Below the pieces are notes generated by a model. The model was given only the letters and a program-made list of their open reading frames with translations. It made no database searches and was not told the DNA's origin. The position numbers and the translations under genes are program-made. Shown here in pieces: positions 1-64,000 of a stretch of DNA of 64,000 nucleotides. Numbering within the stretch: position 1 is the stretch's first letter; the number at the start of each line of letters is the position of its first letter. Source of the DNA: Epithemia pelagica (lineage: Eukaryota; Protista; Bacillariophyta); contig OX337237.1 in assembly GCA_946965045.2 (NCBI GenBank), positions 186,001 through 250,000 of the forward strand, written 5' to 3'.

Positions 1-110
1 TGATTTCCCATGTCGATGGATGAGGAGGAGGTGTATTTGTCGTTCTGGATAGACAATTCCACAGTGGATCCTTTTCACCAATCAATTCAGAGAAACTCAC
101 TTTTTATGTG
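1..110 (-). CDS. 5' leader and first codons of another A-type Kelch gene running off the left edge (start Met at 11)
   Basis: 1-110 aligns with the leader of the copy at 57066-57170 (gatgaggaggag...ggatccttttcaccaatcaat...gaaactca). The CAT at 9-11 corresponds to the Met conserved in the other copies. Confidence 0.55.
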
Positions 111-579
111 AACAACTAGCCCCCAGCGGGGCTCAGTCATGAGGATTAGTGATTGAATGCACCATGTGCTTCTCCTACTCCCAATGCAGTGCAGAGCATT
201 CGATCACGCGGGACTCCTTCACCGTTGCTGGGGGATACGTCCTCCTGAAGAACGGTCAGTGAGCCGAATGTTGTTCACACCAAAACGCCAAATCTTTGAG
301 ATCAACAATTCCAATTGATTCAACGGTGCACTGATAAAACTCTAGATCGACAGGTTCGAAGACTGCGTGATGTATGAGACGCAAGTCAATGCTTTGTACG
401 ACCACTGTGCGCTTTTTATGATTACGAAGCAAAACCAATTGTACCTAGAGGAATACCAATCCATTGCCCTGTACTTAATTGAGTTTATTCGGTGTTTGTG
501 TGTGTTCATTATGTTTGCGCCAAGAAATGGGAAAACTATATGCATGCCAATCGATCTTTATTGTCCTATTTATTCGAGT

Positions 580-715
580 GGATAAGGACCTGAACGCACA
601 ATAAGAGACGAACCGCAAACTAGAGCGTGTGATGGTCGGCACCACATGGACTTCTCGTTGTTTCTAGGGAGCTTTTTGTGTTTCATAGTCCAAACGATAG
701 AGCAGGTAGCTAGGG
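580..715. repeat. Dispersed ~130-150 bp repeat R1, copy 1 of 5
   Basis: ggataaggacc...tttctagggagctttttgtgtttcatagtcc..acgatagag.aggtagc recurs at 6674, 40689, 50211 and 57481. Confidence 0.8.
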
Positions 716-1072
716 ACTTTTTTCTTCAGTCGGAAGCTATAGGCTAATGTGCCCTCTCTGTCCCTCCATCTAGCGGACCTGGGCCTATAACAGAACAAAA
801 GGACACTCTCCACTATCCAATCAATAGAACGATTCTTGGTTCTGGTTGTGAAAAGATTGGATTTGCTTCGAATGTTCTCAGCATCACAAGTTCAACAGAT
901 TCCAACATGGTACTACAGCGAAGAATCTCGCGCAGAAACGTTCCATCAGGGGCGAATGGAAAGAGAACTATCTACGAGTAATACAGCACTGTCTGTGAGA
1001 GCTAGTTTAATATGGTTTGATTGAGATTCTAACGAGTCGTCTACTATTATATCTGACATTCTATTTTCCAAT

Positions 1073-1770
1073 GGTCGTTGCTGTTGTTGCTCGACGAATT
1101 GAGTACAGAGACTACTTGTATTGACCAGAGTTTGGAACTCTGAAGCAACTACTTGATACTTTCCCAGTCATTGCTCCTATAGTTCTCGTTCGTGATTTGC
1201 TTCCAATCAGGAGAGTCGCCGCCACACATGGTGTGTGCCGTTCCCAAAAACAAACAAACAAAGGAGCACACAGTGTGTGTCGTGAAAACAAAACCAGGAC
1301 AGAACTTCTGTGGAACGAACTCTTTTCTGTTTCGAGCCTTGACTTCTGTGCAGTTTATCAGACCCAGTGGTCCAATGCACCATGACAATGGCACAGTGCA
1401 ATGGATCAATGGGTCTGATAAACTCAACAAGGCGGTTGTTGTTGTGGCTCGACGAATTGAGTACAGAGACTACTTGTATGGATCAGAGTTGGAACTTTGA
1501 AGCACCTAGTTGATGCTTTCCCAGTCATTGCTTGTAGTTTTCGTTGGTGATTTGCTAGAGTCGCCGCCACATGGTGTGTGCCGTTACCCGAAAAAAACAT
1601 GGGAGCACAAAGTGTGTGTCGCGAAAACAAAAGCAGGACAGAACTTGTTTGGAACAAAATCTCCCCTGTTTCGAGCCTGGACTATTGTTCAGTTTATCAA
1701 CCCCAATGGTCCATTGCACCATGACAATGGCACGGTGCAATGGATCAATGGGTCTGATAAACTCAACAAG
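1073..1770. repeat. Tandem duplication of a ~350-bp unit (1073-1431 / 1432-1770)
   Basis: Both units contain gctcgacgaattgagtacagagactacttgtat and end in tggatcaatgggtctgataaactcaacaagg. Several indels separate them. Confidence 0.85.
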
Positions 1771-2050
1771 GAAAAAACTTGGGAAGGACATCCCATGGCT
1801 CTCTAGAAAAAGGGGAGATTTCGTTTGGACCCGGTTCGGAGCAAAAGAAGAAGAAGAAGAAGAAGAAAAGAAGAATATAGGTTAGAATCAAATTTTGCTT
1901 TTTCGGACGGACGCTTCCGACAAGGCCTACTGCAGCTTTCCCCACAACACCTGCAGCACTATGAGCAACAGCGAAACGAGGCAGCCGCCCGTCTGCTTCA
2001 GAATGTATGTACGGCCACCTGTTTCCCTTCCCTCTGTGGAGATACTCTCT

Positions 2051-2644
2051 CTAATACTGGCTTTTGTAATCCATGAAATCCATCGTCGCCTTTCGCACCT
2101 CTGTGTGGTATTGGTTGCAGCGGGGACGACGACGGATGACAGACGGAGAGAGAGAGAGAGAGAGAGGTCTCGCGTGATACCGCCTACCGCCTGTCCGTCG
2201 GCGCTCTCTAGCACAGTCGCTCAGTATCCGCGACCAAAAGATACCCACTCCGCTCATCATCAGGCCATCAGCTGGAAGAATAGATTCAAACCTTTTTTTT
2301 TCATCAGGCCATGACGATGTCCACGACGACAGAACAGAGCCACTCTGTACTCCGTACCCTTGTGTCCTGCGATTGGAAAACCAGCGACGACAGCTTGGAA
2401 AGGACAATGATAAGAGAGAGAATCGAATCGTTATCAAGGTTCCTGTGGACCCAACAAAAGTTCCATGGAATTTCAAGAATGGTGTCTCCCAATCCAGACA
2501 TGTTCTGTTTGCCGCGCCTTCTTGGGAGTGCTGGTTGTCATCCAGGTCACTCTTCCTATCTCGGCATATTAAGAGAGGAAAGACAACAGTCGGCAACATT
2601 TTGGCAAGGCAGTTGGAAGAGCAAGTACAATATCCTTCAAACAT
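2051..2644 (-). CDS. Cryptic companion ORF downstream of Kelch A1 (unknown protein; track ORF extends to 2788)
   Basis: Block RDRKSDLDDNQHSQ...NRTC..WE..FLK.HG is conserved with 36656-36958, with many synonymous third-position differences. The ATG in caacccATGttt is conserved. Confidence 0.4.
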   Translation of the reverse strand: MFEGYCTCSSNCLAKMLPTVVFPLLICRDRKSDLDDNQHSQEGAANRTCLDWETPFLKFHGTFVGSTGTLITIRFSLLSLSFPSCRRWFSNRRTQGYGVQSGSVLSSWTSSWPDEKKRFESILPADGLMMSGVGIFWSRILSDCARERRRTGGRRYHARPLSLSLSPSVIRRRPRCNQYHTEVRKATMDFMDYKSQY

Positions 2645-2936
2645 GGGTTGCTCCAATGTCTCTTCCCCCTTCTTGTCAGTGTGTGGACAACAAGGAGAAA
2701 TGAGCAACCAAAACTCAAACCTACTACTACAACGTGTCATTGAAAAAGGAACACAGCTGCGAATATAACACATCATCACTACTATCAAGGCCGGATCTAC
2801 AGGACTTTGTCAAGGTCATTATTGCAGAGATTCAAATGATATAGAATCACAGTGCTGGACAAGCCAAGGGTCTTGGAATTTGAATATGTGCGTGTGTGAG
2901 AGAGATAAAAGTTTGCTCATGGGGGGCATGGTTTGT

Positions 2937-5422
2937 TTAACGGGTCCACTGGTTCCAGAGAATCCAGGCACTGTACAGCATGGTACTTCCAAGAACTGTC
3001 GCTTCCAGTCGACCCAAACGGTCCTGCACTGTCATGTTTGGTACCGCATCAGGAGTTTTGGCCGTCTCTTTACTCATGCTCTTGATGAAAGCGGCATCAG
3101 CACAATCATGGTTCGCCTCGTCGACAGGAGCCACTGAACCATTAGAAGGATGTAGACTCAGAGTAGAAGAATGCATGCTGTCGGATGACACATCCGCCTT
3201 CTTCTCTGCCACTAACAATGAGTCCGTGCGAAAACCATTGTCCGTGGGCAAGGTTGGTTGAGGTGTGTCGTTGGAACCACAACGACTCTGGTTCTCGTCA
3301 ACCGCAGCTGCAATGAGAAGCTTTTGTTCTAAGGCATCGAAACGAGCCAAAAGGAGTTTCAGTTCCGTTGCATGGCGCTCCCTCTCATCTGGAACCCGTT
3401 CGGCCATTGGTTGGTTCGTCGTTTCCTTGTCTTTGAGACATTGAACTTGATGGGACACTTGCTCGAGTAGCTTGGTCAGTTGTTGGTGCCTTGAATCCTT
3501 TTCTTTGGCATCCAGGTCTTGGTACTTTTCATGATTTGCATCGAGACATTGAACCCGGCCGGCCACTTGGCAATTCTGGACATGCTGGTCCTCGAGGCCT
3601 TTTACTCGGATGACCATGTCGTTGACGAGATCTTGTAAACGGTTTTGAAAATCTTTGACGAGATCTTGCAAACGTGTTTCAATATCATCCGGGCTTTTGA
3701 TTGATTCCACCGCGGCTTCCATGTCAGTCAAACCGTACGGTAGATTCTCGATTTGCCGGTCTTCGAGGCCTTTTACTCGGATGACCATGTCATTGACGAG
3801 ATCTTGTAAACGGTTTTGAAAATCTTTGACGAGATCTTGCAAACGTGTTTCAATATCATCCGGGCTTTGGATTGACTCCACCGCGGCTTCCATGTGAGTC
3901 AAACGGTCCGGTAGATTCTCGATTTGCTGGTCTTCGAGGCCTTTCACTCGGTCGGTCAAGTCTTTGACGAGACCATGCAGACGTTTGAATTCATTAGGGC
4001 CCTGGATTGACTCAACCACCGCTTCCATGCGAGTCAAACAGTCATGCAGGCCTGGTGATTGTTCGCTCCCCAATCTATCACATGGAAACGAACGTAACGT
4101 TTTGTCATTGTCTCGACTCACTGTCTCATTGGTGACCGGCTTTTTGGATACTGGTGCCTTCTTGAGGCGTTTCCAGGACGTTCCATCCAATGGCTTTTGG
4201 CATGGTATAGATGGACGCTTGGTTCCTGATGCCGTACTTAGCTGTGGAGAGGCCTCGTGCTTTTTCAAATAACAGACACAAAAAACATGAGAAAAATACG
4301 CGTCTGGAGAAATGTTATTTCATTAACTGGACGACGTACCTTCGGAATTGTTCCTTGCCGAGTTGTTTCCAAGTTTCCCAGGCCGCCACCAAACTGCAAT
4401 GACTCCACTGTACCAGAGATTGTATCGACTGCCAGTAGCCTGCCTGATTCAGGAAGAGCCAACAAAACTTGACCATAGTTTGGCTTATTCAACTTGGTCA
4501 ATTCTGACGTCTCTCGTTGCTCCAAATCAATGACGTCCATGGATCCTGCCCACTTGTCGTTACAATCCCAACCTCCAGCAACCACAATTTTGGAACCAAC
4601 AACAACAGAGTGATGGTGGTAGCGAGCGTGCGGCAAGCAAAGATCAGTTTCCACCTTCCAAGACAGAAACTCTGGGCGTAATTTGCGACAGGATGATTCA
4701 CCGCCTGGAACATGCTTGTTTGGATCATTGGCGCTGTCATTCGTTGCAAATTCAATACATTCCACCGACTTCATGGCTTTATAATTGGACATTGCTATTC
4801 CACCAAGAATGTACATTCTATTTTCAACCGCAATAGTGGTAAACCCAATACGTTGTACAAGGTTTGGGTACGAGGCTCTAGCAAGAGTGAGTGTGTGGTT
4901 GTCTGGGTCACGAGTATCCAGAACCTGCATCCTGACGCGGCTTCCATAAGTCATGACAACAATGTAGCGGTCCTTCAGCACGGCAGTAGAACCTGCATTA
5001 CTTGGACGGGCAGACAATTGACACTTTAAGTTGCACCAGCTTTCTGTCGTTTTCCCTGACATAGATGTAGTGTGCTTTTTCAACAGATCTTGGATGTTAA
5101 TGCGCTCAATGATATTTGTGCCACCGCCAATGGCGTAGACTGCACCGTTACAAACCACCGCATCAAAATCCCAGCGTGGCAAGTTCATTGGTGGGCCTTG
5201 TCTCCATTGTGAAATAGATGGAATCTCCATCATCTGGACAGAGTTGGTAGACCCACAGTCTTCTAGCCCTCCAATCATTAGCAGTGTTGTGCATCGCGTC
5301 CCGGAACTTTTCGGGGAAACGACAACCATTGCGCTTTTAAAGCGAAATCCTCCCACAGGAGAAGGCCATGAACTTTCCATGTGCCACTTGCTTTGGGAAG
5401 TCTTTTGTTCTTTGGCAGTCAT
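2937..5422 (-). CDS. Kelch-repeat / coiled-coil / C-terminal anchor protein A1; intron 4260-4339
   Basis: Kelch motifs (MIGG, GPPMNLPRWDF..VVCNGAVYAIGG, VENRMYILGG, VGSKIVVAGG). An 80-nt GT..AG phase-0 intron joins ORF 4265-5554 in frame to ORF 2937-4268. The start may be 5422 or 5524. Confidence 0.85.
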
Positions 5423-5620
5423 GTTGGTGGGTGAGGAGGAGAATCTGCCGTTCTTGTTCGTCGATGAATCCGCGGTGGATGGAATCGAATCCTTGTTGTC
5501 GCCAATCAATAGAGAGGAACTCATCTTGAATGATTTTTGTGATCCAAACGACACGCTATGCCTTATTTAGGTTTTCAAGCGAACGCCTCGACTCTGTCCA
5601 TAAAGATCGGGACACGACTC

Positions 5621-5769
5621 TAGTTCACACCAAAACTCCAGACTTGTGAGTCTTTTGGACTGATGGAACTATTATAGGTTTTGAAGTGAACGTCCTCGCT
5701 GTCCATCTACAACCTGCTTTATGCTGCGGCAAATTGCGACAAGAGTGTAATTCACACCAAAACTCCAGA
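5621..5769. promoter_or_regulatory. Paired 24-bp upstream motif TGTARTTCACACCAAAACTCCAGA (5621-5642, 5746-5769)
   Basis: The same motif recurs upstream of the Kelch genes at 10150, 10276, 40003, 40067, 52504, 52564 and 57271. Regulatory function is inferred. Confidence 0.55.
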
Positions 5770-6191
5770 TGTGAGCCAGTTCTTCATCGCACTCCAGTGG
5801 AGGTATTGGACTGCGGATCTGGTTATATCCTATATAGACAAGGAACCAAGCCAGGATGTTGCTACTTACTACTCCAAAGTCGATCGAGAAGTAAACATAT
5901 TATATCTAGGTACGCCTATACTTCAAGACCTATATTATAACCAAATGAACCAAACAGAGAGCAGGCAGTTCGTACTTTATACCTTTCTACCCAGCTGAAA
6001 TCTGATGCACAGAGAGATTGCCGGAAGGTTCCGGTTCTACCGCGGATTGGTTCGGCCAATCACATCTACTAGTAGAATCCCATGGTGGGATAGGAAACAG
6101 GAATCATGGGGAAACGCCGAGCGGGTGGTCGCTGTTCCCAATACGTAGCTGTGCACCGCACGGATCTCTCCTTATATTGCCTGGCGGCTGC

Positions 6192-6661
6192 TTATTCCAA
6201 TGAGTCGGTCAACGACGACGACAATAAGGCGGTTGGTGAATTGTCCGAGGTGGATGATGTGGGTGTCCTGGATGGTTTGCTGTTTCCTCCCCAAGAATAC
6301 AATGCCTTTGTTGTAGTGACACTTGGATCCGCATCCATCAGTGTGTATAGTCGTGCTACATCTTCTTTCGTTCGGGGGGCCTCGCTCTTGTTGTTGTTGT
6401 TCTTGTTGTGGTGTGCGACCGCATTGTGGGTATGACGATGATGCAGCCGTGTCAATTCATGTTCCTTCGTTTCGACACTCGTCACGGTTGTCGTATGTTT
6501 TGTTACCTTGAAACAACGACGACCCAAACGATGATGGCGTCCGCATCAATGGTTGCGAGGTGGCTTCTCGTCGCGCACGGGCATAGTCGCCAATCTGCCA
6601 CAAACAAACCATGGCAATGGCAAAAAAGACATTGAGAGAGGCCAAACTCCACGCCATTTGA
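6192..6661 (-). pseudogene. Duplicated 3' fragment of the MFS transporter gene
   Basis: Matches 10720-11180 (TKEHELTRLHHRHTH...SSSLTDSLE). Homology stops at ggccaaactccacgccatttg, next to repeat R1. Confidence 0.85.
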
Positions 6662-6673
6662 ATCTACTCGTGT

Positions 6674-6800
6674 GGATAAGGACCTGAAAACTTTCGACAA
6701 AATGAGATAAACCTCCTAGAGCATGGTTGGTGCATGACACGGCGCTGTTTCTAGGCAGGTTTTTGTGTTTCATAGTCCGAAACAAAATAGAGCAGGCATA
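6674..6800. repeat. Dispersed repeat R1, copy 2 (at the tandem-duplication junction)
   Basis: ggataaggacctg...tttctaggcaggttttgtgtttcatagtccg. Confidence 0.75.
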
Positions 6801-7546
6801 GCGTTTACCGCCTGTCCGTCGGCGCTCCGCAAAACTCGCACATGCTGTGATCCGCGACCAAAAGATACCGTCGACCATATACCGTCGACACCGCGGCGAC
6901 GGAACAGAGCCAATCTGTACTCCGTATCCTTGTTTGGCAGAACCAGCGGACCAGAATAATAATCTTCGATAGCTATTCGTGGCAATGGTTGGAGAGGACA
7001 ATGACAAGGGAGAGAATTGAATCGTTTTCAACGGTTTACAACGCCATGGAACTTCAAGAATGGTGCTTCCCAATGCTAATCTCTATAGTGTTCTATTTGC
7101 CACGCCTTGAAGAGAGTGCTTGTTGTCATCAATGTCATATATAGGGAAGAGGCAACAGTCGGCAACATTTTGGCAACGCAATTTCGCAAGAGCAGGTGTC
7201 CTCACTATGTACACCAATAAACATGGTTTGCTTCAATGTCGCTACCTCCCCCCTTCGTTTGTCTCTGCTTGCCGTAAGCTTCCTATTGTGAACAAGAAAT
7301 TCAGAAAAACCTACAGCCTTTCATGGAACAACAACAAAGCTTCAAGTAACACATCATGTACTATAGGAGAGCCATCCGGGTTGGGTACAAAAGGACGTTG
7401 TCCAAAGTCCATGCAGACAGAGATTCGAATGGTATAGAATCACAGTGTTGCGCGCGCAAGTCAAGGGTCTTGAAATATGAAAGATATGTATTGTGTGTGT
7501 GAGAGAGAGAGAGAGAAAGAGATCTGGTTGCCTTGGGACACGTTGT

Positions 7547-9972
7547 TTAACTGGTCCACTGGTTCCAGAGAATCCAGGCACTGTACAACATGGTACTTCC
7601 AAGCACAGTCGCTTCCAGTCGGCCCACACGATCCTGCACTGTCATGTTTGGCACTGTGTCAGGGGTTGGGGTCCCTTCTGGACTCGTGGTCTTGTTGGCA
7701 TTCGAATTCATATGGTCGTCGACAGGAGTAGCCTCTGGACCATTGGAAGGATGCATACTCAGAATAGAAGAATGCATGCTGCCGGATGCACCCGCCTTCT
7801 TCTGTTCCAAGAATATTGAATCCCTGCGAGCAGTGGCATTGTCCGTGGGCCAGGTTGGAGGACTCTGGTTCTCGTCAATTGCAGCTGCTGCAACAAGCTT
7901 TTGTTCCAAGGCATCCAAACGAGCCAAAATGAGTTTCTGTTCCGTTGCATGGCGCTCCCTCTCATCTGGAACCCGTTCGGCCATTGGTTGGTTCGTCGTT
8001 TTCGTGTCGTTGAGACATTGAACTTGATGGGACACTTCCTCGAGTAGCTTGGTCAGTTGTTGGTGCCTTGAATCCTTTTCTTTGGCATCCATGTCTTGGT
8101 ACTTTTCATGAGTAGCTTCGAGAAATTGAACCCGCTCAACCACTTGGCAATTGTCGACAAGCTGGTCCTCGAGGCCTTTTACTCGGATGACCATGTCTTT
8201 TACGAGATCTTGCAAACGTTTTTCAAACTCATTCGGGCTTTGGATTGACTCAACCGCCTCTTCCATGCGAATCAAACGGTCAGCCAGATTCTGGACATGC
8301 TGGTCCTCGAGGCCTTTTACTCGGTCGGCCATGTCTTTGACGAGATCTTGCAAACGTTTTTCAAACTCATTCGGGCTTTGGATTGACTCAACCGCCTTTT
8401 CCATGCGAGTCAAACGGTCTGGTAGATTCTTGATTTGCCGGTCCTCTAGGCCTTTTACTCGGTTGGCCATGTCTTTGACGAGACCTTGCACACGGTTTTC
8501 TAAATCATTCGGGCCCTGGATTGACTCAACCGCCTCTTCCATGCGAGTCAAACGGCCATGCAAGCCTGGCGATTGTTCGCTCCCCGATGTACCACATGCA
8601 GACGAACGTAACTTTTCGTCATTGTCATTGTCTCGATTGACTGAATTATTGTTGACTGGCTTCTTGGAGTTGGTTTCTGGTGCCTTCTTGAGGCGTTTCG
8701 AGGACGTTCCATCCAATGGCTTTTGGAATGGTTTAGAAGGACGCTTGATTCCTGTTCTAGTACTTCGCTGTTGAGAGGGCTCGCACTTTTTCGAATCACA
8801 GACACAATAAACATGAGAAAGATAGTCTGGAGAGAAGTTATTTCACTCACTGGACGACGTACCTTCGGAATTGTTCCTTGCCGAGTTGTTTCCAAGTTTT
8901 CCTGGTCGCCACCAAATTGCAATGTCTCCAGCGTGCCAAAGATTGTATCGACTGCCAGTAGCCTGCCTGAATCAGGAAGAGCCAACAATGCATTTACATT
9001 GTTTGGCTTATTCAACTTGGTCAATTCTGACGTTTCTCCTTGCCCCACGTCGACGACTTCCACGGATCCTGCACACTTGCCGTTAAGATCCCAACCTCCG
9101 GCAACCACAATCTTGGAACCAACAACAACAGCCTGATGGTGATAGCGAGCGTGCGGCAGGCAAAGATCTGTTTCCACCTTCCATGACAGAAACTCTGGGC
9201 GTAATATGCGACAGGATGATTCACCGCCTGGAACATGCTTGTTTGGATCATTGGCGCTGTCATTCGTTGCAAATTCGATACATTCCACCAACTTTAAGGC
9301 TTTATAATTAGACGTTGCTTTTCCACCAAGAATGTACATTCTATTTTCAACCGCAATAGTGGTAAACCCAATACGTTGTACAAGGTTTGGGTACGACGCT
9401 CTAGAGAGAGTGAGTGTGTGGTTGTCTGGGTCACGAGTATCCAGAACCTGCATCCTGACGCGGCTTCCAAACGTCATGACAACAATGTAGCGGTCCTTCA
9501 GTACGGCAGTAGAACCTGCATGACTTGGACGGACAGGCAATTGACACTTTAAGTTGCACCAGCTTTCTGTCGTTTTCCCTGGCATAGATGTAGTGTGCTG
9601 TTTCAAGAGATCTTCGATTTTAATGCGTTCAATGGCCAATGTGCCACCGCCAATGGCGTAGACTGCACCGTTACAAACCACCGCATCAAAATCCCAGCGT
9701 GGCAAGTTCATTGGTGGGCCTTGTCTCCATTTTGGAACACAGTTCGCTCCGGATGGAATCTCCATCATTTGGACAGAGTTGGTAGACCCACAATCTTCTA
9801 GCCCTCCAATCATTACCAGTGTTGTGCATCGCGTCCCGGAGCTGCAGATGGTTCTGCTTTTCGGGGAAACGACAGCCATTGCGCTTTTAAAGCGAAATCC
9901 TCCCACAGGAGAAGGCCATGAACTTTCCATGTGCCACTTGCTTTGGGAAGTCTTTTGTTCTTTGGCAGTCAT
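7547..9972 (-). CDS. Kelch / coiled-coil / anchor protein A2; intron 8786-8862
   Basis: Close paralog of A1. A 77-nt GT..AG intron restores frame from ORF 8548-10104 to ORF 7547-8716. Three 46-aa coiled-coil repeats. Ends LGSTMLYSAWILWNQWTS. Confidence 0.85.
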
Positions 9973-10719
9973 GTTGGTGGGTGAGGAGGAGAATTTGCCG
10001 TTCTTGTTCGTCGATGAATCCGCGGTGGATGGAATCGAATCCTTGTTGTCGCCAATCAATAGAGAGGAACTCATCTTGAATGATTTTTGTGATCCAAACG
10101 ACACGCTATGCCTTATTTAGGTTTTCAAGCGAACGCCTCGACTCTGTCCAGTTCACACCAAAACTCCAGACTTGTGAGTCTTTTGGACTGATGGAACTAT
10201 TATAGGTTTTGAAGTGAACGTCCTCGCTGTCCAGCCTTATGATGCGGCATATTGCCTGCAAGGTCGCGACAAGAGTGTAATTCACACCAAAACTCCAGAC
10301 GTGAGTCAGCATGGCGTTCTGTCGCATTGCTATACTCCACTGGAAGTATTGGACTGCGGATCTTATATAGACAAGGAACCAAGATGTTGCTTCTTCAAAG
10401 TCGATCGAGGTATACATCTCATATATATAGGTACGAAGACCTACATTATAACCAAATGAACCAAACAGAGAGCCGATCGTACTTAATACCTTTCTATCCA
10501 GCTGGAATCGTATGCACATCACAGTGCATAGAGAGAGAGATTGCAGGAAGGTTCTGGTTCTACCCCGGATTGTGTCGCCCAATGGTATCTATACTAGAGG
10601 CCCGTGGGATAGGAAACAGGGATCATGGAGAGACACCGAGCGAGTAGTCGCTGCTCCCAACACATTTGGGAAACTGCGCACCACATGGATCTCTCCTTAT
10701 GTTGCCTGCTGTCGGCTAC

Positions 10720-13458
10720 TTACTCCAACGAGTCTGTCAAGGACGACGACAATGAGGCGGTTTGCGAATTGTCCGAGGTGGTCCTGGATGGTTTGCTCTT
10801 TCCTCCCCACGAATACAATGACTTTGAAGGAGTGACACTTGGATCCGCATCCAGTGTGGATCGTCGTGCTACGTCTTCTTTCGTTGGGGAACCCTCGCTC
10901 TTCTTGTTGTGGTGTGCGACGGCAACAGTGTGGGTGTGACGATGATGCAACCGTGTCAATTCATGTTCCTTCGTTTGTCCGGTCCTTGCACCCACATCAT
11001 TGTCAACTGCACCACCAATGTCATTGTTTGTTTCCGTACTACCATGAAAGGACGACGACCCAAACGAGGATTGCGTCCGCATCAAGGGTTGCGAGGTGGC
11101 TTCTCGTCGCGCGCGGGCATAGTCGCCAATCTGCCACAAACAAACCATGGCAATGGCAAAAAAGACATTGAGGGAGGCCAAACTCCACGCCATTTGAAAT
11201 CCCAGTTCATTCAAGACGGAAAAGACCAAGGGTGGTAACCAGGCCAGGACGTTGGCGGCCAACATCATGAGTCCCATCAATTCGGCCCGAGCGGGAACGG
11301 ACGAATCGTCATGGTCATGGTGGTGGTGGTCCGCGGCCAAGCCCTCTTGTTTGTCCTCATCCTCGCCACTGCTTTTATGCGAAAGAACTGCTGCATCCAA
11401 GGACTGTTTTGCTTGGTCGTCTTTTACCAAACCTGCTTCTGCCTCCGCTGCCGTCGTCGTGGTTGCTGGCGTCGTTGTCGTTGTGGGCATGAGATTCATA
11501 TAAATGGTATTGTCCACGGGTGGGAGCCATCCAAGCAGCATGCCCCACAAGACAAAAAATACCGTGGTGGGCCATCCCTGATGTTGCGGTCCCGTCAAGA
11601 CGCACGAGGCGGCCGTGGTGACAACAATGCAAAGCGCATTGCAAATCAAGGCCGACACGACGGGACTTTGAAAGTGGACCGACAAGAATCCACCGAGCAA
11701 ACTACCGGGAATGCCCGTCAAGAGGGAAATGAAAAAGACGAGACCAATTTGAGTGGCCGACATTTGCAAGACTTCTTTGAGATAGGTTGTCACAATGGCG
11801 GCAAAGCCCGAAACCTGTATTTGTAAGATAATAAGAAGAAAGTATAATAATAGAGTGCCACCCACATCAAAACAGGCAGCAACCGAAACACAACACAGCC
11901 ACATCCAAAAAATGACAATTGTCAGAGAAAGAGAAGAGAGAGAAAGCAATGAGAACGAAAGAAGGGGGAGGAACAAGCGAGAGAAATAAAGAAACTGCTC
12001 CGCACACACGAACTGCAGGCCCCGACAACGACACCGGTTTATATTACTCCATGCATCCGTTCCCAGATTTGTGTAATAGTGTATCCGCTCGTCTTGTCGT
12101 CCTTCTGTGGAGTACACAATGGTACGTACCGCGGCCTCCGAACACATGCGAGCACAGATGGTCCAACACAGGGCCCGATGGGACGCGACAATGCGACGAC
12201 TGGTTTGATAGACCTGGACAAAGCCCCGGGTCCACAAATTTTTGGTACGACGGGCCGCGGGTCGAGGACGAAAATACAACTGCCAGGCCAGGGCAAAACA
12301 GGGCCAGGATACGAGGAGGGTCAAGACTTGACTGATGCGCGCCGTTTGAACATTGTTCGACAAGGGAGACGACGACGAATCGTCATCATTGTTGATGTCA
12401 TTTGGTGAGTCATTTGGTTCGTCCTCAATGGTCGTTGCGGTCCTGGTTGTGGATGTGCCATGATGATTCCACAGGGCCGACACACCAAAGACAGAGAGTA
12501 AAAAGACGAGCATGCTGATATATTGAACGACATTGTATCCGGAATTGTACTGCGCCTTGAGGTGAGGATCGTGCGTGAGTTCCGTCAAGTAGGCATAGGC
12601 CGCGGCCGCATGCACGTTAAACAAGACGCTCGTGACAATTTGCAAGCCGGCGACCCACATCCACGTGTGTGGACCAATCGTGGCTTCGACGCCTTTTAAC
12701 AGTGCCATGGCCCAGGCCGAGACCAACCCGACGGCGCGACGATAGGGCGTGTGATCGACCACGGCCCCCACAAAGGGCAAACACAGGGATCCCAGCAAAC
12801 CGGCGACAATGGCAATGTTGGTAATCAATGAGGAGGGACGAAATCCGTGAATGCGACAGACCGCGTTGGGTGAAGTATCGTCGTTGCCATTGTACACGGG
12901 AGATGAGTCGTTGGGATTGGAAGTGTCACTCGTACCACCACTGCAGTGCAGGGCCGCCGCGGCTTGGGCCAGTTCGAGCAAGGCCGGTGCCAAAACCATG
13001 GAACTCATCAAGACATGGCCTCGGGCATAATAATCCAAGGTCAAGCCCCACACTTCGGGCGGATTCTTCTTGTTGGGCGTATGGTTGTGGTTGGATGTGA
13101 CCAAAGACTCGTCGTCTTGTTGTTCTTCTTCTTCGTGTTGTGGGAGTGGAGAAGAGGATGCGGATGCTGCTGGTCCTGGTCGACGTTGTTGTGTGGGGGA
13201 CCACCACTCCCTCCAAGACCAGGAAGAAGATGATGATGAAAGTCGTGGTGGTAGTTCTTCCTCATCGACAAACAATTCGTCGTCGTGCTCGTCTTTTTGG
13301 AAGGATGGATTGTCATGGTAGTGATGCTTCGTTGGGTGGTGGTCGTCGTTCCCACGAGTGGATAATGTGGTGCTCGTGGCCAATTGTGAAGCATCCTGTG
13401 GTGCGGCCAAAGAAGAAGACGCATGATTGGAACGATTTCGTTCCAGCCAGGGCAACAT
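10720..13458 (-). CDS. MFS transporter, Atg22/UMF1-like; probable intron 11815-12129
   Basis: About 12 hydrophobic segments; motifs LCLPFVGAVVDHTPYRR and AYAYLTELT. Removing the 315-nt gtacgt..atacag segment joins SEAA to VSGFAAIVTTYLKEVL. Confidence 0.8.
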   Translation of the reverse strand: MLPWLERNRSNHASSSLAAPQDASQLATSTTLSTRGNDDHHPTKHHYHDNPSFQKDEHDDELFVDEEELPPRLSSSSSSWSWREWWSPTQQRRPGPAASASSSPLPQHEEEEQQDDESLVTSNHNHTPNKKNPPEVWGLTLDYYARGHVLMSSMVLAPALLELAQAAAALHCSGGTSDTSNPNDSSPVYNGNDDTSPNAVCRIHGFRPSSLITNIAIVAGLLGSLCLPFVGAVVDHTPYRRAVGLVSAWAMALLKGVEATIGPHTWMWVAGLQIVTSVLFNVHAAAAYAYLTELTHDPHLKAQYNSGYNVVQYISMLVFLLSVFGVSALWNHHGTSTTRTATTIEDEPNDSPNDINNDDDSSSSPLSNNVQTARISQVLTLLVSWPCFALAWQLYFRPRPAARRTKNLWTRGFVQVYQTSRRIVASHRALCWTICARMCSEAAVRTIVYSTEGRQDERIHYYTNLGTDAWSNINRCRCRGLQFVCAEQFLYFSRLFLPLLSFSLLSLSSLSLTIVIFWMWLCCVSVAACFDVGGTLLLYFLLIILQIQVSGFAAIVTTYLKEVLQMSATQIGLVFFISLLTGIPGSLLGGFLSVHFQSPVVSALICNALCIVVTTAASCVLTGPQHQGWPTTVFFVLWGMLLGWLPPVDNTIYMNLMPTTTTTPATTTTAAEAEAGLVKDDQAKQSLDAAVLSHKSSGEDEDKQEGLAADHHHHDHDDSSVPARAELMGLMMLAANVLAWLPPLVFSVLNELGFQMAWSLASLNVFFAIAMVCLWQIGDYARARREATSQPLMRTQSSFGSSSFHGSTETNNDIGGAVDNDVGARTGQTKEHELTRLHHRHTHTVAVAHHNKKSEGSPTKEDVARRSTLDADPSVTPSKSLYSWGGKSKPSRTTSDNSQTASLSSSLTDSLE

Positions 13459-13988
13459 GATGAGAATATTGTATGTACAAACAAAAGGGACGGTTTCTGC
13501 TGGAGAGAACCTTGTTCCTCCTCGTTTCCTCTTCTTCTTTGACTAGTATATACAAAGTGCAAATGGATGCCAATCCACGTAACCAGGCAACCGAGAGGCG
13601 AACACACAAAGACACAACACAAAAGAAACGGTCCACCCACAAGAGACGAAAAAAGACCCCCCAAAACGTGTGATGTGCGAACGACCAAGTCCTAATACTC
13701 CTCAGAGGTCAAACGGGGAAGGAAAGCTTCCAAAATTTTTGGAGCAACAACTTTGCCAATGAACCTCCGCTGGGGAGACGGATGGGTGTGGCAGTCATTC
13801 GATTGGACAGGTCCCTGCCAGTCGCGTCGGTAGCCCAACCAAACACAGGGATATGGGCCAACGAGAGTTTCTTAGACAAAAGTCCGATGACAAGAGTTAC
13901 TCCTACCTATAGCTATGTATCGGTGGACTGTGGACTTGCACTGCAGCGATTGCTACCAAAAAAACGATTTGGTTGTCGCCAAACGGCT

Positions 13989-14230
13989 CGACACGATGGA
14001 CATGGACCGCCACCGTGTCCATCATTGTTGCCATCTTTCTCATGGCATTTTGGTTGTCGCTACTAGTAGGTAGAGCCATTGATCTATACACATGGATCGA
14101 CAGCCACTGCCTTGACACGATGGACATGGACCGCCACCGTGTTCATCATTGGTTCCATCTCCCCATGGCATTTTGGTTGTCGCTACTAGTAGAGCCATAA
14201 TAGATAGGCACATGGATGGACAGCCAACGA
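13989..14230. repeat. Two tandem ~125-bp units
   Basis: gacacgatggacatggaccgccaccgtgt...catggcattttggttgtcgctactagtag occurs twice. Confidence 0.8.
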
Positions 14231-14749
14231 CTTTCTCATCCATCTTGGCCCATCTCCTGACATGCGCAGTCTCGAAAGGACCAGTACTACGCACGTTCGT
14301 TTCGTATTGTCCTCTACTAGAATTCAGGCAACCCAGCTGTAGTTCTCCAACTCTAGAGGAGAGAAGGAAGAGTGTTCGATTGGTAACGATTGCCTTTGAA
14401 AGGTACATTGCGAGGATCTTTCAAATAGCAGGCATAGCAGGGATAGTGTATTCTTTGGATTGGTAGCGACTACCGCTGGGAGTGGATAGGCACCAAGGAG
14501 ACTAGATATAGAGGAGTATGTTTTAAGAAAAGAGCTTGCATGTTTTGAGTGATGTACCAACTGCTGACTACCGATCAAGACACTGGTCACCTTCCAGTGG
14601 TGGATATGAGAAAGGAACTCTTTGGTGGCCTACCTAGCAATTTTCAATCTACCTTCCAAAGTAGTTGCAGAGAGGTTGAAGAGGGATCTAGGATCTATCC
14701 TTTGCCCTCTCTCTCTCTCTCTCTCGCCAGTCGTCATTGTTGTCTTTGG

Positions 14750-15065
14750 TGTTCTCCCCGAATGATTGTTCTCATTCGAATCATCTTTTTCGATAGCTTT
14801 TATGGGTCGAAGCCTTCTCGGATTGTGCGGCTGGCACATCTGAGCAGCATTGGATGACTATCATTCCTGATGCGGTCATGAATCCATAGTCCAAAGCTCA
14901 TTCTGTCGTCAGTCGTCCTTGTCGTCTTTTGTGTTCTTCCCAAACCATGGTTCTCATTCGAGCCCTTGTCTGTGGGCAGAAAGCTTCTCGGATTGTGCGG
15001 CTGACACATCTGAGCAGCATTGGATGACTGTCATTCATGATGCCGTCATGGATCGTAGCTTTGCG
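14750..15065. repeat. Two tandem ~170-bp units
   Basis: ttctcggattgtgcggctg.cacatctgagcagcattggatgact.tcatt occurs twice. Confidence 0.8.
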
Positions 15066-15280
15066 TCAATGTTGATTACACAGTACTCGCCTCGCGAGAT
15101 CCACATTGTGGATCTACGAACTCTGCCTAATAAGGTATTGATGGAGGGAGGATCTCGCATCTCCATCTCGCATCTCGCATCTTTGCTGCCATCGCGCGTA
15201 TATCGCTCTTGTCATCCTTTATCGCCATGGGCCCTTCGCGTTCGTCTCGGATTCCATATCTAGTACAGGTTTTCTACAGT

Positions 15281-15514
15281 TGTTGGAAGTTCCCCGTTGC
15301 CGCCCGGTGCATTCGGAACCTGGGGGGAAACTCCACGTGCGTACGAGTATGGACACACGTCACCATACGACACTTCCCAACTGACGCCCCTACTGCGTCA
15401 GCACATACACACCCATAGCGTAACATGACCATACCCTTATAATTTACTCAATCCCCTTTTACGAAACTAGCTAGTTGGCCCTTTTAATCGGCAGTGACCA
15501 CGGTTAAAACAACA
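15281..15514 (+). mobile_element. Candidate solo LTR (234 bp)
   Basis: Termini TGTTG...CAACA and a TATA-like ttataa. Flanks are ACAGT and (g)ACAGT, i.e. a 5-bp TSD offset by one base. Confidence 0.45.
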
Positions 15515-15926
15515 GACAGTTCGACGGTGCGAATGCGAACGAGCAGTCTCTTTTGTTTCTGTTTTACGTTTTACTTTTTACTTTCTTGACGATACTGGGG
15601 CCGTCTGTCTTTGCTCCCCCAAGTTCTAAAATTCTTTTGTTTTTTGTTTTGTACCATCGTCTTTTTGTAGTTAAACTTCAAACTCCCTAGTTTGTGGCTG
15701 CAACAACAACCTGTAAGATTCCCAGTGGGTGTCTCTGGTGAGGTGAAAAGTGACATGAATGAGGCACCATGAAAGAGACTGGATCATCGAAAGCCATGTT
15801 GATTACATGAGTGAGATGAGCAATAGCAAGAACAAACGATATTTGATAAAATGATTTAGAGAGTATATGCTGCTACTACGTCCACATGAGAGTCGGTCTC
15901 TAGCTTCCATCCATTCACTAGCTAGG

Positions 15927-16595
15927 CTAAAGCCTTTGAAGCCAAATGTCCATTTTTAGGTCTCGATCAAGATGATCACTCTCACTTTCTCGAAACATGC
16001 CAGTCTGTCGTGGCTGAATGCGAGGTCTCAGTCGAACAGATGGCAACTTGGACAGCTTGTGCAAGGCAACCAACTCTTCTTCTTCTTCGTCATCATCAAC
16101 CTGAAGACCAGTTTCGTCTTCCTCAAGATCCGGTAATAACCTCAAACCAGCTTCTGGTACGCATTCTTCATGGCCAATGTAGTGAATACCCCTCAGTGAC
16201 GAGGAAAAGCTAGTCTCACAACTTCGGGGAGACTTGTTAGGTCGTCTCGGGAGTGCGCACTTGGCTTGAATAGGCGCAACTTGAACGCCACAATTGTATG
16301 CTGCAGGATGCATTTGTTCCCACTGTCTTGACCGCTTGGACTCGCTTCGACTTGTTCTTCTCAGTCGGTCGGATCTTGTGACGGGGAAATTCTCGTTGCG
16401 ATGTGGCGGTGTCAAGTCCGATACTTCAACCAGAGAGAAATCAATCGAAGATATCATCGTGTCAAGGACATGTGTCGACCCACTTTTCTCAACCGCTGCA
16501 CGTTGGACCGTGGCTTCCCCATGGTCGCAACTCTTTGTTTGTTGGTTTCCTTGGGAGGAGGACTCTGTTGTGGAACGGATAGGACCCATCGGCAT
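15927..16595 (-). CDS. Hypothetical S/E/R-rich protein
   Basis: 235-aa ORF with low-complexity composition. No recognisable domain. Confidence 0.45.
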   Translation of the reverse strand: MPMGPIRSTTESSSQGNQQTKSCDHGEATVQRAAVEKSGSTHVLDTMISSIDFSLVEVSDLTPPHRNENFPVTRSDRLRRTSRSESKRSRQWEQMHPAAYNCGVQVAPIQAKCALPRRPNKSPRSCETSFSSSLRGIHYIGHEECVPEAGLRLLPDLEEDETGLQVDDDEEEEELVALHKLSKLPSVRLRPRIQPRQTGMFRESESDHLDRDLKMDIWLQRL

Positions 16596-17933
16596 CTTTC
16601 TCGCAACTAGGGAGACGCAGTTGTATGAGAGCAAATGATCAAATTATGGAGTGACACACGAATGTTGGTGTCAAGAGACCCGCGTGAGAATTTTGGTGGG
16701 ACGGAAGGACGGGTACATTTTGTCCTATAGTTCTTGTCCTGGTTTGTGACAGGATCTGGAAGTGCGACCGCGTGACTTATGCGAATTCCAGAGGGGCAAT
16801 TTCTTTAGATCCCAATCTCCAAATTCTTTCGGATGATGCGAAAGAATTTGGAGATTTGTATAGGCTAAATCCGTATGCTCGCGGCGCAGGTATTCTTTCC
16901 GGGAAACTTAGCTTACGGAGAGCACGTGCTTGATCGCCTAAACAATCATCGAAGGATAAAATTTTGCTGCATGTATTCAATCTTGGAAGAGAAGCCTGTT
17001 TGGTCTTGTAAGACATGGAGCGACCTTTCAGTTTTATGGAGTGAGAGTTGGCATCGAGAAAATATCCAAGGGAATAGTTCTAAGTTCTAAGCCAAAATGA
17101 CAGATGACACCTCGACGATGCATCTTCCATTGCTCTAGCTGCTTCTTCTCAAAAACAGTGTATGACGCATGTCGGAAATCTGAAATGAGAATAAGCATAA
17201 TATTATAGTAAAGAAGTGTTATTGCTTATTGCTTGTTGCTTCTACTTTCTACCTTCTACATTCTACACCTCTAGCTTCTGGCTTTTGGCTTTTGTCAGCT
17301 CTACGGAGTATTCATTAGGAGCTACTCCTAGGAGTTTGGAGTATTATTATTATTTGTCCTTCTTATAACCTATAATATAGGAGTATCATCTTTTATCTTT
17401 TATGCTCCTTCATCCTTCACCCTTCACCCTTCATAGTTCACAGGAGTACTTCATACATACTTGATAACAAAAAATAAAAACAACCTGTGGACACTCATTT
17501 CGCCTTTCCTTCTTGCTTTGTAATCGAGCACCTCCACACCAGGGTTGTGAAGTACGCACACTCACACCTTGTACTTGACTACTAGTCCTTAAGTACACTA
17601 AAACTAGTAGCTGTTACTTTACTCTTATTACTTTAAGTACGTCTAATGAAAGCATGTACTTTTCTTGAAATACTTACAAGATTAGTCGTCTGTGCTGATT
17701 AATTAACGTACTTAACTTAAGATAAGTAAGTACAGCAATCTAACCAGACTTACTTGACTTAGCAAAAGTATCTGTTGCCGATACTGTGCTGGTACTTTAA
17801 TATCAACAAGTACCACATCATGAGAGTTTCCCTCGCCTTACTTACTCCAAGTAAGTACCTTGCTGTCTAACCCAAAGTACTTAATTTATAACATTAAGTA
17901 CGTACTTTCAAGTAATCAAAGTACCTACTTCAC

Positions 17934-18508
17934 CAAGGTTGCTACTACGTCACGTCACGGGCCACAACCGTGACGTGACGCCGTCAAAAAGTGACGGGAA
18001 TATGTTCCCGTCAGGTGTTTCCGTCACTTTCGTCAATTTTGGGATATTGATAAGACAAAAGGGATGTATGATAGAAATATGATGTTTTGACTGTATGTTT
18101 CATGGTCCCTGATGTCTGTAAATGGTGCCTGAAGTGGACGGAAGCTCCACTTCGTCTCCTTTTCCAAGGATGAATCCCCAAAGTTTGTCCTTGTCCCGTC
18201 ACAGTAGTGATTCTGACATCCAACCACGGTAAGTCAACATCGATCATGCACACATAATAGTTATGACCATGCATGATCATCAATGGTTGATTGTTGCTCA
18301 TTCCTTGGATCACTTTGGATGCCATTTTTGTGCGTTTCTCGACGTATCTGTTTGCCTACAAAAGATCCACAAAAGATTTTTTTGTTTCCCGTCACTTTTT
18401 TTCATTCCCGTCATTCGTCACAGCCTTATGGCCTGACGTGACGTCGTCAATTTTACTTCACGTCACGTGACGTGCGTCAATTGTGACGTCGTCACAGTAG
18501 CATCCTTG
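17934..18508. mobile_element. 575-bp MITE nested in the hAT left end (P-superfamily-like termini)
   Basis: 13-bp TIR CAAGG(T/A)TGCTACT with 1 mismatch and a perfect 7-bp TSD ACTTCAC (17927-17933 / 18509-18515). About 20 subterminal TGACG/CGTCA motifs. Confidence 0.8.
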
Positions 18509-18670
18509 ACTTCACGCATCAATTTATCACTTACCTGTTACAGTCTGTTACATACTACTGCTCTCCAAGGTACAAGTGCAGCGTTCAGTGCAGTGCATAG
18601 TGCATCCTGTGTTCCTTGCCAAATTCCAATCCCATTTTCCAATCCAAGTAATGAGACATCCCCATTCACC

Positions 18671-20398
18671 ATGTCGATGGATTCTCTCATAGAGGACAAT
18701 TCTCTTCTGCAATTCACATCAACCTGTCACATTGAGTGGTCTCTGTCATGCTGTGACTCATATTCTCTTTTCATTGCGGACAGTATTACTTCATGCATTC
18801 TGGCTCCGCACGAGGAACAATTACATGCGGTTGTTACTGCCTCTGCCTCCTGGCTGAACCGTAATCAGCATTCGATAAAACTTCATACTCTCTCGGAATG
18901 TCAAGCAAGTCACCATTGTATTATACCCAGATTTTCTTTCGAACAACTCCTTTTTCAAGTTAGCTCCCTTATTCTCCAATGGCTCAATGGAACAGACAAA
19001 CACAACCTTATTTCCATCACATCACACGACGAAACAACCGATCTTTATCTTGAAGTAAAATGCACACCGAAGTTCTCAATCTCCCCATGTATGGGTTGTT
19101 CCCAGTGCACCTCCTTTGTCATTGACGAATTCAAGGAATATCCCGACGACTCTTTGCTGAGTATTGTTCTTGCATGGATACAGCGCAATCAAGCCCAATT
19201 CGTTGTCACTGATACCCTAACAGGTGTCTCCACCGTTCCCAACTCAATTGAAACGGTAATGGAAATTTTACTGAATTATATATCGGAAAAGATAACTCAA
19301 TTACCGACTCCACCAGACCCCCTAAGCACACCACCCGTGTCCATCCAAGATGTATCCAAAAAAGCCTCTGACGATTCCACCACATCCTCATTATCTCAAT
19401 CCACAAACTCTGTGCAGAATACGAAAACATCTTCTCCTAAAAAGCTTAGTCCATCCCGCCACAAGTACCAAACTCGGAAACAGAATGCTTTACTTTCGAG
19501 AGAAATCATTCTTGGGTCAAAATCTCGCAACAAAGTACAATACAATGATGGGAAAGGACCACGTGGGTTCATGCATGGCGACCCATTCAAAATATCCCCA
19601 AGTCGCATTACATGCCCGAATTTACCACTCCGGCCATCCGCAACAACTATCGCAGATCGAGAAGCTTTCCTTGACGAACTACAAGCCTTCCACAACGTGC
19701 TTAAAAGTTCTGGACTCCATTCTCCTCGTGATGCCTGGGAAGAATGGATGGACATGGTGGGAGGTGATGACAAACTAGCGGACAAGGCCTTCATGTGTCT
19801 CATAATCATTCTTATGAGCTCGAGTACAACAGACAGTCAATTAGCGGCATTCATTCCCAAAATATTCTCTGCCGGTGTTACCTCCGCTGATGGTGTTCTC
19901 GAAGTGGTAGATCGCATTGGAATTGACCCCTTTTGTGCACTAATCTCTCCAGTTGGCCGTTTCCATCAAAATGCCGAAAGGATTGTCCATTCGGCATCGT
20001 ACTTTGTCACCAGATATAACGGCAGAATCCCCAACGACATATCCATACGAGAGTTGACCTCCTTGTTTGGAATTGGATACAAGACAGCACAAATTGTTGT
20101 ATCCACTGCATTTGACCGAATAGATGGCATCCCCTCTGACGTCCATGTTATGCGTTGGTGCGAGGCACTGAAATGGACACCGCCACTTTCAAACGACGGT
20201 CTACTCTGTTCGAAGTGCATAGAACAATGGCTGCCTCCATCAAAATGGGGAATAATCAATCCCCTGTTTGGTGGAATTGGTCAGCTGATACAAAATCCGG
20301 AAAAACGTCCGCAATTGCTAGCATTATTGGACGAGAACGGCTCTGACATGCTACAATCTACGATTCGCCGGATTCTAAAAGCTTACGGTAAATACTAA
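18671..20398 (+). CDS. Endonuclease III (Nth)-like HhH-GPD DNA glycosylase/AP lyase with a long N-terminal extension and no Fe-S motif
   Basis: FMCLIIILMSSSTTD, ISPVGRFHQNAERI, HhH LTSLFGIGYKTA, IPSDVHV and WLPPSKWGIINPLFGGIGQ match the Nth pattern. First ATG after the MITE is at 18671. Confidence 0.85.
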   Translation: MSMDSLIEDNSLLQFTSTCHIEWSLSCCDSYSLFIADSITSCILAPHEEQLHAVVTASASWLNRNQHSIKLHTLSECQASHHCIIPRFSFEQLLFQVSSLILQWLNGTDKHNLISITSHDETTDLYLEVKCTPKFSISPCMGCSQCTSFVIDEFKEYPDDSLLSIVLAWIQRNQAQFVVTDTLTGVSTVPNSIETVMEILLNYISEKITQLPTPPDPLSTPPVSIQDVSKKASDDSTTSSLSQSTNSVQNTKTSSPKKLSPSRHKYQTRKQNALLSREIILGSKSRNKVQYNDGKGPRGFMHGDPFKISPSRITCPNLPLRPSATTIADREAFLDELQAFHNVLKSSGLHSPRDAWEEWMDMVGGDDKLADKAFMCLIIILMSSSTTDSQLAAFIPKIFSAGVTSADGVLEVVDRIGIDPFCALISPVGRFHQNAERIVHSASYFVTRYNGRIPNDISIRELTSLFGIGYKTAQIVVSTAFDRIDGIPSDVHVMRWCEALKWTPPLSNDGLLCSKCIEQWLPPSKWGIINPLFGGIGQLIQNPEKRPQLLALLDENGSDMLQSTIRRILKAYGKY

Positions 20399-20444
20399 TT
20401 TGGTTGAATGTTCATTAAAATACTACTTTAGTTCTTCGCTGGTG

Positions 20445-21387
20445 TCAATGGTTTTCCTCGTCGTCTTCATTGGTCTCCTCATCGTCCTCATTGGAGTCGT
20501 CGTCTCCCACCTCCTCTTCTTCTTCCTCCTCATTGGCATCCTGGAACTCCTCTTCTTCCTCTTCATCCTCGTTCTCATCATGCTCTGAATTTTCATCTTT
20601 ATCGTTATCTGACAAGGCATCAAGCAATCTACGAGAGAAGTTGCTCTCTTTTTCCATATTGTCCGATTGTTCATCGCTCCGATCTGATTGAGTCGATCGT
20701 TGTTTGTTCGCTTTCTTCTTCTTCTGTTTAGGAGACCGCCTCAATTCTTCGCTTCCGGATGACCTTTTTCTCGGTGGTGGTGGATTTGTCTTCTTTGTCG
20801 TTGACTTGGAACTGGATGTTGTTCTAATTTTGGACTGCTCGGCCTTCTTCTGACTCGAAGTTGTTGGTGTTTGGTTAGCCTTCCTCTTCTTCTTTGACAC
20901 AGATTCAGATCCTGCCGTATCGTCCTTTTTTTGGCTCATCGCTTTTCTCTTTCGTTCCTCGACTGCTTCTTTCCTTGATCTTTCTAGTGATTCAAGACGG
21001 TCCATTTCTTCCTGTAGATGAACTGTGATGGCTTCATCTGTGTCGATGTCTTCTTCGACATCACTTTCCTCATTGTGATCACTGACATCAGACAAGTCCA
21101 ATGATACTGGCTGTATGTCGTCTGCTGGCATCGGTACTGTGTCGTCGTTGTTGTCGTCTCCCAAGTCTGGATAGTACTCGTATACAGGTTCCGGTGTGCT
21201 ACTTGCGAGAATATCGGTCGGCGGATTTTTCTTTGCGTTGAAATCTTCCAATTCTTTAGTCGCTTCCTTCAACAACATGTTCCTTAGTCTGTGCCAAACC
21301 AATTGGGATGCGATACACGGCACAATTGCGAGGATCACAGAACATGACAGTGACCCCAAGTACATCGTACTTCTTAGCCTGCCACAC
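20445..21387 (-). pseudogene. hAT transposase 3' remnant: (D)VWQAKKYDVLGVTVMFCDP, then a deletion/frameshift into a K/D/E-rich tail
   Basis: Removing the copia plus one TSD gives ATVCHD-VWQAKKYDVLGVT, the hAT D-x-W...Y.GVT motif. The rest of the catalytic core and the dimerisation domain are absent. Confidence 0.75.
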
Positions 21388-21392
21388 ATCAT

Positions 21393-22150
21393 TGTTAGGA
21401 TTCTCACCGAAAACTAGGTGGCGAAACCTACAACTCATCGAATGATGCTAGTATTTTATGGCATCCGATGACATTTTCCTAAAAGTGAGAAAAGAATGTC
21501 GGCATGCTCGCGAAACTATAAATTTGGCCACGGCATGCTCGCAGTGCACGCGTTATCGGCGACCGCTCGGATATTAACTATGGCCCAACACGTGCGCGCC
21601 CAAAACTATCAAGTGCGCGCCTCTACTATCCGAGTACGCGCATCCACGATTCGACCTAACGGTCTATGTAATCAAAGCACGAATCACGATCACGCGAGAC
21701 CATATCTCTGTTCCCACAATTCCAAGAATGCAAACAGCAACGCGCCCAGGACAAGACTTATACCACGACAAAGCAAGAGCTGTTGCATCCCATACATGTT
21801 ATCCATCACCCTATACATTCAATATACACCAATGCCGGTCCACTCCAACCAGTGAGGACCTATCACACCAGATCCATGGCCGTATGCAAGAGCCAGGACC
21901 TCGGCACCGTCAACCACCTTAGTTAGTAATCGTCTCACAATCATTAATATCACCATTTTAACACTCATCTTAAGACTAACCTCTTATCAGTGGACCGACT
22001 GCCCCCACCCACGGCGGACTTCGACTTGCAACTCTTCTCTGACCCGTGGAGGATTGTTGTATCGGTTGGTGATTCGATTGTCGGCTCAGCGAGCCTTTTA
22101 CCTATCCTAACTATCTGTCTAACCCCTGTTGAATCGAGAGAAGTTTATCA
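21393..22150 (+). repeat. Copia LTR (758 bp), left copy
   Basis: TGTTAGG...TTATCA, matching 29211-29968. Flanked by ATCAT on both sides. Confidence 0.92.
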
Positions 22151-22950
22151 ATCATGGCATACAGTGGCGAAAGGGATTTCCTGTCGGCAAACCTTTTTGT
22201 AGTGTTGCCGGACACGATAGGAAAGCTTGGACACTGTTCTGATGAAATCTTGATACGAAGCAACACGCATGGATGTTACTTCGCGACGACTGATCACCTC
22301 AGGCCTGGATTCACGAAGAAGATTCGCATTTTTGATAGCAAAGTCGATCATCTTGCGGAACTCTGGCCTCTCCACAATAGAAGCGGGTGGGCAACAGTCG
22401 TTGACGCACTGGTATATGTGTTGCTGCATTTGTTGTCGAATGTTTCTCTTCGTGATCATTCCAGATCCATCGCCACGATACATCGTCATTGTCGTTTGCG
22501 TCGGACTAGGTTGTTCTGGTTCGTTCGGATCGTCCTTTGTTCCTGGGATGACGAAGTCTTTGTGCTTTCCGTCAGTATGCTGTTTTATATTGGAGGGCTT
22601 GCCGGTCAGCATGACAACTGCATTAGACAATGGAGTCTCGGGGTCCTTCATACACAACAGGCATAGAACACATCGCTTGGCAATGAAGGAAAACGGAGTT
22701 TTGTAGTCGGCCTTGTTAGGAAACTTCTTTGCTGCTGCGGCTTGTTCTTTTTGGGCAGCCTTGAAAGCTTCGTTGATGCGTTGGAAACCTTTATACATGG
22801 TCAAATTCTGTGGATCGTGAGAACTCACAAAGGCCGAGAACTGTACCCAGTCAATGTGGACAGCAAATTTCCAAAGGGGCGACACATTGTGATGTCCAAA
22901 GTGGTCGGAAGGTAGCTCTTGACATTTGGGAAGAATCTCCTTTTCTTGTA
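22151..22950 (-). pseudogene. 800-bp duplicate of the hAT transposase segment 29969-30768
   Basis: Identical ORF translations at offset 7818. Identity ends at ttttcttgta (22950 / 30768). Confidence 0.9.
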
Positions 22951-23534
22951 CTACTTCCACACCATCTGGATCGTCAACTCGACGACGAATCCGCTACCTA
23001 CCCCGACTACTCGTCTCGACGAGTACGTCTCCTTTGTTCACGAGATCCATCTCTGCCAGGATTTCCGTGCGACTATCTACCCTCTCTTCACTCAACACGT
23101 GAACCACTTGTTGGAAGACGACGACGTTGAAGAACTAGCCACTACAGTGACCGATTCTGCATCTCGTCTTCAGTACCGAGCCGAAAGTGACCAAGAATAA
23201 GTAACTTTACGTAGTTTCTACACCAAACCAGACACAAGACCGAGTTCCGTCCAAGACTTAAACTCAACGCACATCCGGGTACCCTTGGTCGCACAACACG
23301 CCACACATTCCCGTCAAATCGCGAAAATTCGGCGAAAATTTGTTGAAACTCGGCGAAAATTTGTCGGAATCAACGGAAATTTCCAGGAGTCGCGCATCAC
23401 AACACACATCCGGGTATCACATACGTGGTACATACGTGGCACACGTGGTACATCCGGGTTCACATCACATCACACATTAAATAAACCACATCACACCGCA
23501 CATTAAATAAACATCGAACCAACCAAATAACATC

Positions 23535-26500
23535 ATGGAAGCGACACCTCCCAAGACACCGTTTACTCCTCCTGAGGACAAGTCAAGTCATATAACCGAC
23601 CAAGATCTCTTCGACCATATAACTAAAGGCATCTTTGGTTGTAATGACGAACGAGCCCAGTCACTTCAAAAGTGGATGCGACATCATGGTTTTGAACATA
23701 TCCTTCATGTCCTCGACCATGTTGCAACCGATCCCGAGGAGACACTCAAGGATCTCATGCAATACAAGGTTGGAAAACAAGTCAACGACCTACAGACAAG
23801 TACAAGGTTACAACTCAAACTAATGGCATATTGGTTATTACAACAACGGCAACTCCAACATGGAAAACTGCCCCGTGCTACATGGATAAACCTCACCAGG
23901 GACCAATATGACGATTGGAGGATCAACACCGACTTTACCAAGTCTGGTATGAACCAAGACCCAGTTTCTCCTCTGAAATCACCTGCACACTCCGTATCAT
24001 CCCGATCTCCCACTACATCCTCTACAACATCTCAATCCATGTTAGATCTCTCTGCTTTCAAGAAAGGAACCAAAAGAGATGCAACAGCATTTGAATCATT
24101 CAAAGACGAACGATACTTTGATTCGTTTTGGCGTGTATTCAAATCAACTGCGAAAGCACAAGGATTGTCGAATGTTCTTGATTTCGATTACAAGGTACCC
24201 AAGGATGACGAATGCGCAGAGTTACTTTTCCGAGAACAACAAGTCTTTCTCTATTCTGTACTTGTACGTATTATCCAAACCGACCAAGGAAGAGCATATG
24301 TTCGAGAACATGAACATGATGAAGATGCAAGAGCCGTCTTGAAGAAACTCCATGTTCTACACACTGAATCTGATCTAGCTAAGCGAGAAGTGTTACGCCT
24401 AACAAGCTACATTTCGAATCTTCGACTGGATGACTCTTGGCGTGGTACAACTCGTCAGTTTCTCCTACATTTTCAAGAACAGCTACGACTTCTGGATAAC
24501 CTTGTACCACTGTCGGATCGTATCCATGACCATACAAGGATGACCTTCCTTATGCAAGCTGTTGAAAAGGTACCTGATTTAAGACGAGTCAAGATCTTGG
24601 ATAACGTTGTCAACACAAAATCTGGAGCCAAGTCTCTCTGTTATCAATCATATTTTCGCCTGCTTCTTGATGCTGCTTTTGACCATGACCAAGCTACCCG
24701 AACTTCTGCGTCTAACCGCCGTCGTCATGTAAAGCAACATGAATTTCAGTTGGATGAACCCTTTGAACCAGTGGAGCCCCCTGACTACCAGATCAACAAC
24801 ACGAATATCCAATCCGAAAAGTCCCCAACTTCGTCAAAAATCAGCCTTCCAAGAGATGTATGGTTTAAACTCTCTGAAGAGGATCGGCAAATCATTGTCG
24901 ATTTCAATAAATCCGTCCAAGATTCCCCGACAACTCCACGCAAGGTCCAAACACATTCTCTTGACATTGATCCTGAACCGGACCCTGATCCTGATGCCAA
25001 CAACATTGGTGATACCCATCAAGATGCACCAGAACAAGATCCATTCGATATATCCTCTGATCCGGTTACCCAGTTCGTACACCAGGCTATTGCATCGACA
25101 GATATCAATCATCCAGCATCTGACCTCAGCAACATCTTGTCAACTTCTACGACAAAGTCAAGTCCTAAAGTCAAGTTCAAGTCTTCTGCTGATCACAAGC
25201 AAAAGGTTCATATGTCACGATATCTATTCTCCCGCAAATCCACCTTTTCTGGTAATCAACTCATTGATCGAGGTGCCAATGGAGGCCTTGCAGGATCTGA
25301 CATGCGTATCCTTGCCAAAACCGGACGTCATATTACCATCGTAGGTATTGACAATCATGAATTGACTGGCCTTCCAGTTGTTACCTGTGCTGCCAAGTTT
25401 GATACAAGTGATGGACCCATTATTGGTATCTTCAATGAGTATGCCCACTATGGAAAGGGTTTATCTATCCATGCCCCAGCGCAATTTGAACATTTCGGCC
25501 TATCTGTCGACGAACGATCCGTAAAGGTTGATGGCAAACAACGCATTACTACCCTTGATGGACGCGCATTGCCCTTACGAATCAAGGATGGCCTTGCATA
25601 CATTCAATCTCTGGGAATCCCTTCTGATGACGATATGGATAAATATCCGCATATTGTGTTCACTTCACCCCATATCTGGGATCCTTCTGTACTTGACCAT
25701 ACCCATCCAGACCCCCATCAAGACCCTGCACCGAACTGGACATCTGTGGAGACTGATGGTAGTATGGAAACGTACCCCTATGACCAATATGGGGAGTATA
25801 CCGATCGCGTTGTATGCACTTTGAATCTCCTCCTTGATCTCCCATATGATCATGGCCCCGATACGCCTTCCTTCTTTTCCATCTATGCTGATCAAGATGG
25901 CAACGACCCCACACTTCATGCGTCTGTCCACAAACTCTACAAGGAACAATACGACTGGAAGAAATTTCGCCCTTTCTTTGGGTGGCAATCGGAAGACGTA
26001 ATCGCCGATACGTTCAAGCATACAACTCGTCATGGACACATTTCCTTTGACCAGGATACCTTGAAGAAACACTTTAAGGCCCGGAATCCTATCCTTAACC
26101 TCCCACGACGGCATGAACCCGTTGCCACTGATTCCATCTTCTCCGACACCCCGGCTGTTAACCATGGTGGCAAGATTGCTCAGATTTTTGTTGGTCGTGA
26201 TACTTTGGTTACTGACATTTATGGTATCAAGTCTACCAAGCAATTTGTCAATACCCTCCAGGATAACATTCGTACACGTGGTGTCATGGAGACTTTGATC
26301 AGTGATGGTGGTTCGTCACTTATTTCCCACAAGGTCAAGGATATTCTTCGCACCCTTCTGATTGGTGAATACCGTTCCGAGCCCTATCATCAACACCAGA
26401 ACAAAGCTGAGAACCGCTACCAGACCGTTAAGCGTATGACCAACGCTATCATGAATGCCTCTGGTTGCCCTGCTTCTGCATGGTTACTTTGTTTGGAATA

Positions 26501-29216
26501 TGTGTGTGACCTCCTCAATCACACTTCCTCTCCCACCCACTCTGGCCGCACCCCTCTTGAGGCTCTTACCGGTACCCCACCCGACATTACCCATCTCCTT
26601 TTCTTTCCTTTCTGGGATGAGGTCTACTATCGTGTCGACCCTTCTGAACCTACCTCCGGTTCTTACCCTTCGTCTCCCGACGAGAAGCTTGGCCACTGGG
26701 TTGGTTTTGCCCACAATGTTGGTGATGCCTTTACTTGGAAGATCCTCACTGCCGACAACGTCATCATCTACCGTTCCGCTGTCCGTCGCGTTGCCTCCAC
26801 TACCCCCAACCTTCGTGTGGATATCTCTTCAGGGGAGGAGTCGCCGCATAAACCCACTGACAAGCAAGGTGACACTGTCTTTATTCGCAGCAGAAGTGAA
26901 GACCCATCCACACCTATGCCAACAATTGACTATGACGATTTAGTTGGACGCACATTCCTTTGTGACACTGAAGAGAATGGGGAGCGCCACCGAGCACGAG
27001 TAATCAAACGAGTTGTCGACCTGGAACAAGATGCAACCAAACAAGAAGATCGACTCAAATACATCTTTCGCAAGTCTAACTCCAATGTTGATGAGATGAT
27101 CTCCTACAACCAGCTCATGGAATACATTGAAAGGGATAATCAGGCCCAAACGACAGGGGATAGTCTCTTCCGATTCAGAGACGTTATTGCACACCAAGGA
27201 CCTTTGAACTCAAGCGACCCAGACTATAAAGGGAGTAAATATAATGTCCTTGTTGATTGGGAGACTGGGGAGACGACATACGAACCTCTATCTCTTATTG
27301 CAAATGATGACCCCATCACAGTCGCCATCTATGCCAAGAAAAATGGTTTGCTGGATCTACCTGGATGGAAACATCTCAAGCGATACGTCAAGACAAGCAA
27401 AAGACTCATTCGAGCAGCTAAACAATCCAGGATCAAACAAGTTCGTCGCTCTATCAAGTACAAGTTTGGTTTCCAAGTACCTCGCACCTATGAAGAAGCA
27501 GTGGAACTAGACAAGCAGTTTGGGAACACGAAATGGCAAGACGCAACAGAATTGGAACTCTCACAGATCCAATCGTATAACACTTTCAAGAACCATGGAA
27601 AAGCCAAGTTCATTAATGGGAAATTGGCCAATGCACCAGAAGGATATCATAAGATAAGAGTACATCTGGTCTTTGATGTCAAGCATGACGGAAGGCACAA
27701 GGCACGACTTGTCGCAGATGGACATCTCACCAAGGAACCCGTTGAGACCATCTATTCAGGGGTTGTCTCCATTCGCAACCTTCGCATTGCCATATTTCTT
27801 GGAACCATGAACGACATGGAAATATGGGGAGCAGATATTGGGAACGCATATCTAGAAGCATTGACAGGAGAGAAGATTTTCATCATTGCAGGACCAGAGT
27901 TCAAGGAGTTAGAAGGACATATCTTGATCATCTACAAGGCATTATATGGTCTCAAATCCTCAGGTGCTCGCTGGCATGACAAACTGTTTGATGTTCTCAT
28001 TGATATGGGATTTTCTCCAAGCAAGGCTGACCCTGATATTTGGATGAAGAAGGCTCCTGGAGAAGACTGTTATGAATATATCGCTGTATATGTTGATGAC
28101 TTAGCTATCGTTGCCATGGACCCTGAAGCTGTCTGCAAGATCTTTACAGAAAAATACAACTTCAAACTCAAAGGAGTCGGACCTATCGAGTATCATTTGG
28201 GGTGTCGTTATACCAAAGATCCAGACGGTACACTTGTGTCTGACCCACGAAGGTACATCGAGAAGATGATGGATACCTATGAACGATTGTTCAATGAGAA
28301 ACCCAAGAAAGCAAAGCCGCCAGTCATTGCTAACGATCATCCTGAACTCGATGACTCTGAGCTCTTAGATGAAGAAGGGACCCAGCATTTCCAGACTCTT
28401 ATTGGACAACTGCAATGGCTAATTACCATTGGCCGTTTTGATGTCTTTCCTGCTACCATGACTTTATCAAGGTTCAGAGCTGCTCCAAGGATTGGTCATT
28501 TGAAGCGAGCTAAGCGCATCTATGGATACCTCATGTCATTTCCTGATGGGTCTATCAGATTCCGTACTGGGGAGCCAGATTTATCAGCTTTACCTATCCA
28601 AGAATACGATTGGAGTCGTACTGTATACATGGACGCCAAGGAACGTATCCCTGAGGACTGTCCAACCCCACTTGGGCGTTTTGTGACAACTATACATTAT
28701 GTCGACGCAAATCTCATGCATGATATTGTTACTGGGAAAGCAGTTACAGCCATCCTGCATTTTGTAAATGGTACACCCGTGGACTGGTACAGTAAGCGAC
28801 AAGCCACAGTGGAAACAGCCACGTATGGATCTGAATTTGTTGCCGCAAGGACTGCAGTTGATCAGATCACGGAGCTACGCCTTACACTCCGATACTTGGG
28901 AGTCCCTCTGCGAGAGAAGAGTTACATGTTTGGAGATAACCGCTCTGTCGTTATCAATAGCACCACACCACACTCAATCATCTCCAAGAGGCACCATCTC
29001 CTATCCTATCACCGAGTCCGTGAAGCTATCGCTGCAAAGTACGTCGCATTCTACTGGAAAGATGGAAAGACAAACCCAGCTGATATCCTCAGTAAACATT
29101 GGGAATTCGCCGCAGTTTGGCCCATGCTCAGATCTTTGTTATTCTGGAGAGGAAAAATCCAGGAAAGTGATGAGGGAATTGACAATCCTCATTCGACGAA
29201 TTGTGGGGAGTGTTAG
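23535..29216 (+). CDS. gag-pol: Copia Gag-Pol polyprotein, 1893 aa, uninterrupted
   Basis: PR (LIDRGANGG), IN (ISDGG, QNKAENRYQTVK), RT (KARLVADG, WGADIGNAYL, YVDD) and RNase H (TATYGSEFVAA, FGDN), in copia order. Confidence 0.95.
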   Translation: MEATPPKTPFTPPEDKSSHITDQDLFDHITKGIFGCNDERAQSLQKWMRHHGFEHILHVLDHVATDPEETLKDLMQYKVGKQVNDLQTSTRLQLKLMAYWLLQQRQLQHGKLPRATWINLTRDQYDDWRINTDFTKSGMNQDPVSPLKSPAHSVSSRSPTTSSTTSQSMLDLSAFKKGTKRDATAFESFKDERYFDSFWRVFKSTAKAQGLSNVLDFDYKVPKDDECAELLFREQQVFLYSVLVRIIQTDQGRAYVREHEHDEDARAVLKKLHVLHTESDLAKREVLRLTSYISNLRLDDSWRGTTRQFLLHFQEQLRLLDNLVPLSDRIHDHTRMTFLMQAVEKVPDLRRVKILDNVVNTKSGAKSLCYQSYFRLLLDAAFDHDQATRTSASNRRRHVKQHEFQLDEPFEPVEPPDYQINNTNIQSEKSPTSSKISLPRDVWFKLSEEDRQIIVDFNKSVQDSPTTPRKVQTHSLDIDPEPDPDPDANNIGDTHQDAPEQDPFDISSDPVTQFVHQAIASTDINHPASDLSNILSTSTTKSSPKVKFKSSADHKQKVHMSRYLFSRKSTFSGNQLIDRGANGGLAGSDMRILAKTGRHITIVGIDNHELTGLPVVTCAAKFDTSDGPIIGIFNEYAHYGKGLSIHAPAQFEHFGLSVDERSVKVDGKQRITTLDGRALPLRIKDGLAYIQSLGIPSDDDMDKYPHIVFTSPHIWDPSVLDHTHPDPHQDPAPNWTSVETDGSMETYPYDQYGEYTDRVVCTLNLLLDLPYDHGPDTPSFFSIYADQDGNDPTLHASVHKLYKEQYDWKKFRPFFGWQSEDVIADTFKHTTRHGHISFDQDTLKKHFKARNPILNLPRRHEPVATDSIFSDTPAVNHGGKIAQIFVGRDTLVTDIYGIKSTKQFVNTLQDNIRTRGVMETLISDGGSSLISHKVKDILRTLLIGEYRSEPYHQHQNKAENRYQTVKRMTNAIMNASGCPASAWLLCLEYVCDLLNHTSSPTHSGRTPLEALTGTPPDITHLLFFPFWDEVYYRVDPSEPTSGSYPSSPDEKLGHWVGFAHNVGDAFTWKILTADNVIIYRSAVRRVASTTPNLRVDISSGEESPHKPTDKQGDTVFIRSRSEDPSTPMPTIDYDDLVGRTFLCDTEENGERHRARVIKRVVDLEQDATKQEDRLKYIFRKSNSNVDEMISYNQLMEYIERDNQAQTTGDSLFRFRDVIAHQGPLNSSDPDYKGSKYNVLVDWETGETTYEPLSLIANDDPITVAIYAKKNGLLDLPGWKHLKRYVKTSKRLIRAAKQSRIKQVRRSIKYKFGFQVPRTYEEAVELDKQFGNTKWQDATELELSQIQSYNTFKNHGKAKFINGKLANAPEGYHKIRVHLVFDVKHDGRHKARLVADGHLTKEPVETIYSGVVSIRNLRIAIFLGTMNDMEIWGADIGNAYLEALTGEKIFIIAGPEFKELEGHILIIYKALYGLKSSGARWHDKLFDVLIDMGFSPSKADPDIWMKKAPGEDCYEYIAVYVDDLAIVAMDPEAVCKIFTEKYNFKLKGVGPIEYHLGCRYTKDPDGTLVSDPRRYIEKMMDTYERLFNEKPKKAKPPVIANDHPELDDSELLDEEGTQHFQTLIGQLQWLITIGRFDVFPATMTLSRFRAAPRIGHLKRAKRIYGYLMSFPDGSIRFRTGEPDLSALPIQEYDWSRTVYMDAKERIPEDCPTPLGRFVTTIHYVDANLMHDIVTGKAVTAILHFVNGTPVDWYSKRQATVETATYGSEFVAARTAVDQITELRLTLRYLGVPLREKSYMFGDNRSVVINSTTPHSIISKRHHLLSYHRVREAIAAKYVAFYWKDGKTNPADILSKHWEFAAVWPMLRSLLFWRGKIQESDEGIDNPHSTNCGEC

Positions 29217-29968
29217 GATTCTCACCGAAAACTAGGTGGCGAAACCTACAACTCATCGAATGATGCTAGTATTTTATGGCATCCGATGACATTTTCCTAA
29301 AAGTGAGAAAAGAATGTCGGCATGCTCGCGAAACTATAAATTTGGCCACGGCATGCTCGCAGTGCACGCGTTATCGGCGACCGCTCGGATATTAACTATG
29401 GCCCAACACGTGCGCGCCCAAAACTATCAAGTGCGCGCCTCTACTATCCGAGTACGCGCATCCACGATTCGACCTAACGGTCTATGTAATCAAAGCACGA
29501 ATCACGATCACGCGAGACCATATCTCTGTTCCCACAATTCCAAGAATGCAAACAGCAACGCGCCCAGGACAAGACTTATACCACGACAAAGCAAGAGCTG
29601 TTGCATCCCATACATGTTATCCATCACCCTATACATTCAATATACACCAATGCCGGTCCACTCCAACCAGTGAGGACCTATCACACCAGATCCATGGCCG
29701 TATGCAAGAGCCAGGACCTCGGCACCGTCAACCACCTTAGTTAGTAATCGTCTCACAATCATTAATATCACCATTTTAACACTCATCTTAAGACTAACCT
29801 CTTATCAGTGGACCGACTGCCCCCACCCACGGCGGACTTCGACTTGCAACTCTTCTCTGACCCGTGGAGGATTGTTGTATCGGTTGGTGATTCGATTGTC
29901 GGCTCAGCGAGCCTTTTACCTATCCTAACTATCTGTCTAACCCCTGTTGAATCGAGAGAAGTTTATCA
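29211..29968 (+). repeat. Copia 3' LTR (758 bp)
   Basis: TG...CA termini, follows the PPT, followed by TSD ATCAT. Confidence 0.92.
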
Positions 29969-30871
29969 ATCATGGCATACAGTGGCGAAAGGGATTTCCT
30001 GTCGGCAAACCTTTTTGTAGTGTTGCCGGACACGATAGGAAAGCTTGGACACTGTTCTGATGAAATCTTGATACGAAGCAACACGCATGGATGTTACTTC
30101 GCGACGACTGATCACCTCAGGCCTGGATTCACGAAGAAGATTCGCATTTTTGATAGCAAAGTCGATCATCTTGCGGAACTCTGGCCTCTCCACAATAGAA
30201 GCGGGTGGGCAACAGTCGTTGACGCACTGGTATATGTGTTGCTGCATTTGTTGTCGAATGTTTCTCTTCGTGATCATTCCAGATCCATCGCCACGATACA
30301 TCGTCATTGTCGTTTGCGTCGGACTAGGTTGTTCTGGTTCGTTCGGATCGTCCTTTGTTCCTGGGATGACGAAGTCTTTGTGCTTTCCGTCAGTATGCTG
30401 TTTTATATTGGAGGGCTTGCCGGTCAGCATGACAACTGCATTAGACAATGGAGTCTCGGGGTCCTTCATACACAACAGGCATAGAACACATCGCTTGGCA
30501 ATGAAGGAAAACGGAGTTTTGTAGTCGGCCTTGTTAGGAAACTTCTTTGCTGCTGCGGCTTGTTCTTTTTGGGCAGCCTTGAAAGCTTCGTTGATGCGTT
30601 GGAAACCTTTATACATGGTCAAATTCTGTGGATCGTGAGAACTCACAAAGGCCGAGAACTGTACCCAGTCAATGTGGACAGCAAATTTCCAAAGGGGCGA
30701 CACATTGTGATGTCCAAAGTGGTCGGAAGGTAGCTCTTGACATTTGGGAAGAATCTCCTTTTCTTGTAGGATGAATGACCGGAGAGACTTCTGTTGTGCA
30801 GCAATTACTTTCTCCGATTTCTTTCTCTCAGCATCACGGTCAGCTTTCTTTTTCTTTTGACGGCTGGGCAT
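29969..30871 (-). pseudogene. hAT transposase 5' part (BED-like finger to first catalytic Asp)
   Basis: CLLC...KPSNIKQHTDGKH (BED-like), PASIVERPEFRKMI and FATVCHD. Interrupted by the copia LTR. Confidence 0.85.
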
Positions 30872-32948
30872 GATGATATAATGATTGAAGGAAGCACTGA
30901 TGGACAAGAGAGACTTGTTGCTGTTGTTGTAGATTATGAGAGGACAACAAGTTACAAGGGACCGAGAGGCAACAACATTCATCCATGTTGGCATGAGACA
31001 TGGATTGAAAGATATAGGTGCAAGCGATTTTGGAGATGAATGAGAGAGTGGAGAGGCTACTTGCTCCATACTGTGATGTACTTATGGACTTAGAAGTAGA
31101 TATATACAAATAATAGTACTTACCGATAGAGCTTTAAGTACGAAGAGAGGAGCTAAGGTGCTTGATAGAGGTACTTAAGGTGCCGGCGAGGAGTAATGGT
31201 ACTTGATAAGGGTACTTAAAGGATGAGGGTGAGGGAAGTGGTACTTCATTAAGGGTACTTAAGGTGGAAAAAAAAGAGACGGTACTTGATGAAGAAGGCC
31301 TTGCGAAAAGTAAAGGAATTGGTATTGATCGAAGGGACTTGGACAAAGGTAAAGGCAAAAGTACTGAAAAAGTACCGTTTTGGCGAAAAATGGGTACTTG
31401 GTACTTCACAACCCTGCTCCACACCCACAACCCACACTGCCCGCATCGAATGGCTGCATATCATGTTTTATGTTTTGTTTCAATGATGGTTGATTGTTTT
31501 GCGGTCAGTGGTAAGCCGGAGCCTCTGTTTTGGGTAGTCAATTTCCAATTTCCATTCCCCGGAAAATGCGAACCGCATCTCCTACTTCCAGAAGATCGAA
31601 TCAACTTTTACAGCTTTTTCGGTTGCCGGTTGTCGCAACACTGCCGACACCGGACTACGACGACAGAAAGAGTGGGATTCCCAACCATTTTCAGCGGTAC
31701 CAGACTGCGTGAATGAACAAAGAACGGTGGAGTCATGGTCATTCTGGTCATACAAAGTGTCATATAATGAAGTCGTGAGGGACTTGGGGGAATAAGAGAA
31801 GTTGGTCGTACTCATAAAATATATCTACTCGTCCAGGTCAGAGCTAACACGGTAGCTAGTCCCATGTCTAATCTCTCTGGTCTAGCCCTTTATGTACCAG
31901 ATCCCTTCGAAAAAGCATGATGTTATCAAACTCACCGAGTTTAGCTAGTCCGAGTCCGAGTATCTTGTGATTCAATCCTTTTGGGGGATATCGTCAGGGA
32001 CGACAATCGAACTTCTTCTAGCCATTGCAATATGACTCTTCCTATCACTCAATTGAATCTTGAACTCGACTATTCTTGTCGTTTACTCCAACCTAGAATC
32101 ACTAGAGATGATATCCCTAATCAAGAGGTAGCCATGATGTATCCTCAAGTTGCAACTCGCAACGTCTGCTCAAAGATCCACCTTGAACACTGATCTCGGA
32201 TCTGGGTTGTCCTCATTGGATCGTCGTCTTTGGCAACTGCTTTGAAAATTCAAAAGCTACCTTACTCGTACTCTTGAGTCCCAATCAAATGTAATGAGAA
32301 CTGCGACGTACAAGCTTGTGTGAAAAGAAACGACTTTGTGTGGCGATTCTCCTTGTGTCTTGTGTCCCTACCAGAACCACCAGCTGGCTTCTGACAGGGG
32401 CATGTAAACTGTCATGACGAACAGCAGATGTCGAATGTCGTATCTGTATCGCTGTTTCAGTTAGGCAACTCTTGAAGTTCATGCCTTGATCGTTGACTTG
32501 GTTTCTGGTGTCTTTTCTGACAAGTTGTCAATCCAATCAAGACTTCAGTCTCGAGACTCGATCGTCTGTTCCTCGTGTCCTCCGCCAAGATGCTTTTCTA
32601 CTGTTTGATCCCTACCGAGTACCGCTGTCCGTATCAGAGACAAAACTGTTAAATCGAGAAATCAGTCCTTCTGTTTAATTCTGAGGCTGCCAACTTCTTA
32701 CGAACTATTTAAGTGCGACCTGTACTTTCTAACTCACAATCTCCAAAGCTAACGGAAAGGGCGCGAAGTATGAACGAAGCCAAAGGTTTCTCTCCGACCA
32801 ATCCTTGCATAAATCCGGTGTGGTTCTGAAAGGAAGGAAGGCTTTTGCCCAACGAAGGCTGGTGTGAAAACGATTTGCATCCAAAAAAGAGATCCAGTCC
32901 AACAAACAGAGGTGCTCGAAGAAGTCCAAGGAAACCAGAATCTCCACC

Positions 32949-34292
32949 ATGTTTGCCGTTCCTGCTACTTCCAATGAGCCAAAGGTCAGTACGAAACAGG
33001 ATACAAAGAAGCTTGAGCCAGTCACTATGGAAGATGGCAAGCCTTGTATTATTGCTTTGGATCGTCCCAAGCGACCTCTTTCGGCCTACAATCTCTTTTT
33101 CCAAGAAGAGCGACGAAAGCTCTTGGCCGAACGGCCCGTTCGCCCTCAAGGCATTCCTGTCCGTCGTGGAGGCGGACATGGCAAGGTTGGATTTGGGGAA
33201 CTCGCCAAGACTGTGGCGGCCAAGTGGAAGGTGATTGATGCTTCGACCAAAAAGGAGTTTGATCGTTTGGCGCAACAAGAAAAGCTACGCTATCAGCAAA
33301 AGCTTGTTGAATGGAAACAGCAGTATTCGAATGGACATACCAAGAAAAGAAAAATGAATAAAAAGGACCGAACAAACAAGAAACAAACTAAGGCAAAAGC
33401 TGTGCGAGAAGAAGCACCTCCTCAGGTTATCATTACTAATCAAGCATCATCCGCAAAGAAGGAAGAACAGGACCCTGTCGGTCCTTTGCCTTTTTCTTCC
33501 TCTGGAACCGATAATTCCTTGTCACTGCCCAATGGTTGTTCTGAAGATGTTACCAAGAAAACTACCCTCAAGTCTTCTACGGGCAAGATACTACCTCAAA
33601 TTCCAGAAGCGACCAAACTCTTGATGACTCCAGGAAGCACTCCTCAAGCCATGACGCAAAGCAACAGTGCCGTTAAAGACCTCGATGGACCACATGCAAT
33701 TACACCCGACACCATGGAGATGGTAGATAGCGGGACAAACATCGTGACACTCCAGAAACCGAAGACACATGCGCCCATTGGACCAGTGCTGCTTTCGGAT
33801 TGCAGTGATCACAGTAGCAAGAGCCTAGTAAGGAGCGTTGGAACCAAGGGAACGTCATCCTTGAGTACAGCAAGTCATTCTGCTTCTTCATCCTCCTTGT
33901 CAACTGCATCCTCTCTCAAGTCTTCCTCTTCGTCCTTGCGCTTTCCTTGTCTTGCGGCTCAAGTAGAAGATACCTCCAAGTCTTCGTCTTCTCCGTATCC
34001 GGTGGAAACCAACAGGGCTGCCCCCTCCTCCTCTTCGAAGTCCTTTCTCGGCTCTTCTTCTTCTTCGGACATGCACATTCTTGGTCACGAGTCCTCCCCG
34101 CAGGGTAATGTCCCTCCTTATACCAACAACGATGAGGATCCTTCCAACACATTACAAGTTTTTCCTCCATCGATTTGTTTCCCATTTTCCTCCATGATGG
34201 ATCCCCTCCAAGAACCGCATGAAGGACAAGCCATGGCCTCGTTTGAAAATTCGAATAGTACTCTCATTGGTCATCCTCCATCCGGACCTTCT
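32949..34292 (+). CDS. HMG-box protein (3' end hidden by assembly gap)
   Basis: RPKRPLSAYNLFFQEER...GFGELAKTVAAKWK...A..EKLRY followed by an S-rich tail. Confidence 0.85.
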
Positions 34293-34492
34293 NNNNNNNN
34301 NNNNNNNNNNNNNNNNNNNNNNNNNNNNNNNNNNNNNNNNNNNNNNNNNNNNNNNNNNNNNNNNNNNNNNNNNNNNNNNNNNNNNNNNNNNNNNNNNNNN
34401 NNNNNNNNNNNNNNNNNNNNNNNNNNNNNNNNNNNNNNNNNNNNNNNNNNNNNNNNNNNNNNNNNNNNNNNNNNNNNNNNNNNNNNNNNNNN
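34293..34492. other. Assembly gap (200 N)
   Basis: Run of n. Confidence 1.
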
Positions 34493-35098
34493 AATACGAT
34501 CTTCTGCTACCTTTGGTGACTGCAGCTATCCTCCACCAATCTATATTTTTTCTTCTTGTACATATCATACTCGGAGAGAACCAAAGCTTTGTGGCTCTGT
34601 CCGTTGCGACCACGGTCGGCCGTTCCCAGGGAATGGGAAACGATCCTCTTTTGCAACGCTATCTATTATCTTTCTCTATACCTTTTTTATATCACATAAA
34701 TATACTTTTGGATGGACTTTTGAATATCTTTGTTTCAAGAAATCCAGACCATGACTTGTAACACTACGAATTCAATTTTCAATTCCTATTCTATATAAAT
34801 TTGCCATAGAGAATAAAAGACGCTGGACTGATCTATAGTAGTCCGACAACATGGAGTCCCCCCATCGATCGAGCAAACGAGGATGACACTCCAGTATACT
34901 ACATGTCCCAATTGGTCTGGAATTACTCGCTTCTGGTCGCAAAAACTCAACACAACCAAGACATCCATTGTACAAGTGAAAACGGAACGAGTAATCGAAT
35001 TGGTGAACTCCATTGGATACGAGAGGCACACCGTAGTATTCCAGTAGCCGCAAAGTCGAACGGCGAATATTGGTCGTTGTTTCTTCTGGTCTGTTTTC

Positions 35099-36364
35099 TT
35101 ATTTCGTGGCATTGTCGGTGGGTTCCAATCGTTCCTTGAGTCGTTGGACGAGTTGGGTATCGCCGGTCCGAAAGGCCATTTGCAATTGCGATTTGAGTTG
35201 GGCTTGTTCTTTCATTTCCAGAATCTTTTGACCATTCATTTGTTGCAAAATGGCCGCCTGTTCTCGTCCTTGTTTGGCCCGTGCCTGTTCCCGCATGGCT
35301 TGGACATGGCGCTGTTCGTCCAATCGAACACTGGACAAGGGTGTGGTCGTGGACGATGCAGCCGCTTGTTGCTGTCGTTGCTGTTTTTGATATTCGTCTC
35401 GTTCCCATTGATCGTAATTGTAATACTTGACATGAGGCATGGTGGCCGTATTGTAATCTTCACAAAATTCGGTAAAGTATTCTTGTTGTTCTCGTTTGGA
35501 TCCATTGAATCCGGGCATGCCCTTGACATCTTCCATCCAAATCAAGAAGGCTCGTTGCATGCGGTTCCAATCCTCTCGAGAGGAGGCCTGCAAAATACCA
35601 TACTGACCAAAGGTAGGACGACGATCATCCTCCTTGATTGCTTTTTCGTTGCTGCTGTCATCTTCACTCGAGGAGTATCGTTTTCGTTTTCGATGTTTCT
35701 TCTTCTTCTTCTTCTTCTTTTTGGATTTCTCATGTTTCTTACGATGCTTCTTTTCTTTACGCTTCTTCTTGTCGTCGTCGTTTCGCTTGCTCCGTTTGCG
35801 TTTGGAACGATCATACTTGTCGTCGTCACGGTCACTGTCGTATCGACTATCGGAACTGTACACGGTGGACGATTCATCACTGTAATAGGAGGAGGAATCG
35901 TCACTATCATCGTGCCTCCTCCTCCGTCTTCGTTTCTTGTCGTGTTTGGATCGTTTTTTGTGACGCCTTTTCGATTTCCTATGGTAGTACGAATCGTCGG
36001 AATCGTCTGATTCCATGTCCCTTCTGTCATCCTCATGACGTTCTTTGCGGTGTCGTTTACGATCGGAAGAAGACGACAGTCTCCCCTTACTGTCGTGATC
36101 GTCGTCCTTTCGGGTGGGTCGATTCTTCTTGTTTTTCTGCTTCTCTGTTTCCTTTTCGTATGCTCGGTCGTCGTCGCTGTCCTCCGTGTTGTGCCAATCC
36201 TTCTCACGACGACGTTTCTCGTCGTTCTTCCAACCATGACTGTCCTCCTCGTCACGATTCTTATTCTCTTCACTGCTGTGGCTTCTCCTACGTCGTCGAT
36301 CAGGAGGCCTCCGACGACGATCGTCTCCTGAGTGGTTGTCGTCGTGGTCGTCGTTGTCGCTCAT
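35099..36364 (-). CDS. K/R/S/D-rich probable nuclear protein with a conserved-looking C-terminal domain
   Basis: Long charged low-complexity region, then FGQYGIL...FLIWMEDVK...FTEFCEDYNTATMPHVKYY. Start taken at MSDNDD. Confidence 0.75.
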   Translation of the reverse strand: MSDNDDHDDNHSGDDRRRRPPDRRRRRSHSSEENKNRDEEDSHGWKNDEKRRREKDWHNTEDSDDDRAYEKETEKQKNKKNRPTRKDDDHDSKGRLSSSSDRKRHRKERHEDDRRDMESDDSDDSYYHRKSKRRHKKRSKHDKKRRRRRRHDDSDDSSSYYSDESSTVYSSDSRYDSDRDDDKYDRSKRKRSKRNDDDKKKRKEKKHRKKHEKSKKKKKKKKKHRKRKRYSSSEDDSSNEKAIKEDDRRPTFGQYGILQASSREDWNRMQRAFLIWMEDVKGMPGFNGSKREQQEYFTEFCEDYNTATMPHVKYYNYDQWERDEYQKQQRQQQAAASSTTTPLSSVRLDEQRHVQAMREQARAKQGREQAAILQQMNGQKILEMKEQAQLKSQLQMAFRTGDTQLVQRLKERLEPTDNATK

Positions 36365-36655
36365 GGTGATGAATAAGGATCTGAGTAACAATAAAATGAG
36401 GACACAAAATGGCGGGGCCGTCCCCTCCCCCCCAAACACGAGCCGCCGTTCCCCCCGTTCTGGTGAAGCAACCAGTCGCGTTTAACCGCCTGTCCGTCGG
36501 AGCGCTCAGAATCCGCGACCGAAATCAGGCGGTTTAACGCAATCCGCGACCAAAGATACCCCTCATTCGTCGACCATGGCGACGACGAGGACAATGGCGT
36601 TGATACTGGCGACAGAACACAGAGCCAATCTGGATTCCGTGTATCTATCCATGAC

Positions 36656-36958
36656 TTATGAGCTGGTGAAACCATCAGTGGCCCCGGATTCTAGACCACC
36701 TCGACTTGCTAGAGTCGCAGTGTTTACAAAAGGATGACAAGAGAGATTCAAGAGATCGGATCGTTGGTTGCTTCCAACGTTTCCTGGTCCATGTGACTTC
36801 AAGAATGATGCTTCCCATTTCTGACATGTTCTGTTTTCCACGCATTGCTGGGAGTGCTTGTCATCGTCAAGGTCACTTTTTCTATCTCGTGATATGGAGA
36901 AGAGAGGCAAGGCATAGTTGGAAGAGCAAGTACAATATATCATCCATACTCGAAACAT
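36656..36958 (-). CDS. Companion ORF paralog downstream of Kelch A3
   Basis: MFRVW...YCTCSSN...RDRKSDLDDDKHSQ...FLKSHG, homologous to 2051-2644. Confidence 0.35.
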   Translation of the reverse strand: MFRVWMIYCTCSSNYALPLFSISRDRKSDLDDDKHSQQCVENRTCQKWEASFLKSHGPGNVGSNQRSDLLNLSCHPFVNTATLASRGGLESGATDGFTSS

Positions 36959-37706
36959 GGGTTGCTACAAAAAATGCCTCTACTTCCCCCTTTGTGCCAC
37001 AGGGTGTCTCTGTTTATCTGGCGATTTTTCTTTTGGGAAAAGAATTGTGAACTAGAAGAAATGAACAGCCGACAATCGTACCTACCACCATGTCACCGAT
37101 CCTTGTGATGTTTCAACTCTTGACTGCCGTGACGCTCCAGGAAAGGTATCGCATTGGACCACTACGACCCTCCTGTCGACCGAAAAGGATTGATACATGC
37201 CATGCCCCATCGATTGGCCGCTGCGGCAAGGGTACAACCACACCCAAATCGTGATAATGATTGATGGGTCCTGCCTCTACCTATTCCAACACAACCATCG
37301 TAACCAAGTTCCGAGAAACACATCACTATATATAGGAGAGCCATCATCATCATGATTGGATGGAAAGACTCTGCCAAAGTCAAAAGGACAGAGATTCCGG
37401 TGGTATAGAATAACAGTATGGAGAAATCAAAGCTCTTTCACTTATTTATGTACATGGTTGCTTTGAGACACGTTGAATAAAGTGTCCACTGGTTCCAGAG
37501 AATCCAAGAAATGAGCAAAAGAACACCAATGTTTCATGGAAAAGGAACAGTGTCCCAAAGAACCCATCATCATTATAAAAGTCATGCATGGATATAAAAA
37601 GACTCTGTCCAGGTCAACAGGACAGAGATTATTCGAATGGTATAGAATCACAGTGTTGAAAGTGAAGGGTCTTGAAATATACAAGTGGTTGCTTTGAGAC
37701 ACGTTT

Positions 37707-39785
37707 TTAACGGGTCCACTGATTCCAGAGAATCCAGGCACTGTACAACATGGTAGTCCCAAGCACAGTCAGCTCCAGTCGGTGCATTCGATCCTGCACT
37801 GTCATGTTTGGTACGCTTGTGGGAGTCGGAGTGTGGGAAGCGTTCACGCGGATGGAGCCCTCGCATGGATGATTTGTCAGTGTCACCTTATTCTCATCCA
37901 GTTGTTGTTGCGCTTTCCAGATATGGCCAGAAGACACCAGAGAGTTGCGAAGCTCCGTGGCAAGGGCTTTCGTTGTCCTTTCACACAATACGGTGGCACC
38001 TGCTGAACCATTCTCGGTATGCAAAGTTGCAGGGGCAATTGTCTGTGGTCTGTCGTTGAAACTAGCACGCGGCGTCAAAGGACTCTGGTGATCTGCTGCA
38101 ACAAGCTTTTGTTCCAATACATCGAAGCGACCTAGCAGTTTCTGTTCCATTGCACGGCGCTCCATATCCATATCTCGGAGTTTGAATTGATTGAACTATG
38201 GCTTCCATGCGAGTCAAACGGCCATGAATAGTCTTTGTATCCTCCTCTTGGCTTTCGCCTTTAGTTTCGTCCATATCTTTCAAACGATTCTCGATTGACT
38301 CAACCACTTTCAAACGATTCTTGATTGACTCAATCATGGCTTCCATGTAAGCCAAACGGTCATGGAGGCAGGGCGGTGGTTCGGTCCCGAAGCTACCAGA
38401 AACAGAGGAGTGACGCTTGTCATCAATGTTTCGACTGACTGGATTATTGGTGACCGGCTTGTTGGAGTTGGTTTCTGGTGCCTTCTTTGAGCGTTTCGAG
38501 GATGCTTTATCCATTGGCTCTGGACATGCTTCACAAGGACGCTTGGTCCCTGATGACGTACTCTGCTGTCGGGAGGAAGCAATATGAGAATGATGTTCGT
38601 TGATACAAACCCGTCTTGAAATATGCAAACCGCTGGGAGATATGCTATTTCCTGGGCTGAAGGACGTACCTTATGAAAAACTAGGTCGCCAACATATTGC
38701 AATGACTGTACTTTACCATTGAATCTATCGACTGCCAGTAGCCTGCCCGACTCAGGAAGATCCAGCACGAGTTGACCACATTTTGACTTGAGCATGTCGG
38801 GAAGAAATGCTGACATTTCTTTTCGCTCCACATCGATGACTTCGATGGACCTTATCCACTTGCCGTTGCGATCCAAACCTCCAGCGAGCACAATTTTGGA
38901 ACCAAGGACAACAGAGGAATGACACCTGCGAGCATGCAACAGGAAAAGATCAGTTTCCACAGTCCACGACAGAATCTGTGGACTTAATTTGTGATAGGAC
39001 GATTCGCTTCCTGTTTCAAGCTTCGTTTGATCATCGATGGAACTGTCGTTCCATGAAAATTCAATACATTCCACCGATTTTATGCCATTATCATTAGACA
39101 ATTCTTCTCCGCCAATAATATATACTTTATTTTCAACCGCGACAGAGGTAAAGTATCTACGAGGGATATGCGCTCGAGACGGGGCATCAAATGAAGTGAG
39201 TACGTGGTTGTCTGGGTCGCGAGTATCCAGCACCTGAATCATGCCATGCTGTTTTTGATAGGTCGTGACTACAATGTAGCGGTCTTTCACCACGGAAGTA
39301 GAACCTTCAGTATTTGTAAGAGCAGCGAATTGACACGATAAGTCGCACCAGCTTTCTGTCGCATTATCCGTTTCGTATGTATTGGGCTCTTTCAAGAGAT
39401 GATGGATACTAATGCGCTCAACGACCGATGTGCAACCTCCAATTGCATAGACTGCGCCGTTGCAGACCACTGCATCGAAATCATGGCGTGGCCTATTCAT
39501 TGGTGGACCTTGGCTCCATTCTGCTCTATAGTTTCCTCGCCGATGCATGGGTGGACCTGGTTTTGTAAAAGTATTGATCCACCCTATTTCTTCTGTTGGC
39601 AAGTCCATGAGATGTACAGTGTCGGTAGGCTCATGATCAGCATCCCCTCCAAGCATTACCAATGCTGTTTTGTTTTTCGGGGAAACGACAACCATTGCAC
39701 TTCTGGAGCGAAATCCTTCCACAGGGTTAGGCCACGAGCTCTCGACTTGCCACTTGTTTTGGGAAGCCAATTCTATGGTATTCAT
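37707..39785 (-). pseudogene. Kelch A3 with a frameshift in the coiled coil (~38180); intron ~38566-38669
   Basis: Kelch ORF 38334-39785 splices in frame to 38062-38628. The anchor-coding end lies in another frame (37707-38171). Confidence 0.75.
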
Positions 39786-40515
39786 GTCGGCAGATGAGGA
39801 TTATTCTTTTATTCGAATATGATTCCGCGCTTGATGCAATCAGATCCTTGTCACCAATCAAGAGTGATGTTGGAATGAGCAGCCTTTATTCAGGATTTGA
39901 TGTGAACGTCCTCTACTACTTGACTACGGAGTAGATAGTTCCTATCGGACAAGATTGTCGTAGATGGTTCCTATATCTATCGGTCCACGATCGGGACAAG
40001 ATTGTATTCACATCAAAACTCCAGATTCATGCAAACTCTATCAGTTCATGATCGCAACAAGAGTGGTGTAGTTCACACCAAGACCAGCATGACAAGTTTC
40101 CCGTCTGCTGCTCGGTGCACTGATGTAACAGGTATCAGACCCATGTATACTTCTTATGAAAAACTTTCGCTTTGTGCTTCAAACTCATTCCGCTTCCAAT
40201 GCATCGAAACAGTCAAACTCAGTCGAGAAACTATGCACGCGGCAAAGTGAGCTAGAGGAATACCAATCCAATACCCCACACTTGAATGAGCCAAGAAGGT
40301 GTCAGCAATGTGAGAACTTTATATACGTCAACACAAAATTGTTGGCATCGTGTGCGAAAGCAGGTAGGCTGAGCAGAGGATGTTGCGAGATACTATGATA
40401 CAGACATAGAAAAGCTACCCATTGTGACGATGGTGACTAGTCCTCCCTGTTATGGAGACTTTGTATTAAACTGTGGTGATTGGCGCGGTCTACACATACG
40501 TGTGGAGAAGGCCTT

Positions 40516-40627
40516 CAGTACCTGCTTCTCTTTTTCCAGAGCTTTCAAGCGTTTCTCTTGATCCTGACGACTCGCATCCAGTCGCTTCAAATGCTCAAGA
40601 ATGAATAGCCCCCTTTTGGCATCAGAA
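40516..40627 (-). pseudogene. 112-bp fragment of Kelch D exon 2 (50859-50970) in spacer DNA
   Basis: SDAKRGLFILEHLKRLDASRQDQEKRLKALEKEKQVL is nearly identical to D. Confidence 0.85.
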
Positions 40628-40688
40628 GTGCCTAGAAACGATGTACGAGGTAGAATGAATAAGAGGAATAACACATTCGATTGAGTGG

Positions 40689-40832
40689 GGAAAAGGACCT
40701 CAACGCTATTGACAAAATGAAACGAAACGCGATGAAGCATGATTGTGGCACATGAGAATTTTGCTGTTTCTAGGAAGCTTTTTGTAGTTCATAGTCCGAA
40801 CGCTCTTGTATAGAATAGGCACATAGCTATGG
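40689..40832. repeat. Dispersed repeat R1, copy 3
   Basis: aaaaggacctcaacgctattgacaaaatg...tttctaggaagctttttg..ttcatagtccgaacg. Confidence 0.75.
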
Positions 40833-41977
40833 TCTCTTTTTTCTGTTGCGTTTTCGCGACCAAAAGAGAATAGATATGACAATGATGAAGGTGACAACGG
40901 CAACGGTGGCGACAAAAGGAAAGAAGAATGGGCCCAAACCTCTACATAACCACAAACTGGCATTGTGTGTAACTCCGCACTGTAGGTGTGAAGAGAGTTT
41001 TCCACAGGCGCCGTACAACTATATAGAAAAGACCCTGCTCTCGAGCGACACCAAAGATCCATACAAACAAAAACACACACAAGCTCAGGATTCTTTGACG
41101 CACTTTCACCGTTCGAGGAAAGATGTTGCCACAGAGCACCAACGATGCGTTGGTCGAGACGCGACAGGCTCAGGATGTATGGAGGTACTTTCACCGTTCG
41201 ACGAGAGTTGTTGGCGCAAAACAGCGGTGCGACACAAGCTGACAATACTTTGAAGCGCTCTCACCATAAGTTGATGACAAAGAACACCATGGGTGAATTG
41301 GTCGACATGCCACATGCTTGCCTCAAAGCTCGAAACAATTGAATGACACCTCCAACGCCGGGTGTTCGTTTCAAGGATTTCAACCAATGTTGCCTGCTGT
41401 AACATGCTTCTCTTGTGCAAAAGGGTAGCGCTACCTTCAATGCGTATATGGAAACCAGCGAGGACAAAAGGAACTCAACCATATCAACGTGTCCCAGGGA
41501 CCTATTTTCCCAGAGGTTTACCGTATATCACCAAACATATGATGTGTATGCTCTGACGATTGGCGATACCAAAAGGGCCCATAATACTACAAGTTCCTGG
41601 ACTGCTTGCAGCTCTTTTTGAGAACACAAAGATACAGTCAGATCGTGCACAACGTTCTCGGCTTGATGCTCCCAATACATTGACTTTCAGACTTTGTATA
41701 TGATCCTGTAATGTTACTATGGGCCCTGACTGTACGGCGGTGAATATTGTTGATAGCCAACGGGCAAGGATATCACACTTTTAACGAGTGAATGGAAACG
41801 AACTCTTAGCTCACAGTAGCACAGCGCAGTGAGAAATATGGTTTGATACTACGACTTTGTGGGGTTCAAGATAACTGAGATTCTCATGGTATACAAGAAA
41901 GGTTCTCCAAGTGAAGCGTCTCACACATAGACGCAGAAGACCGAGAACTGTGATGTTATGTCCTCCTCGCGATACTT

Positions 41978-43377
41978 TCAACATGTCCAGTGGTTCCAGA
42001 GAATCCATGCGCTGTACAACAGGGTACTCCCAAGCAAAGTTGTTTCCAGTCGGCACATACGATCCTGCAAGGTCATGTTCGGTATGTTCGTAGAAGGGGT
42101 TGCGTCATTCATTGAGACGCTAGAAGGGTTCATCATCGCCATCTTCTCATGAATTTGCTCTTGCGTTGCCACACTCAAGCCATTGGATGAAGAAGAAAAA
42201 GAGTTTGTGGACTCAGTCGCAATGGCTTGGCTTGCTGTGGAACGTAAGGTATCATGCCCTGTCATGTTTGGTACGCACGGGCTTTTTGTCTCTTGACTTA
42301 TGGTCTCGTTCGAAATATCAGAAGGGTTCATGTGTTCCGTTACTTGAAACTCTTCCTTTGAAATCTGTTTGCTGCCTACCAACTGGAACTTCTGCTCTAA
42401 CGAGTCAAGGCGATCCAATAGAGCCTTTTTGTCTCCAGGTTGTTTCTGGTGGTCCTGTTGTTGCTTCGAAACCTGGTGTTCAAGACTCTGCATCCGTTTC
42501 TCCATATCCTCCAGGCTTCCGATTCCAGCAGTCGCAGCTTCAAGTCGGCTTACACGCTCAAGTAAAGACACTTTTCCTTTTGGCACGGAACAAGGAGTGA
42601 CAAGTGCAGCTTGGACTTCTGGATCTTTCTTCTGGTGTTTGCAAGGCTTTCCGTCCGAATCCTCTAGGTTCACCTGTGGCGGGCGTTTCTCCCCGGACCG
42701 AAGACCGCGGGGACTGGGGGAATCTATACTCTCCTGTTCACGAAACAGCATGATGAATAAAACATTCTTACAAAAAATTCTGGGAACCAGCTTCAGTGGA
42801 GCACTTACCGCAGCTTGTTTCATTGGCTGAGACTTCATGACGTGACCGTAGCACAATATATCCGTCGGACAAGTTGGTACTCTACCACCCACAGCAAGCA
42901 ACCTCCCAGCACCAGGTTGTGCCACTAGAAATTGACCGAATCTTTGGTACTTCATATTTGGCAGCAGTGTCACTGTCTTGCGTTCCAGATCGAGGACTTC
43001 CACGATTTTGCTACTTCGGTCCGTTTCGTGTCTGAAACCTCCTGCTACGACGATTTTGGTACCAACCAAAACCGAAGATGGGCGAACAAGAGTATTCGAC
43101 AAGCATAAATTATCCTCAAGTTTCCAAGACAACACTTTTAATTGGGATACGTTGGAGGATCCGACCTGTGTCTCAGATTTCGGATTGCTAGACACGCTCT
43201 CATCGATTTTGAATTCAATGCATTCAACAGAATTTTCTCCTTTACCATCTTCAAGACGCTTTCCACCAATGATGTAGACGTTGCTCCCAACAGCTACGAC
43301 ACTGGGGTGAGCACGAGGTACAGGTTGTTCAGGAGCAAGAACTGGAATCAGTACTGGCGCGAACGGGTCTCCTGTAT
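41978..43377 (-). pseudogene. Kelch B1, 3' half only (5' half replaced by copia); intron 42734-42808
   Basis: Paralog of 59107-61127. The frame is open from the junction to LGSTLLYSAWILWNHWTC. Confidence 0.8.
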
Positions 43378-46300
43378 GTACTCAGCTTCCATTGTGGACA
43401 CAGCAATCTCCGATTGAAGCTTTGATACCCAGTGAACAGGGCACCCGGCCACCATCAAGACATATCCGGTTCTTGATTTTACACACAATGGATCCTGTGG
43501 ATCCTCGGCATTCCATTGTCCGGCAAAGTCCGAATCAACATAGCAATCAACGGTCAAGTGTTTGGACGGTGTCAAGATCATTCCTCGGTCTTTGGTCCCT
43601 TTCAAATATCGGCATATCTGTTTGACAGCTTGTCCATGGGAGGCTTTTGGATTATGGGTAAATCTTGCACACTGGTGCACGGCGAACGCAATCTCCGGCC
43701 TGGAGTTGGATGCCAAATATAGTAACATGCCGACCACTGACGAGTAGCTCCATTTCTCGCAAAACTCAGCTCCATCCTTGTCTGTTCCAAGTGGAGTCTG
43801 ACTCGCAGGAGTCTTATCCGGATTGCACTCTTGCAACCCTGTTGCTTTCAACACTCGTTCAATCAGTCCCAACTGTTTCAACTTAATTTGGCCGTCATCC
43901 AGTCGTTCAAAGGCGATGCCCAGATAGGCGGAGACGTCTCCCTCTACTGTCAGTTCAAGATCGTCTTTCAAAGAGTCCAAGACTTTAAGAATTCTTCCTT
44001 CATCCGGTGCCACCCAAATCACATCATCAATGTAGACAAGGCACAATATTTGCTTTGTCGCATCAAAGAAAAGGCATGGATCATATTTGCTCTGAGTGAA
44101 GCCACGCTGCTCCAGGTGGCCTTTCAAATGATCATACCAAGAAAGGGGAGCTTGTCTCAGGCCATATAAGGTTTTGCGCAATCGCAAAACATAATCTTCT
44201 GTGCTATCCTGTGGGGCGAAATCCTTCGGCAGCTCCATATACACGTCTTCTTCGAGAGTCGCTTGGGCGAACGCATTCGAATAGTCCGTTTGGACTGTCA
44301 GCCAATTGAACACCAGACTCAACAATAAAACAAGGCGGATCGTTGTCCATTGCACGACAGGAGCGTAGGTTTCAAAGAAATCTACTCCTTCGATCTGTTT
44401 GTCGCCTCGCACACACAACCTTGCTTTTAGTTTCCGAATGGATCCATCTGGATACCGTTTGCGCCGGAATGCCCACGTTGAGGGCAATGCTTTGCGACCT
44501 TTTGCTTCCATGGTGGAGCGTTTCTCTAAGTCCCATGTGTGTTTTCCTTCCAATTCACGGACTTCGTTTCCCATTGCTTCGGTGAATCCCTCGCAGTCGT
44601 CCCCGGTCATTGCTTCAAAATACGAAGGCAAGTCAGGATCCTTCTTCTTGGACTTTGTTGAGGCTTGGTACACAATTGGATCACGGAATCCGTACGTGTC
44701 TGTTTCATCATCGACATCCAGATAGGCTTGATAAGCAGCCGTTGTCGTGGCGTCTGAAACAAAGAGAGCGAAACTCTGTAGGGCTTGAGATCCTGCTCCT
44801 TGGGTTCCATCATAACCCCAACGGAGAGGAGGTTTTCGTTGTCTACCGGAGCGTCGTACTCCTTGAGAAGGGGAGGAAGGCAAGTTTGGTGACGGCGGCA
44901 CAGGCGGTGGTGGCGGATCAAACACTGGCTCGTCGGTTCCATCCGATGGTGCTGGCGGCGGTTCTCCTGTCTCTCGAGGCTGTTCAGGACGTTGTTGTTG
45001 TAACGGAGGAGAATCAGGGTTAGGAGGATGTTGCCTCTCCCTCCGATCCTGCAATACATCGTCTGTTCGGGGTGTCGGAGGCTCACTCTGCTGCTGAGAC
45101 TGGTCTTGGCCTTGCCGAATTTGTGCAGAACGTTCAGCATTGTCGGCATATCGGTCCATCCACTCATCAGCCAGAACGACGGGGTCATCGTCGTCAAAAG
45201 CATAGTGGTACCTCGAATCTGCAAAGAGTTGGGTCCACTGGTTGGCATCAAATGGTTCGTCGCGGGCTGTTCCAATGACGCTGGTAAACCAGTCGTCAAA
45301 GACGACGTGAAACTGCGGCGAGATGTGACCGGTCCAAGTATTCAAGACCAATGGTACACGCGACGAATGACGACGAGAGAATCCGAGAAAAATTCCACGG
45401 CGAGAACGGGGCTTCCACTTTGGCAGCTTATGTCCGTCCTGAAGGGTTGGCTCAAGAACGTAACACGGACAGCCCCAAACATGCATGTCCTGAAAAGAGG
45501 CACGCGACACTTTCGTCCGTAAAACCAATTCCAACGGAGACATCATTCCTGCACTGGCTCTCGGCATGTGGTTGTGCTGGTGCACCACATAATCCACTGC
45601 CATAGGCCATAAACTCATATCAGCTGCGTCAGGCCATCGGATGGCAGCATGAATCAAGATCGTGCGGACCTTTGTAAGGATGGTACCAATGCCGCGCTCC
45701 GCGATGCCATTTTGGTGAAGTGCACCAACGCCACTAAATTTAATATTCTGTAGGCCATTCTCAATTTCTTGCACGAAAGCTTTCGAAGCAAAGATCCCAT
45801 TGTCCGATTGGTAGGCTTGGACAGTCACTCCCATGTCAAACATGCGTTTCTCGTATCGTTGTTTAGCCGCGATAGTCTCTGTGGCTGTAAAATTGACGAG
45901 ATGTTCGATGTGGATGTCGCCTGTTGCATGGTCGACGAAGATACAACCGCCCGAATACATACTGTCGGTGTGGGTTTTGCCTTTGGACGAGTACAGGCGA
46001 CCCTTCTGCGTAACGGTGAAATGGTCCATCGAGACACGTTGGCCAGGGAACAGGTTTTCCTTCTTAAGGCCATACTCCCTCTCAGGCACAGAGGTTTTCG
46101 TGGTACTGTCTGTGGGACGACGGGTGGCTTTGCCAAATTCACAGCTTGCACATTTGGGGAGATCACACTTGGAGGTGGCGCGCAACAAAGGAGAGTTGCC
46201 AAGGGCGCCGGTTTTCAGCAAACGTTGGAGCGAAGCAAGGCCCTGATGGCACAAACGATAATGCCATTTCAGGAGCTCCCTCTGAGGCGATGTAAGGTTG

Positions 46301-46866
46301 GGGTTGTGCTCGTTGGTAACACACCCAGTTGTATTGGCTGCCGGTCCAGGCACGGAGGGTTTGGTATTCCACATGGAGCACGTTGGAAGGTTGTTGTCTT
46401 CACTGTAAGAGACAGAAGCATGTTTGGCGTGACTTTTGTGATATTCAAATTTGGCTCCACGGATGACAAAGCTTTCTGGAGAGTCTTGACCGGCCTCAGC
46501 ACTCATATGTTGAAGATAACTTTGCGGTGAAAGCAAACGACAACGAGCGGTAGGTACATGGTATGCTGGCGTGGTGATGGTCGTTGTAGTTCCATCATCA
46601 AGGGTCATTCCCCAACAGACTTTCCCGGTTCCAGCAATCGGAAGACCCTTGGCCAATCCTTGCAAGACGGAACCTTCCACTTCGGTATACTCAACAAAAT
46701 CAGTTTTGGTAGGCGAGATGGTTATCGTTGCCCCTGAATCGAAGGTCACCAGGAAAGAGTCTTTTGATTTCGAAGAGAAGAGCGATGTCCATGTGAATGG
46801 TACGTCAGCTCCCTCTGTTGACGGTGCAGTAACATTGGCTTCCGTGTTGTTGGGTGGAAGCAGCAA
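43348..46866 (-). CDS. pol: Copia Pol (PR-IN-RT, truncated RNase H); last 8 codons derive from the Kelch gene
   Basis: FDSGAT, WHYRLCH..C.SC, RVSMD, YQSDNG, QNGIAER, KLKARLC, QTDYSNAF, YIDD, YVDSDFAG. Confidence 0.92.
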   Translation of the reverse strand: MLLPPNNTEANVTAPSTEGADVPFTWTSLFSSKSKDSFLVTFDSGATITISPTKTDFVEYTEVEGSVLQGLAKGLPIAGTGKVCWGMTLDDGTTTTITTPAYHVPTARCRLLSPQSYLQHMSAEAGQDSPESFVIRGAKFEYHKSHAKHASVSYSEDNNLPTCSMWNTKPSVPGPAANTTGCVTNEHNPNLTSPQRELLKWHYRLCHQGLASLQRLLKTGALGNSPLLRATSKCDLPKCASCEFGKATRRPTDSTTKTSVPEREYGLKKENLFPGQRVSMDHFTVTQKGRLYSSKGKTHTDSMYSGGCIFVDHATGDIHIEHLVNFTATETIAAKQRYEKRMFDMGVTVQAYQSDNGIFASKAFVQEIENGLQNIKFSGVGALHQNGIAERGIGTILTKVRTILIHAAIRWPDAADMSLWPMAVDYVVHQHNHMPRASAGMMSPLELVLRTKVSRASFQDMHVWGCPCYVLEPTLQDGHKLPKWKPRSRRGIFLGFSRRHSSRVPLVLNTWTGHISPQFHVVFDDWFTSVIGTARDEPFDANQWTQLFADSRYHYAFDDDDPVVLADEWMDRYADNAERSAQIRQGQDQSQQQSEPPTPRTDDVLQDRRERQHPPNPDSPPLQQQRPEQPRETGEPPPAPSDGTDEPVFDPPPPPVPPSPNLPSSPSQGVRRSGRQRKPPLRWGYDGTQGAGSQALQSFALFVSDATTTAAYQAYLDVDDETDTYGFRDPIVYQASTKSKKKDPDLPSYFEAMTGDDCEGFTEAMGNEVRELEGKHTWDLEKRSTMEAKGRKALPSTWAFRRKRYPDGSIRKLKARLCVRGDKQIEGVDFFETYAPVVQWTTIRLVLLLSLVFNWLTVQTDYSNAFAQATLEEDVYMELPKDFAPQDSTEDYVLRLRKTLYGLRQAPLSWYDHLKGHLEQRGFTQSKYDPCLFFDATKQILCLVYIDDVIWVAPDEGRILKVLDSLKDDLELTVEGDVSAYLGIAFERLDDGQIKLKQLGLIERVLKATGLQECNPDKTPASQTPLGTDKDGAEFCEKWSYSSVVGMLLYLASNSRPEIAFAVHQCARFTHNPKASHGQAVKQICRYLKGTKDRGMILTPSKHLTVDCYVDSDFAGQWNAEDPQDPLCVKSRTGYVLMVAGCPVHWVSKLQSEIAVSTMEAEYIQETRSRQY

Positions 46867-47339
46867 GGCGAATTCTGGGATCTCAGGAGGAGGCGTCCCG
46901 TGGTAGGTGGCTCCGGAAAGTCGAAGGGCGTTGGTTCCACTTCGTCGGGCTCTTGTGTAGGAACTCTAGCGCGTGGCGCATGACGATCATGCCAGCGAGG
47001 AGGACCACGGACACGGTGGTCGTATTGCCGACTTGCGACAATCAACGAAGGAAACTTGTGTAACGGTGCACCAAGTACGTTTGTCATGGCTTGGGTGCTC
47101 ATGATTATGGCAGAATAGCACACGAGCAGCTTGGGTAAGACTGCAAGTGGCAAGCGACGATAGTAGCGACAGGCACGGCGATGCCGACGATACGGTTTGC
47201 GAGGCCAAAGGTTTTGGTGTAGAAGTCGCCCGATGGCGAGAATCAATCGCAAACAACAATCAAAGACGAAGGATAAAATGGGCTGTGGATTCAGAAATAC
47301 CAAGAAACTCCAAAGGGCAAGCAGAATCCGCCCAACCAG

Positions 47340-48821
47340 TCATTCTTCATCGTCATCAAGGATGGATGCAGCGCCAACAAAAGCTAGGGAGGCTGCTCCG
47401 GCAGGTTTGGCTGCTTTCTTGTCGCCAGTTTGCGAAGAAGGCAAGTCATTTCGATGTGTGGCGGTGCCATGGGACAATCGCCAGAAACCACAAATGGCAC
47501 ACCAGTGCCAGTCAGTGCCGTTCACATTTTTCGTTTCTGGGTCGTTTGGTCCAGGCGCAATAGATTTCCACGGTGCTTTGGGAGCTTTGGACTTTTTGTT
47601 GGTCTTGTCGCCACCGTGTTGGTTTGCAGGGTTATTGGGACAGTCTTTCTTTAGATGGTCTTCGGCACCACAAAGATAGCATTTGCGTCCATTTCCTCCG
47701 CCTTTACCATTACCATTCTTGTTCTTGATCGCGGCAGACACTTGTTTCTGCACGAGATTGTTTATTTCAGCTTTGGTGAAGGTCAATGCTTCCGGTGGGT
47801 TTCCCGAATCGGCCTTTCCGGATGGGCCCCAGCGGTCGGCAGTCGAAAGGAGGGTGTACTCTGCATTGGCTTCTTCAACCAAGTCTTGCACAGAAACATA
47901 GTCAGGTTCAGCTGATCGTGCATCAATGGTAGCTTTGGATAAGCCATGCACTTTTGTGACCCACTGGTTCACGGCAGTACTCCGTGCCATAAATTTCACT
48001 CGAAACTGTTCAACCGAAGACGTACACAGCTGCTCATTGAGGATGAAAGGAGCATCACTCGGCACATTGCGACCCAACTCAACGCAAGTCTGAAGAAACT
48101 TGGTTGTAAACACCTTAACATCTTTGCCTGGTGTTTGCCGCAGCTTGAGCGACTCCAACTGGGTCTTGAGAGCCTTGATTCGTTGGAATGAGGCTGTGCG
48201 CACTTCGCAAACGACGTAAATCCAAAGGATGGGTCCGTAGCGCAAGTCTCTAGGTAGGAGTGGCCGAATGCTTGTTTTCACCGTTTCATCTAACACAGCC
48301 ATGATTGCTTTGTATGCGAGGTCCATATTGTTAGTGGAGTAGTCGTCATACAGTGGTGTTGTCGCTGCTTGAGCATTTCGGAAGTGTGTGACAACATAAG
48401 CGGGTGAGAACTCCGAGTCCTCATGCAGAATGTTGACCAATTGTGTCGGATTCTGGGGATCTGGAAGGTAGAACTCAGCATCCATTCCGTGAAACTCCAC
48501 ATGCTCTGACACCAATTCTGCAAACTGTTCAATGGTCAGTTCCTTCTCGTCTCTGGTAAACTTTCGCGAATCGGTGTCGCTTGTCAAGATCGTTGTCTTG
48601 TACTTCAGTCCTTTGTGAGCCTCTGTTGGGTCCTGCAACTGGTAGCAGTAGGGGCTACGTGGAACAGTTCGCGTCGTTGCGGTGAACGTGTTGTCTGTTG
48701 GCCTTCCTCCAGTCCATGGATGGATGCCATTTAACCCACCTAACCGTGGTCTCGTCGGTGCTCTCGGTGGAGTCGGTCGTGGTGTTAAAGGAGGAGCCGT
48801 TGTCGCTCCTGTTCCTGACAT
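47340..48821 (-). CDS. gag: Copia Gag with CCHC zinc knuckle
   Basis: CYLCGAEDHLKKDC and WHWCAICGFWRLSHGTATH. Lies upstream of pol and downstream of the PBS. Confidence 0.88.
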   Translation of the reverse strand: MSGTGATTAPPLTPRPTPPRAPTRPRLGGLNGIHPWTGGRPTDNTFTATTRTVPRSPYCYQLQDPTEAHKGLKYKTTILTSDTDSRKFTRDEKELTIEQFAELVSEHVEFHGMDAEFYLPDPQNPTQLVNILHEDSEFSPAYVVTHFRNAQAATTPLYDDYSTNNMDLAYKAIMAVLDETVKTSIRPLLPRDLRYGPILWIYVVCEVRTASFQRIKALKTQLESLKLRQTPGKDVKVFTTKFLQTCVELGRNVPSDAPFILNEQLCTSSVEQFRVKFMARSTAVNQWVTKVHGLSKATIDARSAEPDYVSVQDLVEEANAEYTLLSTADRWGPSGKADSGNPPEALTFTKAEINNLVQKQVSAAIKNKNGNGKGGGNGRKCYLCGAEDHLKKDCPNNPANQHGGDKTNKKSKAPKAPWKSIAPGPNDPETKNVNGTDWHWCAICGFWRLSHGTATHRNDLPSSQTGDKKAAKPAGAASLAFVGAASILDDDEE

Positions 48822-48915
48822 GGTAGTCGTCGTCGTTTCTTCCTTCTTGCCGTTGCGTCGTTGTTACGATTCCAAATCTCGTCTTTTCGCTTGTATGCTC
48901 ACAAACCCTTCAACT

Positions 48916-48928
48916 TGGGCTCATAACC
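48916..48928 (-). promoter_or_regulatory. Primer-binding site GGTTATGAGCCCA
   Basis: Immediately follows the LTR-terminal CA. Resembles the Drosophila copia PBS that pairs with the internal tRNAiMet half. Confidence 0.75.
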
Positions 48929-49164
48929 TGCCGCAATCTATCGTTATAGATGCGTCTCTTGTCGTACTCAGCGGTCAAATGATCGCTATGGTCAACAAAT
49001 GATGACGGTAGGCAGGGAACGGAAGGGAGAAGAGATGCAACAATCAAACAAAGCGAAATTATGATTCCAAACTGTGTGTGGGAGTTATTCTACTTTCTTG
49101 GCTCGACTCGCGCGCTCCAAGGCTGCTACCCCACTAGCATGCATACTTCCCCACTGTCACGACA

Positions 49165-49600
49165 CAATCGTTATTCGTCATTCTTCCTTCAACCAAGATG
49201 AAGAGAAGTGGGAACCCTCGGAAGCGTGGCCTCCTCTGCACTGGATTGTATCGTTGCCCGCTCCAGGCATCGAATGGAACATGGAAGCAAGTACGGATAC
49301 GGACCGTCTAATTGCCGCACTTCGGATCAATCCTGAAGTTGTGTCTTGGAAGCAGGAACCAAATTGAGGCTCTCGACTGCGTGTTTTCGTCATGCGGCGA
49401 TACTCTTGGTGAATGGTTCCCAACACCGCATTGTTGTGGCTGGTGGGAGAGGGAAACCCGAGGTTTGCGCCCCGTCTCCATGACAACCGTACGAGTTTTG
49501 GATTTGAACTATGGCACCGTGTCTACGAAAAGATCTCCAGGGCCGACGATCGGGCGGATATCTCGTGGCCCTCCCGGATCATAATAATAGGTTGGTCGCT
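49165..49600 (+). pseudogene. Multiply deleted copy of Kelch C (61607-62842)
   Basis: Matches ~61646-61730, then jumps to 62273, 62405 and 62464-62730. Confidence 0.8.
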
Positions 49601-49728
49601 ATGATTGGCAAGGAAGATTTTCTTGCACTATGAACAATGACACCCACAAAATGTATGGAATCATTGCAGTCCGAAGTAACGCCAAACACCAATAATCATG
49701 AGTTTGTTACCATCGGACAGAGATTCGA

Positions 49729-49846
49729 CATCTGCTTCAATCGTCGATCATCATTCTGCTTTCAGCCAAGATGAAGAGAAGTAGGAAACCTAGGAAGCGT
49801 GGCCTCCTTTGTTGGGTGGATGGCGTCAAGAGCATGTCACTGTTGC
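49729..49846 (+). pseudogene. Short 5' fragment of Kelch C with stop codons
   Basis: tcgtcgatcatcattc...gcgtggcctcct.tgttgggtggatggcgtcaag matches 61650-61740. Confidence 0.75.
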
Positions 49847-50210
49847 GCCACTTTTCTTCCTTTTCCCACCAAATCCATTGCGCATTCGATGCATCGAAAC
49901 AGTCATACTCCGTCGGGCAACTATGTAGCGGAATACCAATCCAATACCACACACTTGAATGAGTCAAGAAGGTATCAGCAATGCGAAAACTATAATACCT
50001 GGACACGAAATTCTGAGGAGGCGCCAAAGTCGTGTGCGAAAGCAGGCCCGAGCAGATTGGCTGATTAGCAAAATGTTTCGAGATACTACAAGTAGAACAG
50101 CTATCCATTGTGACCATGGTGACAAGTCCTGCCTAACATGATGACCTTGTTTTTTTGTTGGAAGCAGCGCGTCATTGGTGCGGTCCGTCTCCTTGGCTTA
50201 TACATTTGTG

Positions 50211-50324
50211 TGGAGAAGGACCTCAACGCTATTGACAAAATGAGACGAAACGCGATCAAGCAATTTCTGTTTCTAGGGAGCTTTTTGTGTGTCATAGTCC
50301 GAACGATAGAGTAGGTAGCTATGG
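50211..50324. repeat. Dispersed repeat R1, copy 4
   Basis: tggagaaggacctcaacgctattgac...gtcatagtccgaacgatagagtaggtagctatgg. Confidence 0.75.
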
Positions 50325-50438
50325 TCTTTTTCGCCACCAAAAGACCTCGACAACGGCGGCGACAAACGGAAGGTTTGATTCCATGGAGGATTTCGCTTCT
50401 CATCTATGTACGACAAGGTTACCGTTACCACACTGGCG

Positions 50439-52394
50439 TTAAGGTCCATCCTTTGAAATTCGGATGCGCCCTTTAGGGTTGTTCCAATAAACGACAACCT
50501 GCTCTCCTGAGCCATTGTCGCGATGAACAATCGACGTAACCAACTGTGTGTCCTTTGCGCCGCGATTCAACAGGCCCTGGTCATCTACAATCCGCTCTCC
50601 TGAGGCATTGCCTGAACCATTGTCAGGAGTAACAATTGCTGCAGCTGTATTCTGTGCGTCGTTTGCACCAAGACTTGACAGACCCTGGCGATTTAATTCC
50701 TGAACATTCTGTCCCATAGTATCAAATCGACTCATGAATTTCTGTTCGAATTGAGCAAGGAATTGCTCTTGCATGCCTTTGATTTGTTCTAATGTTTGCT
50801 GTTGGTGTTTTGTACTTTGGTCTTCGAGGCGCCGGGTTCGTTCAGTAACTATTTGCTCCAGTACCTGCTTCTCTTGTTCCAGAGCTTTCAATCGTTTCTC
50901 TTGATCCTGACGACTCGCATCCAGTCGCTTCAAATGCTCCAGAATGATGAGACCCCTTTTGGCATCAGAATCGGTATCATATACAACTTTTTGATCAGAT
51001 GAAGACTCCCTGTTCTCAGAGTTCGGAATAGCTGTTTGATCCGTTGGACTATCAATGCTCACTGTGTCCAGAGTAACTGGTGTTGAGCCGCTTTCTTCTG
51101 ATGCTTCCTTGGGGCGTTTCAAGGCCGTTGCATCTATTATCTGATGACAATCATGAGGGGGACGTTTAACCCCAGATGTGGGAGATTCTTGTGCGTAGTA
51201 TATCTCATGTTCCAACTAACGAAATCACAATGTGATAAACATTAAGCCGATATAGAAAAGTAGGACGCTTTCAGTTACAACACGTACCTCCTTCTATACC
51301 TGAGAGCTTCCAAACTGCAATGCTTCCATCTTTTCGCTATACATAGCAAGCAACTCGCCAGAGTCAGGCTGGAAGACCATGTATTGACCACATTTCGCCT
51401 CGCTCATGTCGGGCAGAGCAGAAACTCTTCGACGCTCCAAATCAATCACTTCCAAGCGCCGACAGCTACCTCCGTATACTACAATTTTGGAGCCAACTGC
51501 AACCGACATGTAATCTTGGCGTGGAACTGTAACCAAAATGTCCTGTTCCTCGTTCCACGATAGAATCTTTGGGTGAATTTGGTCCGGTGAGGATTCAGGT
51601 ATATCAAATTCAATATATTCAACTGACTTGGGGGCTGACACTCGCTGGTGACCACTAACGATGTAAACCTTGTTTCCAATCGCCGCAGTGCTCAATCGAT
51701 AACGTGGCCGTCGACAACGTGGTACGGATTCTTGAGGAGCACAAATGGTTACCAGTGTGTGATTGCTCGTGTCCATTATATCAACACTGTGCTGCAGATC
51801 AATATGAAGATCATGTCCACGACTCGCAATAAAAACAATGTATCGGTCTTGTAACACAGTCGCATTTCCATATCGTGACATACGAGACAATTGACAAGAT
51901 ACGTTGTACCATTTCTGAGAAAGGTTTGCCGTTGACTCATCCAAAAGATCGTTTATTTCGATTCGTTCAATCGTGGCTACGTTCCGTCCTCCAATTGCAT
52001 AGACTGCACCATTGCAGACGACTGCATCAAAGCGTGAACGAGGCCGATTCATTGGAGGACCATCCCTCCATTTTGGAAAATCGCTAGGGTCCGTAGGAAT
52101 TTCAAGAAGTCGAACTGAATTGGTTTGCTCTTTACTGCGACCAGACTTTGTCGAGTTGATTTCTCCACCCAAGACAACCAGTGCTGTGGAACATTGAAAG
52201 CAATTAGGGTTGACACTGGCCTGGTGATGCTTGGTCGAGGAAACCAGAACTGTCCCATGAACTTGGCGATTATCTTCCATCATCTGGGGCCATGATACTT
52301 TCACTTGCCACTGGCTCTGAGAAACGCATGCCGTTGGATCTTCGTCATCAATGGAGGAGGAGGGATTGTTTTCTTGCATATTGGCTTGGGTCAT
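50439..52394 (-). CDS. Kelch D + coiled coil, lacking the C-terminal anchor; intron 51216-51299
   Basis: Kelch ORF 51294-52394 is joined in frame to 50439-51215 by an 84-nt GT..AG intron. Confidence 0.75.
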
Positions 52395-54224
52395 GGCTCT
52401 GCGTATCCAAAATCCAACAATTATGGATCTTCATATCCTGGCAATCTTTGATGTGACGGTAAAGATGTGCACCTGCTGGTGTAGATGGCAGAGGCCCGCG
52501 AGATGTAGTTCACTCCAAAAACTCTAGATGATTGCCACTTTTTGTACGATGAGACGGCCGAAATGTAGTCCACTCCAAAACTCCAAATGATTGCCACAGT
52601 CGGACCCTCAATGCGCGCGCTTCATATAGGCCAATGGTTGCCCGATGGCACGTGTTTTCTCCAGAAGATGGTGGACGTTTGGGTGTCCATCGTTTGCAAA
52701 AGGCCAAGAGTGAATCCTGCATTGTGTTCGCAGGTACTGGTGAGATCATCACATAAAGTCTAATAGCTTCCTTTCTTTGACTTCCATTCCGAATGGAGCG
52801 CCATCACATCAGCCTTTGGAAGCTCACGCGTCAGTGCCACAGTTGGAAAAGGGGCAGTATAGTTTTCTTCGTTCCAGCAGGTAGTATAGTATTCAGCCGT
52901 GTCTATATTATAGGAAGCTTTGTTTGCCTGTCGATCGATCGATCGATCGATCCAAATCCTTGGGTGTATCATCCCGCTCGTCGTTCGCTTTTGTCGTTCG
53001 GATATCACACCCAAATGCCTTTATTGTCATAGACAATGTATCGTCTTTCTCCTTGATCCACAACACCGACACAGTTCTCGAATCGTTTGGGTCTTGTCGT
53101 CGTTGCAGCGCACCGTTCGGAATCGAATTCTTTCTGATTCGAGGAATGTCACAACAACAGGGTTCGTTATCCACCGAGTGCACAACAATTAGAGGCATTC
53201 GATCCCTTTTCGTGTCCTTGTTTGTTGTCCTTCGGTTTACCGGCCACTTTCATATCGGGGGTGCAATGTTGTGGATGCGCGAATGGCAAACGGACCACAT
53301 GGCGGTTCCCTTTTTGTGTGTGGTTGGGACAAAAGGAGACGACTTCACCATCACCACAAAATCCTTTTGTGCGCCACATGGTCCAAAGATCGGGGTCCGG
53401 TCGCACGTTATCCGCGACCCGAGGAGGGCGAGACATCCAGTCGCACGTTTAGAGAACTCCCGACTTAAGCGGGACTCACCCCTGCCACGCGACCAAACAC
53501 ACCCGACACACCCGTTCTATGGATGGACGATGGTATAGAGTGGCGGCGATATCTACCAACGGCCCAGGATATTCGACTGGATCGGGAAGGATTACTCCCA
53601 TGAACAGATGGATCTAGGAGAATACGGAGAGCAGAGAGAGCAGAGAGAGCAGAGAGAGAGAGAGAGAGAATCGAGAATCGTCCCCAACGTTCCGTGATGG
53701 TTTTCTCTCGAGGAATGAATCTATATGCGCTCTCTCTCATTAAAAAGGAGGATTCGAACTACCCCATTACGGACCGACTGTGACTTTCGGATGCAACGTT
53801 CTGTCTGCTGCAGTTGTGTGTGTCCACGTAGGATACGCCTTGCAAGAATTTCTCGGCTGATATCATGAGAGGCATGTGATCTCTCCCTCTCCGATTCTCA
53901 CACTATGGGAAAACCGCATTCGTATCTCTGCGGGGCGACGATTTTCCCATGGAGCATCAACTACTAATACCCAAGCCTTCAAACATGTCAGGTTCGGCCT
54001 GGTCTCGTCTCCTCCTGCTCCTCCTTGGACGAAAGAAAGTGGTTCCCCCAAAGCACTATGACCGGCCACATTTTCATAGGGGGTGCATGCAATGTGGTGG
54101 ATACAATGTGGTTTGAATGTCTTTTTCGGTAGTGGGTTTACGACTACAACTACCTGAGGAACAAAATTGCGGCGAGACTGGGAACTGGAACCGTCTCCAA
54201 CAACTATGATTTGTTTTTTGGGCA

Positions 54225-54560
54225 CGGCGAGAAAGGCGTTCTCGAACGATCAACCGGTCTACACTCTCTATCAAACAACTTGAATGCTCTTTTTGTCGGC
54301 AATGGCCGGGTCTACAATATCCGTGGCGGAAACAACAATTCGAACGGCTGTCTCGATAGTACAATCGAACGAATGAATGAATGGACAGTGCCAATCTTGT
54401 CCTGAAACAAGACCAGTTCGATTTGCATTTTCCCACCTGGGAAGACTCTTTTCGTTTGTAAAATCTCATGCAACATTCTGGCGGACCTTGCCCAATAAAA
54501 GTTACCGGTTCCACGAGCCGGGTATGCGGCGGCGACTGTATGAGATCGAACGGAGGGAGA
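54225..54560 (+). pseudogene. Degenerate internal fragment of Kelch C
   Basis: aacttgaatgct...ggaaacaacaattcgaacggctgtctcgat...acaagaccagttcga...ggttccacgagccgg matches 61940-62180. Confidence 0.75.
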
Positions 54561-55089
54561 CGGGGTTGGCCTCTTTTGGAAAGGACATTCAGAATAGAGT
54601 GATATAGAGAGAGCATGGATCATTCAACGCAACCTGTGGCCCCAACAAATCCATGGGATTTCAAGAATGGTACCTCCCAATGTTCAAGGTCACTCTTTCT
54701 ATCTCAGTCGGAAACGTTTGGGTAACACAATTGGAAGAGCAACCCTCCATCCTATCCAAACATGGGTTGCTCCAATCTCTCTACTCCCTATGTGCCAATG
54801 ACTCTCGTTTTGTCGTGCGCTTCCTGGTGGAATTGTGGACAAGAAATAAAGAAAATAAAATTGAACCTACAACGTTTCATTGAAAAGAAACAAAGCTTCG
54901 AGCAACACATCATCACACTTTATGAGAGGCATCCTGGTTGGATAACAAGCCTCTGTGACGGTCAACATTGCAGAGATTCGAGTTATATAGAATCACAGTG
55001 GTGGGGGTGAAGAGTCTTCCAATATGTATATATATGTAGAGAGAGAGAGAGAGAGAGAGAGATACGTATATGGTTGTTTTGGAACACGT

Positions 55090-57066
55090 TTAACTGGTCC
55101 ACCGATTCCAGAGAATCCAGGCACTGTACAACATGGTACTTCCAATCAAAGTCGCTTCGAGTCGGTTCATTCGATCCTGCATCGTCATGTTAGCTGCGCT
55201 GCTTGTGGGAGGAGTATTGGAGGTACTCACGCGGATGGAATTCTCGCCGCAAGGATTTGTTAGTGTCGTCTTATTCTCATCCAGTTGTTGCGCGTTCCAG
55301 ACATGGCCAGAAGACACAAGAGACTTGTGAATCTCCGTAGCAAGGGCTTTGGTTGTCCTGGAACACAATAGGGTGACACCTGCAGAACCATTGTCCGTAG
55401 GCAACCTTGCAGCGGACTTGATCGGTGCTCTGTCGTTGGTACCAGCACGTGTCGAATCACTCTGGTGATCATCGACAAGCTTTTGTTCCAATGCATCCAA
55501 ACGAGCAAGCAGATTCTGTTCCATTGCACGGTGCTCCCTATGCAGATCTTGGAGACCTTGCAAACGTTTTTCAAAAGCATTCGGGTCCTTTTGGATTGAC
55601 TCAACAACGGCTTCCATGCGAGTCAAACGGTCATTCAGGCATGGCTTTTGTTCGGTTCCCCAGAAGCCAGAAGCAGAGGAGTGGCACTGTGCATCAGTGT
55701 CTCGACTAGCTGAATCACTGGTGGCCGGTTTCTGGGAGTTGGTTTCTGGTGCCTTCTTTGTGCGTTTTGAGGACGCTCCATCCAATGGCTTTGGACGAAG
55801 ACGCTTGGTTCCTGATGACGTACTTTTTTCTCGGGAGGCCTTTCACGTTTTCCAATGACAAAAAGAAGCAATATGCGAAATGAGAAAGACATTCTTCGAC
55901 ACAAACCGTCTGAGACATGATGTTTTTTCCGCTGGAGGACGTACCATAGGAATTGTTCTTTGACGACTTTCCAAGTTGCCCATGCCGCTTTCAAATTGCA
56001 ATGACTGTATTGTACCATTGTATGCATCGACTGCCAGTAGCCTGTCCGATTCAGGAAGAGCAAACAAGAAATCTCTTGCACTAAAACTTCCCATCATCTC
56101 GGGCAATGCTGACTTTTCTCTCCGCATCACATCGATGACTTCGATGGACCTAATCGACTCGCCGTTGCGATCAAGACCTCCAGCAACCACAATTTTGGAA
56201 CCAAGAACAACAGATGAATAGAAGTAGCGAGCATGCAACAGGAATGAAAGATCTGTTTCCACATTCCACGACAGAATCTGTGGACGTAATGCGTGGTTGG
56301 ATGATTCACCGCCTGTTTCAGGCTCATTATGATCGTTGGCAATGATGTCATTCCATTCAAATTCAATACATTCCACCAAATTTATGGCTTCGTTATCAGA
56401 CATCCTTTCTCCACCAATAATATACACCTTACTTTCAACCGCTGCAGTAGTGAATCTCGTACGAGGGACATGCGTTCGAGACGGGGCACCAAATGTAGTC
56501 AGTGTGTGGTTGTCTGGGTCGCCAGTATCCAGAACCTGAATCATGCCATGCTGGTCTTGATACATCATGACAACAATGTAGCGGTCTTTCACCACAGCAG
56601 TAGACCCTTTAAAATTTTTAAGGGAAGCGAATTGACACGATAAGTCGCTCCAGCTTTGTGTCGGTTTCTCCGGTTCGGATGTATTGGGCTCTTTCAAGAG
56701 ATCGTGGATGTTAATGCGCTCAATGGTATCTGTCTGGTCACCTCCAAGTGCATAGACTGCACCATTGCAAACAACCGCAGAAAAATGCCATCGTCGCTGA
56801 TTCATTGACGGGCCTTTTTGCCAGTGTGAAATAGAGTTCGCTCCTGTTGGGATGTCCAAGAACGCTACACAGTTTGTAGGCTCCCATTTATCACCCTGAT
56901 CTCCTCCAAGTATTACCAATGATGTACGTAGCGTTCCAGAGCCACAATTGTTTTGGTTTTTCGGGGAAACGACAACCCATGCACTATCCATGTCAAATCC
57001 TTTCAAAGGCTCTGGCCACGAGCTCTTGACTTGCCACTTGCTAGCACATCTTCTGGTTCTCACCAT
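55090..57066 (-). CDS. Kelch / coiled-coil / anchor protein A4; intron 55840-55944
   Basis: A 105-nt GT..AG intron joins 55843-57066 to 55090-55785 in frame. Ends IGSTMLYSAWILWNRWTS. Confidence 0.82.
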
Positions 57067-57480
57067 GTCAGTGATGAGGAGGAGTATCTGTCGTTCTTGT
57101 CCGTAGATGATAATACCGTGTTGGATGCAATCGGATCCTTTTCATCAATCAATAGTGCGGAACTCAGATGAGTTTTGATCCAAATAGGCTAAGCCTTCTT
57201 CAGGATTTGATGTGAACGTCCTCGCCATACGAATTTCCGGCGATCCAACCGTCCACGATCCGAAGATGAGTGTAGTTCACACCAAAACGCCAGATCCCTA
57301 AGACGTTTTGTGTTCAGGATGCACGCACCACTACACACTGCACGAGTTTTGGTTATTGGGAGCTCTAGAAAGAGTTAAACTCCGCGGGGAAACTATATAG
57401 GTGGCGAAATGAATTGAAGTCTCACTTGAATGGGAAAACTATAGCTATAGCGGCCCATCTCCATTGTCTTAACCTTCGTA

Positions 57481-57615
57481 TGGAGAAGGACCGGAACACT
57501 TTTGACAAAAAGAGACGAAACGTGATCAATCGTTGTTGTCAATCATTTTACGGTGTATGAAATTTTGCTGGTTCTAGGGAGCTTTTTGTGCTTCATAGTC
57601 CGAGCGATATAGGTA
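57481..57615. repeat. Dispersed repeat R1, copy 5 (interrupted by a MITE)
   Basis: tggagaaggacc...ttctagggagctttttgtgcttcatagtccgagcgatataggta. Confidence 0.75.
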
Positions 57616-57918
57616 AGGGCTGGGTGCACCGATTTCGTGTCTTCTTGGTTAGCATGCTCATTTTTGGGAGGTAATTGAGACAAACTGAACCTCAGGTCCA
57701 TAAGGCATCTACAAAGAGTATCCTAAGTTTGTCTCAATTAGTTCTGTATATTCAGGAAGTTATTGTGATCGGGAGGTTCATACCATGATCGAATTGTCTT
57801 CCATCTTGTAGGGCATGAAATTTTTGATGTGCGAGTAAAATGTGATGACATCCCCTCCCCCACAAAACACGTACGCGCGGTCAGACCTAGAAGACACCAA
57901 ATCGGTGCACCCAGCCCT
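57616..57918. mobile_element. 303-bp MITE with 30-bp TIRs and a TA TSD
   Basis: TIR AGGGCTGGGTGCACCGATTT(C/G)GTGTCTTCT with 1 mismatch. Removing it restores aggtagctatg, as in the R1 copy at 50.3 kb. Internal 15-bp IR at 57672-57686 / 57726-57740. Confidence 0.88.
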
Positions 57919-59106
57919 TAGCTATGCGTTCGGAAGCCCATTTTTTCGCGACCCAAAGAAAAGATACGACCATGAGAGGGCGGCATCCGTGACGACAAAT
58001 GGAAAGAAGAATGGGCGCAAACCTTCATATAATAACGCAACTGACCATGTGTGCAGCTCCGGACTATCTGTTTGCGAAGGGATCCACTGTTCTTTGTGCG
58101 TTCTACCAGAGTCTCCAAACATCCATTTAGAAAAGTCGCGTTGCGCCCGACATTAAAGATCCATGGGAACAAAAGCCCATGGTACATCGATTATACTGAA
58201 TGATATGACCCACGATACACCACGACGACTTGCTCGCGAACGACGACAGAGGGAGAGATTGGTCGAATGTTTCCAAAAACTCGACGACTCGCGAAACAGA
58301 GCACCAACCCATCTCATCTCCTTGTGCTGGGACGATGCAAATACATCGATCGAAACGATGCGACTGCTTCTCGTCGTGTCCTCATGACGATGTGAACTAT
58401 TGCTCGTTGCGAAGCCATGCTCTGGTGGAACGTGCGTCACTGGTTTACTGTGCCTCCATGCTCGTCTTTCTCCTTTGAGTCATTGTCATCGTCCAAACGA
58501 ATCTGCAAGCAATAACATGTTGTGCATAGAATCCATTGGTTTGCTTTGTGGAGGAGCGATGACCGTCCGAGCAGAGTTGTTGCCACAAAAGGCGGTAAAT
58601 TGGTCGACTCGCGACACAAGCGGAGAATACTTTGAGGTGCACTCACCATTGAAGTTGGTGACACATAGAAGCAGCGGTGAATTGGTCGACACACCACAGG
58701 CAAAGCTCGACACACTTGATTGGCACCTCCAATGTGGCACAGGTGAATTGGTCGACACGTGAAAAGGGTAGCGCAACGTCCAATACCTATATGGAAACCA
58801 ACGGGGACAAACGGAGCTCACCATATCAACTTGTCGTGCGCATTGCTGCTCGCAAGAACAATCAATGAGCAAGGATATCATACTTTTAACGATTGAATCG
58901 AAACAAACAAAGCTCAGAGTGGCACAGCGCAGTGAGAAATATGGTTTGATACTACGACTCTGGGGGGTTCAAGATAACTGTGATTCTGATGGTATAGAAG
59001 AGAAAGGTTTTCAAAGCGAAGCGTCTCGTCTTGCTGCATAGTCTATCACACATAGACGCAGAAGATCGAGAACTGATTATGGCTAACAAGGATCCTCGCG
59101 ATACTT

Positions 59107-61127
59107 TCAACGTGTCCAGTGGTTCCAGAGAATCCATGAGCTGTACAACATGGTACTCCGAAGCAAAGCTGTTTCCAGTCGGCTCATACGATCCTGCAAG
59201 GTCATGTTCGGCATGTTCATGGAAGGGGTTGTTGCATTCATAGAGACGCTAGAAGGCTTCATCATCGTTATCTCCTCATGAACTTGCTCTTGTGTTGCCA
59301 CACTCAAAACAGTGCATGAAGAAACAACAGAGTTTGGGGGCTCAGTAGCAATGGCTTGGCTTGTCGTGGGACGTAAGGTATCATGCACTGTCATGTTTGG
59401 AACGTCTGGGCTTTTTACCTCTTCACTTATGGTCTCGTCCGAGGCATCAGAAGGGTTCGTTTGTTCAGTTGCTCGTATACACGTTTTCTCAGTGTATAGA
59501 GCCTCTTCCTTTGGAGGACGTTTGCTGTCTGCCAATTGTAACTTCTGATCTAACGAAGCAATCCGAGACAATAGAGAATTTTCGTTTCGCTGTTTTGCTC
59601 CTGATTGTCATGTTCTTGCTTCGAAACCTGGTGTTCAAGACTCTGCATCCGTTTCTCCATATTCGCCAGGCTTCCGATCGCAGCAGTCGCAGCTTCAAGT
59701 CGGCTTACGCGCTCAAGTAAACACACTTTTTCTTTCGGCAAGGGGCCAGGAGTAACTAGCACTGCTTGGACTTCTGGATCTTTCTTCTGGCGTTTACAAG
59801 GCTCCCTATCCAAATCCTCTGGGTCCATCTGAGGCGGGCGTTTCTCCCCGGACTGAACAGCGCTGGGTCTGAGATAATCGCTACTCTCCTGTTCACGAAA
59901 AAAATGATGAATAACATATTCCTACAACACTTTCAGGGAACCAGCTTCTGTTGAACACTTACCTCAGCTTGTTTCATAGGCTGAGGGTTCATGACGTGAC
60001 CATAGCACAATATCTCCGTCAAACGAGGGCTTTTACTACCAGCCACAGCAAGCAACCTCCCACCACCCGGTTGTGCCACCAAAAATTGGCCATATCTTGC
60101 GTACGTCATATTGGGCAGCATTGTCACTCTTTGGCGCTCCAGATCGAGGACTTCCACGATTTTAATAATATTTGGGCCCGTTTCTTTGAAGCCTCCAGCT
60201 ACGACGATTTTGGAACCAACCAAAACCGAAGATGGGTAAAAATGGGTATGCGACAAGCATAAATTGTCCTCATGTTTCCAAGACAACACTTTTAATTGGG
60301 AGACACCGTTGGAGGATCCGACCTGTGTCTCAGATTTGTGATCGCCAAACCCACTCTCATTCATTTTGAATTCAATACATTCAACTGATTTTTCTCCTTT
60401 ACCATCTTCAAGACGCTTTCCACCAATGATGTAGACCTTGCTCCCAACAGCCACGGCACTGGGATAAATACGAGGCACATGTTCTTCAGGAACAGGAATT
60501 GGAATCAGTACTGGCGAGAACGGATCTCTTGTATCCAATACCTCAATTGGTAAGGGTGCACATCTGTTCTCCCCTGTGTTTTCACCTATCACAACAATAT
60601 ATCTCTCTTTTAACACGACAGCCGCAAGTACTCCCTCTCTTCGTGCTGACAATTGGCATGATAGAGTGACCCATGGTTGTGTTGTTTCTCCTTCTTTTGG
60701 CTGTTTTACAAGATCATGGATATTGATTCGCTCAATCCCGCCGTTGCTCGTAATCACGTATACTGCACCATTGCAAGCGACCGCAGCAAAGTCGTAGCTT
60801 GGCTTCAGCATCGGCTGACCATCTCTCCATTGTGGAACATGGTGGGTCCGTTGAAAGATCCATCAGCACAACTGAATCTGTGGCCTCATGTGTTTTATTC
60901 GCATACGATTCATACCGAAGCCCCCCGAGGATAATCACGGTAACACATTGCGGCAAACTGTTTTGGTTGCAATCGGCATAGTCGCTCGTCGGTACGACGA
61001 CCATTGCATGTTTCATACGCCCTCCTCCTAAAATGAGAGGCCAGGAAGGTTTGGACTCCCATTCATACTGAGGATAAGATGTGCTTATCTCGTTCGTGTC
61101 AATGCATGGTGAAGAAGAAGTGTCCAT
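59107..61127 (-). pseudogene. Kelch B2 with two frameshifts (~60830, ~59575); intron 59889-59962
   Basis: Four ORF pieces assemble into one Kelch-coil-anchor gene ending LRSTMLYSSWILWNHWTR. Confidence 0.75.
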
Positions 61128-61606
61128 GACGAGGATAATGAAAGCAGAGTAAATGGCTGTGGATCAAGATGCTCTTCCTCTTCAGGTTTTCAGGAAGCGA
61201 GTACTGGAGACGGGAATGAAATTTTGATTGAGCGAGAGTCTTGCGGGCCCATCAAAGCCCAAAGTATTGGGGTGGAAGTGCACAGGACTATGTTTTGAGG
61301 AACTTTTGGTTTCGGTTGAACGTCAAAGAACACGATCGCGGACGTGGTAGCCACTCAGATTTTTGTGTGAGCCATCCTTTGCAGACCCGCGAGAGTGAAA
61401 TCGTCGATCGCGCCGGCGGTTGTCCTGCTCTGTGCTCTGTGCCTGCGCGTTCTGCATCCCGACAGGCGCCATCGATCCCTTTTCTATACCGCGTAGATTT
61501 TCTTGCACCATGACCATGACCCGATGGAATCATTGCGGTCCGAATTCCGAATACGGACATTGATAGATCAGACGAATATAGCAACGACGACAGCTCCGCA
61601 ATAAGT

Positions 61607-62842
61607 ATGAGTTCGATACCATCGGAAAGAGATGCTGCACCAGCTTCATTCGTCGATCATCATTCTTCTTTCAACCAAGGTGAAGAAAAATGGGAAACCT
61701 CGGGAGCGTGGCCTCCTCTGTTGGGTGGATGGCGTCAAGGCCACGCCACGGTGACCATTACGGATGAGGAGGCCCACAGTGCCGTGGTGGTCCTGGGTGG
61801 AATCACTATTCAGGCTTGTGGCACGAAAAAGAAGGTCCAAAAACCTCTTTCCTCGGTTGTGATGTTGGATCTTTGGAGGAATGGCACCGAACCATCTACA
61901 TCATGGAGAGAGGGTCCGCCTCTCACTCAGGAGCGATCGAACTTGAATGCTGTTGTATGCAATGGTCGAGTCTATGTCCTCGGTGGAAACAGCAATTCGG
62001 ATGGCTGTCTCGATACAATCGAACGAATGGACATTGCCGATCTTGTCCGGAAACAAGACCAGTTCGAATTGAACTCCTCCAAGCAAGGCGCTTCTCCTAC
62101 AAGTACTGATACACCATTCTGGAGAACCTTACCGTGTAATTTATCGGTTCCGCGAGCCGGATGTGCGGCGGCGACCGTCCGAGATCGATACATTGTAATT
62201 TTCGGAGGACGGGGTAGGAACCGTATCTGGGTTTCCGCGGTGGACATTTTGGATGCTCGAGACGCCAACAATCACTGGATTGTATCGTTACATGCTCCTC
62301 CACACCATGTGCCGCGATTCCTGGCCAGTGCGGTGGCGGTAGGAAGCAAGGTGTACCTGATTGGTGGACAAACGCAAGAGAACCAAGAACTAAACTCGGT
62401 AGAATGCATCGAATGGAATATGGAAGGAAGCACGGATACGGACCATCCGAAAGAAGGATCCGAACTGCCGCATTTTCGGATCAATCCTCAAGTTGTATCT
62501 TGGAAGCAACAACCCAAATTAAGGCTCTCGACGGCGTGTTTTCGTCATGCGGCGGTACTGTTGGTGAATGGTTCCCAACACCGCATTGTTGTGGCTGGTG
62601 GGAGAGGGAAACTGGGATCGCGTCCTGTCTCCATGACAACCGTACAAGGTTTGGATCTGAATCATGGCACCGTGTCTACGAACCTCCCCGATCTGCAGGG
62701 CCGACGATCGGGCGGATTTCTCGTGGCCCTCCCGGATCATAGTCGGTTGGTGGCTGTGAGTGGCAGGGAAGAGGATGATTCCTTGGAAACCCTGACGTTG
62801 GACAAGTTTTGGAATCGCCCGAGCCCTGGAAGTTCCAGCTAG
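61607..62842 (+). CDS. Kelch C: intronless, propeller-only protein, head-to-head with B2
   Basis: VVVLGG, WREGPPL..ERSNLNAVVCNGRVYVLGG, RDRYIVIFGG, AVGSKVYLIGG, RIVVAGG. Confidence 0.88.
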   Translation: MSSIPSERDAAPASFVDHHSSFNQGEEKWETSGAWPPLLGGWRQGHATVTITDEEAHSAVVVLGGITIQACGTKKKVQKPLSSVVMLDLWRNGTEPSTSWREGPPLTQERSNLNAVVCNGRVYVLGGNSNSDGCLDTIERMDIADLVRKQDQFELNSSKQGASPTSTDTPFWRTLPCNLSVPRAGCAAATVRDRYIVIFGGRGRNRIWVSAVDILDARDANNHWIVSLHAPPHHVPRFLASAVAVGSKVYLIGGQTQENQELNSVECIEWNMEGSTDTDHPKEGSELPHFRINPQVVSWKQQPKLRLSTACFRHAAVLLVNGSQHRIVVAGGRGKLGSRPVSMTTVQGLDLNHGTVSTNLPDLQGRRSGGFLVALPDHSRLVAVSGREEDDSLETLTLDKFWNRPSPGSSS

Positions 62843-63243
62843 AGTCGTATTGGATGTCAAAGAATGCCTATCAACAATGCGAAAAGTCTTCCAGGATTTT
62901 GGTCCTCTGCTGCGAGAGCTCCCCCACGAAACGTCGTCTTCAAGAAGAACACCCAGAAGACGTTGCCGACTAGACTGCCAAAATACTTACGGCATTTGAA
63001 ACCGTCCTTCTGGTGAGGCGTGCTGCGGTTTATCCTTCCTCATGACGTGGAGAAGCGGACAAGAAGATATTTTGCTCTATAATGCGACATTTGTCAAGAA
63101 TTCTGTGCCACGAGTTTTTGGTTGTTGTCTCAAACCGTGAAGTTTCTTGGATCAGGCGTTTGCTCCATGGTATCCCCGATTTCCTTGATGTGCCCCTAAT
63201 AACGATAGTCTTTTTATTTTGAATATTTATCATCTTGCGCCAT

Positions 63244-64000
63244 CTAAATTGGCTCGTCGTCGAGGCTTTCCTCCACAAAGACAATTTCGGCTTGATCATC
63301 ACCAGCGTGAGGAGAGGTGAGATCATTTGTTTGGTTGATCAGAAAATTCTGTCCGTTGTCTTCGGCCTCACCAGAGGTGACGACCGGCAAGGGCAAGGAA
63401 TTCAGTTCTTGCATTCCTGCTATATGATAGCGTCTATTCTCGTCCCACGACAATGATCCTTCGGCTAGATCAATAGTTTCTTTAGATCGGCTGGTTGTTG
63501 GTGGTTGTATGGATTCCTCTTGATATACAGCCTCTGCTTCACTGTTTTCGATCTCATTCTTGTGAAATGAATCGTTGGACTGTTGAACATCGTTTCTCTC
63601 AGCATTGACAGCCATCATGGGAATAACAGCCAGAGCATCAGACAAAGGCGCGGATTCCACATGCTTCATAGCCTGTGGCTCACGGGGGTCATGCTCCTCG
63701 TTTGAAACTGAAGCGCTGGCTTCAAAGCTGACAGCGTAGGAATCGGTGGACCGAGGAGCCTCGTTGCTCTCATTGACACACACCGCACCATCGGGATCCA
63801 CGCCTTCCGATGTACCGAGCATTTGCTGTATGGCCTGCGTCTCACAGTGTCCATTCTCATCGTCCGATGACAAGGTGTTGGCTGTACAGGCAGCCCTCTG
63901 AGTAGAACCTTCAAAATCGCAGGACTCTTTGACATCGCTTCTCTCATCTTTGAGAGTATCCTTGAGATCCACAGTTTCCGATGCAACGGATAAAGACAGG
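63244..64000 (-). CDS. Acidic hypothetical protein, 5'-partial
   Basis: The frame stays open to the window edge. E/S/D-rich, no recognisable domain. Confidence 0.5.
   Translation of the reverse strand, partial: LSLSVASETVDLKDTLKDERSDVKESCDFEGSTQRAACTANTLSSDDENGHCETQAIQQMLGTSEGVDPDGAVCVNESNEAPRSTDSYAVSFEASASVSNEEHDPREPQAMKHVESAPLSDALAVIPMMAVNAERNDVQQSNDSFHKNEIENSEAEAVYQEESIQPPTTSRSKETIDLAEGSLSWDENRRYHIAGMQELNSLPLPVVTSGEAEDNGQNFLINQTNDLTSPHAGDDQAEIVFVEESLDDEPI

Follow-up and report, generated by a model that had tools for sequence, protein, structure and literature searches.

The 64-kb window analysed here, a stretch of 64,000 nucleotides from the diatom Epithemia pelagica, contains a cluster of Kelch-propeller genes, one branch of which ends in a strongly conserved C-terminal tail. 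With modest confidence, we interpret this cluster as lineage-restricted and fast to duplicate and decay, and as a divergent offshoot of a larger Kelch expansion, in which the tailed branch would combine a variable head, a stalk and a fixing terminal helix. New here are the restriction of the orphan tail to this locus, the membership of the cluster in a much larger Kelch expansion, and the recognition of an assembly gap in the window as a scaffold join. We found no account in the literature of such an architecture, nor of a comparable Kelch expansion in diatoms.

Gene copies in the window

Six-frame ORF clustering, Pfam and tblastn identified 10 Kelch-propeller genes or fragments in the window, plus two tail-exon remnants. 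These fall into four subtypes, in good agreement with a first-pass annotation that had counted about 11 copies and fragments. All copies are on the minus strand except J, E and G, which are on the plus strand. Subtype 1 comprises A, B, C and H, and subtype 2 comprises D and I. Subtype 3 is F together with an F-type tail fragment, and subtype 4, which has only the propeller, is represented by J and the fragments E and G. A second exon follows a phase-0 intron in seven copies, six of which (A, B, C, H, D and I) share a C-terminal tail of 34 residues. The layout proposed earlier for most copies, in which a propeller is followed by an intron, a basic linker, a coiled coil and a W-rich end, therefore holds for six or seven of the 10 copies, but not for F, which lacks the W-rich tail, or for the J type, which lacks the second exon. 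Also as first described, intact, frameshifted, truncated and transposon-disrupted copies lie side by side: the frame is open in A, B, H, F and J and shifted in C and I, copy D is truncated at its junction with a Copia element, and only scraps remain of E and G.

Copy A has an open exon 1 of 395 codons (4340-5524) that encodes a six-blade Kelch propeller, as assigned from Pfam Kelch families, AlphaFold and Foldseek. Its intron (4242-4339), predicted from sequence only, is in phase 0, with donor GGTACGT and acceptor ACAG at 4242 or AAG at 4260. Exon 2 (2937-4241) encodes the basic linker, helical repeats (2.3 copies of a 171-nt unit at 3583-3972), a low-complexity spacer and the 34-codon tail (2940-3041) before the stop codon. 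Copy B, identified with Pfam and tblastn, has a propeller exon of 404 codons (8863-10074) with 89% identity to A, a predicted intron at 8768-8862, and an exon 2 (7547-8767) with linker, helical repeats (2.9 copies of a 138-nt unit at 8156-8555) and tail (7550-7651). Copy H (55090-57066) is likewise open, with exon 1 at 55945-57066, a predicted intron at 55840-55944, exon 2 at 55090-55839 and the tail at 55093-55194. In copy C (37707-39785; exon 1 38670-39785, predicted intron 38566-38669, exon 2 37707-38565), 35 bp present in H are missing near 38170, which shifts the reading frame; the tail (37710-37811) is intact. About 180 bp downstream of the C stop codon lies an older tail-end remnant on the same strand (37483-37527), which reads SWILWNQWT.

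Copy D (41978-43378; Pfam and tblastn) retains only the last three blades, a predicted in-frame intron of 75 nt (42734-42808), exon 2 and the tail (41981-42082). It lacks approximately the first 200 codons present in its intact counterpart, P0061. Copy I (59107-61163) is a full-length D-type gene with a predicted intron at 59889-59962 and the tail at 59110-59211. Its exon 1 is frameshifted near 60845, and its exon 2 has a 2-nt insertion relative to D near 59610. Copy F (50439-52394) is open, with exon 1 at 51300-52394, a predicted intron at 51216-51299, and an exon 2 (50439-51215) in which linker and helices are present and the W-rich tail is absent. An F-type exon 2 fragment found by tblastn on the minus strand (40489-40626) covers 46 codons of the helical region with 80% identity to F. 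Copy J, a propeller-only gene of 411 codons supported by Pfam, tblastn and the tree, is open and lies head-to-head with I (61607-62842). Both plus-strand fragments were found by tblastn and are J-type: E (49164-49844) consists of scrambled propeller pieces, and G (54274-54549) is a piece with 44% identity to J residues 140 to 223. An Rfam scan of the window gave no match.

A predicted two-exon architecture

The donor GGTAMGT is invariant in all seven two-exon copies and directly follows a complete codon, which places the intron in phase 0. Each of these copies has an in-frame acceptor; in H the conserved ACAG acceptor is altered, and an in-frame AAG is available. Intron lengths range from 74 to 105 nt, and the indels between copies are not multiples of three. 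We infer that exons 1 and 2 are spliced together across this intron, a prediction made from the sequence. The two exons were searched and folded separately. Both are represented in P0061, a natural unbroken ORF of 656 residues in which the intron is read through in frame and propeller, linker, helices and tail are continuous.

Alignment and an AlphaFold model of H exon 2 give the order basic linker, helices, low-complexity spacer and C-terminal helix. In the model, residues 1 to 62 and 134 to 214 are disordered, whereas 68 to 131 and 220 to 248 form helices with pLDDT of ~90. The helical stalk varies in length through tandem repeats of 46 to 57 residues, which have expanded independently in A and B, and the disordered spacer is rich in Ser, Thr and Pro. 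Searches of exon 2 against Pfam at relaxed thresholds and against PDB sequence profiles returned only coiled-coil noise.

The propeller

Kelch_1 scores 38 to 66 bits, against a Pfam cut-off of 20.1, in all nine propeller ORFs to which it was applied (A, B, C, D, F, H, I, J and P0061), several of which also score above the cut-offs of Kelch_6 and the KLHDC2/KLHL20/DRC7 model. The AlphaFold model of copy A exon 1 (pTM 0.75) has 24 strands that can be assigned to six blades, the sixth of which is completed by an N-terminal strand. Its top Foldseek matches are Keap1, KLHL12, KLHL20, NS1-BP and designed Kelch propellers, with probability 1.00 to Keap1 and KLHL. As modelled, the fold is that of an ordinary Kelch propeller with six blades.

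These proteins might be ubiquitin-ligase substrate receptors, in which the propeller would pick substrates while conserved stretches of exon 2 would bind to a ligase or a membrane-bound quality-control machine. The best Pfam models, built on KLHDC2/KLHL20/DRC7 and on the F-box/Kelch protein FKB95, point in this direction, as do the closest structures, Keap1 and KLHL. However, the similarity is generic, with 15 to 20% identity to solved propellers. Searches of all copies and of P0061 gave no BTB, BACK, F-box, SOCS or BC-box, and no Pfam family of ligase-docking domains matched an exon 1, an exon 2 (E up to 1) or P0061. We consider this role improbable.

Pairwise dN/dS for the propeller is 0.55 to 0.81, and values near 0.6 to 0.9 are found in strands and loops alike. 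In the DA and BC loops, which belong to the canonical binding face, dN is about twofold higher and entropy is highest. Nevertheless, dN/dS is below 1 for every structural class (strands, loops and canonical binding face), and Fisher tests that compare the binding face with all other sites are not significant (p = 0.07-0.36). Stronger selection on the loops or binding face was accordingly rejected, and the diversifying selection on the propeller that had been anticipated was not borne out. Some 24-codon windows have dN/dS above 1, beside a strongly conserved blade 2 (0.11-0.23). Overall, the propeller values fit relaxed constraint as well as they fit adaptive change.

A conserved C-terminal tail

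The tail is predicted to form a 29-residue C-terminal helix (residues 220 to 248 of 249 in H exon 2). Its last 15 to 17 residues are hydrophobic, rich in Trp and Tyr, and end 2 to 3 residues before the stop codon. No part of the protein is better conserved than this hydrophobic end. Tail dN/dS is 0.10 to 0.3, and it is 0.1 to 0.2 across subtypes whose synonymous divergence is 0.4 to 0.9. Thus, the tail is under purifying selection at the protein level. Recent gene conversion was considered as the source of this conservation and rejected, because within subtype 1 synonymous differences are as frequent in the tail as in the propeller. The earlier description of a diverging propeller with a fixed tail is qualitatively right: between subtypes, dN is ~0.12 for the tail and 0.5 to 0.7 for the propeller, and the contrast in dN/dS is real.

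A profile of the tail searched against 1.84 billion representative proteins, a search of the kind that the first-pass annotation had called for, gave true matches on three contigs only, all belonging to this locus. This makes the tail a candidate for a localisation signal that arose de novo or evolves very fast. No true match was obtained with the profile in JGI metagenomes; one match there was a false positive, a bacterial flagellar rod gene beside nusA that has only PNMTLQDR in common with the tail. The tail region of D, used in a word search, matched nothing but the ORF of the window itself. The architecture had not been recognised at first reading, and indeed the tail is unknown to every library and database searched.

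The tail may tether the proteins to a membrane, judging by its hydrophobic composition and terminal position. The N-termini are hydrophilic (maximum 8-residue Kyte-Doolittle mean of 1.4 or less within the first 40 residues) and have no signal-peptide-like stretch, as had been noted. With a single hydrophobic helix at the C-terminus and no signal peptide, a protein would expose all of its remaining parts to the cytosol or nucleoplasm. The anchoring originally proposed would depend on a stretch of ~15 to 17 residues, whose Kyte-Doolittle mean is 0.85 to 0.95 over 19 residues, below the classical cut-off of 1.6 (1.3-1.5 over 15 residues). This hydrophobicity is similar to that of buried strands of the propeller. 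Other terminal signals were also considered. A GPI signal was rejected because there is no signal peptide and because the hydrophobic end is the best-conserved part, whereas a GPI signal is poorly conserved and is cleaved. A PTS1 signal or CaaX box was rejected because the proteins terminate in WT plus R, S or C.

A tail too weakly hydrophobic for a classical transmembrane helix could also belong to soluble nuclear proteins or to proteins of the inner nuclear membrane. The linker would then be a bipartite nuclear-localisation signal, and the terminal helix would be an interaction or oligomerisation element, or an inner-nuclear-membrane anchor, rather than a general tether. All seven exon 2 copies, including tail-less F, share a linker motif that resembles such a signal: KR, then 11 residues (H) or 14 (A, B, C, D and F), then K[RH]xKK or KRPK. 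A short basic segment of the KRARP type forms the C-terminus of other proteins in the larger family. However, the spacing between the basic clusters is at or beyond the classical 10 to 12 residues, the low hydrophobic moment of the tail (0.15-0.2) speaks against an amphipathic packing helix, and the divergent tail variants P0036 and P0037 are more hydrophobic, with Kyte-Doolittle means up to 1.5 and 2.0, the latter over 15 residues. We regard this reading as rather unlikely, though it deserves more weight than a role in ubiquitin ligation.

Origin and turnover

The larger family comprises at least 136 clusters of ~400-residue Kelch proteins, which we infer to be encoded in the same genome as the locus. 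The locus clade, in which copy J branches first, stands apart from 74 other members of the family with support of 100. Nested within it, the two-exon sequences form a clade (SH-aLRT 92). Exon 2 has a single origin and was gained in one branch after the propeller-only J type had split off. Viral contigs scanned with the propeller alignment gave only generic Kelch matches (24-25% identity), so an origin from giant viruses is not supported.

The first-pass annotation had suggested birth-and-death evolution, and the evidence supports this well: nested segmental duplications within the locus, with further copies on two other contigs, pseudogenes beside intact copies, a truncation associated with a retrotransposon, independent stalk repeats in A and B, and the larger parent family. 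The retrotransposon is a Copia-type remnant on the minus strand (43379-48821) that encodes gag with a zinc knuckle and pol with integrase and reverse transcriptase. Paired LTRs are absent, and the element is cut off at the 3' end, where it adjoins copy D.

A 200-N assembly gap (34293-34492) lies within no Kelch copy. It coincides with the end of an HMG-box ORF and is separated from every Kelch copy by more than 3 kb; the two flanks are unique and share no overlap. The genes on the left side are recorded under a contig of 753,180 bp, those on the right side under one of 250,863 bp. The gap is therefore a scaffold join, across which continuity and reading frame cannot be inferred, and the adjacency of A and B to C through J depends on this join. 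The left-hand contig also bears counterparts of C, D, I and J with 89 to 99% protein identity, so part of the apparent copy number could be due to divergent haplotypes.

The join and these near-identical counterparts would also suit a view of the locus as mostly non-functional, decaying DNA in a transposon-rich region, with haplotypes inflating the copy count and the tail conserved by recent ancestry. The frameshifts in C and I, the truncation of D and the scraps E and G agree with such decay, as do the dN/dS of 0.5 to 0.96 across most of exon 2 and the propeller and the comparison of the D and I tails, which differ by six nonsynonymous changes and no synonymous ones. Against it, five window copies and P0061 retain long open frames, no copy has lost its donor or acceptor site, and blade 2 is strongly conserved. 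Moreover, the low dN/dS of the tail at its level of synonymous divergence indicates selection, not recency. General decay is, in our judgment, a poor explanation with little probability.

Proposed function and significance

Our preferred reading remains that of a rapidly turning-over cluster with a tailed branch. In these proteins, the propeller would be a variable ligand-binding head, and the stalk would dimerise it and space it from the tail. The conserved terminal helix would fix the protein at a defined place, most likely the cytosolic or nucleoplasmic face of a membrane, through a weak tail anchor or an interfacial anchor. Segmental duplication would continually generate copies, which would be lost through frameshifts, deletions and retrotransposon-associated truncation.

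More speculatively, the genes might form a diversifying, membrane-bound array of intracellular Kelch receptors that draws its heads from well over 100 genes, one branch of which has captured a stalk of variable length and an orphan, species-restricted module that resembles a tail anchor. Such an array might serve in defence against viruses or parasites, in telling self from non-self or in recognising mating partners, and would be an undescribed kind of system resembling innate immunity. We give this extension a low probability; the likeness to immune or recognition gene clusters is one of analogy.

If the tail is truly a targeting module, the locus illustrates the invention of a new protein architecture within a lineage: a common binding fold amplified throughout the genome gains one exon that encodes stalk and anchor, after which the new form is multiplied and pruned. 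Should the genes prove silent instead, the locus would remain a clear case of birth-and-death dynamics around active Copia elements. The parent expansion, with its many clusters in what we take to be one unannotated genome, is a notable lineage-specific expansion by itself.

Comparison with known systems

The locus proteins share with the Kelch superfamily (Keap1/KLHL, KLHDC and F-box/Kelch proteins) the above-threshold Kelch motifs, the six blades and closure by an N-terminal strand. In contrast to that superfamily, they have no BTB/BACK, F-box or BC-box, and their C-terminal exon has no counterpart there.

In the fungal cell-polarity proteins Tea1, Kel1 and Kel2, an N-terminal Kelch propeller is followed by a long coiled coil. 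The order of parts, propeller then long helical region, is the same, but the resemblance is one of layout only and no sequence relationship was detected. The fungal proteins are not known to have a hydrophobic C-terminal helix or to be tandemly amplified.

Tail-anchored coiled-coil tethers include golgins such as giantin and the plant WIP/KASH-like proteins of the nuclear envelope. The absence of a signal peptide, the long helical stalk and the single hydrophobic helix at the extreme C-terminus are common to these and to the locus proteins, in which, however, the hydrophobic stretch is shorter and weaker than a typical anchor and the head is a Kelch propeller. In KASH and WIP proteins, the transmembrane helix is followed by a short luminal peptide with terminal PPPX or VPT. 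Only 2 to 3 residues follow the hydrophobic stretch in the locus proteins, which leaves no KASH-type luminal peptide. The sole Pfam match to spectrin or Anc-1 in exon 2 is below the cut-off (E = 0.013).

Hypervariable propeller genes with a role in recognition are known from the fungal NACHT/HET-WD40 family ("nwd"), and plant F-box/Kelch genes evolve by birth and death. The locus resembles both in its clustered paralogues, its pseudogenes beside intact copies and its faster-changing propeller binding face. It differs from them in having no nucleotide-binding or death-fold domain and in a dN/dS that stays below 1 in each structural class.

Kelch loci in the window

Clustering of six-frame ORFs across the whole window gathered 21 related ORF pieces into one family, and Pfam assigns these to Kelch repeats. 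By tblastn with representative exons and DNA self-comparison, ten propeller-bearing loci were resolved. Loci A (2937-5524), B (7547-10074), C (37707-39785), D (41978-43378), F (50439-52394), H (55090-57066) and I (59107-61163) are on the minus strand, and E (49164-49844), G (54274-54549) and J (61607-62842) are on the plus strand. An F-type fragment of the second exon (40489-40626) and a remnant of the C-terminal tail (37483-37527) are also present. Sequence identity and the tree separate four subtypes: A/B/C/H (subtype 1), D/I, F, and J with fragments E and G. The first-pass annotation had described a four-subtype Kelch family of about 11 copies and fragments, in agreement with this inventory. 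Between 10074 and 37483, no family member was found when the search was relaxed to E = 10.

Other content of the window includes an MFS/Atg22-like gene, an HhH-GPD-like ORF, an HMG-box gene, an Arg/Lys/Asp/Glu-rich ORF and two Copia-type retrotransposons. Near the left window end, a unit of ~357 bp occurs as two tandem copies that are 85% identical (1077-1771). The HMG-box gene (32868-34292) runs into an assembly gap of 200 N (34293-34492), which follows the Ser-rich end of its ORF. The Arg/Lys/Asp/Glu-rich ORF, which is long and also has a very high Ser content, lies on the minus strand immediately right of the gap (35102-36481). Pfam gives no match for it, and its product may be of the RNA-processing type.

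Both 500-bp flanks of the gap are unique, with no overlap between them. Exact look-ups assign features on its left (the MFS gene, the Copia polyprotein, A and B) to an ENA contig of 753,180 bp, and those on its right (C, D, F, I and J) to one of 250,863 bp. Because the genes on either side are on separate contigs, the gap is a scaffold join. The adjacency of A/B to C-J therefore rests on scaffolding, and no Kelch copy is touched by the gap.

Predicted two-exon gene structure

When the exon junctions of A, B, C, D, F, H and I are aligned, an invariant GGTAMGT donor directly follows a complete codon, and an in-frame AG acceptor lies 74-105 nt downstream. The predicted introns contain stops or differ in length by amounts that are not multiples of three. 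Together these features make the phase-0 intron predicted by the first-pass annotation well supported at the level of sequence for all seven two-exon copies. A and B each have two candidate acceptors 18 nt apart; in H the conserved ACAG acceptor is gone, though an in-frame AAG remains. The D intron (75 nt) is open and can be read through in frame. The same is true of P0061, a 656-residue ORF on the 753-kb contig that is 96% identical to D. From blade 1 its frame stays open across the in-frame intron and as far as the tail, and it serves as a natural proxy for the full-length protein. Exon 1 and exon 2 were otherwise searched and folded separately.

Alignment of the copies and a model of H exon 2 define five parts in the second exon. 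A disordered linker carries two conserved basic clusters (KR, then after 11-14 residues K[RH]xKK). It is followed by confidently predicted helices (pLDDT about 90) with a recurring DRL-x-R-x-E-A motif, a second conserved helix containing LEQKL, a disordered spacer of ~80-100 residues rich in Ser, Thr, Pro and Asn, and a confident C-terminal helix of 29 residues. The helical part is lengthened in A by 2.3 copies of a 171-nt unit and in B by 2.9 copies of a 138-nt unit, which are independent tandem duplications. Exon 2 gave no significant match in Pfam and PDB searches.

The conserved tail

The same 34 residues close six copies, in the order PNMT, QDR, RLE, a Leu/Gly/Ser/Thr stretch, LYSAWILWN, one variable residue, WT and one last residue. 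In these six the layout proposed at first pass (linker, helices and terminal W-rich motif) holds, whereas F lacks the W-rich end and the J type lacks exon 2. In the tail alignment, 20 of 45 columns are invariant. Synonymous differences are common (dS 0.2-0.9), yet dN is just 0.03-0.15 and dN/dS is 0.10-0.3 in most pairs; the tail peptide is under purifying selection. Recent gene conversion was rejected as the source of this conservation, because tail dS is high and resembles propeller dS within subtype 1. In the pseudogene pair D/I, the tail has six nonsynonymous and zero synonymous changes, as expected after loss of constraint.

The first-pass annotation called these proteins membrane-anchored. 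A hydrophobic terminal helix is indeed predicted, with a hydrophobic part of ~15-17 residues and a low hydrophobic moment (0.15-0.2). However, its Kyte-Doolittle mean is 1.3-1.5 over 15 residues and 0.85-0.95 over 19, below the classical cut-off of 1.6 and not above that of buried propeller strands. Thus, the tail is a plausible candidate for a membrane anchor, which might be a weak tail anchor or, given its clustered Trp and Tyr, an interfacial one. Given the weak hydrophobicity and the conserved, nuclear-localization-like linker, the proteins may alternatively have a nuclear or inner-nuclear-membrane role, or a purely protein-binding one. Even so, where a protein has no signal peptide and ends in a conserved, Trp-rich helix that is not amphipathic, membrane tethering would be the most economical role for that helix. 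That absence, claimed at first pass, is consistent with the hydrophilic N-termini of the Kelch proteins.

An invariant Asn-Met-Thr, in form an N-glycosylation sequon, immediately precedes the terminal helix in the six tails (for example, 2940-3041). It occurs twice in D and I, and is NRT or NRA in P0034 and P0040, whose tails are more divergent. A sequon form is odd for a protein lacking a signal peptide.

A profile search with the C-terminal end had been suggested as a check. The six-tail profile, run against 1.84 billion representative proteins, yielded nine matches at E <= 0.001, two of which were discarded as unrelated repeat proteins. The remaining seven are all on contigs of 753,180, 250,863 or 203,247 bp, and include the divergent tails of P0034 and P0040 and the more hydrophobic ones of P0036 and P0037. 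The sole match in the JGI metagenomes was a bacterial false positive. As far as these collections show, the tail is confined to one locus of one organism.

Propeller structure and divergence

The AlphaFold model of A exon 1 (pTM 0.75, from an alignment of 17 sequences) has six four-stranded blades, the last of which is completed by an N-terminal strand. By the pairwise Nei-Gojobori method, propeller dN/dS ranges over 0.55-0.81 within subtype 1, and the D/I pair has 0.67. When sites are split into structural classes by the predicted model, strands have ratios of 0.32-0.70. The DA and BC loops, which form the canonical Kelch binding face, have 0.57-0.96, with roughly twofold higher dN and the highest entropy. 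The opposite face has 0.45-0.66, except in the A/B pair. In sliding windows of 24 codons, blade 2 is strongly conserved (0.11-0.23), and blade 1, the blade 2/3 junction and blades 5-6 contain windows near or above 1, which are noisy at that size. Such a pattern agrees with fast change concentrated at the binding face. The contrast between diverging loops and a fixed tail that was noted at first pass is upheld, but positive selection is not demonstrated, given that the classes stay below 1 and that Fisher tests comparing the binding face with all other sites return p = 0.07-0.36.

Turnover of the locus

A and B form a 4.4-kb tandem duplication (80% identical) that also took in a 3' fragment of the MFS/Atg22-like gene (~117 codons, 6195-6545). 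The complete gene (912 codons, 10720-13458) adjoins B, which marks B as the parental position. Blocks C/D/E and H/I/J are related at 70-83%. Sequences 3' of the A, B and C tails (minus strand; 2054-2809, 6549-7082 and 36659-36964) are related between copies, look non-coding and have no Pfam match; they are probably a shared flank carried by the duplications.

C has a 35-bp deletion and I has two frameshifts. The start of D, in blade 4, coincides exactly with the point where a Copia remnant without LTRs or a 3' end stops, which points to one deletion that removed parts of both. These duplications and lesions bear out the birth-and-death evolution, with intact and damaged copies side by side, suggested at first pass. 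Pure decay of the locus is contradicted by constraint on the tail, blade 2 and the splice sites.

Four of the copies have counterparts on the 753-kb contig: C at 92% protein identity, D at 96% and intact, I at 99%, and J at 89-96% as two separate ORFs. Either a block was duplicated recently, or these counterparts are a divergent haplotype. When the additional members on the 203-kb contig are counted, at least about 25 sequences make up the locus clade.

One LTR retrotransposon of the Copia type (21393-30768) is complete, with two 1558-bp LTRs that are 100% identical and an intact polyprotein ORF of 1893 codons. At >= 90% identity, this ORF falls into a cluster of 144 sequences scattered over many contigs, which indicates very recent activity of the element. 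No clear target-site duplication was found at the LTR ends as defined.

The wider Kelch family

A word search with J retrieved 136 Kelch clusters (clustered at 90% identity; E <= 0.001), mostly of 360-410 residues and 30-40% identical to J; all of them are recorded in ENA only. Among the 120 clusters listed, at least 28 are on one contig of 1,085,916 bp and at least 15 on one of 329,724 bp. Four contigs carrying such relatives (1,191,817, 1,679,170, 539,695 and 530,963 bp) match carriers of the window's Copia family (>= 90% protein identity), and we therefore infer that the wider family belongs to the same genome.

In a maximum-likelihood tree of 86 rows (quick-mode search, midpoint root, with F and J on long branches), a branch with SH-aLRT 100 separates the window copies and their close relatives from the other rows. 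Within this locus clade J branches first, followed by D/I, F and then subtype 1. Rows that carry exon 2 group together (support 92), so exon 2 was gained a single time, after the J type had split off; the W-rich end was later lost or replaced in F. Outside the window, a member of the wider family, P0087 (675 aa, on the 1,679,170-bp contig), has a different long C-terminal extension with a Trp-rich end of its own (SAYWHWW), and P0070 has a coiled-coil extension lacking such an end. Other Kelch branches may have gained C-terminal modules independently.

Relation to known Kelch proteins

The best reading of the locus is a lineage-restricted, fast-turnover Kelch family in which one branch gained an exon for a stalk and a putative anchor. 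The propeller would bind variable partners, and the conserved terminal helix would fix the protein's location. No description of this combination of propeller, stalk and tail was found in the literature. A role as a ubiquitin-ligase receptor is opposed by the absence of a docking domain: Pfam detected no BTB, F-box or other partner domain in the propeller ORFs or in P0061. The propeller itself is matched in Foldseek and PDB profile searches by Keap1, KLHL12/20, NS1-BP and designed Kelch propellers, at 15-20% identity.

Follow-up and report, generated by a model that had tools for sequence, protein, structure and literature searches.

The closest described relatives of the protein considered here are human NTHL1 and E. 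coli endonuclease III, with which it has the fold and the HhH lysine in common, and, as in NTHL1, an aspartate 19 residues further on. It departs from both in having no 4Fe-4S cysteine motif, where two C-terminal helices are found instead, in being extended at the N-terminus by 350 aa that include a novel duplicated domain, and in being encoded by a gene that is borne by a transposon and not located at a host repair locus. Enzymes without the cluster have been described: Ntg1 of the yeast Saccharomyces cerevisiae is an Nth homologue that lacks it and is still an active glycosylase/AP lyase (PMC4666366). Ntg1 and the bacterial MutYX (8uuc) belong to the Nth/MutY family and have lost its iron-sulfur centre, like the transposon glycosylase, but they are host repair genes devoid of the N-terminal module, and neither is a closer match to it than NTHL1.

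A functional analogy is provided by DEMETER (DME) and ROS1, bifunctional HhH-GPD enzymes of Nth-like ancestry with the lysine and the aspartate, which excise 5-methylcytosine (5mC) and so act against silencing. These keep the Fe-S cluster and have a split glycosylase domain as well as further conserved domains, whereas the transposon glycosylase is contiguous and cluster-less; they are also genes of the host, and reports of them are confined to plants and green algae (PMC9861306). MBD4 combines a methyl-CpG-binding domain with a monofunctional HhH-GPD domain, whereas the transposon glycosylase has the lyase lysine, and a Pfam search gave no match to an MBD domain in it.

Transposons are known to carry epigenetic writers and erasers, i.e., DNA methyltransferases, SET-domain proteins, TET/JBP dioxygenases and VANC. 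The TET/JBP dioxygenases of fungal DNA transposons (Kyakuja-Dileera-Zisupton and others) and VANC of the Arabidopsis VANDAL elements are thought, or have been shown, to undo the methylation silencing of their own copies (PMC12730594, PMC5735166). Like the glycosylase described here, they are encoded beside the transposase in cut-and-paste elements, and its location within the element and its co-inheritance with the transposase are also those of a transposon-encoded anti-silencing factor. TET/JBP is, however, an oxidase and VANC a non-enzymatic DNA-binding protein, and both belong to other transposon superfamilies and hosts. The literature search turned up no transposon described with a DNA glycosylase among its conserved genes. 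The carrier itself resembles Hermes, Ac and hobo in its 8-bp target-site duplication (TSD), its short terminal inverted repeats (TIRs) starting with CAG, its subterminal hexamers and the C-terminal dimerisation block, with a putative catalytic Glu, of its transposase; classical hATs encode the transposase only, whereas this one has a second conserved ORF, and a transposase about twice as long.

The hAT element and its nested retrotransposon

The element lies in the window, i.e., the whole stretch of 64,000 nucleotides from Epithemia pelagica that was analysed, and its features are collected in Table 1. From end to end it consists of a TIR, the glycosylase gene, the transposase gene pointing towards the glycosylase gene, and the second TIR. 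The window copy is long because it has a retroelement nested inside; intact relatives measure 6.7-7.2 kb. The TIR is identical in the element of contig L002 and also in that of L001, there with one mismatch in the right arm. Perfect 8-bp TSDs were found in five elements, position 2 always being T and position 7 always A, and L011 has an 8-bp TSD too. The window element is ~98% identical to positions 9439-16261 of L001, yet the flanks are unrelated. The hexamers, presumed to be transposase-binding sites, reach 15 copies in the left terminal 400 bp and 13 in the right, compared with an interior density of 0.34 per 400 bp; L001 and L002 have the same AAGTAC/GTACTT arrays, with AAGTCA instead in L003 and L004, and the terminal 400 bp hold 13-24 copies across the elements.

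Table 1. Positions of the hAT element, its genes and the nested retrotransposon in the window
Feature	Position	Strand	Evidence or remark
Whole hAT-superfamily DNA transposon, 13,877 bp	17540..31416	+	TIR, TSD, subterminal repeats, hAT transposase gene
Target-site duplication, left copy, 8 bp CTCCACAC	17532..17539	.	same 8 bp outside both termini
Target-site duplication, right copy, 8 bp CTCCACAC	31417..31424	.	directly outside right terminus
Left terminal inverted repeat, 16 bp CAGGGTTGTGAAGTAC	17540..17555	+	perfect reverse complement of 31401-31416
Left subterminal array, AAGTAC/GTACTT hexamers, 15 copies in 400 bp	17540..17939	.	
Right subterminal hexamer array, 13 copies, and right TIR (31401-31416)	31017..31416	.	
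Glycosylase ORF	18671 (ATG)..20398 (stop)	+	575 aa, no internal stop
N-terminal domain, aa 8-212: tandem duplication of ~100-aa alpha/beta module	18692..19306	+	AF2, hhalign
S/T/K/P-rich linker, aa 213-265	19307..19465	+	predicted disordered, pLDDT < 50
Conserved basic segment before catalytic domain, aa 266-352	19466..19726	+	dN/dS 0.08
HhH-GPD (Nth/NTHL1-type) glycosylase/lyase domain, aa 353-575	19727..20395	+	phmmer, family profile, Foldseek
Lys471 codon	20081-20083	+	in GIGYK, aa 467-471
Asp490 codon	20138-20140	+	in SDVHV, aa 489-493
hAT transposase gene, convergent with glycosylase gene, broken	20445..30871	-	homologues of L001-L007, L012
Nested Ty1/copia-type LTR retrotransposon	21393..29968	+	self-BLAST, termini, TSD, RVT_2
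Copia LTRs, 758 bp, 100% identical, TG..CA ends	21393-22150 and 29211-29968		5-bp TSD ATCAT
Copia polyprotein ORF	23535-29216		RVT_2 2.7e-24 and weak rve match
800-bp duplicate of hAT sequence that adjoins 3' LTR	22151-22950		

Two events have broken the transposase gene of the window copy, a single large internal deletion (about 2 kb by comparison with L001) and the insertion of one nested retrotransposon; the pieces that remain are free of stops. Intact homologues of 1227-1363 aa (~1280 aa) occupy the same position in L001-L007 and L012. Their assignment to the hAT superfamily draws on the Pfam family Dimer_Tnp_hAT (PF05699), matched with 25.8-28.8 bits against a cut-off of 21.4 in all four transposases tested, and on a profile that matches the Hermes transposase with an E-value of 7e-5. 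D301, D367 and E857 are invariant in eight transposases, and E857 aligns with the SER.FS block of Hermes; the two Asp blocks are covered by no sequence match, and no BED finger was detected. The preliminary description had taken the glycosylase for the cargo of a transposable element, and the gene does lie inside a hAT unit bounded by TIRs and TSDs, although the neighbouring copia element is not its carrier. It almost certainly belongs to an autonomous-type hAT DNA transposon, as a second gene with an accessory role.

The retrotransposon sits in the transposase gene. Two identical repeats of 1558 bp were rejected as its LTRs, since only 758 bp of each, with the TG..CA ends, is true LTR, and the other 800 bp is duplicated hAT sequence. 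HMG-box genes neighbour the element in the window and likewise in L001; the HMG box, at 27% identity, is all that they share, and the likeness of the neighbourhoods is therefore a coincidence.

A cluster-less glycosylase with a new N-terminal module

The reading frame of the glycosylase is open 5' as far as 18467, and the protein of the window copy is 98% identical to P0001. The ORF is continuous in every copy, so that a spliced gene model is unnecessary.

The earlier reading of a catalytic Lys/Asp pair with NTH1-like spacing holds: Asp490 follows Lys471 by 19 residues, exactly as in human NTHL1. When the single sequence was compared with the PDB by phmmer, human NTHL1 (7rds) was found with an E-value of 5e-17 and endonuclease III with 9e-11; in the alignment with 7rds the two residues fall, without a gap, on the HhH lysine of NTHL1 and the aspartate of its VDTHV motif, whereas the alignment with the E. 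coli enzyme, where the spacing is 18, requires a gap of one residue. A family profile likewise recovers NTHL1 and endonuclease III from the PDB (best E 2e-19). Foldseek matched the glycosylase model to 7rdt, 7rds, 1p59 and 2abk, with a probability of 1.00 to NTHL1/EndoIII and a TM (target) of 0.68 to 7rdt; its list also holds the Nth-family thymine-DNA glycosylase 1kea and MutYX (8uuc). Pfam HhH-GPD (PF00730) gives 18.6 bits for the window protein, below the cut-off of 26.2, and is matched in 16/23 relatives, with P0004 above the cut-off, and a word search with the catalytic domain alone as the query returned only four family fragments. By the PDB E-values and the Foldseek probability, the resemblance to Nth-type enzymes is not due to chance.

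The absence of the Fe-S cluster was also seen correctly, as C-x6-C-x2-C-x5-C occurs nowhere in the protein or in its 22 relatives. The tail of 39 residues beyond the conserved GQL is free of cysteine, and the tails of the 23 family members have 0-1 Cys each; in the model, helices 546-556 and 559-571 stand where the Fe-S loop would be, and the contiguous glycosylase domain is followed by no further C-terminal domain. Because the motif is missing in all 23, the family is, as judged from sequence, a cluster-less offshoot of the Nth enzymes like Ntg1, and strictly no canonical member. A cluster-less yet active Nth homologue is not unprecedented, Ntg1 being already known. Thirty-seven columns are invariant in the 23 sequences, K471 and D490 and 35 others. 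From the invariant catalytic residues and from purifying selection (see below), a working bifunctional glycosylase/lyase, which had been proposed as probable, can reasonably be inferred; going by homology and conservation, the ORF product is quite likely to be functional, and the role of a functional cluster-less bifunctional glycosylase serving as a transposon accessory protein is well supported.

Structure prediction of both regions points to an NTHL1-like catalytic fold preceded by a duplicated alpha/beta module. The AF2 model of the N-terminal domain has a pLDDT of 87 and a pTM of 0.67, its two halves are related to each other with an hhalign probability of 97% (E 1e-10), and W61 and W169 are invariant. 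The novelty claimed for this N-terminus withstood exhaustive HMMER, Pfam and Foldseek searches, which detected no relatives beyond the glycosylase family: HMMER over 1.84 billion representatives gave only 16 matches, nearly all of family-like size, Foldseek found no fold match in the PDB or BFVD (best E 0.09 and 0.16, respectively, TM ~0.1-0.2), and six N-terminal domains searched against Pfam at permissive thresholds gave merely scattered, inconsistent sub-threshold matches. The Cys/His motifs quoted earlier are present (SCCDSY at aa 26, CQASHHC at aa 77 and CMGCSQC at aa 140), but they are mostly unconserved across the family. C27, C28, C77, C140 and C143 are Cys in just 3-7 of the 13-21 members aligned per column, and C19, H81/C83, C131 and C146 are only semi-conserved, C19 and C131 being equivalent positions in the two repeats. 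A zinc-finger reading of these motifs was ruled out on this ground, a metal-binding finger being unlikely where most of the cysteines are unconserved.

The S/T/K linker noted before was found as an S/T/K/P-rich stretch that is variable in length and poorly aligned among relatives. In the basic segment, T268, R269, Y291 and G303 are nearly invariant, and a helix (269-281) is modelled at a pLDDT of about 80.

Co-inheritance with the transposase

The layout of two genes, glycosylase and transposase, was found in nine elements, i.e., the one in the window and eight others, including the sediment-metagenome contig L012. Terminal repeats of their own were shown in 7/8 of the others, and both ORFs are intact in all eight. 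The pairwise identities of glycosylase and transposase are correlated (r = 0.97), both falling to about 33%. Two further environmental contigs have TIR-like sequences ~730 bp 5' of the glycosylase gene, and a tblastn search for the transposase in the short environmental contigs L008 and L009 did not find it. Within one assembly there are at least 55 protein variants of the glycosylase, the majority of full length.

Neutral decay would bring dN/dS near 1; the values observed for the whole gene range from 0.09 to 0.30 (0.30 vs L001, 0.09 vs L002), which is purifying selection. By domain, they are 0.18 for the N-terminal domain, 0.08 for the pre-domain and 0.05 for HhH-GPD, and no element examined has a disrupted glycosylase ORF, even at divergences that saturate the synonymous sites. 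The lineage gained the glycosylase gene once, long ago, and purifying selection has acted on it while it was co-inherited with the transposase and the identities fell to about 33%. As the gene has been kept for so long by a transposon lineage, the transposon probably uses the glycosylase on its own DNA. A related hAT element of another assembly is without a trace of the gene; its transposase has 905 aa and belongs to a cluster (P0096) of 205 near-identical protein variants. As this glycosylase-less relative is abundant, the wider clade can proliferate without the gene.

What the enzyme may do for the element

In the mechanism proposed here, the HhH-GPD domain would flip a pyrimidine out of the helix and Asp490 would activate Lys471, which would form a Schiff base, upon which the strand would be nicked by beta-elimination and the gap then filled by host base-excision repair. 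The C-terminal helical hairpin in place of the 4Fe-4S loop would make the enzyme independent of host Fe-S assembly, and the duplicated N-terminal module, the disordered linker and the basic segment may target it to the DNA or chromatin of the element or to the transposase. The base removed would be 5mC, or a product derived from it, in the element's own copies, where repair would restore unmethylated C and counter silencing. Such removal would be the most likely purpose of the enzyme, although an anti-silencing purpose is put forward tentatively, as a possibility with the odds clearly against it. If the purpose is read loosely, as an action on the element's modified or damaged pyrimidines for the element's benefit, the whole chain comes close to an even chance, falling a little short of it. 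The most specific version, that a hAT lineage outside plants turned a host NTH1-type enzyme into a self-targeted glycosylase for 5mC or a derivative, dropping the Fe-S cluster and adding a duplicated targeting domain, and so arrived at a base-excision demethylase convergent with DEMETER/ROS1, would be rather unlikely.

The kinship to ROS1/DEMETER and MBD4 that had been drawn earlier stands at the level of the superfamily only. The family profile recovered NTHL1 and endonuclease III and, at E <= 0.1, no ROS1, DME or MBD4 chain of the PDB; with Nth-type enzymes alone being found, the sequence gives no pointer to 5mC over oxidised pyrimidines. Between two young copies, CpG transitions make up 18 of the 72 substitutions, roughly 4-6x the share of CpG positions; such an excess is what CG methylation of the copies would be expected to leave. 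The CpG observed/expected ratio is 0.69-0.88 in glycosylase-bearing copies, compared with 0.79 in the nested copia, and it is higher in most flanks. Hence there is no visible escape from methylation-linked decay, and the composition data are neutral to slightly negative for anti-silencing.

Whichever base is removed, the element would have kept a base-excision enzyme for its own benefit, and the case indicates that an NTHL1-type domain can lose the Fe-S cluster, acquire an N-terminal module of a new type and still persist. Were 5mC or one of its derivatives the substrate, the enzyme would be the first excision demethylase encoded by a mobile element and a second, independent origin of the strategy of plant ROS1/DME, and transposon counter-silencing in this host group would become directly testable with methylomes. 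The family also offers a compact (about 220 aa), cluster-free and putatively bifunctional glycosylase domain for comparative structural work.

An enzyme with the ancestral Nth specificity, for oxidised pyrimidines and perhaps the T:G and U:G products of deamination, could instead guard the copies from mutational decay in methylated, mutation-prone chromatin, with no bearing on silencing. NTHL1 and endonuclease III are by far the strongest similarity, 1kea in the Foldseek list is a thymine-DNA glycosylase of the Nth family, and both ORFs are intact in the 8/8 elements inspected, all of which would suit such a guard. The frequent CpG transitions between the two young copies and a CpG ratio no better than that of copia speak against it, however, since protection from deamination decay is not visible in them, and the host is expected to encode, and presumably has, an NTH1 of its own for oxidised bases; we regard this reading as unlikely.

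Still less probable is that the glycosylase/lyase assists the transposase, e.g., by recruiting host base-excision or gap repair to the donor or target site or by priming it there, with the N-terminal module binding the transposase. The strict linkage of the two genes, their convergent arrangement and their divergence in step would accord with this, as would the long terminal extensions that bring the glycosylase-linked transposases to 1227-1363 aa, compared with 905 aa in the glycosylase-less relative. The extra tail is, however, acidic, of low complexity and poorly conserved, that relative is abundant, and a precedent was not found in the literature search. In the systems studied, hAT transposition is not known to require such an enzyme.

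DNA transposons do capture fragments of host genes, and the Pfam score below threshold and the lost Fe-S loop might be taken to mean that the gene is a functionless passenger, a captured NTH1-like host gene that is decaying or neutral. This reading is disfavoured, and very improbable, given an ORF that is intact in every element examined, with synonymous sites saturated and dN/dS at 0.05-0.18 by domain, the invariant columns that include both catalytic residues, and the added N-terminal domain, which is conserved too and folds confidently in the model. Finally, the element boundaries refute the idea that the gene belongs to the host, as an ordinary repair gene that neighbours transposons, or that it is carried by the adjacent copia element, from whose LTR it is separated by about 1 kb: the copia LTR pair and its 5-bp TSD do not enclose the ORF, which falls within a hAT unit delimited by TIRs and TSDs and found at many loci with differing flanks.

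The transposon that carries the glycosylase gene

The carrier of the glycosylase gene is a hAT-superfamily transposon of 6.7–7.2 kb with two genes. In the window, the terminal inverted repeats (TIRs) of the element are bordered by an 8-bp direct repeat (CTCCACAC), and related TIRs with perfect 8-bp target-site duplications (TSDs) were found at four other loci, L001 (GTTACCAG), L002 (ATATGGAC), L003 (CTCAAAAC) and L004 (CTTGTGAT). In all five TSDs the second base is T and the seventh is A. A word search with the glycosylase had returned the proteins encoded at these loci (P0001, 98% identical; P0002, 61%; P0003 and P0004, 32% each). The window copy and the element at L001 share about 98% identity, whereas their flanks are unrelated on both sides. 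At all four loci, which belong to one long-read assembly, the glycosylase gene is immediately followed by a convergent gene encoding 1227–1284 aa, the product of which carries a hAT dimerisation domain above the Pfam threshold. A profile of eight transposases found the Hermes transposase through the block that contains the catalytic Glu (E 7e-5), and residues D301, D367 and E857 are invariant. Each terminal 400 bp of the element contains 13–16 copies of AAGTAC/GTACTT, replaced at the ends of L003 and L004 by AAGTCA/TGACTT (6–24 copies per end), and inside the element the density of such hexamers is below 0.35 per 400 bp. The glycosylase is an accessory gene of this hAT element and is conserved in it.

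Hexamer and TIR co-vary by subfamily among L001–L004, AAGTAC with CAGGGTTGTGAAGT and AAGTCA with CAGGGTGTGGAAGT, which is what recognition of its own ends by each transposase would predict; both hexamers are free of CpG. The preliminary description had regarded the glycosylase as transposon cargo, which holds for the hAT element but not for the adjacent copia element, since the glycosylase frame lies outside the latter's identical direct repeats. What that description observed is confirmed, and its interpretation as a whole is supported in part.

Catalytic and N-terminal domains of the glycosylase

Residues 373–545 match human NTHL1 (PDB 7rds/7rdt, E 5e-17) and bacterial endonuclease III (E 1e-10 to 4e-9). 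The catalytic Lys and Asp were correctly recognised at the outset: Lys471 of GIGYK (aa 467–471) and Asp490 of SDVHV (aa 489–493) are 19 residues apart, and this interval aligns with no gap to NTHL1 and with a one-residue gap to E. coli endonuclease III. The reported loss of the Fe-S cluster motif is equally real, as Cys-x6-Cys-x2-Cys-x5-Cys is absent throughout the 575 aa and from all 23 family members, and the 39 residues C-terminal to the conserved GQL contain no Cys. These 23 proteins share 37 invariant columns, among them K471, D490, H492 and a block around aa 371–388. The Pfam HhH-GPD model scores 18.6 bits, below its cut-off of 26.2; despite this, comparisons with PDB sequences and structures leave no doubt that the C-terminal domain has the HhH-GPD fold. 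The family profile, run against all PDB sequences, recovered NTHL1 (2e-19) and endonuclease III, and no ROS1, DME or MBD4 chain at E <= 0.1. An AlphaFold2 model built on the 23-member alignment (mean pLDDT 80) shows a folded N-terminal domain (aa 8–212), a disordered linker (aa 213–265) and a helical C-terminal domain, ending in two helices (546–556 and 559–571) where the Fe-S loop would be expected. Foldseek placed NTHL1 and endonuclease III first, followed by MutY, OGG1, MagIII and the cluster-less MutYX. The active site is of the NTHL1 type, and the enzyme is a cluster-less offshoot of the Nth/NTHL1 family, outside canonical membership for want of the Fe-S motif and belonging to neither DME/ROS1 nor MBD4.

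The N-terminus had been called novel, a claim resting on a lack of relatives, for which reason aa 1–372 were searched exhaustively with HMMER against 1.84 billion representatives. Only 16 proteins were returned, nearly all of family-member size (436–639 aa), and neither PDB and BFVD (structural comparison) nor Pfam gave a match, or in the case of Pfam a consistent one. Folded alone, the domain reached a pLDDT of 87 and a pTM of 0.67. It is made up of two homologous halves (hhalign 97%, E 1e-10), and each comprises a beta-hairpin, a pair of helices in which one Trp is invariant (W61 or W169), and a strand. The Cys/His strings singled out earlier do occur, at aa 26, 77 and 140, but most of their Cys vary in the family, only C19, H81/C83, C131 and C146 being semi-conserved; a metal finger is unlikely on this ground, and the domain is read as a duplicated alpha/beta module. 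The linker described as S/T/K-rich is present C-terminal to it as an S/T/K/P-rich stretch. The N-terminal domain of this cluster-less NTHL1-type enzyme is new.

Spread, selection and possible role

The same layout of glycosylase and transposase recurs at L005 and L007 and, in two neighbouring elements, at L006, and a complete element with this layout is also present in a sediment-metagenome contig, L012 (1363-aa transposase, 436-aa glycosylase with a shorter N-terminus); the family therefore extends beyond the single assembly. In two short environmental contigs, a TIR-like sequence lies about 730 bp upstream of the glycosylase gene. The single long-read assembly contains at least 55 distinct glycosylase variants, mostly full length (summed ninety-percent clusters), and in eight elements both frames are free of stops. 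Pairwise identities of glycosylase and transposase drop together, from 99%/98% to about 33%/33% (r = 0.97, 28 pairs), consistent with the gene having been acquired once, long ago, and passed on with the transposase ever since. The adjoining elements at L006 are from different subfamilies, each with its own transposase gene, and their glycosylases (543 and 605 aa) are 37% identical.

The enzyme is probably an active bifunctional glycosylase/beta-lyase, judging from its sequence, and its N-terminal module and basic segment would be putative targeting parts. Loss of the cluster is no argument against activity, as yeast Ntg1 shows, an active enzyme without it (PMC4666366). As a system, the element resembles transposons carrying TET/JBP dioxygenases (PMC12730594) and those carrying VANC (PMC5735166); a recent preprint (10.64898/2026.08.24.746577) describes a plant transposon protein that instead brings in ROS1-type glycosylases of the host, and reports of DML glycosylases are confined to plants and green algae (PMC9861306). 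In the literature searched, no Nth-type glycosylase encoded by a transposon was described.

Counter-silencing, by excision of 5mC or a derivative, is the leading option for its purpose, though a tentative one. Between the window copy and L001, 18 of 72 substitutions are CpG transitions, which suggests that the hAT copies are CG-methylated and still decaying at CpG; CpG observed/expected is 0.69–0.88 in hAT copies, 0.79 in copia and 0.75–1.03 in the flanks. In a related hAT element from a different assembly (L011), the 3.3 kb that follow the transposase gene showed no trace of the glycosylase, and the element serves as a natural glycosylase-negative comparator; its 905-aa transposase is 38% identical in the core and falls in a cluster of 205 near-identical variants. 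These figures and this element lend no support to effective, constitutive demethylation; conditional action may be compatible with them. Somewhat less probable is that repair by the glycosylase preserves the element's sequence, and a role coupled to transposition is unlikely. A functionless passenger is very improbable: dN/dS, for which a value near 1 had been named as adverse, comes to 0.30 in the comparison with L001, where differences are few, and to 0.09 in that with L002, where synonymous sites are close to saturation; by domain it is 0.18 (N-terminal), 0.08 (pre-domain) and 0.05 (HhH-GPD).

The window copy and its surroundings

Features of the window and related loci (window positions unless a locus is named)
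Feature	Position	Strand	Remarks
hAT element	17540-31416		TIR, TSD, hAT transposase gene
TIR pair	17540-17555 and 31401-31416		perfect 16-bp inverted repeat
Glycosylase gene	18671-20398	+	575 codons, uninterrupted
hAT transposase gene	20445-30871	-	broken twice
Nested copia LTRs	21393-22150 and 29211-29968		758 bp, TG..CA ends, 5-bp TSD, 100% identity
Ty1/copia polyprotein	23535-29216		1893-aa ORF; RVT_2, 2.7e-24
Second Ty1/copia-type element	43348-48821	-	RVT_2, gag-pre-integrase, retroviral SH3-like domain, CCHC zinc knuckle ORFs
Kelch-repeat paralogue cluster	2900-10100, 38300-43200, 51300-62850		in segmental repeats, 72-85% identity
HMG-box gene	32949-34754	+	near element
HMG-box gene	L001 7531-9288		near element
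hAT element	L001 9436-16261 (stretch shared with the window copy)
Adjoining hAT elements	L006 892-13818
Related hAT element	L011 5950-13014		different assembly; 8-bp TSD AGCACCAC
hAT element	L012 1471-8687

In the window copy the glycosylase frame is intact, and the transposase gene is interrupted twice: about 2 kb are missing from its interior compared with L001, and the nested copia is inserted in it. The remaining pieces are open. The copia is a very recent arrival, since its LTRs are identical. The identical direct repeat around it (region 21393–30768) measures 1558 bp, compared with 758 bp for the LTRs: the 5′ LTR is followed by 800 bp (22151–22950) that exactly duplicate the hAT sequence beyond the 3′ LTR (29969–30768), possibly through a rearrangement or an assembly artefact. 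From the left TIR to the glycosylase start codon (17540–18670), the window copy exceeds L001 and L002 by about 0.57 kb; this additional stretch includes short tandem repeats and matches nothing in the other loci. A Kelch gene adjoins the hAT element at L004 as well. The HMG-box neighbours in the window and at L001 look like coincidence, because only the HMG box is common to both (27% identity).
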